NCBI GenBank assembly: GCA_037379345.1
Contig: CM074518.1
Coordinates: forward strand, 27,156,001 to 27,220,000
Source of the DNA: Perna viridis
Taxonomy: Eukaryota
Reading direction: 5' to 3'
DNA: 64,000 nt
Position numbers and translations under genes: made by a program. A model generated the notes under the pieces. It saw nothing but the letters and a program-made list of their open reading frames with translations. It had not been told where the DNA came from and did not search any database. Shown here piece by piece: positions 1-64,000 of this stretch (its first letter is position 1; every line of letters starts with the position of its first letter).

Positions 1-454
1 GGTATCATTACGTAGCCCAATGTCTCCGTTCTTATCATGAAAGTCACTATAGAACTTTCGGCTGTTAATATATGCAATATATGTACACCCTCACCAAATA
101 TATGGCTTAAATTGACATATTTTATGTATTAATGCTAAAGTAAAAAGTTGGTTCATTTAGTATTTACAGTTTCATGCTGTCATATTTGATACTTCTAGGG
201 TTCTGTTGATTTATTTGTGTCAATGTTAGTATTTATCAAAAATTGCCATACAAAGATTTTTTATTTTTCCATTTAGACTCAAATAAATTCGAGTCTAAAA
301 GTTTTTGCATGACAAAAAGATGTAAAATATCTTACCATTCAATAGATAATTTACTTTGTTTTGTTTACATCATGGAACTAAGAAAAGACATTTTTTGTAG
401 AAAATTCCCCGACAAATAACAAATATTACTTTAATCCCTAGAAAACGTGTATAA

Positions 455-540
455 GAGTAATCAAGGGAACCCAGATGCTAGCGGAAATCCAACGAATGTA
501 ATTCAGGGACAAAGACGACACCTGGAAAACAGATATGAAC
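455..540 (-). mobile_element. Penelope-like terminal tail fragment
   Basis: gagtaatcaagggaac...ggaaaacaga. Confidence 0.75.
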
Positions 541-780
541 CAAAATGCCCATTCATGGAAAACCAACACTATAAATCTCATATTATTGGCATTACTAATA
601 TTAAGTAGCAGATTTTATAAAAATCAGACTGAAGATGATTCATGCATGTGAAAAAACCTAACAAATTCAGTTTTATTTTTTGTGCAGAGACCGTAATTTT
701 GCAATTTGCAAAAGGTATCGTTCTTGATTTGGTTGGTTTTAGTGGGAAGTTAAAGTGTAGTTTTCTAATATACAGAAAGT

Positions 781-3444
781 ATTATTGCCAAAGGAAAATA
801 TAGCATATGTAGATCAAAAAAGCATCATATGATATATGGATTTTTCTACACCATGAATCACCTTACCATAGACAGTGTCTGAATTTTATATTAACTGATA
901 CTTAAAACTGGTGTATCCAACTCATCTGCTCTATTCCGATGCTTATTTTTTATCGTTTTGGTATATCAGTTATTATGTTGTTGTAAAAAGGAGAATATTG
1001 CACAAATGGGTTAGATCAGTATTGTTGTTATAAATGCCAACATTGTGAGATTTACAATGTTGGTACGTTCTGAATGAGCGTTTTGCTGAATACTGAGATC
1101 TGTTTTCTAGAGACAAGGAGTAATATTTTTTTATTTTCAAGGAACATTTTTGTAAGAGAATTAGCTTTTCTGAGCTTCAAGATGTAAGCAAACTGAATTA
1201 TCTATCGGATGGTACGTTCGCATGATCGTCTGTTTCTAGTTCCAAAATCTGCAACTCCTCTAAAATTGAGACGCTTTCATCGTGCATATAATGCAAAGAG
1301 TCGAATTTTATAGGACTATAAATGGGAAACTCTAAAATCCCATTTTGATCAATTCCCCATTGAAACTAGTGTTTTCATATGGTAAATATGTCAATTTCAG
1401 TCATTTTGCTATTTGGTAATGATACATATGTTGCATATGACTGTAAGTGTTACTGCAACTGCTGTGGTACTGCCTTAGAAATTAGGCTACGTGATGAATA
1501 TTATATATTTGAATATACTTTAACTCGAAAAATTAAAAAAAACAAAACTAAAAGAAATTGCTTTTAGTCACAACGAGGTATTCAAAAAAAAAAAAATACA
1601 AAAATGCTTCAGTTTATTTTTTGCGAAAAACGTATTCGTAAATGGTAGGCCCAAGGGTACCTGAAAATCTTAATTGAGTTGATGAGTGAGAGGGTGTTCG
1701 GGAATGATCTCAGCCCACATACTTTGAATGTTTTGAATGTTGTGGAAACGCTTTCCTATATTCGATACTGCGATCATTTGCCGATATGCGATTTTTGAGT
1801 AAAAATGTATAATGTCATACATCTTTGAATTAAGAGAAAATATTTTTTCTCTTTTAGCAATTCAGTCTCAGTAATACATTTTTCATTTTGGTCACGCGTA
1901 CTTTCCTTTTTATCAGTTCGGTCTTTTTGTTATGGTTTGGTTACAGGTAAGTTTTAACTGGTTAGCTTTGTCTTATTAGATTAAAAAAATAGAACTATAA
2001 ATTGTGAATTCATAATCTTAAAAGATTGAATAGTAGACTATGTTTCTACAAATAGAATCTTAAATCATACAAATATTCAACAGATTTATCTATCACATTG
2101 ATGGAAATCTTAGGTTTGTTTTTTCAAAACAGTAAATATAAGCTCGAATAAGATTTTTTATACAAAGAGTAGTTCGTATCTAAACTTAACATTGTCTAAA
2201 CCGCTTATGTTATGTATTTGTTGGCTTGTCAACTAATAAACGGAAGAAACACAAACACAAATACAAGGTTATCTTACATTTGCGAAATAATAATTGGTAT
2301 TCGTCTTTGGTCCGAATAAACAATAATAATTACATTTACGTATAATACTTGGTTGTTTGAGTGAGAGGAAGATAAAATTATGACAGTAGAAAATTTATAA
2401 TAATGTACATCATAATTCACAAAAATTTGCAGTATCTCAAATTACAAGACTTTGGAATCGATTAACTGCTTGCCATAACCACTTAGACTTTTTTGTACCA
2501 CAATAGACCTTTTACAATTAGGCTTCCGGAACAGGGTTAACTTACTACAAGATTGAAGTCATCACTACAGAAGCTTAACATGTCGTCAGCATGTAACACG
2601 TGATTCGTTACGGTGTATCCATCTGCTCCATGAGAATCGATTAGTTCACAGTGACATAAATTTCCATTCATCGTCTACACCGTATTTAAATTTGTAATTC
2701 ACACCCGGAGGGAGCGGTATTCTTGGATTGTAAGATGTAAGATTTTAAAGGTAATTTTTTTCTGAATACCTTGTATATTAAATCATACGTACTATCATAA
2801 TAGCTATAGATAGGAAGCACTTTGTTTTCCTTTTTTGCAGTTAAGTAAATTTAAAGATAAGCAAAATAATTTCACTATGAGATATAATTAAGCTTTTGAA
2901 TATGTTCATTCCTTGAATCATGACAAAAGCATTCAATTGTATTTGACCAAACTTGTTATAAATTTTGCTCTAGTTTATGAAGATATCAGTCATATGATAA
3001 TGTCAAATGTTCAATTCTGTTCTCAACTTGTCTACAATGTAGACTATACAATAAACACCACTTTGCCATGGTATTTTGTGTATGATAAAAACTACTTAGT
3101 CAATACAAACCTAAATATATTTTGAAGCAATATCGTGTATCAGCTGAACTATTTTCTTTGATAAGTTTCATTTCAATATCTTTTGTTACATCAATAGGCA
3201 TAGAACCATTGTTTTGGCGCCTTTTGTTCTGTAGGATTTTGACTAAAGACTACTTTGCTTCCACAACTGCTTTTGGATAGGAGACGGATAAAGGATATCT
3301 GTAAAAGTCATTTTTGACGCATCAGGGAATAAAGCTTTTGCAACACAAGTGCAGCTTATTACATCATATTCTAATACTATAATCCATCTAACACAATAAC
3401 AGTCATTCCAGTGATAAATTCTGGTTCTGAGCAGATATTGATGC
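781..3444 (-). pseudogene. Gene F: pseudogene, partial duplicate of gene D. Exon 3 at 3111-3444, truncated exon 4 at 1934-1971, TM exon deleted
   Basis: Exon 3 is 334 nt with three frameshifts (-1, +1, -8 relative to 342 nt). About 503 bp equivalent to 24268-24770 are missing. Confidence 0.8.
2510..2685 (+). mobile_element. Decayed Penelope-like fragment (duplicated at ~25760-25940)
   Basis: ctacaagattgaagtcatcactacagaag. Confidence 0.75.
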
Positions 3445-4466
3445 CTGTTTGGTAATGAGTATTATTAGCCATTATTTAAAGATATCAATTTTATCAAGGT
3501 GAAATAAAAAGCTACATATCATCAAGTCAAATGTTTCCTTTCAATGATTGTTTATGCATATTAAACATCTGCAAGGCTGGGTTTGCAATTTTTAGAAAGG
3601 GGCACGGAACACCTAATATGTATAGAGCAATAAAGTAATTCTTCATAAATAAAGGTTAAATGTATGTAATGATAATGAAACAAAGTAACGGTGCTTAAAT
3701 GCGAGTTAACTGCCCAGTGCAGCCCATTGAATGTTTAAGTACATGCACATAATAATTGCTGATTAATTTCTACATATACAATGTTTAGATGTTCAACATG
3801 AAGTGTAGGCAATTATATTATATTTACAACCACATTTAAGTTTGAATAGTAGTAATTATTAATTTAAAATGTTAACAAAACCGATAAAAAAACACTGCGG
3901 CACGAAATTATGTGTTGACTAATCAGAAACATTCGTTATTTTTAACATTGTACATGTACTATTTTACGATATACGATAAACGCTACATGATTTACATAAT
4001 ACGATGAACGATACACGATAAATAGGTAAGTTTTCATGATCCTAGTACTGTACTGTATTATGTTTGAAAGAATCTCATAATTAAAACTAAGCAGATGCTG
4101 TCGGTAATCGTGTCACTTTCTGATGGAGTTTTACATTTAACGGTAATACATGTGTACTTTTACTTCAATGAAATTAAAACAAATTAGCAAAAGTTGTGAA
4201 TATACATTTTGTGTTGATATGATTCAATATGAACGACACTACTCGTGCTTACCTCTTCTTGACTTTTGCCTAATCGACACGCATTTGTGCAATCGGGAAG
4301 TTACATAAACTCTAGTGGTTTGCACGAACCATTTGTTTCAATAACTGTGTATCTAAGGTACACAAGAATGTACTACGTTTACTAAATTATACACTTAGTA
4401 TTTTTTTTATGTTCGTGTGTGAATAGTTAACAAAATATTTTCCGAATTAAGATGATGCAACGCTTG

Positions 4467-5194
4467 AGTCTTTAAGCAATCATAATTTCGGGGATTTGAT
4501 ACATCGCATCTACCCAAAGAACTTGAGATAAAGGATACTACCGACACTGTGAAGTCAGCCTCATATCTTGACCTACACTTAGAAATCGATGGTAAAGGAA
4601 CACTATTGACCAAACTTTACGACAAACGTCATGACTTTTTCAGAATTGTCAACTTTCCTTTCATCTGTAGCAATATCCCTTCGGCTCCTGCGTATGGGGT
4701 GTTCATATCACTCATACGTTATGCCAGAGCTTGCCGAAACTACGCAGACCTTTTGTATCGCACTAGAACTCTAACAAATAGGCTTCTGGATCAGCGTTAT
4801 GTAGCTACAAGATTGAAGTCATCAATACAGAAGTTTTATGGTCGTTATCATGAACTCGTGGATCGTTATGGTGTATCCATCAGCACCATGAAAACTGATT
4901 TATTCAACGGGTCAAAGTTTTCCTTTCCTCGATTGTCTACCCCGGACTTAACTTTTATCAGCAACTCGGCGGTTGTTTCTAGAAAAGCAAAGGACGCTTA
5001 CCCTACCGGTGCACCTGGTCCATGCTCCCAGTTTTTAGTGGAGTCCGAGTTGCTCATTTACTTTTGTTACTTTGTATGTATGATTGTAGTTACTTTATGT
5101 TCTTTGTTGTGTATGTCTGTTTTCCATGTCTGGTCTTTGTCCATGGATTACATTCTTTTGATTACCGCTATGACCTTGGTTCCCTTGATTACTC
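4467..5194 (+). mobile_element. Penelope-like element, RT C-terminus plus complete 3' UTR
   Basis: SYLDLHLEID...YDKR...NFPF...YGVFIS...KFYGR; terminus CCCTTGATTACTC. Confidence 0.92.
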
Positions 5195-5984
5195 TCTGAG
5201 AATAATATTCCGGGCCAGTAGTATTTTCCAAGGTGCTTAAGAAACACTCCGGAAAGATATAATCTATTTTTAATCATTCTGCTCGTCTACCACGGAATTG
5301 ACATTGTATGACCACTATTTCTACATCGAAATAAAGTAATTGCACTGAATTAGTGTAGGAATGTTATTGAATATGTTCAAAAAGCTCGTTGTATGAATTA
5401 GTGGGCAGTATAAACAACGCAGTATGTTCCACTGCTGTCATAATAATGGTAGTCTATATGTAGACAGGATAAACATATATTAGTATCTTATACTAGTTTA
5501 CATAGTGGTAAAATATTATGTTACATATATACATCATAGAAATACAATAAAACAATGATATCATAGGTTTTTATATATAATATCAAGATTGACATCAATA
5601 ACTTCATGTGGAAAAATATTCTTCTAAATAAGTTTTTTTTTTTTTCTAAATGACTTATTTTAATTGATATTACTGAAGCTGTATTACATTAAAGTTTAAA
5701 ATTTGTTTAAGATTTAAGATTTGAAAGTAAATAATAACATTACTAATTCTTACTTATGTATAACCAACTTAATTGACTCGTTAGTAAATTTGAAGCGTGC
5801 ATGCAATTACGTTATGCATTTCCTTGTTCTATATAAACTAGGCCCCATCAGTTTTTAAATGATGTTGCAATAAGCATTCATTCAGGTAAACTGCATTGCA
5901 TTTTTGACTATCCTTATTATGAGCGTTTTCATTTGATTTACCACAGAATAGCATGAACTTAATAAAAGCTATAACTTTGTTCTC

Positions 5985-6628
5985 ATGGTCAACTATCACT
6001 TCTTCAAGTATTTCAAAGACAAAGCAACACTGACTATTTCATATTCCTTTACTTCACCTATTGCATCAAAACTTTTCAATTATAAAAGACTATTGCAGAA
6101 CCTCGAGATTGAGGACTTTAAGGCTAAACCTACTAAACCTGACTGTTCTCTCCATTCAAATATGATGTCACGGTCACGTTATTACGGGAAATTTAAGCAT
6201 CATCATCGAAAACGAATCTCGCAATAAGCTCCTTCCTGAAGGTCCCAAGTACCGTAAACCACGCTCCATATATTGGAATTAAACTTTTAAGTTCTCATGG
6301 ATGCCGTGGAGGAACTGCGCAAGAACATAGATAAAACGAGAGCAAGAATCATTGATTCTCTGTCAGAGTGGGTAAGGACTGTGAGGTGTTAAACTTTGAA
6401 AAGTTTGAAAGTTTTAAGTAGGTCAATTTGTATCAATGCTACGTCAGTTTTCAAAGACCCTGATGTAGCAAAAATAGTGTCCACTATACATAACAAATAC
6501 GTTCTCGTACATGTACCAGCAGACAAAGCCCAGAACAACATTATTTTTGTCTGCAAAACTTTCACATCCAATGTTTTTTATCAAATGTAGACGTTAAAAC
6601 AATAGCAGTAATACGACTTATACTGCGC
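5985..6628 (+). mobile_element. Penelope-like element, pre-RT region
   Basis: ISYSFTSPIASKLFNYK, GPKYR, SVFKDPDVAK, PADKAQNN; overlaps the 5' part of the 46.6-48.4 kb copy. Confidence 0.85.
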
Positions 6629-6786
6629 TCCCTCTGTCGATCTTATCTTGTTTTTATTCTCAAAACTACTAACTCCCCCATAATATTCTCCCATCCTATA
6701 ACCAAACCTAAATCTAGTAATAACATTCCATATGATGTAAACATGTAGTGTCAGCTTAACTAATTTGTGACGGCTATAAAAGTACT

Positions 6787-6942
6787 TAATGAATGTATTC
6801 AATTTCTGATTAGTTTATACGCTATAACCTAATTTGGGTCCGTTTACGCTGAATAAAGCGCGAAGCGGATTATGTTCTAGCGAAAACGGAACCAAATTAG
6901 GTTATAGCGTACAAACTAATCAGAAATTGAATACATTCATTA
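6787..6942. repeat. Near-perfect ~65-bp-arm hairpin, head of a MITE-like element extending to ~7375
   Basis: taatgaatgtattcaatttctgattagttt...aaactaatcagaaattgaatacattcatta around the loop gcgcgaagcgg. Confidence 0.85.
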
Positions 6943-7577
6943 TATTTTAATTAAAAATTTTAAAAAAATGATATATACACCCCCTTTATTAACACTGAGT
7001 AAACATCAACATTAATTTTCACGCCGTGTAGTAATTCTAGTAAACAAATTGGCCGCCATTTAAAAATCAGCGGCAAGACGCTGTTATTTCATCACTGGGA
7101 AATGTTCAGTTTTTTTCCAAAATCGAAGACACAGTTATTAAAGCCGGAATTTGACAAAAACCCGGCGGACATAACGTTTGTTAATAATTTATTATCACAA
7201 AAACGTTTCATGGTTACAATGTGACTGAAAACGTTGTTTTGGATGTTGACAAACAAAAAGTAGTTCCGTAAAAGGTGGACGTGGCATAAATAGCAAGTTA
7301 GTTTATACAATTGAAATAATGTTGATTTTTGTCAACAAACCAATCAAATGACAGGATTCTCATCAAATAAAATATGTATCTTTAATCTAATAGTTTGATA
7401 GTATAAAAACGAAAAACTACTGATGGTCAGTGCCATACATCTATGCACTTGTGTTTATAATTGCATTATACTGTTGGAAAGTTAATTTGGTTTGTGATAT
7501 TTATTAGAACTAATGATACTGAAAACAGTACTTTCTAAAAATTTCAAAACTAATACATAACATTCTTTTCCCCATTC

Positions 7578-7865
7578 TCCGTTAAAATCACGACTCAAAA
7601 ACTTTATACATCGTTGTTTTTCAAAAAAAAAAAAAAAAAGACGGTACACCTAGATACAAATATATAATTCTTGATAGAGATTCATTATACTTTGTAAAAA
7701 TAATTCACAATTATCTTCAAAATATACGAACGAAAATGTGTTCAAAATGCTCGAATTTTGAATTGATATCATATTTGGCCAGTGTGGTGGACGCGTTTTT
7801 AAACAAACGGTTGGCATTCTAATGGGCACACATTGTGTTCTTCTACTTCTACGTGGATTTCATAC
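7578..7865 (+). mobile_element. Penelope-like RT fragment
   Basis: HRCFSKKDGTPRY...QCGGRVFKQTVGILMGTHC. Confidence 0.85.
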
Positions 7866-8059
7866 ACGCATATTTCCATCATCGTTATTCGATGAGTATG
7901 GTCCGTCTTTATTTACGTGTACTATGAACAAATTATGTTTACAAAAAAGAAAAAAAAATACAAAAAAAACAAAAAAAAAAAAAAACAAATTGAAACTCGA
8001 CAGCATTAAAATACTTAGTTTGCTAGGTAAAATTCATTCATTTGAATTGTCAATTTGTT

Positions 8060-8560
8060 TGATACATACTTACCATTTACAAACTTTAATTTACGAGAAA
8101 AAGATGATTTTGATTTTCCAAATATTTTAATTTTATTTTTTAATTTTCCATTCCTAGACGGCAATATTCCTGAAGCATTTTCCTATGGTATTTACATTCA
8201 ATAAATGGTCCATTTTTCTAAGGCACGTATCGAAATGATTGTTATGAACGCAACAGTCAACACATATACACAAACAAGCTTTTGTACCAGTGTATCGATA
8301 TCACAAATTCCTACAATAACCATTTACGAAGTTTGTTCACCGTTACGAAACATTGACAAAAAATAAAAACACTTGAAGGTTCCTAATCAAACATGGTTTT
8401 GCTCACTCTGTTTTCTTTACGGAAATATAGTCTATGAAGCAAATTCTTTAAAACAAAATACAATGGATTGATCAGTTGCCATGAATAGATGCATCCATAA
8501 GGATGTCATTTTCAGATTATTGTCTATTCTTTGAACCTTGTTTCCATAAAGATATTCAAC
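8060..8560 (+). mobile_element. Decayed Penelope-like RT C-terminus of a different subfamily
   Basis: NFPFLDGNIPEAFSYGIYI and a longer C-terminal extension (...FYGNIVYEA) absent from the main family. Confidence 0.6.
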
Positions 8561-10555
8561 CACTAAATGCATCCTAACGTAAATACTTAGTCACTATTTT
8601 TTTAAGTACTGTACTACCATCAAAGTTCGCTTATTTAGTACTTGACGCAAATGCTAATGGTCTTACATTATGCATATATAAGGCGTCGCTAAAGCTCCGT
8701 CAATCATATAGTTATAATTACGACAATGTGAAAATGATTTTAATCTTAGAAATACGCATATGTACTTATAAATAATTTCTTCTATTTGATATACCATAAC
8801 ATGATGATTTACAGAAAACAAAGATTGAAGTATACTAATATATGTTTTACGATTACGATCCGAATATGGTACACTGCGTACACTTATATCACTGGTATGT
8901 GATGCTATTAAAACGAAAACAATAAAGCAATCCGTCATTCATTTCGATTGTTCAGAAATCATCTAGGATGCCGGAGTTTGTCATTCTGAATTTTGCTATC
9001 ATGTTTTTGTTTTGTTTTGTTTTTGTTTTATTTTGTTTTGTTTTGTTTCTTTTTTTATGGCGCTGATACGCGATGGTGTGTAACCGTTATGCGCGGAAGT
9101 GCGTTGTTTTGTTGTGTAGTGCCCTGATTGATATAAGCAAAATGGCAGAAGTGCGTCGTGATCTCATTCGATGTTGCCACGACATTTTACGTGCAATAGC
9201 GCCCGTTAATGAAAAAAAATACTTGGATTGACTTTTTCCGCATAACGAGTCTTCGGTAACTGTTTAAGTATTTCTTAGTTTGAGCTAATTTAATAAAAGT
9301 TCCGGAGAAAACTAACATAGAAAATCATGAAAGTAGAATATAGAAAGTTCAACAAGAATGCTGATATGTATCTATACAAATGTCATGAATATTTTCGTGG
9401 TACTTTAGGCGTCATGAAGTTTGAAAATATGTTGAAAACAAAGTACAATTAGAATGAGTGTTTCGAAGCTATCTTTCAGTTAACCTGTGATCTTATTGGC
9501 TCATCAAGTGTTTTAAATGCTTGGACCTTAGTTTTATACACAGCATTGAAGCTAAATCAAATGTTACTAATAAAATATACTGTTTTTACTTTACAGCTTC
9601 AGTTCATTTAAAAAAAAAACCTTTAAAGTGGCTTGTGTATTCAGATTGTACATACAATTGATCTGATTGAGGAATGTTTTTAGTTTCTGAAATGGTTATA
9701 CGAGAAACTCAAGTTTCTGATAGTTTAAAAAAACAAATTAGGAAAATTCTTTGCTTTTTTTAATGAATGATAGTCCAAATATTGATTATCAAGATTTTAT
9801 TTTGATAGAGATTATATGTATAGCTGAGAATAGACCAATCACCGTTTATGACGTCATAGTAGCAAGCCAGTTTCTAAAACAATAATCTGGTATGCTTAAA
9901 GAGAAGAAAACAACCGGAAAGTTTGTCACGAATCAAATTAGCTTACATTACAATATAGTTTTTCAAAATAGTTTAAAGCTTAAATGATCATGTAATTATA
10001 CATTGTGTTCATGTTAATCAAGAAACGTTACAAGTATTTTACTTATCATTTAGTATAGTGTTGCATCTATAAACAAACAAAAAGTACATCTATTTCAAGC
10101 TAATGCAGTATCAACATTCAAAAGATACGTTATGGTACTCGAGGTTATATTCGAACCTAGGTAACTAAACTAAAGAAAAGGAGACTACAGGTCGAGCTGC
10201 ATTCTTCATTAATATTTGCTGTGTGTATTTCTTTGTAGTTGTCAGGCTTATATATAACATAACTTCTGAGATGTTTGTTTAAAAAGCCGTGCCATATGAC
10301 AATATGCATTATTTATTTGAATGGTATGCCCGATACATATTTCAAGGTCACATAACCTACTATGCGAGTGACTATATTACGGTTATCCAGTGCATAATTC
10401 AGTTATGTAAGTTGAATGATGAAATAGAAATTAAACTCTCCTTACTGCGATGTACAAAGTTCATCGAGGGTATCAAAATGTCAAAGACAATTAGACTAGT
10501 ACATTTGTCTCGATATTACTTATAGTCCGTATATAATCGTTCGTTCTTTGCTGAC

Positions 10556-10739
10556 GAATAATCAAGGGAACTAAGGTTATAGCGGTAATCAAAAGGATGT
10601 AATCCAGGGATAAAGACCAGACATGGAAAACAGACATACACAACAAAGAACATGAAGTAACACAAATCATACATACAAAATAACAAAAGCAAATGAGAAA
10701 CTCGAACTCCACTAAAAACTGGGAGCATGGACCAGGTGC
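10556..10739 (-). mobile_element. Penelope-like 3' tail only
   Basis: Near-identical to 5010-5194. Confidence 0.9.
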
Positions 10740-11519
10740 TAATAAAGGGTGACACGCAGAAAAACATGCCGTCTCATACAACATTTTCATTAGTACAGTT
10801 TGCAAAGTCTACAGGTACTGAACATATGTGTAATATGCAGTACATGTAGTTTATACGCTAGTACCAGAGAGCTATCTACACCGTACTGTAGGTAAACTGT
10901 TTTCATATAAAAGGGTCAACTCGTCCTTTGAATAATGACTTAGTGTGATGTTCATAATTTAATGATAGTCAGTGATAGTTATAAAGATACTTTATTGTAA
11001 GTCGGTATAAAAGTCTAATGAGTGAATATGGCGATAAAATATTGTTAAGTAACAAATAATTTAATCAAACTGTTTTCAAAATTTAAAGTAAGGATTTATA
11101 TATATACTCATTTTTTATAGTATTGATTCATACTTTCTTTCTCATTTTGACCTTTTGTTATCGATATTTTACCATGGTATTTTGATAGCAATATTAAGCA
11201 CTGTATTTTAGATATGTTCTTATTTTTTAACATAAAGAGTATTCTATTACTATCACTTTCACTTTCGTTTTATATCGGTTTCCTGTGTTATGACTTTCCT
11301 GTTTCTGAATGGACCTTGGTTCCATTGTGCACCATGGTTTTAGTCGATCATAATTTAGTCATTGTTGTATGACACCTCACTATTAAAGTAATAATTTTGT
11401 TTTTTATGATTATGTTTAAATGAGGCATAATTTTCATTTGTGGAAGATATTTTTTGTGATATTAGACTATTTTTTTTTTCAGATAACTCTTTGAGTTTAT
11501 TTTTTCCACTTCATTTTGA

Positions 11520-13070
11520 TACTTTTTGGATGGTACTATAGTCCATAGGCTGGGAGGGTCCACCGTTCACCTCCTCATCAACTTTGTTGTAATTTTTAGA
11601 TACCTCTACCCATTGAATCAATTTTACGCCAAAGAGTAATTTCCGATTCTTTTTCAGCATAAGCCCATATATGTACCCCACTAGGTCAAAAAGCCTAGAT
11701 TTTTGTGACTCACTTGTTTGACCGTCTAAGCCTTCCTGGGATAGCATACGTAGACAAACTAAAATAATGTAGATATCATCATGTTGCTAAATGTCTCAGT
11801 TTTATAATGGTGGCAAGAAAAATGCAGTACCACTTAGGATTTGTGGGTAAAATGAAAACTATTTACCACTACTCCTCCGAAAAATTGTTTAAATTGAAAT
11901 ATTTTTTTAATGTCAAAACCCCAAGTGTATTTATGCTTAGGTACAAAAAATGGTTTATGTAGTATTTTCTGTTTACTTTTGTCACAATGTATACCTCTGG
12001 GGTTTTCTGATGATTTTTGGCGATTTTCGTGGTAAGAATTTATCCCCCCCCCCCAAAAAAAAAAATGCAAAACATGGGATTTTTCCAATTTTTCAAACAA
12101 AAGTCACATTAATTCGACTCTACAAGTTATTGTTCAGCTAAAACGTCTAAAATCTGGTATTATACGATAGATAATTTGTTATTGTACATAAATTAACCGC
12201 GAAAAAAAAACAATGTTTAATAAGTCTCATTCACAGCATACTGACAGTATAGAACTCATGTTTTGGGCATTCATAATTTAGATAATGATATACCAAACAT
12301 CTCTGATCAATTCAGGCGATTAAATTTTCCTTTTGGGGTGAAAATTACTATAAAATTGTTTCATCAATAAGAACATTTAAGTGCTTGAATTGATCAGATA
12401 TGTTGAGTACATAATTATCTTAATTCTGAATGCCTAAAATATTAGTTTAATGGTGTCGATATGCTGTGAATGAGAATTCTGTTTAATATTTAAACCAGTT
12501 TTTAGGGGTAGGGTGACTTCAATTTTGTTTAAAAATTCTTTCTTGAAAATTTGTTTTTCGTGGTTCATTTATGTAGAAAACTAAATTATCTATCGAATGA
12601 TACCAAATTTGAAAAGTTTTAGTTGAGCAATAACTAGTAGAGTAAAATGTATGTGACTTTAATCGAACAGAAAATTCGAAAATCCCATATTTTCGCTATT
12701 TTGATAAAATACCAAATAAGTTATTTTTTACCAGAGCATAACTACGTCAGGGGTTTTGACATAGACAAATATGTCAATTAAAGCGATTTGTCGACGGGGT
12801 AGGGGTACAGTTTTTCAGTTTACCCAAAAATCCTAAGTGTATAATTGTATAGCTTACAATGGGCAATGTTATGATAGATACATATGTCAAAAGACTTAGA
12901 ACATGTTTTTTGTATAAAAAGTAGCCAAAAATATAAACTTCTTCCGTTTAAATTTTGGCGACAAAAAGAATAGTAAATGGGAGGTGTAAGAGTCTCTGAA
13001 AATCATATTTTGGTTGATGAGTTGGGATGCACTGGGGTTATCTCAGCCCAAATTCTACTATTTTTCTTTT
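11520..13070. mobile_element. ~1.5 kb foldback (long imperfect palindrome) non-autonomous DNA element
   Basis: Arms mirror around ~12348 (e.g. ctcattcacagcata / tatgctgtgaatgag; cacttaggattt / aaatcctaagtg). Single arms also at ~1-380, 1150-1830, 23430-24130, 53780-54050 and 55380-55960. Confidence 0.75.
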
Positions 13071-14328
13071 TCGTCTTTTGGATGTTAATAGTTTTGTTAA
13101 TTTTAAAGTATATCGTGATTTTCCTATGTGAACGTATTATCTTTTCGTCATGTATATACCACGCAACTGTGTTGTGACCGTAAACCATGAATTTTGTTAA
13201 AATTAATAACTGACTTTTTAATGTTTTGAATTTGTTTTGTTCCAAAAAGATTTCTAAGTATAAATCAATTTACCACTGAGTTTAGGAAGAAATAAAATCA
13301 ATTTTTAAGTTAGTTTTAAGTTATAGGAAGTATGACAGGAATGAAAGTAAAGTTCGTTCTGATTGTGTGTAGACTAGTACTATACCTGTAGAATCATTTT
13401 GTTCAATTCAAGAATTTCTATATTTTCTTATATTTGGGGAATTTACGGAAAAAATCGACATGTACACGGGAGTCAATACATTTTAGCAAAGTACAAAAAA
13501 ACGAAGTGCCGCGTAGTGCACTGGTTATTCTATTTCCGCCTTGCTATTTTGTTAACAATCACAGCTTCAGCGTGAATAAAATTGCACTTCACCGTAGTAC
13601 TACCGACTTCCCTATGCGGTTCCGAGTTCTACATATATATATGTAGTCGAGGGCTGATACCGTTGAGGGCTGGTGCCAAGGCGACATAAAAAATATCACG
13701 CAATAACATATTTATCATACATTAAATGCTTTGAATACAAGTTCACGATAATGAACCATTGAGTGAACGAAATATGTAAAAATTATTAAAAATCAAACAA
13801 ACAAAATCTCAAACACAGGAATGGAACTTTCATTGATGGATTTAAGTATCTACTTCGATAATTGTGGTTTTTAGTACTTCTTATATACAAATAATGTATA
13901 TATGGTTGGTATATTTGCATTTATCAACAACTGGGTCGATGCCGCGGCTAATGGATCAAAGGCGTACGAGTGTATTCACCAACCAAGTCATCAGACTTGT
14001 CTAACCCCGAGTTATATCAGATATCATTGGTCATGTTAATAAACAATTGCAGTATAACACATACACAAAACACTGTATGGCACATGGTAAAACTTATCGG
14101 TAATGGATTTGGCTTCTTTTAAAGGTAGTTTTGGATTCGACTACTTATTAATATTTCATATGTGATTGTATTTACAAGCATGGGTGACGAAATCAAAATA
14201 CAGAATGTTTCAACTTTGAATACCAAAACAAAAAGCTGAAAGCAATGTTGCATTGAATTCGATAATCGCAGTGTTTATTTTTAATCCGTAGTACGTTTAT
14301 ATGTTGATGATCAACATCCAATACATAC

Positions 14329-14388
14329 CTGGTAAACCTGATACGTTGGCATAATCTGTGCAAGCATTTGAATTTACAGAATGTGTCT
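14329..14388 (-). pseudogene. Orphan exon 2 of a further family member (gene E): ETHSVNSNACTDYANVSGLP
   Basis: tttgtttag acceptor, G|GTATGT donor, 60 nt phase 1-1, C-x-D-x-AN-x3-LP motif; no own exon 3 found nearby. Confidence 0.65.
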
Positions 14389-15943
14389 CTAAACAAAAAT
14401 TGCCATATTATACTGATTACTGCATCTATTTAATAATATTTCGAATGGATTTGAAGTCAATAAGCTAAAACGTGAGGGAAACATTTTATAAAATGTTTCA
14501 AAGAAAGGTTCACTACAGATACAAACACATCATTAAGGCCAAAAGTCTTTAAACAAGTCCCCTTAAACCAGGAAGCGATTTGGTTTGGTGATAATGTACA
14601 AAAAAGGACAATTTTCCTTTGTTTCATTATATGCATATACCAATGTTTCATTGTTAACTGGATTAAATATAATAAAAAGCTATATTTAAACATTTTACAT
14701 TTGATCCTTTTCTCTTTGATTTTGTTAATCGATTGAAAATATTGTGATTGCTATATAAGCTAAATAACTCAAAAGCCCCATTACATTTGGAAACATTTTG
14801 CTTCCAGATTCTATATTTCAATGAAATTTGAAACCTTGATACTTATAAAATTGTTATTAAAATATTGCGCCGTCTAAATAACATGTAGTTTCAAAACAAT
14901 AATTTCACCTTAAGTCCCTTATAATCATTTGATTGATACATTGTGAAGAACACTCGCACCCACCAGACTCTTCCTTAACTTCGTTTCTAGATGAACTAGT
15001 ATAGTATACGCTTTTTGGCAATATCTACATACTTGATTAAAAAGGAATTCTTAATTTTTACTGGTTTTTCTGATCGGAATTTCGATTTAAAATCATACGT
15101 TTTGTACCTGATTTAAACCTGATTACAACATTTGACACATAAGATTATTAAACTCGAATGACTGTAAACATAAGTGGACAATTTTTACTGCAAAGTTAAT
15201 CTATAAAATAGTTTTGGATACGGTGAAGAAATTTAGTGACATTAAAGTAAATAAAAATGTACACCGCTAGATCATCCTGTTGTTATATATTTCCATGATT
15301 TATCATACATGTGTTGGTATATAAAAATACTACCAGTTATCATAATATGAATCATTATAAAAAACGACCGACAATATGCATTTTATTTCTTTTTTAGAAA
15401 CACTTACAGACCACATACATTCTTAATTAGTAGTACAGTAGATGCAATTTTCAATTATGTTTAAGATGGTACATGAAATCGACAGAAATGTTTGATATCT
15501 CAAAAAATAAAGATCTGTATTCGAAAGCGAAAATATAGAAATGCATGTAACAGTGAACTACCTTTACTTGAGGCTTGGAGCCAAGAGAAAAGGCAAAGCT
15601 GTGTCGAGCATTTTCACCCGATCGATTCGAAGTCTTATATCAATTTTATTTTTGTTTATCAAGCCAGTGTATTGCAACATAATTATGAACAAAATGACGT
15701 GACTTTTATCGAAGTAGATAGCATCCTGACAATTTAAAAACAAAATAATGTTTGTGATGCCACAAGAGAAAGTTACCATCAATCAGTGACCGTATACCTC
15801 TTGTAAATTTACGGTCAATGAATTTCGACTACTCAAATAGAGCGGTTGCAATATAAAGTAACTTATGCGAGAACATATTACCAATCAATATAGACAAATT
15901 ATTAGCTCAATGCAATTTGAGTTATTTTTTATTTAGATCTCAC

Positions 15944-16016
15944 CTGATGCCACGGTGAAGATGAAAGCTACCACTGTACACGTTGAAAAGGCGGCTTTAA
16001 CTTTGGTGATAGACAT
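15944..16016 (-). CDS. Candidate signal-peptide exon MSITKVKAAFSTCTVVAFIFTVAS(G)
   Basis: ATG, hydrophobic stretch, phase-1 G|GTGAGA donor; in frame with the exon at 14388 but could belong to another gene. Confidence 0.4.
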
Positions 16017-17965
16017 CTCTCTTCAAATCAAAGCAGTACAGTCAAACCCTGTCATCAAAATTGTCATTCCAATTTCTGATTTACAAGCAAATTGGACATT
16101 TGTGTCGATTTTTGATTGATTATCTACTATGTCATTCATTCGAAGAAACGATACTGAAACTGAATTGCATTATATGATTGCCATTGTTCCTTATTGATCA
16201 AGGTGTGTCTTTCGATGGAAGTTGCGACGGCGCATATTATTAACGACGAGGGGAGATAAATCTCTAAACTTGTCCGTTATGATTGCAAAATATGACTAAA
16301 GATAACTGTTCAGACAGTCAATTCGTTATCAACATACTGTTCATAATGTTTAGTTTTGTCCATTCCTGTTTACTTTACAGACATGCGTGTTAATTAGTTT
16401 TTTTTTAATGATTTGACCATTTTACAAATTTGCTTAATTATTAGGAATTAAACAAACTAAGAAATACCCGAAATCATTTTGCTTTTCCTTACCAGTGCAA
16501 TTCAGTATGCTGTATATACAATCTGTAACCCGGTTAGATGAAAAATATGTCAATGGTAACCATACCTTTCTGAAAACTTCTGTTAAATCATAAAATCCGA
16601 AGTCGGTCAATTGAAACTCCTTTGACGAAAGTCATGGGACGATTAAAGCTCTATCGCTGTGGCAAGCAATGTTTTATCAAATACGCACGTATAATAAGAT
16701 ATTACACAATTTGTAAGTGTCAGGCAAATATATGTTCTATGAATAGTTTTCCGATACCTATTGAATTCCGTTGTTCCTTCTTAATCATGACTACTTTACT
16801 CAAATGCAAATGTTCTCGTCAAGACACAATATAGTGAACAATGAAATACATGTATCTTGCTGTCTACTTGTAAAATCACTTCCTAGTCAAACATGCATTT
16901 TTTTAAGGGAAAAATTAAATCTTTCGATAACTTATAAAATTTACTATTGTAAGCACCTGAGGCCAATGTCAATCTTAATATTGTAACACGAGCGTGCTTT
17001 AGCGGTCCCGTTCGGTTGATAATCCTTTTGATTTACTCTCTCATTTGTCAGGATCATAATGATAAGCAAATACTCAATAACAAGGAAAACAACTTTTTTC
17101 CAGTCCAAAAGTGTCCATAGCACAATATGCGGGATTATCTGTAGGCATTTATTACAAGTACATGAAAACAAAGCATTTGATTATCAGTGTCTGTGGTTGA
17201 GGATAACTGCCTTGAATTATAACGTTCAACCCATATTTCTTATTATAACTTAATTTACATTATCTATATACCTGATATTAACCTTTTAAGGTACACTTTT
17301 AAGGTGCACTTGTTTGGTACGTTCAACATGCAACTCTGTCTATATCACGTTCTCAATATTTGGTAAACGCATTTGGTTTGGCAGCTTCTGAGAGTTATCC
17401 GCGATTTCAATGAGATTGTCTGTATTTATATTGATCGAATGGTTGTCGTTTCCAAGGTAATAAAGAGGTCTTTACAAATTCCTTTGGATTTTGTTCATGT
17501 ACTTCCCGACTTCCTTTATAAAGACTGGTTCCAGCATGACCATTTACCTGATGGTGTGGTCCCAGGATACCTTAAATGTTGCCCTTACCGGCTGGGATAA
17601 TAGACTGATGTGATGTAGTGTCAGAAAGGATGGTTCTAAAGGTATATCAAGGTATATTTAGGGCGGCTCTTGGAACTCAATCTGGTCATTATCCGATTCA
17701 ATAGATGATTTTTCTTCTTGCTTGTTTCCTCTCCTCAATAGGAACTTCATGGTCTCTTTGGTGTTTTGCCCAATCTTTTAACCACTGATAATGTGATTTT
17801 TTTCATGTTTTGGGCTTTTGTTGCCTAGTCAGTAAGTTGTCTGGCTTTGACAGCTATTGGACTGCACTTTGGTGTCACTCTGGTGACTATTCGGCGGAAG
17901 TCCTCTGGGTAAATTGAAAACCAGTAAGCATTTGATGCAGTTGAAAATTTTGGATCTTGCTGCTT

Positions 17966-18655
17966 TTCTATGCTCACAGCTGTCAAAGAGGGTCTGCAGT
18001 TCTGCCACAACACTTGTTACTCCCGTAGTGGTAGTAATTCAATGTGGATCCTGAGAATCAGTTCAAGATTATTATCCGAATGTAATAGCATTAAAACCTA
18101 TGATTTTTCAACACTGTATACCTCTATTCCCCATACTCAGTTAAAAACCTTATACATGTTTTTCTCATACTTTTTAAAAAACAATTCCAAATCATCTCCC
18201 AAATATACATAGGAAGATGTTTACAAAATGCTGGAATTTTTAATCGACAACATATTTGTCCAGTGTGGTGGACGTGTTTTTCAACAAACGGCCGGCATTC
18301 CAATGGGAATAAATTGTGCTCCTTTACTTGCTGACCTATTCCTTCACTCTTATGAGTCTTACTTTATAGCCGATCTGATCCGAAAGAAATAATATCGTAG
18401 TTGCTCATTTACTTTTGTTACTTTGTATGTATGATTTAGTTACTTTATGTTCTTTGTTGTGTATGTCTGTTTCCCATGTCTGGTCTTTGTCCCTAGAATA
18501 CATTCCCTTGATTACAGCTATAACCTTGGTTCCCTTGACTACTCTTTTACTTACTTTATGTTATTTGTTGTGTATATCTGTTTTCCATGTCTGGTCTTTG
18601 TCCCTGGATTACATTCTTTTGATTACCGCTATAACCTTGGTTCCGTTGATTGCTC
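17966..18655 (+). mobile_element. Penelope-like element with a large internal deletion (junction ~18398) and a partially duplicated 3' tail
   Basis: YDFSTLYTSIPH, GIPMGINCAPLLADLF, then a jump to agttgctcatt; tail repeated at ~18430-18545 and ~18548-18655. Confidence 0.9.
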
Positions 18656-18659
18656 TTTC

Positions 18660-20100
18660 CTATTTGTAGCCTTCTAGGTGGAATTCGGATTGGCGCTGCA
18701 TTTCTTTTATCAATTATGTGTATTACTTTATTCGTTCTTCCAATATCTTAAGGTGATTTGGGGAAAGTGTTCAGTTATTTCACAAGAATATGCTCCCAAA
18801 ATTTGCTTTTCTTGAGGGTCAAGATAAATGCTACTTCCAGTGTATATATCATCTGAGTGTTCTGTAAGTCAGTGTCAGTCGTAGGAGTAAGCTGTAAAGT
18901 AGTGTGTACAGCAGCACATTACTCTACTGGTAGTTTCTGTTCTGTAACTGTAGGTTCACAGCTTCCAAGTACAGTAATTGGATGCAAGGTGATGTCAGCA
19001 TTGCTATAGCTAAGCATTTATGTAAAGTATATGTATAGTTCCATGTGTTTTTAGATCTATGCCATTCACTCTCTGGAGCCTATCTTCTCCACTCCCATGT
19101 TTGTTTTAATGCAATTGAAATCGGGAAGCTACTTGTATATGTATTGACATTCTGGTCGGGACTGTTTGTGTGTTCTGCAATTTGATTTGGTTTGATACCC
19201 AAGTGTATCTCATACATACATACATACAGGAAGATAAAAGTCAGTAGAGCCTCTATCAATGATGAAATCAACTGATATGTCATTAATAAAGCCACTAGTA
19301 TACTAACCGTTGTCCCATTTATTAAAGGGGTTGTCAATTTGACATATTCTCTCAACTATTTTCCTTAGGCATGTTTGATTCCGTCATGCCTAGCCCGATG
19401 AGCAGACAGACGGTTTCCCTTCTCCCAATAACCTTGGTTAAGAACGGTAACTTCCTTTGTTATTTCTTTGAGGCTTATAAACGTAGGCACTTCCTTGTGC
19501 TCTGATCGGCTCAAGTTGTCTTCCATTCATAGGACAGTTCCTGTAAATTTGGTTCGGGGAATTATATGTAAAGCAGTTTCCTTTGCTGGTCTGAGAACAT
19601 ATCTCAAGCTTCTCAATCTTGTTAAGCAGGTGCTGTATAAGAGAATCACTGAATGGGTTGTTAGGCAATCTTGTTATGTTACTGTTTGCGTCAATTAAAG
19701 TTTTGACTGCACATATAACTTGTCTCACATTCATTTTCATCCTATCACCTGACTCTTCTAAAGAGCCACATTCCGTTCGATGAGATCAACAGCTTCTGAT
19801 GCGTTTCTACACTCTTTGTCAATGCATCTACACTTGATCTCAAGTAAAATGTTCTTGTATAGTTGATTAAGAGCCAAAACATCTTCTACTCTTGTGTCAA
19901 AGTTACTGTAGGCTATATGTTTCTTGTCTCAAATATGGGTAGCCTTTTATTCTAAAGCTGGGTATTACCGAATATCTGTTACATATTTCTGACTAGTAAC
20001 GAACAGCATCTTTGTGCAGCAGCAGTTAGGCTTATAAAATAAGTCCTTGCAGGGCCTCTCAGACTAGCAGCGAGAAGTAAAACTTTCTCTGTTTCGGACA
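18660..20100 (-). mobile_element. Decayed Ty3/Gypsy LTR retrotransposon remnant (gag zinc knuckle, protease region, pre-RT)
   Basis: CFTYNSPNQIYRNCP (degenerate CX2CX4HX4C) and DIGRTNKVIHIID..NAAPIRIPPRRL (typical Gypsy pre-RT motif); truncated by the Penelope copy at 18655. Confidence 0.72.
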
Positions 20101-21894
20101 ACCTACGTAGTTTTCTAGTTTAAAATTTTCTTGAATTTGTACATGATATGATACTAACTGTAGTACAACTTCTGTCGATTTTGAAGGAAAATTAACAGTG
20201 CAGCAGATTTTAAACAATAAAGACAAAAAATTGATATTTTCAGAACTCTAGAACATTGACTAATCTGAAGCATGTCTGGTATTTTAGGATAATGTTTACG
20301 AATTATTTAAATGAACAACAACTGAATATTCAGTCAACTTCACTTCAATATTATTGATATATTAAACTAAACATGACACTTTTCTCCTTCTATGAATGAA
20401 AGAAACTAGTAACAAACAATTTGCATCTATTTGCCTCTTTATAAACCTCTAATTTGCAAGACATTCATAATTAAATTCTCGCACAAAACTGATATCATAT
20501 GAAATTTGTATGTAATTCTAAAAATAAGAGTTTCAGAAAAGTTCACATGCATTTTTTAAATGATTAAGTGATATTGAGGTAAGGCAATGAAATTATATCT
20601 TTCTCAATCAAATAAACGGCATAAATCATATAAATATTCAATAAGGTTTAGGCCACCAAATATCAAATTATGATTACCTATATTGAAGAAAGAGCAACTT
20701 ATGTTGCAAAATAATGTCCCAAAAAAAATCATTTTCTGCATGAAGGGACATAATTGTGAAATGCTGGATTGAGTCGTTTACTCAATACAGCTACAAAATG
20801 AAAACAGAAATATTTAATAATATGATGAATAACAGGGAAAAAGTTTTATCAACTCAAACTTTAAGGAGTTAAAGAACTAGCAAGGTTATTGGTGTGCATT
20901 ACTGTCTCGGATATGCAAAGACAAGACTAAAGTAAAAGGAAAAGGCAACCTTTTGTATAACCCTAAATTAATAGGTCATTTGTTTTCTTTTTGGTTAGTT
21001 TTTTGTATTTTTTCTTTCCCTAAACAATACAAAAACAATAATGAGAAAAAAATAAATAAAAACAATGTCTTGCTCTTTATCTTACTACAATATCATATCA
21101 TATCATGTATATAGCGAGAATATATACGATGTCTATGTTAAACAGACAAAACCCCACAGGGATGGGAACGTCAGCCAAAGACCAATCATGGAGTAACAAC
21201 TTTTGGCAGGAGCAAAATTGCGACGGGGTGAAAGTACTTAAGTGGATCACAAACCTGTCCCTTTAGAATCTGACCATTGTAGATACATATAACTTTAGTA
21301 AACACAAATTAATCCAGACCAGTGCAAACATTCAAACGTTATGTCCCCATTGTATATAAAATAAATTCAAGTTCTACCAAGACATGGTTCATGGTACATG
21401 ATAATATCATGGACGGAGCGTCAATCATCCTATTTATATAGTGTGTAAGACCAGAACTATGAAAGGCAAAATATTCTGAAGGAAGTCGAAATCACTCGAC
21501 GTTGCGCAAGTGCGGAAGCACTGTTTTGTATTTTAATACGTCGATAAATACGCTTTCATAATTAGTATTTATTTAGTGTGTGAAGAAATTTAGTAAGGCA
21601 GTCTCACACATGTTCACATTCTCCTCGGCGAATGAGATTTCGTTCGTAGCAACATGTGGTGGATGGAAGTAAAGACTAGAAAAGACCAGCGAGGTAGGGA
21701 AAATTGCACGTTTAAATGTCTTTTTTTTGTCTTTATTTCTTTCCACCCTATAGCTCGCAACATGGTGGTTCGCCGTAAACAAAGCATGAGATCCGTCCAT
21801 CGTAGGCATATCCTTAAGTCATATTAGGGTTCACAAAGGAAAATGAAAATTCTTTTTCATATAACCTAGCTGGTGTCCGGCCAGTTTTGCTAAG

Positions 21895-22465
21895 AGAACT
21901 GTACCAACAGTGTGCATTCTAGAAGCCAAGTTGTTAAACATCCTACGCGAAACAAAAAGTCGATGTAGTTATGGCGAACTCTGGCGAAACGTACAAGTTG
22001 TGATATGAACATCCAATCGCAGGTACCGAAGTGATGTTGCCACAGATAAAAGGAAAGTTGACAATACGGAATGAAAAGTCATTGCGTTTGTCGTATAATT
22101 TGGTCAATAGTTTCCCTTAAAAATCGATCTCTAAGTGTATGTCAAGATATGAGATTGACCACAGTGTTTGTAGTATCCTACATCTTCAGTTCTTTAGGGT
22201 AGATGCGATATATCAAATCCTCGAAACTAGGATTGTTTAAAGATAACACTTCATCTACATATCGGAAACTGAGATTAAAGGATCTAGCTAAACGATGTAC
22301 CAACCATAAAGTCACATTCAAAAGAGTGAAGGAATAGGTAAGCGAGTTGGAGAGCACAATTGGTTCCCATTGGAATGCCGACTGTTTGTTGGAAAACACA
22401 TCCAACTCTCTGAAAGTTGTCAATACAAAATCCCACTATTTTAAAAATATTTTCTCCGGTATATA
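21895..22465 (-). mobile_element. Penelope-like RT fragment
   Basis: QTVGIPMGTNC, SFRYVDEVLSLNNP. Confidence 0.85.
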
Positions 22466-23067
22466 TTAAAGTTACGAGTATCATCAACCTGTACATCTCA
22501 AAAATAAAAGTACAACATTAATTGTTCGCCTATTCTAATGATATCATCTTTTTTTTACGTATGCTTTGCAAACACTTGTCTTTTTAATGAATGAAACTCT
22601 GCTCATTGAAAATTGATTGATATTAAAGTAGTTTGAAATCAGAAAGATAAATAAATAGTTTTAATCTCGAATAGAACATTATTGTATGTTTATAGTAAAA
22701 AAAGAGCGTATTTGAACATGAACATGGTTGTAATATACATAATGTTGGGCGGATTATACAATTTAGAAATGCTAACTACTAGATATATGCACTAGCTTAT
22801 TAATACTTAGCTCGAAGTGACACAATGCATTTGTGTATTTCTCTCGACCAATTTTGATTTGTTTTAAGTATGTTTTGAGGTTAGTTATAATTCAAATAAC
22901 GGAACATAGCCACTACTGACATATTGGAAAGTAAATAAGTAATAAAAATCAGTTTTTTTTTCACAATATGAAGACAACAATTACATGTTCTTAACTACAG
23001 TGCGTTAATTGTATGGTCTGCCATAATTACTTAAAATTCAGATATTTTTATTCATGTACGATATTAT

Positions 23068-26000
23068 ATTATTGCCAAATGAAAATATAGCATATGTAGA
23101 CCACAAAAGCATTATCTGATCCATGGGTTTTTTTTCTACACCATGAATCACCTTACCATAGACAGTGTCTGAATTTTATATTAACTGATACTTAAAACTG
23201 ATGTATCCAACACATCAGTTCTATTCAGATGCTCAGTTTTATCGTTTTGGTGCAACAGTTATTATGTTGTTGTGAAATAGAAAATATAGCACAGATGGGT
23301 TAGATCAGTGTTGTTATTATAAATGCCAACATTATGCGATTTACAATGTTGATACGTTCTGAATGAGCATTTTTTCTTAATACTGAGATCTGTTTTCTAG
23401 GGGCAAGGGTAATATTTTTATTTTGAAGGAGAATTAGCTTTTCAAAGCTTCTTGATGTAACCGAATTGAATTATATTTCGGATGGTACGTTCGCCTGACC
23501 GTCTACTCCTAGTTCCAAAATCTGCAACTCCCCTAGAATAATAGAATTTGAGACACTTTCATCGTGCATATAACGTAAAGGGTCGAATTTTATAGGACTT
23601 TAAATGGGAAACTCTAAAATCCCATTTTAATCGATTCCCCATTAAATCTAGTGCTTTCACATGGGAAAATATGTCAATTTAAGCCATTTTGCCATTTGGT
23701 AAGGATACATATGTTGCATATGACCGTAAGTGTTACCGCAACTGCTGTGGTACTATCTAAAAGCTTAGACATTGGGCTACGTGATGAATTCTATATATTT
23801 AAATTTACTTTAACTCGGACAATCCCCCCCAAAAAATAATAATAGAAATTGCTTTTTGTCACACCGCTCCCCTAACAAACAAGAAACAAAAACAAACAAA
23901 AACAAAAAAAAAAAACAAAAAAACAAAAAAAGCAAAAATGCTTCAGTTTATTATGCGAAAAACGTATTCGTAAATGGTAGGCCCAATGGTACCTGAAAAT
24001 GATAATTGAGTTGATGAGTGAGAGGGTGTTCGGGGATGATCTCAGCCCACATACTAATCATTTTGAATGTTGTGGAAACGTTTCCCTATATTCGAGATTG
24101 CGATTATTTGCCGATATTCGATTTTTGAGTAATAATGTATGTCATACATCTTTAAAGTGAGAGAAAATAATTGGTTTTTTTTCTCTTATAGCAATTCAGT
24201 CTCAGTAATACATATTTCATTTTTGTTACGCGTACTTTCCTTGTTATCAGTTCGGTCTTTTTGTTATGACTCTTCACTGTATCATCCTTTTTTAAAGTAT
24301 TCATTTGGCTATAGTATTTGCGGTATTTTAGTAATTCTTAATTTTGATTAATTAAATGCTCCATGAAAAATAAATAATTCGTACCTTGATCTTATAATTA
24401 GATGAAGTTGAAACAATTACAAGAAGTATAAAGCCACCAATCCCACGACCAATAGCATATTTTATCGAATCTGAAGTTCAAAAAAATGTTATACAATATA
24501 TAATGATGGAACATCGAAACATGGCTATGAAATGTAGTTGAGTTCCTTTAATTGAATTTAATCTGCCATTAGTAATCATTTTACTTTGATATATTTCTTG
24601 TCCATGCGAGTATACATAAAAAGCAAATTTCAGTACTTGCTATATAAGGAATATACTATTACATATTGCTTTTTCATACTGCACTGATAGTACATGTATC
24701 AAAACAAAATAATACCTTGTTTACCATTCCACATTCTGTTTATATTTTCTGATGTTGTCTCCCTACGTTCGGTTTGGTTACAGGTAAGTTGTAACTAGTT
24801 AGCGTTGTCTTATTAGATGAAAAAAATACAACTATATATTGTATGTGCTTGTGAATTAATAAATCTTGAAAGATAGAATAGTAGACTATTCTTCTACAAA
24901 TAGAATCATAAATCATACAAATATTCAACAGAATTTATCTATCACATTCATGGATAGCCCCGTGCAAGTCCGAGTGTTAAAAGAACAGGCCTACAGCAGC
25001 GCTAAGCTTGTCGTATAAGGCGACTGAATAGTGCTCAGAAACCCAGCCGGGGGCTAGGCGCTCTGCCAACAGAGCAACTGGGATGTGTGTCCCAGGTGGT
25101 GGAATGGGGTACCCCTGGCGTGTTACATGCTGGGGTTGTCAGGCTATAATACGGAAAACCTGACCGCAAACCATAGTGGTGCACCGTGTTGGGAAAGACG
25201 CCACGTTCCTCGCACGTTTAAGAACCCTGCTGTGGTATTCGATAGGAGTAGGAACCTTTGCGCTCCGCCACAGGAGGCTAAATTGCCCGGTCTTACCCAT
25301 CCCCCCTTTTTCCAGTGGCAATAAAAATTTGTCGACCCTATTATCCTTGTAACCCATCCTTTTTTTTTTCATTTCATTTTCATTTTATCATCCATTTCAC
25401 GTTCATTATCTGAATATAGCTGAAATATTGCTGCTTGGACGTTAAACCCCAACAAACAAATACACAGAGTAGTACATTTCTTAACATTGTCTAAACCGCT
25501 TATATTATATATTTGTTGGCTTGTCAACTAATGAACGGAAGAAACGCAAACACAAATACAAAGTTATTTTACATATGCGAAATAAGAATTGGTATTCTTC
25601 GTTAGTCCGAATAAACAATAATAATTACATTTACAAATAATGTCAGCAGAAAATTTATCATAATGACTTGCATCATAATTCACAAAATTTTTCAGTATCT
25701 CAAATTGGAATCGATTAACTGCTTGTCGTAACCACTTAGACATGTTTGTACCACAAAAGACCTTTTACAATTAGGCGTCCGGAACAGGGTTAACTTACTA
25801 CAAGATAGAAGTCAATACTACAGAAGCTTAACATGTCGTCAGCATGTAACTCGTGATTCCTTGCGGTGTATCCATCTGCTCTATGAGAATCGATTAGTTC
25901 ACAGTGACATAAATTTCCATTCATCGTCTAGCCCGGATTTAAATGTGTAATTCTTACCCGGAGGAAGCGGTATCCTTGGATTGTAAGATGTAAGATTTTA

Positions 26001-26859
26001 AAAGTAAAATTTGTCTGAATACCTCGTATATTAAATCATACGTACCATCATAATAGCTATAGATAGGAAGCACTTTGTTTTCCTTTTTTTCAGTTAAGTA
26101 AATTTAAAGATAAGCAAAATAATTTCACTATGAGATATAATTAAGCTTTTGAATGTGTTCATTCCTTGAATCATGACAAAAGCATTCAATTGTATTTGAC
26201 CAAACTTGTTTTATATTTTTGTCTAGTTTATGAAGATATCAGTCATCTGATAATGTCAAGTGATCAGTTTTGTTATCAACTTGTCTCAATGTAGACTATA
26301 CAATGAACACCACTTTGCCATGGTATTTTTTTTCGTATGGTACAAACCTAAAAAGATTTTGAAGCAATATCGTGTATCAGCTGAACTATTTTCTTTGATA
26401 AGTTTAATTTCAATATCTTTTGTTACATCAATAGGCATGGAACCATTGTTTTGGCACCTTTTGGTTTGTTGTTCAGTAGAATTTTGACTAAAGACTACTT
26501 TGCTTCCACAAGTGCTTTTTATAGGAGACGGATAAAGGATATCTGTAAAAGTCATTCTTGACGCTTCAGGGAATAAAGCTTTTGCAACACAAGTACAAAT
26601 CCATCTAACACAATAACAGTCAATCCAGTGATAAATCCTGGTTCTGAGCAGATATTGATGCCTGTTTGGTAATGAGTATTATTAGCCATTTCTTAAAGAT
26701 ATCAATTTTATCAAGGTGAAATAAACAGCTACAAATCATCAAGTCAAATGTTTCTTTTTAATGATTGTTTATGCATATTAAACATCTGCTGGGTTTGCAA
26801 TTTTTAGAAGGGGCACGGAACACCTAATGTGTATAGAGCAATAAAATAATTCTTTATAA
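23068..26859. repeat. Segmental duplication copy 2
   Basis: Same as 781-3648 plus the retained 24268-24770 segment and a SINE-like insertion. Confidence 0.95.
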
Positions 26860-27571
26860 TTTGCCCAACAATATGAAAGTCGATGTTGGTACATGTTTTA
26901 CGAACGATTTTTGTTGGTTTGTTTTTGTTTGTTTTTGTTTTTGTTTTTGTTTTTTTTTTACCCATGCTTTTGTGTTAAGTAGGGTGCACGCCCCATGAGC
27001 TCCAACGTAATACATTCTGTTTAATCTGCAAATTTATGACTAAACTTTTGTCAAAATATTAATAAGTCCATTTCATAAGGTATATTCGAAATATGCATAT
27101 AAAATCTGGAAGAAAACTTGTGTGTAAACATAACACTTACTTGGTAAATTCGTATTGTTAGCTTCATCTTCACACTCTGTATTGCCGACACCGGCTGATA
27201 TATCAACTGAGAATGATGCCCCACTATACAGTCAGAAAATCATTATATCATTGTGTTATTGACTAATAAGATATTTGGGGTTGTTTTGAGCTAAAGAGGT
27301 GTTGACGATATTTTTAGCACCACTCGGTTGAAAGTAATTTCTTGTTTTCTGTTCTATAGTAGAATTATTTTCAATTGTCATCACAGACAATCAACAAAAA
27401 GACAGTTCAACAGTAGTATCATCTGCACCAAATGTAACTCATTAGTATAAATAAGAATTTTCATCAATGGTTCGAATTTTCATAAATGGTTTATATGCAA
27501 CTTACCTGCAAACAAGTTAGTAAAAGAACTAAGACCGTGAGGGTTTTTACATCTGTACTGTTGAAAACCAT
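23070..27571 (-). pseudogene. Gene D: pseudogene. Exons 27571-27506, 27206-27141, 26661-26348, 24808-24716, 24470-24385; tail probably ~23400-23070 (decayed)
   Basis: Signal exon ends out of phase. Exon 3 is 314 nt (frameshift after LDG plus 27-nt deletion). Exon 4 has an in-frame TAG. The TM exon is 86 nt (frameshift). Tail assignment is tentative. Confidence 0.8.
24957..25460 (+). mobile_element. GC-rich SINE-like non-autonomous retroelement
   Basis: Absent from duplicate copy 1; ends in (AAAC)n; tail ATATAGCTGAAATATTGC shared with 51016-51065. Confidence 0.7.
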
Positions 27572-28900
27572 ACTCTCTTATATATTAGTTAATTATTATA
27601 AAGGACTATAAACGTCACCGAAAATATCTTAGCATTTAATTTTTGAATGGTTCAATCATTTTCGCACTCAGTACTAATAAGCATAAAATTATAAAATCTA
27701 ACAATAGAAGTAATACAGAATTATGTATACCGTTGTTTATATATTATTGACTCCCGTTAAGCATGGCGGGAAAAAGCCATTTCTTTTTACGTTTAAAATA
27801 TTTGGACAATTTTACCATAAAACAACTGTCAGTGTGTATGGTATTAGTGTCGCCTTAGACGATTACCTTGAGGACAAACTTCCGCTTCGCCAAATGTCAC
27901 GATCGAAATGAACAAACATGAAATTTTAACTGAATTAAATCATATATTTTATGTGTTTTATTTGCATGTTTTATCTTCTAATTAATAAAATATTGTACTT
28001 CTTACAGTCAATACAGTTATACATCAATTATGATTTTGCGTTCAAACTTTAACAATATTTTTAGATGCGAACTATAAACTGAAAAAAAAACCAATTGCTT
28101 TGTTTATGATATGAAACAAGCAAATACCCTTTTCGATATTACAGGTTAACTTTCTGTCAGACTGAAATCTGGCTCTCGGTGTCAAAAATTAACTTCTAAT
28201 TGATTACCGTTATACGGACTTCCTTCTCTCTGGGTACCTTTAAAAACAATCATAATATGCGTGTTCACAGTTGCGCACTTAAAACGAACAAAGTCAATTG
28301 AACCAAAATTGATCTTTGTTTTACCTATAAGAATTCCAATGATTTAAAGTGTGAAAAATTGGTGGTAATTTCTACCTAGCTTTTATCATTACCCTTTATT
28401 TGAAAAACATGATTTCTCTTTAGCCAATTGTGTAAAACTCAACCAAAATGATCATGTTTTTACCTATTAAGGTATTTTGAAACCAATTAAACCGGTACAT
28501 AATTAATGGTAAATGAAAATGTTCTTTTCTATTGATATATTTTTGCATATATATAATGCTGAATTTTTCCTCAGTGGTTTTTTTTATGTACACAAATGTT
28601 GAAAATGTACAAATCTTTCATAATTCTGAAACAAGCCATTGTCAGTTTTATTCTTGTTTTCATTTAGTGATTTTACTTGAATTTAAAATAACAACAGTTT
28701 GCAAATAGGAATGTCTTTAATATGTTTGATTAAAAAGAAAACACAAACAAAAATAAAACAAACATATCTCTTACCTAGATGTAGCTAGGGCGTTATACTT
28801 CCATATTAGCGTATGTTCTATAAGGAAATTACAAAAATACTACAATTTCCTTTTAACTATTTTAACATTTGCATTTATGGTAAATTGGTCATTCATTAAC

Positions 28901-29533
28901 GAGTAATCAAGGTAACCAAGGTTATAGCGATAATCAAAAGAATGTAATCCAGGGACAAAGACCAGACATGGAAAACAGACATACACAAGAAAGAACATGA
29001 AGTAACTAAAATCATACATACAAAGTAACAAAAGCAAATGAGCAACTCGGACTCCACTAAAAACTGGGAGCATGGACCAGGTGCACCGGTAGGTTAAGCG
29101 TCCTCTGTTCTTTTTTTTAAAAACCCGCCGAGTTGCTGATAAAAAGTCAAGTCCGAGGTAGACAAACGAGGAAAAGAAAACTAAGACCCGTTGAATAAAT
29201 CAGTTTTCATGGTGCTGATGGATACACCATAACGATCCATGAGTTCATGATGACGACCATAAAACTTCTGTAGTGATGACTTCAATCTTGTAGCAACATA
29301 ACCCTGTTCCAGAAGCCTATTTGTTAGAGTTCTAGCGCGATACAAAAAGTCTGCGTAGTTTCGGCAAAATCTGGCATAACGTATGAGTTGTGATATGAAC
29401 ACTCCATACGCAGGAGCCGAAGGGATGTCGCCACAGATGAAAGAAAAGTCGACAATTCTGAATGAAAAGTCATCATGTTTGTCGTAAAGTTTGGTCAATA
29501 GTTTTCCTTTACCATCGATTTATAAGTGTAGGT
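28901..29533 (-). mobile_element. Penelope-like element, RT C-terminus (ends TDLFNGS*) plus 3' UTR
   Basis: ORF 29181-29498 and the conserved tail. Confidence 0.92.
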
Positions 29534-29537
29534 TGAT

Positions 29538-29785
29538 AAAGGCTGTGAGGCTTTCAATTTTGAAACGCGTGAAATTTAATACACCCGATGTAGCAAATAC
29601 ATTGTCTACTATACATGACAAAAATGTTTGCCGAACCAGCAGAAAAAGCCCAAAATAAGATTGTTTTCGTCTGCAAAACAAAATGCAATGCTTATTTTCA
29701 GGGGTAGACGTAAAAAAAATAGCAATAATAAGACCTAAACTGCTACCACATTCTGCAAAGAAATTGTGGAAAACCATAAATCTAT
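29538..29785 (+). mobile_element. Penelope-like pre-RT fragment, inverted relative to the adjacent copy
   Basis: Matches the reverse complement of ~47975-48260. Confidence 0.8.
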
Positions 29786-29916
29786 CTTGTGTTGTATCTA
29801 AAAAATTGCTACTTGTTTGACGATATGAATATTTTGAATTTCGATCAGACTTAGTCTTGAAATTATGACAAGAATTACATGGGTTACAAATCACTGAAAC
29901 ATTATAATTTTGTATT

Positions 29917-30107
29917 NNNNNNNNNNNNNNNNNNNNNNNNNNNNNNNNNNNNNNNNNNNNNNNNNNNNNNNNNNNNNNNNNNNNNNNNNNNNNNNNNNNN
30001 NNNNNNNNNNNNNNNNNNNNNNNNNNNNNNNNNNNNNNNNNNNNNNNNNNNNNNNNNNNNNNNNNNNNNNNNNNNNNNNNNNNNNNNNNNNNNNNNNNNN
30101 NNNNNNN
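29917..30107. other. Assembly gap (N run)
   Basis: 191 N. Confidence 1.
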
Positions 30108-31185
30108 ATTTTTAGTCTATTGCATCTATTGCATCTTAATTCCGAATTCATATATAGTATCCTATAATGAATTTTGAATTTTACGGTCATCTTTTGTAGA
30201 AAGCCGTTAACCGAAAGAACTTTACCAGTTTTGTTACTTTCCTGAACTCCATTTTCCCAATACAGGTGAAACATGTGTTACATGGTCTGTTTGTAACAAG
30301 TAAAATTCTACTACTACATGTCTACCGACAAAATATATAAGAATTCTATAGAAAGTAAATGTGCATTTTTAGCTCCATAATTAAAAGGTATTACGTGTAA
30401 AGTATTCAGCGAACCGAGATTTCGGTTATGAATGCAATGAGGAGATTGCAAACTTTCATTTATAATTTATGTAAAACTAAGGGGAAAGATCGTCTAAATT
30501 TATTTACATGGCTATGAGAAAACCAAAAGTTTATACAATTTTAAGTATGATACTTCAATAAATCAGCAAATGTTGTGTTAATGTTCAAAACTATCCATTT
30601 AAGACTAACTTTAATGTTCACTGTAAAAAAAAAACTAGCTTATGACATTTCAGTTTGAAATCAACGTCCGATAATGTAGAATTTATTTATGCATGAGGAA
30701 CAAAAGTTATTCTTACCATTTCTGATGCAATATTGTACGTGAACAAACAATTATTTGACTTATTATGTTGTGAATTATACAGTGAGATGAACGTTTCATG
30801 CAGACGACAATTTTAACGTGTTTGAACAGACTTCCTTATTCCTTCGGGAAACCTACTTGTTAGCTCAGATTGTCGATGCCAATACTTGTACCTGATCCAG
30901 AATATTTAGATCTACATTGTTTGTTCACAAATAAGTTAGAATGTATTCTATGTCGATCTCTGCATGTAAACTAAAATGAATCCGTCTTTTAAAGACTCTA
31001 TGTACATGTAGCACTTTTTCTTACCAATTCTTAATACTAAAGTAGATTATTATGCTTAGCCAACTTTACGAGTTAATTTGTGCTAGCTATGACATTAAGC
31101 TGTAATATTTTATTTTAAAGGAACTACATTTAAATTGTTCCCATTTCATGTACTTAGAGTGCAATCTGCGTGTTGGTATTTGAAA

Positions 31186-31696
31186 TTACAATTGCTTAGT
31201 CTTCTTGATGATAGCGTGAACATCATTTTTACTACCATCATGGCTGTGTTTGTCAACCACAGTATTTTCACTCCCGTCAGTTCCAGGAGCGATCATATGA
31301 TCAATGGACACTGTATCACAACCATCGTTTAGGTGTTGTAATGATGAACCCGTGTTGTTGACTTGAGAATATGAAGATCTAGAGGACCGGTCTAAAGAGG
31401 CTAAAGATTGAACACTTTCATCCAAATTGATATCAACACAATTTGATCCTGTTACCGTCAATACTTTTGAGTTCTTATAAGCCTTTTATACTTCTTCTAT
31501 GTTTGTATTACAACAGTTTTTCTCTGGCCGAGCAGCTACTTTACAAGTGGTTATATCTGGGTTGTTCGGGTCGGAAGTGCACTTCTCAAAACTTTCCGTT
31601 GAAATATATAAGGTGTTGTATTGTAGGTCATAATCATCATTGTCATTTTGGTTTTCAGCCGTGTTTTCTGGTAATGATGGTTTTTCCAGTAGTCTA
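31186..31696 (-). CDS. Gene C exon 6, cytoplasmic tail with in-frame TAA at 31486-31488
   Basis: ORFs 31486-31740 and 31186-31461 are the same frame; both halves align to the gene A tail. Confidence 0.75.
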
Positions 31697-34600
31697 CTAA
31701 GTAAACAACATTTTTCAGTAAACTGGGTAACTGCATCCATACAATTAATTAACTTGATAATGCTTTCTCTACATTTTTACTTGTTTAAGGAATTAACCGT
31801 TCTTAATGGTATTGCTGCAATAGTTTTGATTCTACGAATTAAGCAAGATAAAGGGGAAACGTTTTTTGAACTCTTTGGTTTTTATTCTTAACCGAATAAT
31901 GATAATGCATGTACCTGTAGTACTAAACGTAAGAATGCTTATCATTACGTTTTGGGTCGATGATTATACTTGCCTAATATATCTTACTATAGATATGCCA
32001 ACCAATAATGCCATTAAAATCCCAACAGCAGCTCCTCCCACTGCTAAGTATAAAGTTTTGGATGATTCTGCAATTATAAATATGAAACTACAATGATAAA
32101 TAATGCAATAGCAACCATTCCGTGTAATGCTTATGGTATAGCCTTTCGGTGACGGATGTCGCTTCCTATTTTGATTAATTTCACGACAATCGTGATGACT
32201 TAGTTAATTAATAATACTTAATTCATTCAGAATTGTCAACCCTTCTGTCATCTGTGACAACATCCTTTCAGCACCTGTGTATGGTTTTCATATCACAACT
32301 CAAACGATACGCAAGAGCTTGCCGTAACTACGCAGACTTTTTGTGTCGCACTTGCCTTCTTACAATTATGCTTCTGGATTCTAGAAGAGGAATATGTTGC
32401 TACAAGATTGAAGTCATCACTACAGAAGTTTCATATGTCATCATGATCATGAACTCGTGGATAGTAACGGTGTACTGCACCATGAAAACTTATTTGTTCA
32501 ACGTAACATGGTTTTCCTTTTATCTTTCGTCTACCCCAGACATGACTTTTTAAGAGCAACTCGACGGGTGTTCCTAAAAAAACAGAGGACGCTTACCATA
32601 CTGGTGCATCTGGTCCATGCACCCAGTTTTTAGTGGAGTTCGAGTTGCTCATTTGCTTTTGTTACTTTGTATGTGTTATTTCAGCTACTTTATGTTTGTT
32701 TGTTTTCCATGTGTGGTCTTTGCCCACTAGAATTTTGGTTCCCTTGATTACTCCTTCATTGATGAAGAGTGATAAGAGTGATATCTACACTTAATATTAC
32801 ATGATTGTTATCACAATATTTTATTTTTTTTCATCGTTATTTATCATTATTGAAACTGTTAGTATTATAATTACTATAATTTATATGATTGGTAGTAGTA
32901 ATATAATCGAAGCAATTGTTTAGGTTTCGTTAAGTTTGTCACACTTTGCTCTAGCAATTCATATGTATGATTTCAATTTGATTGAGTTTTGTTACAACTC
33001 CTTGAAGAAATGTGATTATACATGTATTATACAGACGAAAGAGATGACCACAATAACACTTCTGTAGTGATGACTACAATCTTGTAGCGACATAACCCTG
33101 TCCCTGAAGCCTTATTGTAAGATGTCCAGCGCGATACAACACGTCTGCATTAGCAGTGGTAAACTGACAGCATAATGTGATATGAGAACTCCATATGCAG
33201 GTGTTGAATGAATGTTGCCACACATGAAAGGAAATTTGAGAGTAGGGAATGAAAAGTAATCGAGTTTGTCGTATAATTTGGTCAAAATTTCTATTTACAA
33301 AAATGTACCTTCGATCTCTAACTGCAGGTCAAGATATGAGGCTGACTGCACAGTGTCTATATTATCCTTTATCTCACGTTCGTTGGGTTAAATGCGATAT
33401 ATCGAATCTCAGAAACTAGAATTGTGTAACGACAATACGTCATCTATATAGCGGAAAATGAGATTGAAGGATCTAGCTAAACGATGTACCTTCCTTTTGA
33501 TTAGCGTAAAATATCCGCCTGATAAGAGTTCGGGAATAGGTCAGCGTTTAATTTGTGCCCATTGGAACGCCGACCGTTTGTTGAGAAGTGCCACCATCAC
33601 ACTGAACAAATATGCCGTCGGTCAAAAATTCAAACATTTTGAAAACATCTTCTCCGGAATATTTGGAAGATGATTTGGACTGAGTATCTTAGTTTTGGAA
33701 GAGGTTTGGTTGAACATTTTGTAGATTTAGCTATGTAGCGTTGTTAATACGGATGTTGAGTTTAGGAATCCAGTACATAGACGGTAGATCACAACCATTG
33801 TCTTTGGTAGAGCGACTATAAAACAATAGCACAGATTTATAGTTTGACCGAGTTAACAGAACCACCAAGGCCTTTTTGAGTAATTGGTTAAAATGTTGCA
33901 CCTGATTCAACATCATTTTCTGTTGAATGGTCTATTAAATAAGAGCGGGCCTATGCAATATGGTCAGGTACAGCAGGAATGTAATCATCGACACATATAT
34001 TAGTTTTTCTAACAATAATCTGTTGAAAGGCTAATCAAGGGAACGAAGATTATTGTGGTAATCAAAAGAATGTAACCCAGGGAAAAAGACCCGACATGGA
34101 AAACAGATATACACAACAAAGTACATAAAGTAACTATAATCATATATATACAAAGTAACAAAAGCAAATAAGCAACTCGGACACCGGGGTAGACGAAAGG
34201 GGAAATCAAAACTATGACACGTTGAACAAGTCAGTTTTCATGGTGCAGATGGATACACCATAACGATCCACGAGTTAATGTGATGACGACCATAAAACTT
34301 CGGAAGTGAAGACTTCAATCTTGTAGCAACATAACCTGTTCCAGAAGCCTATTTGTTAGAATTATAACGCGATATAAAAAGTAGTTTCGGCAAGATCTGG
34401 CATAACGTATGAGTTGTGATATGAACACTCAAAACGCAGGTGCTGAAGGGATGTTGCCACAGATGAAAGATTAGTCATCACGTTTGTCGTAAAGTTTGGT
34501 CAATAGTTATTCTTTACCATCGATTTCTAAGTGTAGGTCAAGATATGAGGCTGACTTCACAGTGTCTGTAGTATCCTTTATCTCAAGTTCGTTGGGGTAG

Positions 34601-37600
34601 ATGCGATGTATCAAATCCCCAAAATTAGGACTGTTTAAAGATAATACGTCATCTATATCGCGAAAATTGGAATTAAAGGATACAGCTAAACTATATTTTT
34701 CTTTCGGATCAGATCAGCTATAACGTCAGCCTTATAAGAGTGAAAGGAAAAGGTCATTCGAATGCCGACCGTTTGCTGAAAAACGAGTCCACCACACTAG
34801 ACAAATATGTTGTTGATTAAAAATTCCAGCATTTTGTACACATTTTCTTCTGTATATTTGGAAGATGATTTGGAATTATTTCTTACAAATGAGGAACCTC
34901 TATCAAGAACTGTATACTGGTATCTAGGTGTACCATCTTTTTTTGGAAAAACAACGATGTATAATGTTTTAAGTGAGGGGAATAGAGGCATACAGTGTTG
35001 AAAATCATAGGTTTTAATGCTATTATATTATGATCATAGTCATGAACTGATTGATTCCAAAAGATCTTTCGATTTTTTTAGGATCCACATTGAATTATTT
35101 CCACTACGGTAGTAACAAGTGTTGTAGTAGGGCTGCAGACCCTCTTTGAAAGTTGTGAGTATGGAATTTGAACGTTTTGAAAGAGTTTTGGTGGCACATT
35201 TTGCAGATCCAGCTATGTAACGTTGTTTGTATGAGTTCTTGTGGAGTTAAGGAGTCCAGTACATAGATGGTCAATCACAATCATCGTCTGTGGTAGAGAG
35301 ACCAAAAGAGACAATTTATGCTTTTCCACAATCTCTTCTTTAGAGAATGCGGTAGCAGTATAGGTCTTATCACTGCTATTATTTTCTACGTCTACCTCTG
35401 ATAATAAACATTGGGTGTCAGAGAAGACTACATTGATGCAATGGAATATAACATACCTTTATTCGAATCTTGTGCTTTATCTGTAATATGAAGGCTGGTG
35501 TTTGTAGTAATAGTAGAAAATTGAAACATGCTTGTTGTATTGTATGTTGTCTGGTTTCGAAGGTCAGTGCTAGACATCGCTGACGCACTGTTAGTTGTCG
35601 AATTGGATATCGGTTGAAGATCAGTTGTAAGAAATGAGTTCCCGTCAATTTTATGACGAAAACATTTCAAATATAGCAAGTGTCCTCCACCTATCCATGG
35701 TCAATATAATCAACTTGTTTTAAATGCAAAAAAAAAAGGAAAAGGTAATACAGCTTTATAGTACTTGTTTGTAAAAGCTTTATAACACCAATTGTGAACA
35801 ATATATTGATTGTTGAAAACGATTGCAGTATAAAACATAGGAAGATGTGGAGTATAAATTCACCTTAGAGTATTCTCTAGCGTTATATATATTTAAAGTT
35901 ACGATTGCTTTATTGTTGGGTTGTTTAGCTCAACAAATGTTATCAAATTACTGAAGAGCAGTGTGTAGACAGATATTTGTTTTCAAATGCACGCCTAAAG
36001 TAGGTCATACCTAATATTTCTAGTAGGTAGATTTTTGTCAAAGTTTTCCCTGAATAAAATACTTCAGAATGCTAATGTAAAAAAAAAAATAGATCACACA
36101 CTTAATTTTTAGATAATTGAGCATCATTTAAGGCAATATTTTACTACAATTTATATGAATTCTGTAGGATTTTTTTTTTCTCAATATTTTACAACCTTCT
36201 AAAAACACGTGTTCAGAATTTGTTTTAACTTCACATAAAGTACACTTAACAGACATTGTTTCATGTTTCAAACCCCCAAAATGAGGGCCCCTGAACTCTT
36301 TTCCTAAGAATATTAAAAAAAACTCAAATACCCAATACATTTCAAAAGAAATTTTCCCGCCAATCATCTCCTTTGAAAGAATTTTTCCGCCAATTCTTCC
36401 CCTGGAAAATTTTTTTAGAATAATAATTTGTCCATGCTATTGTTTTATGTCACAAAATCATTTAAAATAATCTGAACATATTATTTTTATCAATTTTAAA
36501 ACTATAAGTTTAAATAAAATGTATACTTTGGTATGATCTTGCAAGGTAACCGAAATAAATGCTCCGTGTAAAAAGTGTTATCTACCTTAATCATCTAATA
36601 TACAAACCTGAAAATAGTTTAAAGCAATATCTCGTATCTGCTTCTTTCACATTTTTTAGTAACATGATGTTAACATTTGTAGAAACACTGGTATTGATTG
36701 GAAGAAAACCACCTATTTGACATGACTGTTTTCTTGATTCGTATAAGGGTTGACTAAACATAATACTGCTTCCACAATTGTTTATGTTCTGTATCGGTGA
36801 GGTGATGAATCCACTATCTTGATAGGTAAGTTTTCTTTCTTTTTCATTGATAGAAAAGACTGTACACGTACAGTTTTGCACTTTAGACAATGTGTGTGCA
36901 TAATATCCATCCAATACCAGTGGGTTTCCTTGGACTGTTATATCCTTACAAAAGGTCACAACTGTTTAGAAAACAATCACATGATGATTATATGACAAAA
37001 GATTAGGCGTTTTTAAAATGATGTCCATAATTTGAGTTTCAGACTCCACCAACGTCGATAGTTAAATAAAAGACATGCTACTGAGACGACAAACGATAAC
37101 GCAAAACAAAAATCCTTATATGCGTCCTGATACTATACTATAGCCACCATTCAAAGTTTTTATTTGAGTATGAAATCAAAAGAAATCATTGGTAAAGCGA
37201 TTTAAAGTAGAAATCTCTCAGTCTAAGGATAAAGAAACCCCTTTTTTTGGAAAGGAAAACACAAACGAATACCATCCATATTATATCACAAGCTAGAGAC
37301 CTTCTCTTTGTGTCTTAAATGAATTATCTAAATAACTATTTGACATGCGCGAATCAGTTTTACTGTAAATTTCGAATGGTCAAAATCCTGTGTCATCGTA
37401 TACTTACATCTACTTATTTCATTTTAATTCGGCCACGATTCTGTTACCAAACGACCAGTGTTTATAAACGATCTGACCATGAACCTTGTTAACTGCCAAC
37501 ATGCAGGTAAATGTTGCTACTAACTGTTTGTTTAATTTCGTTTTTAAAGGAAATTACACATTTCATTTGTCAAAAGATAATTAGGGGCAATTACCTTCGA

Positions 37601-38095
37601 GTAAAACGTTGAGACAGTAGTGCCCGCTATGTTGTTTTCCATAAAGTTCGATTTGTTTGATAGTTTTGTTTGTTTCTTTTTCCTTTTTTATTTTTCGTTT
37701 TTTGTTTTTCTTTAATTTGTGCATATGTAGTCAGATGTACTTTTGAAAGTGTTCTGAATTATCATAGATCGTTCTGTTGTTACCATGTGTTAGATAAATA
37801 CATGTAGCGTAATCAGCAGATGAATATACTGAAACAAAGGTAATGAGTCTGTAAACAATTATTTGAATGAGAGAGTAGAATTCGTTATTATATCTTTTGT
37901 TTATAATCTACAAATAATTATAACATATACAATTATCTATAATATGTCTTGGTATAAATGGATTGTTTTCAAAATTAATTGAACAGATAGAAGCTTATAT
38001 CAAAAATTGAAAATTATCATAAACAATTTACGAACCTGGAAGAGATTTGCTCGCTGCACCATCAGAACAAAGAGTACATTCAGCAACGAATAATC
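31186..38095 (-). CDS. Gene C: receptor-family member. Exons 38095-38036, 36961-36608, 35690-35457, 32067-31974, 31696-31186; premature TAA at 31486-31488 shortens the tail
   Basis: Exons 2-5 are open with consistent phases (60, 354, 234, 94 nt). The tail frame continues past the TAA with homology to the gene A tail. Confidence 0.75.
31974..32067 (-). CDS. Gene C exon 5, TM helix (LYLAVGGAAVGILMALLVGISIVRYI), GC donor
   Basis: ttgcag acceptor; AG|GCAAGT donor gives exactly 94 nt and phase 2, as in paralogs. Confidence 0.8.
32185..32753 (+). mobile_element. Penelope-like 3' fragment in gene C intron 4
   Basis: ISQLKRYARACRNYADF; shared terminus. Confidence 0.88.
33045..33845 (-). mobile_element. 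Older Penelope-like RT fragments in gene C intron 4
   Basis: DLPSMYWIPKL, FRYIDDVLSL, ASYLDL. Confidence 0.8.
34030..35418 (-). mobile_element. Penelope-like element copy in gene C intron 4, with internal deletions
   Basis: Collinear with 46570-48385; ends at the shared terminus CCCTTGATTA. Confidence 0.9.
35457..35690 (-). CDS. Gene C exon 4: LKC (8th Cys) plus Ser/Thr-rich mucin-like stalk
   Basis: 234 nt phase 1-1, G|GTATGT donor; peptide ISNSTTNSASAMSSTDLRNQTTYNTTS. Confidence 0.8.
36608..36961 (-). CDS. Gene C exon 3, Cys-rich domain
   Basis: ctaaacag acceptor, G|GTTTGT donor, 354 nt; FC, LDG, CTC, CGS, SC, LPI, DTRYCF conserved. Confidence 0.9.
38036..38095 (-). CDS. Gene C exon 2 (GLFVAECTLCSDGAASKSLP)
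   Basis: tttttag acceptor, G|GTTCGT donor, 60 nt phase 1-1. Confidence 0.75.
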
Positions 38096-38116
38096 CTAAA
38101 AACCGAATACGTAAAC

Positions 38117-38228
38117 ATGAAAATGTCATTATCAAGTGATTCACGTGTATACAATGAAAATGTCATTATCAAGTGATTCACGTGTATACAATGAAAATGT
38201 CATTATCACGTGATTCACGTGTATACAA
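38117..38228. repeat. 37-bp tandem repeat x3 containing CACGTG
   Basis: Unit atgaaaatgtcattatcaagtgattcacgtgtataca at 38117, 38154, 38191. Confidence 0.95.
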
Positions 38229-41200
38229 TTTTGATTTTGATTACGTTTGAAAATTATCCGTACATGGTATGAACGCGAACAACAGAAAAGAAAGACGATC
38301 TACATAACAAATGTAATAAACCGAATACGATAAATTTCATATAGAACTAAAGGTAAGGAAAACAATACCAAATTACTCAAACTCAAACATATAAACTCCT
38401 TCAAAAATAACGGGATTGACATCGGAAGTTTAGGCATGTCCTGTCTCATCTTGCGAATAAGTATAATCCAGTAATAGTCTAACAAAGATAATACAGCTCC
38501 TTGACACGAGTTATAAAGGGAACTCATGGCTATCAGACACATGAAGGTATTTTTCTGAAACGTTATCTTCGATAATACATTTTTATTTGTTTGGATAGCG
38601 AAACTGATAAATCTTTTCGAAACGGACAAATCTATCTTTTTATTACTTCTGCGACATTTCTTTTTTCAGGGAATACTTTTAGGGATATCAAAATCAATGT
38701 TACCTCTTAGCCTGACACCGTTTGGCGTACTCGCTAATAAGAATATTAAGTTCCCTAATAGTATGTGACAAAAATGCGATCAGGTATCGATTTAAGCATA
38801 CAAATAAATAATGTATGCAAAATTATGTTAAAATTAAAAAAAAATCATTTTTTTTCTTGTTTATAAAAAAGTAAGAGAAAATACTATAGTCATAGTTTCC
38901 TATGACATATAAACCAAATAAATACCTTACACACCAGGCAATATTATGTAAATGACTCATACTTTCAAAGACAATATGTAATAATAATGACAAACAACGG
39001 ATGATCAAATTTTGAAGAGTGTTGTTGTTTCGAAACATTTTCTTTATTAACCAATTAAATACAATTTTAATAGAATGAATATGATGGCATAAAATAGGCT
39101 AGTGATTATATAGTGCCATAAAAATCGTGTCATTCAAATGCGCACCTATGGATATGTAAAAATGAAAACAAAACAAAAAAAACTCACTATGGATTTTCTG
39201 AAGTTTTATATCGTGCTTGCAATCAATTCCACTTTCGTTAAAAAGTCAAAGAACCAAATATTTTATTTCATCGATTTGAAGTCTTCATAACATGTTCCAT
39301 TGAACACTTGTGAATCTGACCTTTAATTAATAGGAGGATTGTGTGGAGGCCATGTAAAATTGGCGATCATATTAAATAATCAAAACCATCCAATACAGCT
39401 GTCGTGGGTGGCTCTGTTCTAAGGTTTGTAAAGCTATTTTTAGTCGTTTTTCTTTATTTCAGGGTAAACATAAATAATTTACAAAGTTCAACCAACATTG
39501 CGGTTGCTGTCGTTACTATTCTAACACATAACATATCGATCCACTTTTGCAAAACATCATAGAACATATAAAACTGGACCTGTCGACCATTTTTTTTAAA
39601 TTCCAGACCAGCTAGGTTTCTTAAATTTTGCAGTGCCCTGTATTCGAACTAAGTGTTCATACTTTCCCGTGTAAATCTTCAGAGTAATGCCAACTTTCGA
39701 AAACGTTTCATTAAAATCCTCCGTTCGTTTCCGAGAAAACATGTGAGCACCTTCACTGATAAGAGTATTACTTGCACAGATGAAACAATGAAGAACTATA
39801 TGTCCCGACACTTTGTTTTCGGGGACTTGATTAAACGGACGGGGCCAATCACTGAATCTTACACTGGTCATATGTATTGGAAATAGATCGAAAAATTAAA
39901 TTAGATTGGCTAATATGTTCAGCGCTTTATTTGAATACATATCCTTACAAACAAAAATAGAAAACCTCCCTTACCCCATGTTAATGTTTAGTCAATGGAA
40001 TTGCACTTAAATATAGACATACAAATAACACTAAATCACACATAATAAATGTGAAGTTCCACAAGGACAATAAATGCAATGAACCATTCGATTCGCTGGA
40101 ATTGGAAAGTCTTTTAATCATTTTTTTTTTCATTTTTTTTGTTTTGTTTCGTTTTGTTTTTGTTTTTGTTTTTGTTTTTTTTGAAAAAAATATCAAGTAA
40201 TTTCTATAACTGAAATGTTGCAGGAATACAATGACCAATATCATAATTCAATATGTGAAGAAATCTGAATTCAAAAATAGCTATACTCGACGTCACATAT
40301 AGCACATTTTCGAATTGAAGCTCTACTTTTTAAACCGTCGGGACTTACCGCTAGATATGTCACTCTTTTATTTAATCAGAAGATAGTTCGCATATATGCA
40401 TGATGTGTTAGTACCAACGAGTCGCTTATTGGCTTAAATCGTGCGTAAAAAAATCCTTACGGGAAAATCCGCCATGTTGGTTTCTACGGGACGATTTGTT
40501 TACAAACGAAGTTCGTAAGTTCCCGTCGAACTCCGGTGACAATCGTCTGCTTGATCAATTTCTCAGTATTGTACGTTGTTCGCATAAAATAAATCGGAGA
40601 TATCCGAACTAACCCCGAAAGGCATTCTGGGTTCTTCGTTTTTTGGACAAGCCATTTAAACGTAAACAACATCTCCTAGCAACCCGATCACTGTAAACAT
40701 GGCCGACTTTTGACAATGTAAATATTGGGACCGAGAATTAAAATCGCACCAGAATTTAACGATTCAATGTATAGGGAGAATCCGTTTGGCTAAACGAATG
40801 AGCAAGTCAATTAAGACAATTTAGACGACGGTAGATGTAAAAAATGTCGTAGAAAATATTTTTATTCAAATTTTAACAGTATTTTATTATGTGACGCCGA
40901 GTATAATTATCATTATCTTGTATTTTTTGTAAATAACGGAAAAAGAAACAAGACATTATGCGGTAATGTGGTATCAGAGTAATATGTTATAATACCGACA
41001 TTTTTTGTCGTATTAATCACCATCCGATGAAAGGTTGTAATCTATGACAGATTACATTAGTCAGTACATATACTATAGTCGAACATCATTTTACTAGAGT
41101 GAGATACACAATATCATAAACAATTACACTCACGTAATTCACATGCCTGAATCAACGTGAAGCATAACATACTTAAATAGTACTTGATTCGTCCATTAAA

Positions 41201-41829
41201 AACAAAAATCATAAATTTGGAATTCGAAATTGTCAGTATTGACATACTTATGATTCAAAAACGAACTGAAATGGGTAAACACCGTGCTAAAAGTTTAGGT
41301 ACAAAGATATAACGTTCACAACATGTATATAAGGTTATAAAGAGTTAGAGAACTTTACCTACAGAAAACGGGCAATCTGGACAACGAAACCTTTGAGCAT
41401 GAACTAAGGCACCTCACTCTATCGAACCGCTGAACGGTCCACATAAGAATCATGCCATGTGCAATACACTATTTGGAATGTAATCCATCTCGACTGATGT
41501 AAGCCAAGTAATGAGGTTTGTTCTATAATTGTGTTTAGATATTTCCTTGAACTTGATATAACATAGCAACAAATCATGAAAAAAAATAAAAATGTGTTTA
41601 AATTTTACTTGAAAATTTCAAAGGAAATGAAATGTATATCCGTAAAATTTCAACGTTTTCTCACAATGGTTGGATGATTTATAATTGTAATTGAAAAATT
41701 ACCATAGTGCTCATTTGACATAGGTCCTTAAATTTGCTCCGATACAGTAATGTCAAAGGGGCTGCATCATTGCAGATACCAAGCGTAAAGGTCAGTAGGT
41801 AGTTAATCAAGGAAGACGACTTTTACTCA

Positions 41830-42022
41830 CGACATCTTTCATAATCTGTGAGATAGAAACTTATATCGGTCAATCAAATTGTGATGTCTATGGTGATAAT
41901 ATCACCAAACGCTGAAAATGCTGAATATACTATATTAAAAATGTGTATCCGACAATATCCGCGCTATATAGAAAAAGTCTGTGTACAAATCACAGGTTCG
42001 GTAGTAACGTTTCAACTGTGAA
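41830..42022 (-). mobile_element. Divergent Penelope-like RT C-terminus
   Basis: SQLKRYYRTCDLYTDFFYIARIL ... HRHHNLIDRY. Confidence 0.6.
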
Positions 42023-42315
42023 ATAAATAGTCTTAATCTTAAAAAATGTTGGTATTTTAAAACTAAGAAAGGGAAGTAAAACTAACAATTGGGAAGTCAA
42101 AATCAAGTCAATTTTAAACGTTCCGTATTATCTTTTTACAAATGAGGCAGACAAAGGTATATCAGTTGTCGCATCTTACCTTCAAGACGACATTTTCAAA
42201 TATAACCATTTCGTAACAAGAACAGCTTTAATTTAATTGAATTTTGTCTTTTTGAACCGCTTCAGTTCTTTAATGTACACAATTTATGCTACTGTTTTCC
42301 GATTCCAAACCTTAA

Positions 42316-42709
42316 AGCTGCATTATCTGCCATTTTCGTAAATTATTGTTTCTGTAGAGATATATTTCAACTTGGAACTATTTCTACTAAATTGTACTTT
42401 TCCTGTATAATTGCATTTGAAAAGAAATGTAAACAAGACACGTGCTCACCTGTGTATCCGTTATTGTTATTTGTTTTACCAAGGTTAAAGTATTTTTAAC
42501 CCAAGTGGTTGTCCTGTCGGCAATCTTCGGAAGTAATGGCGAAAAATAATTAGATCAGACCTATCGATATTCTCTGATTAAAAACAGGTTGTATTCACAA
42601 TATTGTGTACGTATTTATTTGCTTCAATTGCATTACTACAAACTTATTTCATTGAATCAGCAAAATTCAGTAGAATCAAAACTGAACAAATTTGGCAGAT
42701 AATGCAGCT
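42316..42709. mobile_element. 394-bp MITE, Kolobok-type (TTAA target duplication, AG...CT ends)
   Basis: TTAA 42312-42315 and 42710-42713; perfect 17-bp TIR AGCTGCATTATCTGCCA. Confidence 0.85.
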
Positions 42710-42781
42710 TTAATTACTTTCTGACAAAATGATGCTTTTGATTGTGATTGAACTATTTTTTTCGTTGTTATTTTTTCTTGT

Positions 42782-42996
42782 NNNNNNNNNNNNNNNNNNN
42801 NNNNNNNNNNNNNNNNNNNNNNNNNNNNNNNNNNNNNNNNNNNNNNNNNNNNNNNNNNNNNNNNNNNNNNNNNNNNNNNNNNNNNNNNNNNNNNNNNNNN
42901 NNNNNNNNNNNNNNNNNNNNNNNNNNNNNNNNNNNNNNNNNNNNNNNNNNNNNNNNNNNNNNNNNNNNNNNNNNNNNNNNNNNNNNNNNNNNNNNN
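42782..42996. other. Assembly gap (N run)
   Basis: 215 N. Confidence 1.
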
Positions 42997-44308
42997 CTTT
43001 TATTATCTATATATATTAATGTATACTGTATCTCTAGCATCTCTAGTTTGTATGACTTCGTCTTTGTTTTTGAATAGTATGATTTAATGGTTTTTGTGTA
43101 TATCGATCATTGATATTGTTTTAAAATTTATGTTGATATATGATAATAAAGAGAAAGATTAAAATGTAGTATATGTGTCATAAAATGCTCTCTGTTTTCA
43201 TTTTGGCTCTTGTTATCTGTTCTTGTTTTACAGGTGTTTAATACCAGTATCATTTATTTACCATCCAATTTTTAAATTTGAAATTTGAAACAAAAGCCCA
43301 CAAGCATACAAGATACGGATATCTTTTAAGCGTGTCGAGTCTACAGAAATCTTAGAAAGTATCGTTATCGGACTTGTTCTGAATACGTTTTCAACAACTA
43401 AGTAACTGCCACCTTTGATTCACAATACATTCCGGTCGAAAATAAATGCAACAAATAACATTTTGGAATTAATGACGATTAATTGTTAATTAAAGCTATC
43501 ACGTTGTAATGATTCTTTATTCATTAATGTAGAGTGCATATCACATTTATGCTAATTATAACTTTTATTTCTGCACATGGTGTCTGACTTACTAGTACGT
43601 GGGCTGGGACAACCCATTGCACCACCCCCTCCCAATCTATCAACCAAAATATTTTTTTGTACCCTTATACCTCCCATTTACGAATCATTTTGTCATTTTG
43701 TAGCCCCCAAAATTATGGAAGCATTTTTATATTAATGGCTACCCTTTATACCTCGTTGAAACAAAAATATTTTTATATTATTATTATTCTGCTTACTTCT
43801 ACACTTTACAAAACGATTTACATTGACAAATATAGGAATTATCCAAAAATCTCTACAAAATTACTAATTCGGTATTTTGTGTTTAGTACTATCACAATTC
43901 ACACTTTTGGGGTTCCTTTGAAGAACTGTGGTGATTTTCATCGTCAGATTAATAAAAAAATACAATATTGGATTTTCGATTTTCCCTATAACAATGGCAT
44001 ACAATTCGTCTCTACAAGAATTGCTCACGGCACTGATGATTTGAAATATCGATCCGCCACTAACATTCAGTCGTTCGTAACCTCTCTTGAAAGTTAAGCA
44101 TCCTACAACTCACTGAAAATGTACTGATTGCTTATATCTGACATTGAATAACATACATGTAAAAGAAATCTAAATGTTTCATTTACCAACGTAAAACTAT
44201 CTTGACTATAAATATAAAAAAGAAAAAAAATGTCATATAATTTTTAACATTACTTCTGTTGTAGTAATCAGCAGATAAGGAATCTATCCATCTCCATAAT
44301 AAACTTAC

Positions 44309-44369
44309 CTAACGTCATAGTTATGATAATTGAAATCCATGTATAAGTACTTCTAAAAACAATCACCAT
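44309..44369 (-). CDS. Signal-peptide exon MVIVFRSTYTWISIIITMTL(G), probable exon 1 of gene C
   Basis: ATG, hydrophobic core, phase-1 G|GTAAGT donor. Joins in frame to exon 2 at 38095 (...TLGLFVAECTLC). Assignment across the gap is uncertain. Confidence 0.45.
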
Positions 44370-45126
44370 CTCCCTCTGGTAAAAAGAAAGATAATTCATT
44401 TTTTCTATTGTTTGTATATAAACAATAGATCTTTAATTTTATGTTTTTTCTGAGTGAATTCTCAAGAAAACTGAAAAGGGACTTTACCGATACAGACCAT
44501 GAAACAAGAATGAAGTAAAATCTTTTTTGAAAAATCTATGTTATCTATTATCCTTTTGTCAATGAAAACATCTGCATAAATACAAAGAACTGAAACTATA
44601 TTTTGACGAAATGTACATGAAATGAATGAGTGATATCAGGAGTTTGAGGGAGCGAAAGTGGACTCAATATCCTGACTTGGAATAACGATTCTGCCTTAAA
44701 AGGATATTTTAAAAGATAAATTTGTTCCTAAGTTTAAACAATAAAAATAGTAAATACATAAACACATTATTTTTCAGTCTAATTCCTAAATTTATACAGA
44801 AAAAACATATTTATACACATTTAAATACATGTCTTTTAAGCAATAATTAAATATTTTTATTGACAGGTATAATAATTTTCTACTATCACATTTCCGATGA
44901 ACTAGAATTTAATAATCAATGGTGAGTATACATGTACATATATATACACTTATCCCAGACATCGTTAAACAGATATTTTCATGTAGTAGTGTATGAACAT
45001 ATGCTTAATTAAAGCTGAAAGATGATACTCCATATCAAATGAAAATTTGGTTTTCGTTGGTGTATTTAGTGTTTGGAGTATGTCAAAATCACTGCCAAAT
45101 TCATTTTGAATTAACTTTTTCATTTC

Positions 45127-45168
45127 GTTTTGTTTGTTTGTTTGTTTGTTTGTTTGTTTGTTTGTTTT
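45127..45168. repeat. (GTTT)n microsatellite
   Basis: Direct read. Confidence 0.9.
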
Positions 45169-45214
45169 TGTTGAGAGTGACAAGTAATTATAAATGTGAG
45201 GCAATATTGCTAAG

Positions 45215-45436
45215 GAGTAATCAAGGGAACCAAGGTTATAGCGGTAATCAAAAGAATGTAATCCAGGGACAAAGACCAGACATGGAAAACAGACATACAC
45301 AACAAAGAACATAAAGTAACTAAAATCATACATACAAAGTAACCAAAGTAAATGAGCAACTCGGACTCCACTAAAAACTTGGAGCATGGACCAGGTGCAC
45401 CGGTAGGGTAAGCGTCCTCTGCTTTTCTAGAAACAT
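45215..45436 (-). mobile_element. Penelope-like 3' tail only
   Basis: Near-identical to 4975-5194. Confidence 0.9.
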
Positions 45437-46569
45437 CGCCTACCATTAGAATAGTCATCCTTGACATTTATGTGCATGGTCCGACCAGGGCTTGTTTAAG
45501 CGATCGCGTACTTTATTCTGATGCCATATTTTGACATTGTATTGTTCTGTTTTATGATTTAGGCGATTTAATTAATGAACTTGCATATTTAAAATATGAA
45601 CTTAGACAACATATTACGTATTAACATGAGTTTATAAGTAGCTCTTTTTCGTCGATGAAAATATATCCGCGTGAAATTGTTTTATATTACCTATACAGAT
45701 TCCCCTTATGTCAAACGTATATATCCGTTACAAAGAATCAGATATAAGTTACGTGCATACATGTAATTTCCAACAATACTTTATGATTGAACTTACCTTA
45801 ATGTATGAACAGATTCAAATCAAGGGGTCAAATGTGTGTTAAACGGATTAAAACGTAGTGGTAAGTCAGACAACAGGAAGGATATCCACTTTATTGTAAA
45901 CATTTGAATTGAATTAGCACACGCATCGTTTACTTCATACTATTACAACTTTACATTGTTACTCAACATGACTTGTGACTTGAAAAAGCTTAAAGAATAT
46001 TAGATCATAAAAGTTATTATACTTTTATGAATGTGAAGTTTTATAAGGATGTTTTTGATTTATTTATATAGTTTTTTAAGAATGGATTAAGTACCGGCGC
46101 ACTGGTTGTACAATGTACCTTCCTATTTAATTTAACTCAGTTATCTCTCTTTTACTGTACTACAGATTATGTATTTATAACAACTTTGATCGTTTTAGTG
46201 CGTGTTCATGATGCAAGATTTAAAACTGTGTCTGATATCACGGATATTGAGATTTCTCTTTTGATTATCAAGTTTAATATCAAACGCAATCTTGTCTTTT
46301 GTAATGAGCAATTAATACATAGTTTTTTTTTTTTTGTTTTGTTTTTTTGTTTTTTTTGTTTGTTTGTTTGTTTTTTTAATGTGCACATGTGAATTTTTCA
46401 CCAACTTCACTTCAAGCTGGAGTTATGTTGCCGTCTTTTGTAAGAATTGGAAATAACGATGTTTTTTCAATGTCGACTCTTTGTGGAAATAAAGTATTTT
46501 TATATCTGTATTGCCAAAGCCAAATGTTAGCTGTAGTCAATACCAATGCAGTTATGACACAATACATCC

Positions 46570-48385
46570 GGTTATAGCGGTTATCAAAAAATGCAATCCA
46601 GGGACAAATACTAGACATGGAAAACAGACGATACACAACAATGAACATAAAGTAACTAAATTCATACATACAAAGTAACAAAAGCAAATGACTCCAATAA
46701 AAACTGAGAGCATGGACCAGGTGCACCGGTACGATAAGCGTCCTTTCCTTTTCTAGAAACACCCGCCGAGTTGCTCATAAAAGGTCAAGTCCGAGGTAGA
46801 CAAACGAGGAAAGGAAAACTATGGCCCGTTGAATAAATCAGTGTCATGGGCCAGATGGATACACCATAGCGAACATGACGACCATAAAACTTCTGTAGTG
46901 ATGACTTCAAACTTGTAGCAACATAACCCTGTTCCAGAAGCATATTTGTTAGAGTTCTAACGCGATACAAAAAGTCTGTGTAGTTTCGGCAAGCTCTGGC
47001 ATAACGTATGAGTTGTGATATGAACACTCCATACGCAGGTGCTGAAGAGATGTTGACACAGATGAAAGGAAAGTTGACAATTTTGAATGAAAAGTCATCA
47101 CGTTTGTCGCAAGTTTGGTCAATAGTTTTCCTTTACCGTCAATTTCTAAATGTAGGTCAAGATATGAGGCTGACTTCACAGTGTCTGTAGATCCTTTATC
47201 TCAAGTTCTTTTGGGTAGATGTGATGTATCAAATCCCCGAAATTAGGATTGTTTAAAGATAATACGTCATCTATATAGCGGAAACTGAGATTGAAGGATC
47301 TAGCCAAACGATATTCTTTCTTTCTGATCAGATCAGCTATAAAGTCAGCCTCATAAGAGTGAAGGAATAGGTCAGCAAGTAAAGGAACACAATTTGTTTC
47401 CATTGGAATGCCGACCGTTTATTGAAAAACACATCCACCACACTGGACAAATATGTTGTCGATTAAAAATTCCAGCATTTTGTAAACATCTTTCTCTGTA
47501 TATTTGGAATTATTTCTTATAAAGTATGAGGAATCTCTACCAAGAACTATATATTTGTATCTAGGTGTACCATCTTTTTGGAAAAACAACGATGCATAAT
47601 GATTTTAAGTCGGGATTTTAACTGAGTATGGGGCATAGAAGTATACAGTGTTGAAAAATCATAGATTTTAATGCAATTATATTCAGCTAATAGCCTTGAA
47701 TTATTTGTCTCCAAAAGATCTTTCGAATTTTTCAGAATCCACATTGAATTAATACCACTACGAGAGTAACAAGTGTTGGGGTAGGACTGCAAACCCTCTT
47801 TGACAGTTGTGAGTATAGAAATTAAAAAAAGTTTTGAAAGAGGTTTGGTGGTACATTTTGCAGATCCAGCTATGAAACATTGTTTGTATGGATTCTTGTG
47901 GAGTTTAGGAAACCAGTACATAGACGGTAAATCACAATCATTGGTAGAGAGACCAAATGAGGATAGCACATATTTATGGTTTTCCACAATCTCTTCTTTG
48001 GAGAGTGTAGTAGCAGTATAGGTCTTATCACTGCTATTATTTTCTACGTCTACCTCTGATAATAAACATTGGATGTAAAACGTTTTGCAGACAAAAACAA
48101 TATTGTTTTGGGCTTTGTCTGCTGGTACGACAACATATTTGTCATGTATAATAGACAATGTTTTTGCTACATCGGGGTCTTAGAAAACTGATGTAGCCTT
48201 GGCAGTCATTGACCTACTTAAATCTTTCATTCGTTTCAAAATTAAAGAACTCACGGCCTTTAACCACTCTGACAGAGATTCAATGTCTTCTTGTTCTCGT
48301 TTTGTCCATTCTCTTGCATAGTCCTCGACGGCATTCATAAGAACTTTAAAGTTATAATTCCAATTTATGGAGCGTGGTTCACGGT
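46570..48385 (-). mobile_element. Penelope-like retroelement, longest copy (5'-truncated, frameshifted RT plus 3' UTR); probably Naiad/Chlamys-type
   Basis: PADKA, YWFPKLHK, YDFSTLYT, GIPM(E)TNC, RYIDD, SYLDL motifs; ORF ends after the thumb with no GIY-YIG. Confidence 0.9.
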
Positions 48386-49244
48386 GGTGCCGCTGCTGAA
48401 TAATTACAAAACCTTTTTGAAGCCGTTTATAAAGGTCTGATGTTGTTTTCCTTTTTCAAGACATTTACTTTGTCATTTAAATCATGTTTTATTAGCAGAC
48501 AATATAATTATTATATTATTAACATGGGGCCTCAAAATTTTATGAAAGTGCGTTTCACTATATCTTCCTCTTGGTCTTAGTTTTTGGGGTTAACAGTAAA
48601 CTATTTCCATTAATAAACGTTTTCTGTTTCATATAACGCTGTGTACTATTATGTAATTTTATGCGACAATACGCTTCCGCTTAAATTAAGCTGTTGATAC
48701 CTGTTGATTGCTTGAATTCAGTTAATAATTACCAGTGTTTTTCATTATAAACATGTTATTGTACGGCTGTTCATTTTCATGGTTACTAACATGAAGGTCG
48801 TCATATTCTCTATTTGGAACTTTTTTACCCTGTAATTAAACAAATAAATAGCATAGTAGAAGCTTTTATACCGCTGTTTTGAAGGAGTAGCATATTTTTA
48901 ACATTTGTCCATCAATCCGTTCGTCAACATTTTTGTTTTTGTAAGTTTTCTGTTCAACTACTTGTCACAGCCAAATAAATATTTTGGCATAAGCTTTGTG
49001 AATGTGTACAATATCATGGGAATTTATTTCGGGCTTAAGTAACAACCACTCATTGGATTACGACTCGGTTCATCTGTTGACCATGCATATTTGTATCTAA
49101 GACAAATATAGTGTATAAATAACATTCAGCTAACTACACTTTACAGTTTATTAATTTGATAACTAGGTATTCATATTGACTGAGATATAGGTCCATGGAT
49201 GATCATATTTGGACGAGGCCCATTACTCAGTTGATATGAGAATA

Positions 49245-49604
49245 TAAGGTTGAAGTCATCATTACAGAGGTTTGATTGTCGTCAACATAAACTCGTGGAT
49301 CGTTAAAGTGTATCCACGAAAACTGATTTGTTCAACATGTCATAGTTTTCCTTTCCTCTTTCCTCTAACCCGGACTTGACTTCCTATGATCAACTCGGTT
49401 AGTGATTTTGGAAAAGCAGTATACGCTTACCCTACCGATGGTTCCAGTTTTTAGTGGAGTCCAAGTTGCTCATTTACTTTTGTTACGTGTATGTATTATT
49501 TTAGTCGCGTAAGTTCTTTGTCTTGTTTGTCTGTTTTCCATGTTTGGTCTTTGTCCCTGGATTACATTCCTTTGATTTCCGCTAGAATTCTGGTTTCCTT
49601 GAAT
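49245..49604 (+). mobile_element. Penelope-like 3' fragment
   Basis: gaagtcatcattacagagg...ggagtccaagttgctcatt... Confidence 0.85.
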
Positions 49605-50237
49605 CAAATAAAGATTTCAAATAATCCTTTATGGAGCTTTAACGGTTTTATGTTATTGTACTACACGTAAATACAAAAAAAAATACACTACCTGACGTAC
49701 CGTTTGACAATTATTGGCATTTTAGAATTGCTAAGTTCAAGTGATGATTAATATTTCACAGTCACCGAAATCACCCTAAAGGTTGAAATATATCATTGCA
49801 TGTGTCAAGCACATTATAACTGTTTTATGTTTCTTTTTAATTTAACAAGACTTTGCCGATTTTTCTAGCTCATATACTTAAATTTACAAACTTGATCCAT
49901 TGTTCATGAGAACTGTTTTTTTTTTTTATGGATTCGACAATTTTTGTTCAATACTTCACACACGAGACTTCCAATTTTGCTCAAAATCAATGGCCAAGAT
50001 GTCCGTATCCACCGTAGATCGACCTTTTCTTTTCACTTCTTAAAATAGTTGTTTCTTTACGTTTCGAAATTTGAACAGAGATGGACAATGAAATGCATGA
50101 GTATTTTTGTTATAACGTACAAAATGGCACCTGTACATGTCAGTTCATACATTCAATTGTTTAGAAAATTATTAAATGCTTTAAAAATCGATTTTCCCCC
50201 TCATAATTTTCCATTTATTTTTGTCTTGTTCAGAACG

Positions 50238-50416
50238 GGTACATGCTCCCAGTTTTTAGTGGAGTCCGAGTTGCTCATTTACTTTTGTTACTTTGTATGT
50301 ATGATTTTTAGTTACTTTATGTTCCTTGTTGTGTATGTCTGTTTTCCATGACTGGTTTTTGTCCCTGGATTGCATTTGTTTGATTACCGCTATAAACTTG
50401 GTTCCCTTGATTACTC
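50238..50416 (+). mobile_element. Penelope-like 3' tail only
   Basis: catgctcccagtttttagtggagtccgag...cccttgattactc. Confidence 0.9.
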
Positions 50417-50929
50417 ATATATCCTATAAAGCCCAAGAAGCTAAAATTTGGGTACCGTTTATATACAATCACCTGCCTGGAAATCAAATGAAATATATGT
50501 ACATTTTGTACTTTATATCTTGGTATGGGTGATCTTTATTTTCAGAGATGTGCCTGGTTCTTTCCACGACCTATATCTGATTAAAAAGTATTATTTCTCC
50601 AACAGTATTAAAGTGACCTAGATTAATTTAGTATTAACTACAATTTGAGGGACACATTTGAGAGATTTACAGTACATATCAAAAGAGCGACACATTAATA
50701 TATTGAATGCCAGAAAGGGAAACAAATGATGTCAGCTACATATGATATTCTCTGTCATCAAGTATGTCCCGTGCTTATTATTCAAATTTTGATTAAACTT
50801 AGATGTATCAGGATAACATATTTTGTTTAGCATAAAAAAGTACGAAGTCATATAAATAGCACATCAAATATTTTTATGATTCACGTATCATGACCTGCAG
50901 TGTCCATTATATTTAGCTTCACGTAAATG

Positions 50930-51068
50930 GAAAACCCATATATGAACTTCGGTTTTGTGCACCAGACTATTCAAGTGCCGTTACGTACGGTCAGTTTACA
51001 GTTTACACGCTAGGGATATAGCTGAAATATTGCCGCTTTCGGCGTCAAACACTAAATATTCAATCATT
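50930..51068 (+). mobile_element. SINE-like 3' tail fragment
   Basis: gatatagctgaaatattgccgctttcggcgtcaaacac...aatca, related to 25412-25460. Confidence 0.5.
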
Positions 51069-51207
51069 GATTTCCAATGACCAAATAACAATCAATCCAT
51101 GACCCCGTAGATTGCTAACCTTTCCTTAAGAATGTGAACAAATATCATGACGCAAAAAAAATGTAACGTTTCCCTGCGGGCAAAAATTCATTAAAGAAAC
51201 ACATTAC

Positions 51208-52522
51208 CTTGAGGTTTTGACCAGACATAAAATAGCAATTAATATCAAAAGTCCTACAGCAGCCCTACTGATAATGCCTATATCGATGAGCATTTTTCTT
51301 CCTGAAACGAAACGATTTTGTTTTCCTTTTAAACGACTTCGGGAAATTTGATACGTTTTTATTAAAACAATAGTATTAATACACATCAATCTAAACAAAA
51401 GTGTATTTTTTCAGTCTTAGAGTTGAGGGATCGAATATTAATCATCTTATGTTCCGTTCATAATCGATTGATAGACAAGTTTCTAAATATGTTTTTTTTT
51501 CTCAATTGAACAAGGTCCCCATTAAAGTATACATTAAGGATTCCGCTTGAAGGTGCCAGCCTGTGAAATTATCTGCAATTTACTCACTAAAACAACAATT
51601 GTTGTCGAAAAATATATTTTAGAACTGGTACCTAGTACAATGAGCATATCGCATTTTGCATAATTGAGAAGCAAATAACATTTTTTTCTCAATTCTAAAT
51701 ATCAGTTTTGTATCTCAAAGTTGTACTTTTATTGATTGCAGTAAAACCTTCCCTTTGTTGTTATACTTTGTAAATTCGCTTAGAACATCACATCAAGTAT
51801 AAAATGGAAATGCTGCATTCATTCTGAAACTTACTGGTGACTTCATTTTGTGAGTTATTTGCTACTGTCTGGCTTTGTTGTGATGATGCTATTTTGTTTA
51901 CATTATAAGTTGATTCGGAAAATGAAATATCGGCTATTGAAGTTTTCATTTCTTAGCCTTTAGCCATGACATATTTAATTCATAAGGGCTATCTGTCAAT
52001 TTAAAAGCATAAAAAGAATTTCGAGACATCTCTTTCATCTGTAAATTCTATCTGAATGTCTATAAAATTGCTCTTATATTTCGTCACAACATTTAATATT
52101 CATGCTGATACGGCTGTCATATATTTTACCAAGTTTGTGTTCCCCCTTTTTGATTGGTGATGAATTGAAAAAAAATGTATCAATTTCAGAGTCCTGGTTA
52201 GTTTTTGCAAATAATAAGACAGCATGTACAGGTCCCATTTTATTTTTGGTCAAGAACCATGTTCTATGTTTTTATTGGAATTAAAGAATATGCACAAAAT
52301 ATGCCCTATTTGATTTAGCAAATAATAACATAGGAACTAACATATTTATTTGTTTTGTGTAACATGTTATAACCAATTTTAAATTAACTGCATTGCTATT
52401 GTGTCTTGTCAAATTATATAACTAATACAAAAGAACATACTGATTTCCAATTTAAAACAGTAGCTTGCGTTTCCATCAGGTCTTTCTTTTTGTAGAATAA
52501 TCTCTATATTTGCAATGGGCAA
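51208..52522 (-). pseudogene. Gene B: pseudogene of the receptor family. Exon 3 remnant 52441-~52522, frameshifted stalk exon 51835-51992, intact TM exon 51208-51301
   Basis: LPIANIEIILQKERPDGNASYCFKLEI|GTATGT matches the domain C-terminus. The 158-nt stalk exon is not a multiple of 3. The 94-nt TM exon reads IGIISRAAVGLLILIAILCLVKTSR|GTAATG. The 5' part of exon 3 is replaced by a Penelope fragment. Confidence 0.8.
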
Positions 52523-52686
52523 CTCGGACTCCACTAAAAACTGTGAGCATGGACCAGGTGCAGCGGTAGGGTTAGCATCGTCTGCTTTTTTAGAAACACC
52601 CACCGAGTTGCTCATAAAAAGTCAAGTCCAGGGTAGACAAACGAGGAAAGGAAAACTATGACTCGTTGAATAAATCAGTTTTCATG
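52514..52686 (-). mobile_element. Penelope-like 3' UTR fragment inserted into gene B exon 3
   Basis: atgaaaactgatttattcaac...ggagtccgagttgcccatt fused to exon sequence. Confidence 0.9.
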
Positions 52687-54247
52687 ATATGCTGACAGTT
52701 TACAAAAATATATTATTCAAGGAGATAGTGTTAAAATATACTTTCCAATAATCATATTTAGAATTATAAAGAAGCTTTGTTTTACTACAACCTATACGTG
52801 ATTTCATAATGAATGAGAGTTGAGATTTTCTTCATTTATAACTGATTAATTTTTCCGCAATTTCATATTCACGTACATTTTCACCATGTGAAATAATATG
52901 TTTTACTGCAGTCCAACGACAGTGTTTGTATGGGATGAATTTCCAATGTTATAGAGTATGGGGCAACGGGGCATGGTGAATGGAGCAAGGCTATTCTTTA
53001 GATTGATCAATCAGAAAATTGGTTCTGCCTTTTCTGCATACATCAGTCTATTTTTCCATTACGGCGATTGTAAGTTTTAATAAATGTCTTTGGAATTATA
53101 TACATTTATCACAATACATAATTTGTTGACATTTTCAATATTTAGTACAATAATGTCTTATCATTACAAATTAAAAACGTTTGTGCTTTTTGTAAAATTT
53201 GTACCTAAATGACTATTTATCACAGACACTTACATGCTATTAATATTGACATATTTAACATTTTATACAATGACAGACCATAATTGAAATTTAAAGTAAA
53301 ACATATTGTTTTATAGAATTTGGGCTGAAATCACATATATGATGATAATTGTGATATGTTTAACAATGTTATTTTGGAGAATTTGAACCCAAATATATAC
53401 ATGTATGTATCGTAGCCACTCACAAGATTCTTACATTGACTTATTCAAATTTTAACAATAAAATCAGACCATTTTCAAATTAGGAGTGTTTGCACTCATA
53501 CAACTTGCAGAAATATGACATTTAGATACATTTGAGCTCAAATATATGTGTTGCATCCACACATATCATACAAATATTGACAATATAAATTTGTAAACTA
53601 TGATATCTTACCATTAAGAATGTTAAAACTATTCGTCTGCATTATATTTGAATAAATATTTCATGTTGTATACTTTCATTTGAAACACATTTATATTTGA
53701 CACAACCACACTCATGATGCATCTATTGTTAATTAAGACTTACATAATTTTAAACTGATCTGAATAAACTAAATTCATATAGGTATCATCATATAGCCCA
53801 AGATCATTATATATCCCAAGGTCTCAGATTTTAAATAGTACCAACCAATTTGCTGAAGCACTTTTGGATTTGTAAAAATGCAAACATATCTACTCCACCA
53901 AAAAATCGCTAAATTTGACATTTTTTTCAATGCCAAAACCCCTAGCGTATTTTTGCTTCAGTAAAAATGACTTATTTCTATTTTATAGTCATATCACTAT
54001 TGATACTTCTATGGTCCTTTCGTTTCCCTATTAAAAGTCACGTAAATTAATTCGAACTGTTTATTTGTTTTTGGGGAAGGCACAATGTGTCTACTACCTT
54101 TAAGGTGAAATATAAAGCATTTGTTCGTCAATAAATACGTCGGCTTTTGGATACAGTTCCGTTTCTAAAGTGCCATTATTGAAGGACTTTCTGCATTTCT
54201 CCAGAAATACCTAGAGCCAAAGAAAAAGTAATATCGCTCTTTGTAAG

Positions 54248-54680
54248 TAACGATCCATGAGTTCATTGGTGACGACCATAAAACTTCTGTAGTGATGACT
54301 TCAATCTTGCAGCAATATGACCCTGTTCCAGAAGCCTATTTGTTAGAATTCTAGCGCGATACAGAAAGGCTTCGTAGTTTCGGCAAGCTCTGGCATAATG
54401 TATGAGTTGTGATATGAACACTCCATACACAGGTGCTGAAGGGGTGTTGCCATAGAAGAAAGAAATGCTGACAATTCTGAATGAAAAGTTATTTGTCCTA
54501 AAGTTTGGTCAATATTTTTTCTTTACCATCGATTTCTTAGTGTAGGTCAAGATATGGGGCTGACTTCACAGTGTCTGTAGTATCCTTTATCTCAAGTTCT
54601 TTGGCGTAGATGCGATGTATCAAATCCCCAAAATTAGGATTGTTCAAAGATAATATGTGATTAATATGGCGGAAACTGAG
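54248..54680 (-). mobile_element. Penelope-like RT C-terminal fragment
   Basis: Collinear with 46870-47290. Confidence 0.88.
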
Positions 54681-57600
54681 AAATCCCTAACAATTTAATT
54701 ACAGACAACTCAAATTTCGCTATTAACTGAAAAAGCCTACATGTATTTTTTATTGACTGCATGAGAAAACAGTTATTATTTCCTTGAAAACCTATAGTTC
54801 TTGTGTGTCATCTTTGTATTTTTGAAACGGATGACTCATTAGGAAGGTAATATGATTCATTGTTGAACAAATTTACAAAAGCTTGTTTGACGCATTACAT
54901 ACGTTGAAAACAAAATGCCTTTAACAGGAGAAATGGTAGAAACATATGAAATTCCAAATATTCTACTTTTAATTATAAATTCATTATTGTCACCTTAAAA
55001 TTACGCACCTCGAATAAATTCAATACATCAGTAAGTAAAACAGTAGTACGTAAAATGTCTTCTTTATATCGTTAATATAATATAGAAATAACATTTTGGT
55101 TTAGGTATTTTTCCGGAGTAGGTGTGGCATTCATTTTTTTCACCCAATGGAAAAGTTCAAATATATATTCATCAGGCTCGTTTGAAGCTTAGATACAATT
55201 TAAATGCACTGTATGATACAAAACCTTGTTTGAATTACTGTACTAAGAAAACATGGCAGTAACATGTGATATAGAATAAAATCGTAAATTCTGAAAGTGC
55301 TCCATTCTCCAATTCAAAAAGTCATTGCAACCCGTAAGGGAAAATCGTAGAGCCTGAATAGATAAGAAATGTTGGATACTTGATTACCGTAATAATGAAT
55401 GCTTGAATATAAGTTTTACAGTTACGGTATGTTGTCAAAAAACAATTTGAGACAGTTTTCCAAATTAGAGACGTTTTTGTCGAGCAATAACTCACGGGAT
55501 CAAACTATGCAAATTTTTATTTGAAAATCGAAAATTTCAATTTTTGCAATTTTCTATTAATTCGTAGTATGAAAATCGCAACAAGTCATCAAAACAACTA
55601 TAGACGTTTTAATTGCAATAGTACTAACGAGTAAATGCCGATTTAAACATTTTTATTGAAGGATAAATTCTCTAGGGGTTTTGACAATGAAAAAATGTCA
55701 ATGTTATGGTGGGGTAGGTGTATAAACTTTTCATTTTACTACACAACCTGTCTCAGAAGGAGGAAGTTAGAAGAATGAAAAAAGAAAGATTTTTGCCTAA
55801 ACGAGGTATAAACAATGACAAAAAAAAAAAAACTGCATTAGTTAATTTTTGCGACAAAATGGTTCAGATATGGGAGGTGTAAAGGTACCTTAAATCATAT
55901 GTTGGTTGGAAAGTTGGGGTGCACAGGGATCATCTTAGCCCACTTACACCTACTAACATTTTAAACGATAATAGCAGACCACAATTCAATCTTGAATAGT
56001 TTGCCATTTTCATCGGGTTCTGTCCAGAAATAATTTCAACAGATATCTTAGACTTCATCAAAAAAGTTCTTATCGAATTACTTCCCCTTCCCACAAAAAC
56101 TAAATAAAGATAAATTATTGATTGATGGATTATATCTTTCTTAAATCAACAGTGACCTGTGCATTTTGTAGTTGAACATTTTATACTCGCATGGTGCTTG
56201 TTATATAATAAAAGTATTATGTTGATAAACAAAAAGGTAAAGGTAACCTATCATAATGTATATCCTCCGTAACAATGGGGCAGTAGATGATTCATGGTCG
56301 AAACATGCTTCAGATATACAAGTATGTTGCATTAGCTTGTATAGTGATTCGAAGGTTCATAGATGTATAGCATTTTACGGAGCTTCATATTGTAAACCTA
56401 AAAGCAAGGAAAATCTGGTAAGAACCATCTACGAAAATGACCAGAAACCAAATTCGAATGTACATGTAACTTTTGTTAATCTGTTGGGTATTGCTCTGTC
56501 CGCAAACGCACAACTAAACTTCTAACTCTTTTTTTCACGACAGTTGAGGATGGATTGAAAATTAACTGCAGTAAACATGCAAATGGCATGAATCAGTCAG
56601 ATGTGAATTCTAAAAAAGCAAAAGCCTTACAAGATTGTCTTTCTACTAATAGCCTCAACATTTGAAACAGTATACCAACTTTTTTTTTAAATATGTACCT
56701 TGTATTCCTCACCTGCAGTTGACAAGCATAAGTTGGTTCTGTGTAATAATGCTTACCATTATTTAAAAAAGGGGAGACTTGCGAGTATGCCTTCCTTGTA
56801 GTAAGTAGATGAAAAGAGTATTTTGCATGAGAAACTACACTAAATTAAAAAAAGAAATTAATCGCACGAACATCGTGAAAGGGCTATATGCTTAAATAAA
56901 GATACGATCATTCCAATAAACGCTTGTAAAATAAGTCTTTGATATTACGTTTGTATGTTCTCTAATAATTTGTCAATGTATGGATATAAAGATCAAGTTC
57001 AATCGTCGAGCACTCAATAATTGGGTTGTACCTGTTGCATGGAGATTTTTAACATTTCGGATAATATTTCATCATTTTCATGTATATCTTGCATCATGCA
57101 CGTGCATTCTTATGATTTTCGCTAGATTTTAGTTACCTCGATTACTCGTTTTCATAAATTAAACGCAATCGGCTAAATGTTGATCTCTTTTTTGAGCAGT
57201 GTGGGATTTACATTGTTGTAATTATAATCATATTGGATTTAACGAACTTGAACTGCCACTGGCGGGCTGAACATAATTACCCTTCCATAGCACACCATAA
57301 CCTTCCAGATGTTTGGATGATTTAATTTTGCAAGTAGTCTAGTTTCTTATGTATCTTGTTTTCCTTATCTTTAGTATTATGTTTGTAAAATTTATTTCAT
57401 CCTTTTTGCTATACATGGTGTATGTTGGATTCTAATTTTCACGATCAATAGTTAATAGCTTGTGGTAATCCGGTCCATTATGTAGCAGTATACTGTGGCG
57501 AAAGCTATGTTTTTTTTTTTCATCATAAATATGTAATCAATTAATTTATCTTTCCATTTAGCTAATGTTAAAACTTTGTCACAAACCAAATTAAGAATAA

Positions 57601-58573
57601 TAATCTATGTGTACATATTTTAAGTAATTGTGTACGATTGATACGCTAAAGTAAGCATATTTTAAGCATTGTGTATCATGGTTATTTGTTGTTCGTATCA
57701 TTAAGATTAAGATAACATTCGTAAATATTGATTGCACTTTTGCGGTATGTTCGTCAGATTCTTCTGCAATTTTTCAACTGGATATTAGGCAATGAAAACT
57801 GTTAGAGAATTTTTCCTGATGTTGGTCGCATTTTCAAATTACTTTGTCTTCTCAGCTGAATACATACAAATAATGCTTAAAGGATCGATAAATGTAAATA
57901 TGCAGACAAAAAACTCTCTCATAATACTAGTCGTTCATTGTATTAGACAACGTCTTGAAAATAAATGTCAAAATGTGAAACATTGTAAATGTATAGGTAG
58001 GAATTTGACTTATTCATTTACACATATTAGGAACCTCTGAACCAATTGTTTCATAAAATTGCACTGTAATCAACTTCCAATTTATAAATCAGACTCTCTG
58101 TCTCAACTTTTTTTTGTTGCGTGATCAATTGAATATGTAATCAATTTTTCGAAATGATATGACAATTTCCACCCATTACGTGATTCTAGTGGGGCCGATA
58201 TGGAAATGTACTGTAAAAGTACCAGTACTCAAAACGATTCAACCTGGTTATTGAGGAAGATATTTACGTAGGTATATTGGTATAACGTAGCTATAAATAA
58301 TCATACAAACAAATTCATTAGTATTTCTTAGAAAGAAATAACGCTGTTGTACAATAGAAACTACCTCTTTTTTATTTCTAAAACATCAATTTTAATAAAT
58401 GAATTGATATAAAATATATAACATAATATTGCATAATACTAGTTATCAAGTTAAGCAATTATCCAAATCTTTAAAATATCTGAGCCTCGCTATAAAAATT
58501 CAGCTTTTCAAGTCTTCAAGAATTCGTTTTTCTGTATTTGTTGACAACTGCATGAACATCGTTTTTATGTTCT

Positions 58574-58958
58574 TTAGCTTTGTTTATCAACAACTGCATA
58601 TTCACATCCATCATCTCCCGGTGCAATTACATGTTTAACAGAGGACGAACTGTCATCCCTGTCCTCATATGGTTTTTCGCCCTCATTATCATAGGATTCT
58701 TTTTCATCTTTGATTTTGTCATTGTTACGAGTCGCATTTGACTTAATTTGATAATTCGGTAGTTCATTCAAGTCTATTTCGCTACAGTTTGTCTCTACTT
58801 CATAAGCGACATGATGTATACCCTCTTTCTTCAATTCTTTACGACTGTTTATAATATCATGTACTCCATCATCTTCATGCAAAGCGTATAAACTGTTGTA
58901 CTGAAGTCCATATTCATCGTTGTCCTCTTGTTGTTCGTTATTTGTCTTTGCTTTCCTC
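58574..58958 (-). CDS. Gene A exon 6, acidic cytoplasmic tail (EYGLQYNSLY ... EYAVVDK)
   Basis: tacatag acceptor phase 2; homologous to gene C tail (DYDLQYNTLY, HMIAPGTDG/HVIAPGDDG, VVDK). Confidence 0.85.
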
Positions 58959-61900
58959 CTATGTAAATTAAAACATTTTTACACTATGAAATACTGTCAT
59001 AAACTTTTATTTTCAACGGAACTGTATAAATAATATAGTTCAACATTCTAAAATCATTTCGAAATTCCACTGTTATTTTCGAGATATATTGAATTGAACA
59101 CTAGTACTAGTACTGGTAAGATCATTGCATATGCATTAAGATTTTAATTAAAGAATTCCTTATTTACTTCAACACATGATATATTGATAGTCATTACTAA
59201 TAGTAAGACCAATCAATTAAGTTATATTTTTGGTAGGCCTTGCCATAAGGATTATTTTATGTTTCTCTTTATATGTTAAGGCTTTCAACATAAAGGTCTA
59301 CACAGCCAAATTTTATTTGCACTTTCAATGACAAAACTTAATAAAAGGAATTGTAGAAACTTCATTCAATCGCGACGCATTGGAGTTTTAAAAGATGTCA
59401 TATAAATATTTCTAACCAATAGTTCCCTTAGCAGTCGGATCATTTCATTTTTTCAACGTTTCCTATGATAAATTATTAATCGTAAGATGTAAAGTGCAGA
59501 ATGCTATCCGTCCCCCCTTTCAAGGGAATATATCGTTTTAACAATATCCTATTAACATTCTTGTATGCTTATCATTAATATCATTTCATTAACTGAAAGT
59601 TTCTTTCTTTATTATATTATGGCTTCCAATATACTATGAGGAAGGTGAAATCTTAAACGCTCCCGAAAAAAACATATGCATTCAAACACCTAAGTCCTTT
59701 CATAATTTTTGTCAGCCCTGTGATCATCATCTTTTAAAGTTGTACAAGGTGTCATGATATGCGTTTTTTTTTATATTTTCATAATGCAAACTCCTATCGT
59801 CATGGTCTAATATTTGTATGGGCCGAAATGTCCAACTTCGGTAAGGAACTGAGGGTTGTCATGGTTCGAAATGTCTTTGAGTCGAATTGTCCGGTATTGA
59901 TAAGCTGATTACGAACACAACATTCGGGTGTCATGTTTTGACCATCCGTATATAGGAATGATTTCAGAGGAGACTATAATTTTTACACTTTTAAGGACGA
60001 ACGACGAACAACAGACAAAAGATTAACTTTGAACGATAGGGGATTGCAGCAGCACAAACAACCAAACAAAACAAAGCAATATTCTGCTGCACCGTGTGGA
60101 TGAACTTGATGCTAATATATGTTTTTCTTTTATTGTGTAAGATTATATTCATACAATGGTTTTAGTGTAATAATCTGTTGAAAGTATGCAATCTGATTAA
60201 ATTGGGAAGAAAATTATCATTACCTTGATTTTATTATGAAAAAAATTATTATCAGTACAATAAGTCCAACTCCACCAAACCCACTGCCAATGACTATGTA
60301 CAGATTGTGGTAGCTTTCTGCAATATTCAACATACATACGAACAATTATCATACTAACAGGGTTGACAAAATTAAAAGATAAAACAAGTTCGTTGAAGTC
60401 AATGTTGAAGAACAATATTTTAAAAGCATAATATAAGAAATTAAAAAAAAGAAAATTAGATTAAATTCATGATCAAATTATACTCATGCCAAGATTACAA
60501 GTCTAACACAAATTTTCAAAACATAAACGGGTATCATATAAATTCACATCAGCGATAATATAAAACGTATATTTTAACTTCATGAAATGGCAATAAAAAT
60601 AGGTAAAAAACATATAGTTAGTTCCCCATTTTAAGGATGTGTTTAGAAATAAAAACAAATTGTATTAATCCTTCCCATGTTCTGGCATTCTATTAAATCG
60701 TTACCGTCATCTTTATTCCTAAGTTTATCGTTTGTATTTCCTTTTGGACTCCCTTGCCATAAATCAGTCTGATTACAAGTAATATTTAGCCTATTACCTC
60801 GGTCTATAAAATTAGAGAGATAATGTTCAGTATTTTGAAGACACTAAAGTGCATAGATCCAGTAAAATAATGCAAGTTATAAATATTGTTTACATATGGT
60901 TGATTCAGATCAATTTAAATTAATTATAAGCATCACTTGTATCATTTGCATAACTAACAATTGCATTGATTATTGTAAAAACCTAAGAACCTTCGTTAAG
61001 CTTTTGTATACGCTATTCACTAAATTGATTATTTCATTGTTATTTATATGCTATTTTGTACTTACCTATTGAAATGCTGAAACAGTACCTTGATTCTGCA
61101 GCAAGGGTTTCTTTGATAAATGTAATATCAAGATTTTGTGACACATTAATGGGCATCGAACCGTTTATAGCACAGCTCTGTGTTATACTTTGAAACGCAT
61201 GCTGATAAAAAATTACTTTGCTATTACAATTACTACTTTTCAATGGAGGCCAAAATTGGTATCCTTGAAAATGGATGTAATTGGCGGTGTCGAATACTGC
61301 TTTCGCTGTGCACGTACAGCTTTTGACTGATTCGTTGGTGCTAAGATTTCCGTCTATCACAAAAATACTCTTTTGAGAGACTGTTGAACCAGAGCAAAAT
61401 CTGATCACTGAAAAACAACATGATCTGAGTTACTCTCCTTTGTCAAGCTTTTAAAATATGTATAAACATTGTACAAATACGAATTCATATTCAAAATTGG
61501 TTTAAAGGGATAATGCTTTTTGCGGATATTGATATGCTTTTGATAAAACATAAGAAATATGAAAGCAATATGGAATGAGTTTTGTTTGTGCGCTCTAAGT
61601 ACATTTTTGTCACATTAACATGAATTAATTATCTGCAACACAACGGCATTTCAATATTGTCGAATGTAAACTAAATAAGCAATATGTTATCGCGTCTAAA
61701 CGCAGTATTTTCCGAAGAGACCGTGAATTAAACAAGTGTTACCTGAAATTATTTTTTTTCTTTTCAAAATAAGTTAAAGTCAGAGGTCAATTCGCGTATG
61801 ACGTGGACTTTTGTTTTTTCGATGATTTGAATATTTGTATTGTAATGGATATCAAATTAAAACGGCACTTACAAGGGAGGTTCCTGTTATTTGCTTCATC

Positions 61901-62826
61901 TGCACAATCGCTTCCGACCGATGAGGATGTTACTAAATCAATAACTATAAAAAGAAAGTACAAACTTCAGACTTACTTATTTGTATACGACAATTCAAAT
62001 CATCAAGTGAAATATGATTTATTTTTTTCAGAGGATTCAAAATTGCTACTTAGCGTTTTATTTTCTGTTGCCGTCAGAGATTGATTCAAATGTAGTATCA
62101 CTTCTATTATAATTGCAAGAGAATAAGAGTATCGATGAAAACTAAAATAACAGGTGCAATTAAAGAAATGCACAAAAAAGACGATCAACTGAATAACATG
62201 TAGGGCAAAATTAAAATATCTATAGGTCTTATTATGCATAAAAAAATCAAAGAAAACAAAACGCCCCATCATTGTGTGTTATTAAATGATTCTAATAATA
62301 ATATTGTGTTGAAGGTTTCCAGAAGATCTTTCATTTTTTCAGGATCTAGATTGAATAAATACCACTACGGTAGTAACAAGTATTGAGGTAGAGCTGGATA
62401 CCTTCTTTTACAGCTGTGTATATAGAAGTTAGAAGTTTTGTAAGTGGTTTGGAGGTACATTTTGTAGATCCAGCTATTTAGCGTTAAGTGTATGGATTCT
62501 TGTCGAGTTTAGGAATCAAGTACATAGACGGTAAATCACAATCGTCTCATCGGTAGATAAATCAAAATAGGACAGCACAAGTTTGTGGTTTTCCACTATT
62601 TCTTTTCGGAGAGTGTTGTAGCAGTATAGGTCTGGCTACAAAGGCAATAAATCGATTGTACAATAAGTGTAAATTGAGTACTACTTACAGTTACAATATT
62701 AGATATAAGGAGCTTACAGATATAGAGTTTCTACTATTCTTAGAAATTAAACATACCTACGTTGTTGGTAACACAAAGTATCAGCATTCGCATTTGTATT
62801 ATTAATTTTCCGTATTTATGACCCAT
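58574..62826 (-). CDS. Gene A: intact 6-exon type-I transmembrane receptor-like protein (353 aa; signal peptide, 8-Cys ectodomain, short stalk, TM, Tyr-motif tail). Exons 62826-62757, 61944-61873, 61407-61066, 60803-60705, 60317-60224, 58958-58574
   Basis: All introns GT-AG; phases 1,1,1,1,2; summed length 1062 nt = 354 codons with no internal stop. Exons 2-6 have clear paralogs elsewhere in the window; exon 1 is assigned on phase and signal-like character. Confidence 0.8.
60224..60317 (-). CDS. Gene A exon 5, transmembrane helix (LYIVIGSGFGGVGLIVLIIIFFIIKSR)
   Basis: tgcag acceptor, AG|GTAATG donor, 94 nt phase 1-2, same length as TM exons of genes B and C. Confidence 0.85.
60705..60803 (-). 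CDS. Gene A exon 4 (DRGNRLNITCNQTD...), 8th Cys plus short stalk
   Basis: tttatag acceptor, GTAACG donor, 99 nt phase 1-1; homologous to LQLTCNQTE at 24716-24808. Confidence 0.85.
61066..61407 (-). CDS. Gene A exon 3, Cys-rich domain (FC...IDG...CTC...NC.S...SC..NGSMPI...RYCF)
   Basis: tttttcag acceptor, GTAAGT donor, 342 nt phase 1-1, open frame (ORF track 61040-61408). Confidence 0.9.
61873..61944 (-). CDS. Gene A exon 2 (IDLVTSSSVGSDCADEANNRNLP)
   Basis: tttttatag acceptor, GTAAGT donor, 72 nt phase 1-1. Matches ECEDEANNTNLP (27141-27206), ACTDYANVSGLP (14329-14388) and LCSDGAASKSLP (38036-38095). Confidence 0.85.
62315..62632 (-). mobile_element. Penelope-like RT N-terminal fragment in gene A intron 1
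   Basis: Collinear with 47715-48025 (CDLPSMY..PKL, AGS.KC). Confidence 0.8.
62757..62826 (-). CDS. Gene A exon 1, signal-peptide-like MGHKYGKLIIQMRMLILCVTNNV
   Basis: ATG, phase-1 donor G|GTATGT. An acceptor-like ttttgtag lies 5 nt upstream, suggesting a non-coding exon further right. Confidence 0.6.
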
Positions 62827-63019
62827 AACAACTACAAAATAATAAAATAGTCTATAAACCAATCCATTGTATAAAATCACGTTGAGATTAATTTCGTTAT
62901 ATGGCTTCTAAGATAGAAGTGCAATATGAATGAGTCTGTCTTTACATGTATATACTGAAAAGTAATGTTTTGGTGATACCCAATTATAAAGAATAGCAAG
63001 TTTCCCTTTGTACCCCAGG

Positions 63020-63165
63020 TCCATACTCCCTGTTTTGGTGGAGTGCAGGTTGCTCGTTTTGTTTATTTGTACGTTTTATTTTCAATATTTCATGTGCTGT
63101 GTTTTTTTCCATGTCTAGTGTTGTATTAGTCCTTGGAATATGTAATTTTCTCTCCCATGATTGCT
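63020..63165 (+). mobile_element. Highly decayed Penelope-like 3' tail
   Basis: ggtccatactccctgttttggtggagtgcaggttgctc. Confidence 0.6.
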
Positions 63166-64000
63166 CTTTGTGAATATAGGTTTTTGTTTCCTTTTTTTCG
63201 TTTTGATTTTATGTTTCTTTTTTAAACCTTATTGACAATCTGTTTCTAAAGCTGAACAATATTAAAAACTGGACTATTTTATTTGATAAATAACGTTCAT
63301 ACTCGTATATTTTAGGCTTAATTGTAGTAAAGAGTGAAGATCAGAGGCGGATGCAGAGATTTTGGAGAAAGAGGACCAGAGATAATCCAGTAAAGAGGGG
63401 ATTCATGACTATCATTTTCCAAATTTTGTTATAAAATTGCATGAAATCACCAAAACCTGTTACAGAAAGGTTATCCATACTCCCGAACTCCCACACCTGA
63501 CAGTAAAACTGATAGGACATGTTTATATTTATTAAAATTCAATAATACTAGTTCTATAAATGCTGCAAATGTCGGCATATTTTGATAAATAAGTTATGAT
63601 ATCTGATAAAATAAATCGGGTGCGTATATTCATACATGTTTGTTTAAAATATACATCAATATTTTATCCATGCACGAATGAGCATTATTTCGAAATATCG
63701 GAAAACCGGTTTTATGCATAGTAATAAATATTTATATACATGTTGTACATATTTATCATAATGCCTAAATAGTTGTCAAATAAAATATATTTTGTTATAT
63801 TGTAAAATTATAACGATTATATTTATTTGACTTTGTCATATCGACCAAAATGTTAATATGCAGCGTTCTCAGATTAGCTGGGATTTGCATAATACGCTAA
63901 TATTAAGTTTGTTTGCCATTTTCCCTGATATTACCTACAAACAATATGTCAATTTCGTAGGTACTGACAGGAAAACAGCTGGATATATTCCTCACCTTTT

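Follow-up and report, generated by a model that had tools for sequence, protein, structure and literature searches.

The 64-kb stretch of Perna viridis DNA analysed here (hereafter the window) is a slice of a head-to-tail tandem array on the chromosome-scale contig C8, and carries part of a real, transcribed and fast-evolving family of single-pass membrane glycoproteins that, judged by sequence comparison, appears restricted to pteriomorph bivalves (mussels, scallops and oysters). We think it probable (roughly 0.6) that the array encodes pteriomorph type-I glycoproteins acting as cell-surface recognition receptors with a CUB-like domain and tyrosine-bearing tails, where we infer 'receptor' and 'recognition' from architecture alone. 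The structure, transcription and splicing of one member, gene A, are seen directly in RNA, and the array turns over through duplication and decay.

Results

A preliminary description of the window proposed a hidden tandem cluster of six members of a diversifying type-I membrane receptor family. Profile search and tblastn bore out six minus-strand loci of one family (A, B, C, D, E and F, with E weak), five of them (A, C, B, F and D) exon-3-derived; the array, however, is far larger than the window. On C8, family exons cover ~26.96-27.33 Mb, with at least 18 exon-3 copies within the 62% of C8:26.94-27.36 Mb covered. Genome-wide, there are 13 to 17 exon-3 matches, all on C8 except two singletons at C6:12.16 Mb and C4:4.73 Mb, and every tail-exon match (15/15) is on C8. 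The loci belong to a single family of type-I membrane proteins and are arranged in tandem, head to tail. In other bivalves the family is not hidden, since RefSeq annotations there already predict members as 'uncharacterized'.

Gene A runs from 58357 to beyond 64000 and consists of the following parts.

63996..64000, continuing past the window end, minus strand: 3' end of the non-coding first exon (RNA contigs)
62757..62831, minus strand: first coding exon, ATG at 62826, signal-peptide-like start, phase 1 donor (joints 61944/62757, 4 runs)
61873..61944, minus strand: exon 2, 72 nt, phase 1/1, end of the signal peptide and first ectodomain Cys (joints 61407/61873, 61944/62757)
61066..61407, minus strand: exon 3, 342 nt, phase 1/1, six-Cys domain, predicted jelly-roll (CUB-like) (RNA joints, alignment, model)
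60705..60803, minus strand: exon 4, 99 nt, phase 1/1, last strand with Cys (NITC) and short glycosylated stalk (joints 60317/60705, 60803/61066)
60224..60317, minus strand: transmembrane (TM) exon, 94 nt, phase 1 in, phase 2 out (RNA joints)
58357..58958, minus strand: tail exon and 3'UTR, stop at 58574-58576 (RNA contig, sequence)

Five GT..AG introns in the coding region and a sixth upstream were found in raw stranded RNA reads and in RNA contigs of three other runs, and gene A is spliced in all four runs, which come from four studies. The joints fit the predicted phases (1,1,1,1,2) and 94-nt TM exon. A 697-nt RNA contig covers 58357-58957 and is joined to 60223, linking the tail to the TM exon; at the other end, RNA contigs continue beyond 62833 into letters matching 63998 onward, with a GT donor at 63994-63995. 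The product is ~353 aa long (length and phases were obtained by arithmetic, the exons of A and C having been searched singly rather than as a joined protein). Gene A keeps every cysteine, every splice site and an open frame, and its exon 4 contributes 32 residues, almost no mucin stalk. Inside intron 1 lies a degenerate reverse-transcriptase fragment (62328..62650, minus strand), not part of the gene, with tblastx matches to other transposon copies and very high RNA depth.

Gene C has the layout of gene A, with a premature in-frame TAA (31486-31488) inside the tail exon; its first, second and fourth exons are candidates.

38304..38340, minus strand: candidate first coding exon, hydrophobic start, phase 1 donor
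38036..38095, minus strand: candidate exon 2, 60 nt, phase 1/1
36608..36961, minus strand: exon 3, 354 nt, phase 1/1, six-Cys domain (profile search, tblastn, alignment)
35457..35690, minus strand: candidate exon 4, 234 nt, phase 1/1, Ser/Thr/Asn-rich stalk
31974..32067, minus strand: TM exon, 94 nt, GC donor (AG|GCAAGT) (sequence)
31189..31696, minus strand: tail exon (sequence)

The TAA shortens the tail to ~69 residues, with 99 further codons open downstream. It is also present in two copies outside the window, giving a short-tailed form in three copies, and the 3' half of gene C is itself duplicated at 94.5% identity, TAA included. No charged residue was found in the TM segment of gene C. 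The remaining loci and the two assembly gaps are as follows.

23067..27206, minus strand: locus B, pseudogene
27141-27206, minus strand: locus B, exon 2-like
26340-26661, minus strand: locus B, exon 3 with frameshifting deletion
24768-24809, minus strand: locus B, exon 4-like, stop inside
24385-24470, minus strand: locus B, TM exon, 86 nt
780..3648, minus strand: locus F, pseudogene
3103-3475, minus strand: locus F, exon 3 spread over three frames
1934-1972, minus strand: locus F, exon 4-like
51208..52522, minus strand: locus D, fragment
52442-52522, minus strand: locus D, exon-3 stub (last ~27 codons) fused to transposon-derived sequence
51208-51301, minus strand: locus D, intact-looking TM exon, 94 nt
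52850..52912, minus strand: locus E, weak tail-exon remnant (VKHIIS..EY..EK), low confidence (E ~0.1-0.2)
29917..30107, no strand: assembly gap between the gene C 3' end and the locus B 5' end
42782..42996, no strand: assembly gap between locus D and gene C

Locus F is a duplicate of B (84-92% identical), the frameshifting exon-3 deletion being common to both; its tail sits just beyond the window, and no tail exon was found for B. The 94-nt TM exon noted earlier in three loci is splice-flanked in A, C (GC donor) and D, that of B being 86 nt. An exon 2 candidate for locus D was rejected as the transposon-derived sequence (GPCSQFLVESEL) that is fused to the exon-3 stub. Neither gap is crossed by a family exon or reading frame, so frame continuity across them is not at issue; the flanks of the gap at 29917-30107 are collinear with a paralogous segment. 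Most family copies in the window are dead.

The status first assigned to each locus held: the frame of A is open throughout, C has the tail stop, and B, F, D and E are frameshifted duplicates or remnants. Outside the window, the neighbours L002, L006, L007 and L008 have an open exon 3 and full tails with both YAVV motifs, and further copies contain stops. L006 and L007 are duplicates, 90-97% identical, with an intron divergence of 3-10%. Birth-and-death turnover, as originally proposed, shows in one intact gene that is expressed, in three copies of a short-tailed form and in frameshifted duplicates with common lesions.

A search of 1.84 billion proteins returned relatives in 44 cluster representatives, the named ones coming only from Mytilus, scallops and oysters.

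Mytilus trossulus: XP_063400020.1
Mizuhopecten yessoensis: OWF54800/54802/54805, XP_021350202-205
Saccostrea: XP_061167560.1, XP_062616619.1
Crassostrea virginica: XP_022291757.1
Argopecten irradians: XP_069133002.1

These proteins are computer-predicted only and annotated 'uncharacterized', 'mucin-5AC-like' and similar; several scallop relatives lie on common contigs. The shared plan is a signal peptide, a ~140-residue domain with 6-8 Cys, a stalk (mucin-like in most), one TM helix and an acidic tail. Across 11 paralogues the domain follows the pattern C..CxC..CGS..C..(T/S)RYC, with five Cys invariant and one nearly so, and the Cys of the pattern are also invariant among 51 sequences including scallop, oyster and Mytilus; exon 3 holds six, exons 2 and 4 one each. 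Exon 3 of A and C is 35-36% identical with all six cysteines retained, close to the one-third estimated by eye for a Cys-constrained ectodomain. The earlier failure to recognise a named domain also held. Pfam gave no ectodomain domain in the window exons, 10 full-length relatives or 51 alignment members, and PDB sequences gave no match to the family profile at E up to 10.

The Cys domain is predicted to be a CUB-like jelly-roll beta-sandwich, with Z up to 7.9, which is not decisive. AF2 models reached a pLDDT of 82.5 for the exon-3 domain of gene A and >90 for the domain of an oyster homologue. Their best structural neighbours were ColG CBD (Z 7.9), Neto2 CUB (7.5), meteorin and spermadhesin CUB (7.4) and Kremen CUB (7.2); all matches are below Z 8, a range that the structure-search tool terms common arrangement. 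Against CUB domains (Neto2, meteorin, spermadhesin, Kremen, MASP, C1s) the models gave Z 6.6-7.5 and rmsd 3-3.8 A over 100-111 residues, but non-CUB jelly-rolls, namely bacterial collagen-binding (PPC), GOLD and C2-like domains, score equally. CUB clusters appear among the language-model neighbours of the domain. Foldseek against PDB returned nothing at E <1e-3, and the CUB profile (PF00431) matched neither the window exons nor any of the 51 members (51/51 without a match) at E up to 5. CUB domains have four cysteines, paired C1-C2 and C3-C4, and often a Ca-binding Tyr/Glu/Asp site. Ig domains were found neither by Pfam (window exons, 51 members) nor by structure, where the neighbours are jelly-rolls and the top 50 include no Ig-domain receptor.

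The tyrosine-motif tails proposed for the family were found, as a single TM helix followed by a Y(A/S)VV(D/E/N)K tail. Near the membrane the tail has (D/E)YGLQYNTLY, an ITIM-consensus sequence, and it carries EYAVV(D/E/N)K once or twice. Gene A has LQYNSL and a single EYAVVDK, its second YAVV module lying past the stop and out of frame; L002, L006, L007, L008 and L013 have two YAVV-type copies. Conservation of the motifs extends across mussel, scallop and oyster, the Mytilus, scallop and oyster relatives having LYAVVDK, LYAVVNK, KYAVVNK, LYSVVNK or MYSVVDK. The ITIM expression [ILVS]xYxx[IVL], which is loose, is matched ~20 residues past the TM by LQYNSL (A), LQYNTL (C, L013) and IMYNTL (L002), and LQYNTF of L006 and L007 falls outside it; such a fit is no demonstration of inhibitory signalling. 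A strict ITAM, defined as Yxx[IL]x(6-9)Yxx[LI] (PMC9546547), was rejected, as no cluster tail matches it; full tails read YAVV-x10-12-Y(A/I)VV, with Val at +3 and a spacing longer than that of an ITAM. YAVV, YNTL and YTAI also fit the YxxPhi sorting signal. A literature search found no papers on the tail motif strings, and a general one on ITIM/ITAM in bivalves found nothing specific.

The ectodomain had been called diversifying. Changes in it, in alleles and young paralogues alike, are mostly non-synonymous and concentrated in the N-terminal half, although the counts are small. The alleles of gene A differ by 12 non-synonymous and 1 synonymous changes in exons 2-3, and by 1:1 in the tail. Because a protein search with the exon-3 ORF of gene A gave no match at E 1e-10 in a 5.8-billion-protein set, these allele statistics come from read mapping alone, in a single mapping to gene A. 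At least three gene A haplotypes, differing mostly by ectodomain amino-acid changes, are present among the four runs, and polymorphism is 3-4%, which is high but not extreme for a bivalve. Between L006 and L007, dN reaches 0.11 over the 55 codons that open exon 3, compared with 0.02 over the remainder of that exon and 0.03 in the tail. The N:S excess, however, is not significant against neutrality (~13:2 versus 12:3 expected), and the divergence of old paralogues is no smaller in the tail (31-36% identity) than in the ectodomain (34-36%). C-type tails differ by amino-acid changes only (6 N : 0 S). Strong purifying selection on the ectodomain is thus excluded and positive selection is not proven; the data are suggestive of diversifying selection.

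Discussion

If the proteins are recognition receptors, the variable N-terminal half of the domain would bind a ligand, and the tail tyrosines, when phosphorylated, would recruit SH2 proteins and/or drive internalisation. A possible but unlikely alternative is a structural or endocytic role, as mucin-type glycoproteins of the cell surface (adhesion, barrier, scavenging) rather than as signalling immune receptors, with YAVV and YNTL as YxxPhi clathrin-adaptor sorting signals. Most relatives do have very long Thr/Ser-rich stalks and are automatically named mucin-like, weak Pfam echoes of CD34/podocalyxin and TMEM154 run across stalk and TM, and all three tyrosine motifs are YxxPhi-compatible. Gene A, however, almost lacks such a stalk, the (E)YAVV(D/E/N)K context is conserved well past the four YxxPhi positions, the YAVV motif is duplicated with a fixed 14-16 residues between the two tyrosines, and barrier mucins do not usually show such rapid ectodomain change between young duplicates. 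We regard as quite unlikely the more elaborate proposal that the C8 array is a polymorphic recognition locus of the mussel, in which hypervariable loops of the CUB-like domain would read non-self (pathogen, conspecific or transmissible-cancer cells), long-tailed copies (LQYNTL and two YAVV) and short-tailed copies would oppose each other via SH2 phosphatases/kinases, and the tail module would be reused by a second receptor array on C6.

It is very unlikely that the array is mostly a decaying remnant, with gene A transcribed but drifting and the real function residing in the conserved singletons on C6 and C4. The death of 4/6 window loci, the stops in outside copies, the neutral-compatible ectodomain N:S and the loss of the second YAVV module of gene A through a frameshift would fit such decay. 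Gene A nevertheless keeps its cysteines, splice sites and open frame and is spliced in four runs, four neighbours combine an open exon 3 with full two-motif tails, and dN stays below intron divergence both in the tail (0.03) and in the C-terminal domain half (0.02). A polymorphic self/non-self (allorecognition-type) locus, with long- and short-tailed forms as paired receptors, seems highly improbable: we know of no fusion or rejection biology in solitary mussels, C-type tails show the 6 N : 0 S that decay would give, the TM of C has no charged residue, and the polymorphism is not extreme. The haplotypes of gene A, the identical stop retained in three C-type copies and a genomic style like that of Hydractinia ARC (PMC9546547) speak for it.

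The preferred reading, cell-surface recognition receptors, gains interest from its host. Bivalves have huge lineage-specific receptor repertoires and transmissible cancers and, to our knowledge, no adaptive immunity. A receptor-like family that is expressed, polymorphic and expanding in tandem would offer a new candidate for mollusc non-self recognition and phosphotyrosine signalling; at present it counts as an uncharacterised but well-documented gene family rather than as a proven immune system, and an immune or allorecognition role is suggested by analogy only. The ectodomain is without a match in described sequence families, and the tail motif is conserved in all three groups (mussels, scallops, oysters). 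For annotation, a new domain family could be built on the Cys domain, and the YAVV(D/N)K motif of the tail could serve as a searchable signalling module.

The nearest systems are the bivalve relatives, which have the N-terminal Cys domain (profile E from 1e-24 in Mytilus to 1e-4 at the weakest) and place signal peptide, domain, stalk, TM and tail in the order found here, many with Y(A/S)VV(D/N)K and some without the YAVV motif; most differ in stalks of hundreds of Thr/Ser residues, against the 32-residue stalk exon of gene A. CUB receptors (Kremen, Neto, neuropilin, CDCP1) carry a ~110-residue jelly-roll at the tip of a type-I membrane protein, as is predicted here (structural Z 6-7.5 over 100-106 residues), but the array has no CUB profile match and another cysteine pattern (6-8 Cys), and homology is unproven. 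The resemblance to LILR/KIR and Alr drawn at the outset stands for genomic style and not for membership; the array has no Ig domain and no strict ITAM. Alr tails contain strict ITAMs and ITIMs, whereas the array has the ITIM-consensus LQYNTL and a loose YxxV-x10-12-YxxV pair, and function is proven genetically for Alr1 and Alr2 (PMC9546547). Alr and the C8 array have in common a large single-locus arrangement of type-I membrane proteins, many pseudogenes, highly diverged paralogues, invariant cysteines, an ectodomain recognisable only through structure prediction, and tail tyrosine motifs (PMC9546547). Compared with LILR/KIR, the array has no Ig domain, no charged TM residue in its short-tailed form and no known adaptor, but it shares with them tandem birth-and-death and long- and short-tailed forms side by side.

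Gene A is transcribed and spliced

To examine gene A, one of six minus-strand loci (A to F) of a bivalve type-I membrane receptor-like family, we aligned the raw reads of one stranded RNA-seq run, together with Logan contigs from three others, to positions 57900-62900. As seen in these data, the coding region of gene A is interrupted by five introns, with CT..AC joints (GT..AG on the minus strand) at 58959-60223, 60318-60704, 60804-61065, 61408-61872 and 61945-62756, which supplies the spliced RNA that the preliminary description had called for. These joints show gene A to be real and spliced.

Exons of gene A, bounded by RNA joints
62757-62831, minus strand: first coding exon, ATG at 62826
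61873-61944, minus strand: exon 2, 72 nt
61066-61407, minus strand: exon 3 (the six-Cys ectodomain exon), 342 nt
60705-60803, minus strand: exon 4, 99 nt
60224-60317, minus strand: transmembrane (TM) exon, 94 nt
58958 down to the stop at 58574-58576, minus strand: tail exon

Counting bases with the exons taken singly gave phases 1,1,1,1,2 and about 353 codons; together with the joints, this agrees exactly with the layout and phases previously read from the sequence. First mates map to the plus strand, as a minus-strand transcript would give in a stranded library of the usual kind, and introns 3 and 4 are kept in lower-depth contigs. A loose RNA end at 62833 resumes in letters located at 63998 onward and has a canonical donor, so the non-coding first exon of gene A straddles the window end. 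The stop is polymorphic (at 58576, TAA reads AAA in 4 of 5 reads of the raw run), a change that would add three residues before the next stop. Within intron 1, a degenerate reverse-transcriptase piece at 62409-62575 has a contig depth of 540-680, against roughly 30-110 over most gene A exons, with reads on both strands and its own small joints from 62543 to 62608-62612; this depth comes from a repeat family transcribed elsewhere, not from gene A.

Six related loci in the window

By tblastn and with an 11-paralogue profile, five minus-strand stretches of the window (A, C, B, F and D) were recognised as derived from exon 3, and locus E is present as a weak tail remnant, which bears out the six loci originally proposed.

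Other family loci and assembly gaps
38304-38340, minus strand: gene C, plausible exon 1
38036-38095, minus strand: gene C, plausible exon 2
36608-36961, minus strand: gene C exon 3, phase 1/1, same signals as gene A
35457-35690, minus strand: gene C, plausible exon 4, Ser/Thr/Asn-rich
31974-32067, minus strand: gene C TM exon, 94 nt, GC-type donor AG|GCAAGT
from 31696, minus strand: gene C tail exon, phase 2
23067-27206, minus strand: locus B, stop in exon 4, 86-nt TM exon
780-3648, minus strand: locus F, frameshifts beyond the deletion common to B
51208-51301, minus strand: locus D, clean TM exon, 94 nt
52850-52912, minus strand: locus E, sixth locus, weak tail remnant only
29917-30107: assembly gap between the C 3' end and the B 5' end
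42782-42996: assembly gap between D and C

The long minus-strand open frames at 61043-61429 and 36594-36965 are clear paralogues. Over exon 3, A and C are 35-36% identical with all cysteines retained, close to the one-third estimated by eye, and in an alignment of 11 exon-3 sequences five cysteines are invariant and the sixth nearly so. In gene C an in-frame TAA at 31486-31488 shortens the tail to about 69 cytoplasmic residues, which hold the first tyrosine motif only. Loci B and F are duplicates (84-92% identical) that have in common a frameshifting deletion in exon 3, between its VLDG and CTC parts, while in locus D the last ~27 codons of exon 3 are fused to transposon-derived sequence. The earlier tally of one intact member (A), one with a truncated tail (C) and four pseudogenes or fragments (B, F, D and E) thus holds, as does the 94-nt TM exon in three of them (A, C and D). 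Outside the window, at C8:27155056-27155527 of the source genome and 473-944 bases ahead of the window start, is a tail exon whose YAVVDK is intact; its position suits the tail of pseudogene F.

GC content is 27-37% across the window. No family exon or frame spans either gap, and open frames across both were rejected as runs of X. A paralogous segment at C8:27045.6-27046.2 kb runs collinear with both flanks of the gap at 29917-30107, which argues for a small gap there. One retroelement is present in many copies, at 4549-5199 (plus), 21900-22500 (minus), 29181-29498 (minus), 32233-32553 (plus), 33000-35500 (minus), 47547-48158 (minus) and 54250-54650, with ORF pieces of the LDLHLEIDG...LYDKRDDF...PAYGVFISQLIRYARAC type and an RT-like part; a copy lies in gene C, within the intron that separates exon 4 from the TM exon. 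A short repeat encoding ...GAPGPCSQFLVESELLIYFCYFVCMI... occurs at 4950-5199, 10491-10805, 34012-34237, 44965-45387, 46412-46762, 50049-50351 and 52556-52590. A copy of it took the place of the 5' part of locus D exon 3, and the apparent exon 2 of this locus was rejected as mimicry by such a copy. The open frame at 19438-19740 (minus), with a gag-like zinc-knuckle-type motif, is probably part of a retrotransposon.

The array extends beyond the window

With gene A exon 3 as query, the genome yielded 13 matches, all on chromosome-scale contig C8 at 26.96-27.33 Mb, and a tail exon as query yielded 15, again all on C8. The 62% of C8:26.94-27.36 Mb that was examined contains at least 18 copies of exon 3, as well as many TM and tail exons; the copies lie on the minus strand with one exception. 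The tandem array proposed earlier is real and much larger than the window. The 3' half of gene C is repeated at C8:27046-27050 kb with 94.5% identity and the same TAA, a third TAA-bearing C-type tail lies at C8:27111 kb, and two further family copies, L006 and L007, are duplicates, 90-97% identical over most of the region examined. Turnover of the array is birth-and-death evolution in the plain sense, as had been suggested, given the frameshift shared by B and F, the duplicated 3' half of C and the L006/L007 pair.

A wider profile added two singletons, solitary open exon-3 copies at C6:12156904-12157296 and C4:4725816-4726184 (profile E 4e-28 and 7e-19), which may be conserved, non-expanding members of the family. 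A YAVVDK-coding match also lies at C8:26735756-26735773, 220 kb below the lowest exon-3 match. It may be due to chance (39 such matches were observed, against a control count of 20), or the array may extend past 26.96 Mb.

Tyrosine motifs in the cytoplasmic tails

The full tails of five further copies (L002, L006, L007, L008 and L013) have four islands in common: (D/E)YGLQYNTLY about 20 residues past the membrane, xAYx(V/I)E, GCEYAVVEK and NDVYAVV(D/N)K. Scored by the definitions in PMC9546547, none of the tails examined contains a strict ITAM; the two YAVV motifs make a loose pair only, with Val at +3 and 10-12 residues between them. A, C, L002 and L013 each have a motif of the ITIM consensus, LQYN(S/T)L, and YAVV fits YxxPhi too. 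The gene A tail carries LQYNSL and one EYAVVDK, its second YAVV module being out of frame past the stop. The tails thus contain the tyrosine motifs previously noted.

A clearly related cytoplasmic module was found in seven tail exons of a second tandem array, C6:40949296-41215875 (L038-L042), where DSYGLTDNVLYVSS is followed by two EYAVVNK motifs whose tyrosines are spaced 23 residues apart. Nothing in this array (C6 40.95-41.22 Mb) was matched by the ectodomain profile of the C8 family, so the same tail may be joined there to another ectodomain.

A predicted CUB-type fold and relatives in other bivalves

No Pfam family was matched by the window exons, by ten relatives or by any of the 51 members of the alignment, and the family profile found nothing among PDB sequences, in line with the first reading, which recognised no named domain. 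AlphaFold2 with the family alignment returned a confident all-beta model of exon 3 (pLDDT 82.5, pTM 0.78, eight strands), and an oyster relative, modelled over its whole domain, scored pLDDT above 90. Foldseek found nothing at E <1e-3 for the domain model, its best TM-score (0.57) being to the Kremen CUB domain. An exhaustive structural aligner placed the ColG collagen-binding domain at the top (Z 7.9), with CUB domains close behind (Neto2 7.5, meteorin and spermadhesin 7.4, Kremen 7.2) and further CUB matches at Z 6.2-6.8 (MASP, C1s, neuropilin, PCPE, cubilin, TSG-6); GOLD, C2-like and subtilisin C-terminal jelly-rolls scored about equal to the CUB domains. CUB clusters also appeared among language-model neighbours, with sub-threshold scores. 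We conclude that the Cys domain is predicted to be a CUB-type jelly-roll beta-sandwich, homology to CUB being unproven.

Among 1.84 billion cluster representatives, 44 matched the family profile at E up to 1e-3. With one exception, the named matches are from Mytilus trossulus, scallops (Mizuhopecten, Argopecten, Ylistrum) and oysters (Crassostrea, Saccostrea); the sole non-bivalve, the bacterial match P0013, looks spurious. Several scallop members share contigs. Full-length relatives are built alike: a signal peptide and the Cys domain are followed by a Thr/Ser stalk, in most cases a long one, then by a single TM helix and a tail that often carries Y(A/S)VV(D/N)K. The family is thus already predicted in other bivalves, under names such as 'uncharacterized' and 'mucin-5AC-like'. 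A literature search for the tail motif found no paper mentioning it.

Variation within the family

At least three gene A haplotypes are present among the four RNA runs. In exons 2-3, the haplotype of the raw run differs from the reference by 12 non-synonymous changes and 1 synonymous (pN/pS ~3.2), whereas the count in the tail is 1:1. Changes in the ectodomain are thus mostly non-synonymous, which is suggestive of the diversifying ectodomain first proposed; however, all listed segregating sites in exons 2-3 (13 non-synonymous to 2 synonymous) fit neutrality, for which about 12:3 is expected. The pattern is far from ordinary purifying selection.

In the young pair L006 and L007, dN in exon 3 is 0.11 in codons 1-55 and 0.02 in codons 56-120; the TM exon has 0.04 and the tail 0.03, with an intron divergence of 3-10% (5-9% in the three longest aligned blocks). 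Twelve of the 14 amino-acid differences fall within residues 11-52. Small though the counts are, they suggest that the core is conserved and that the N-terminal half, between the CxC and CGS motifs, is variable. Among old paralogues, conservation is no higher in the tail (31-36% identity) than in the ectodomain (34-36%).

Comparison with known systems

The analysis bore out the initially described anatomy of the cluster in detail and added to it. To read it as a diversifying receptor cluster is reasonable, with support that reaches only as far as 'receptor-like, fast-evolving, tyrosine-motif tail'; an immune or allorecognition label is an analogy. By the tests run, the mussel family is a member neither of the Hydractinia Alr complex nor of the CUB-type receptors, the former being its closest described parallel, in style, and the latter its closest structural class.
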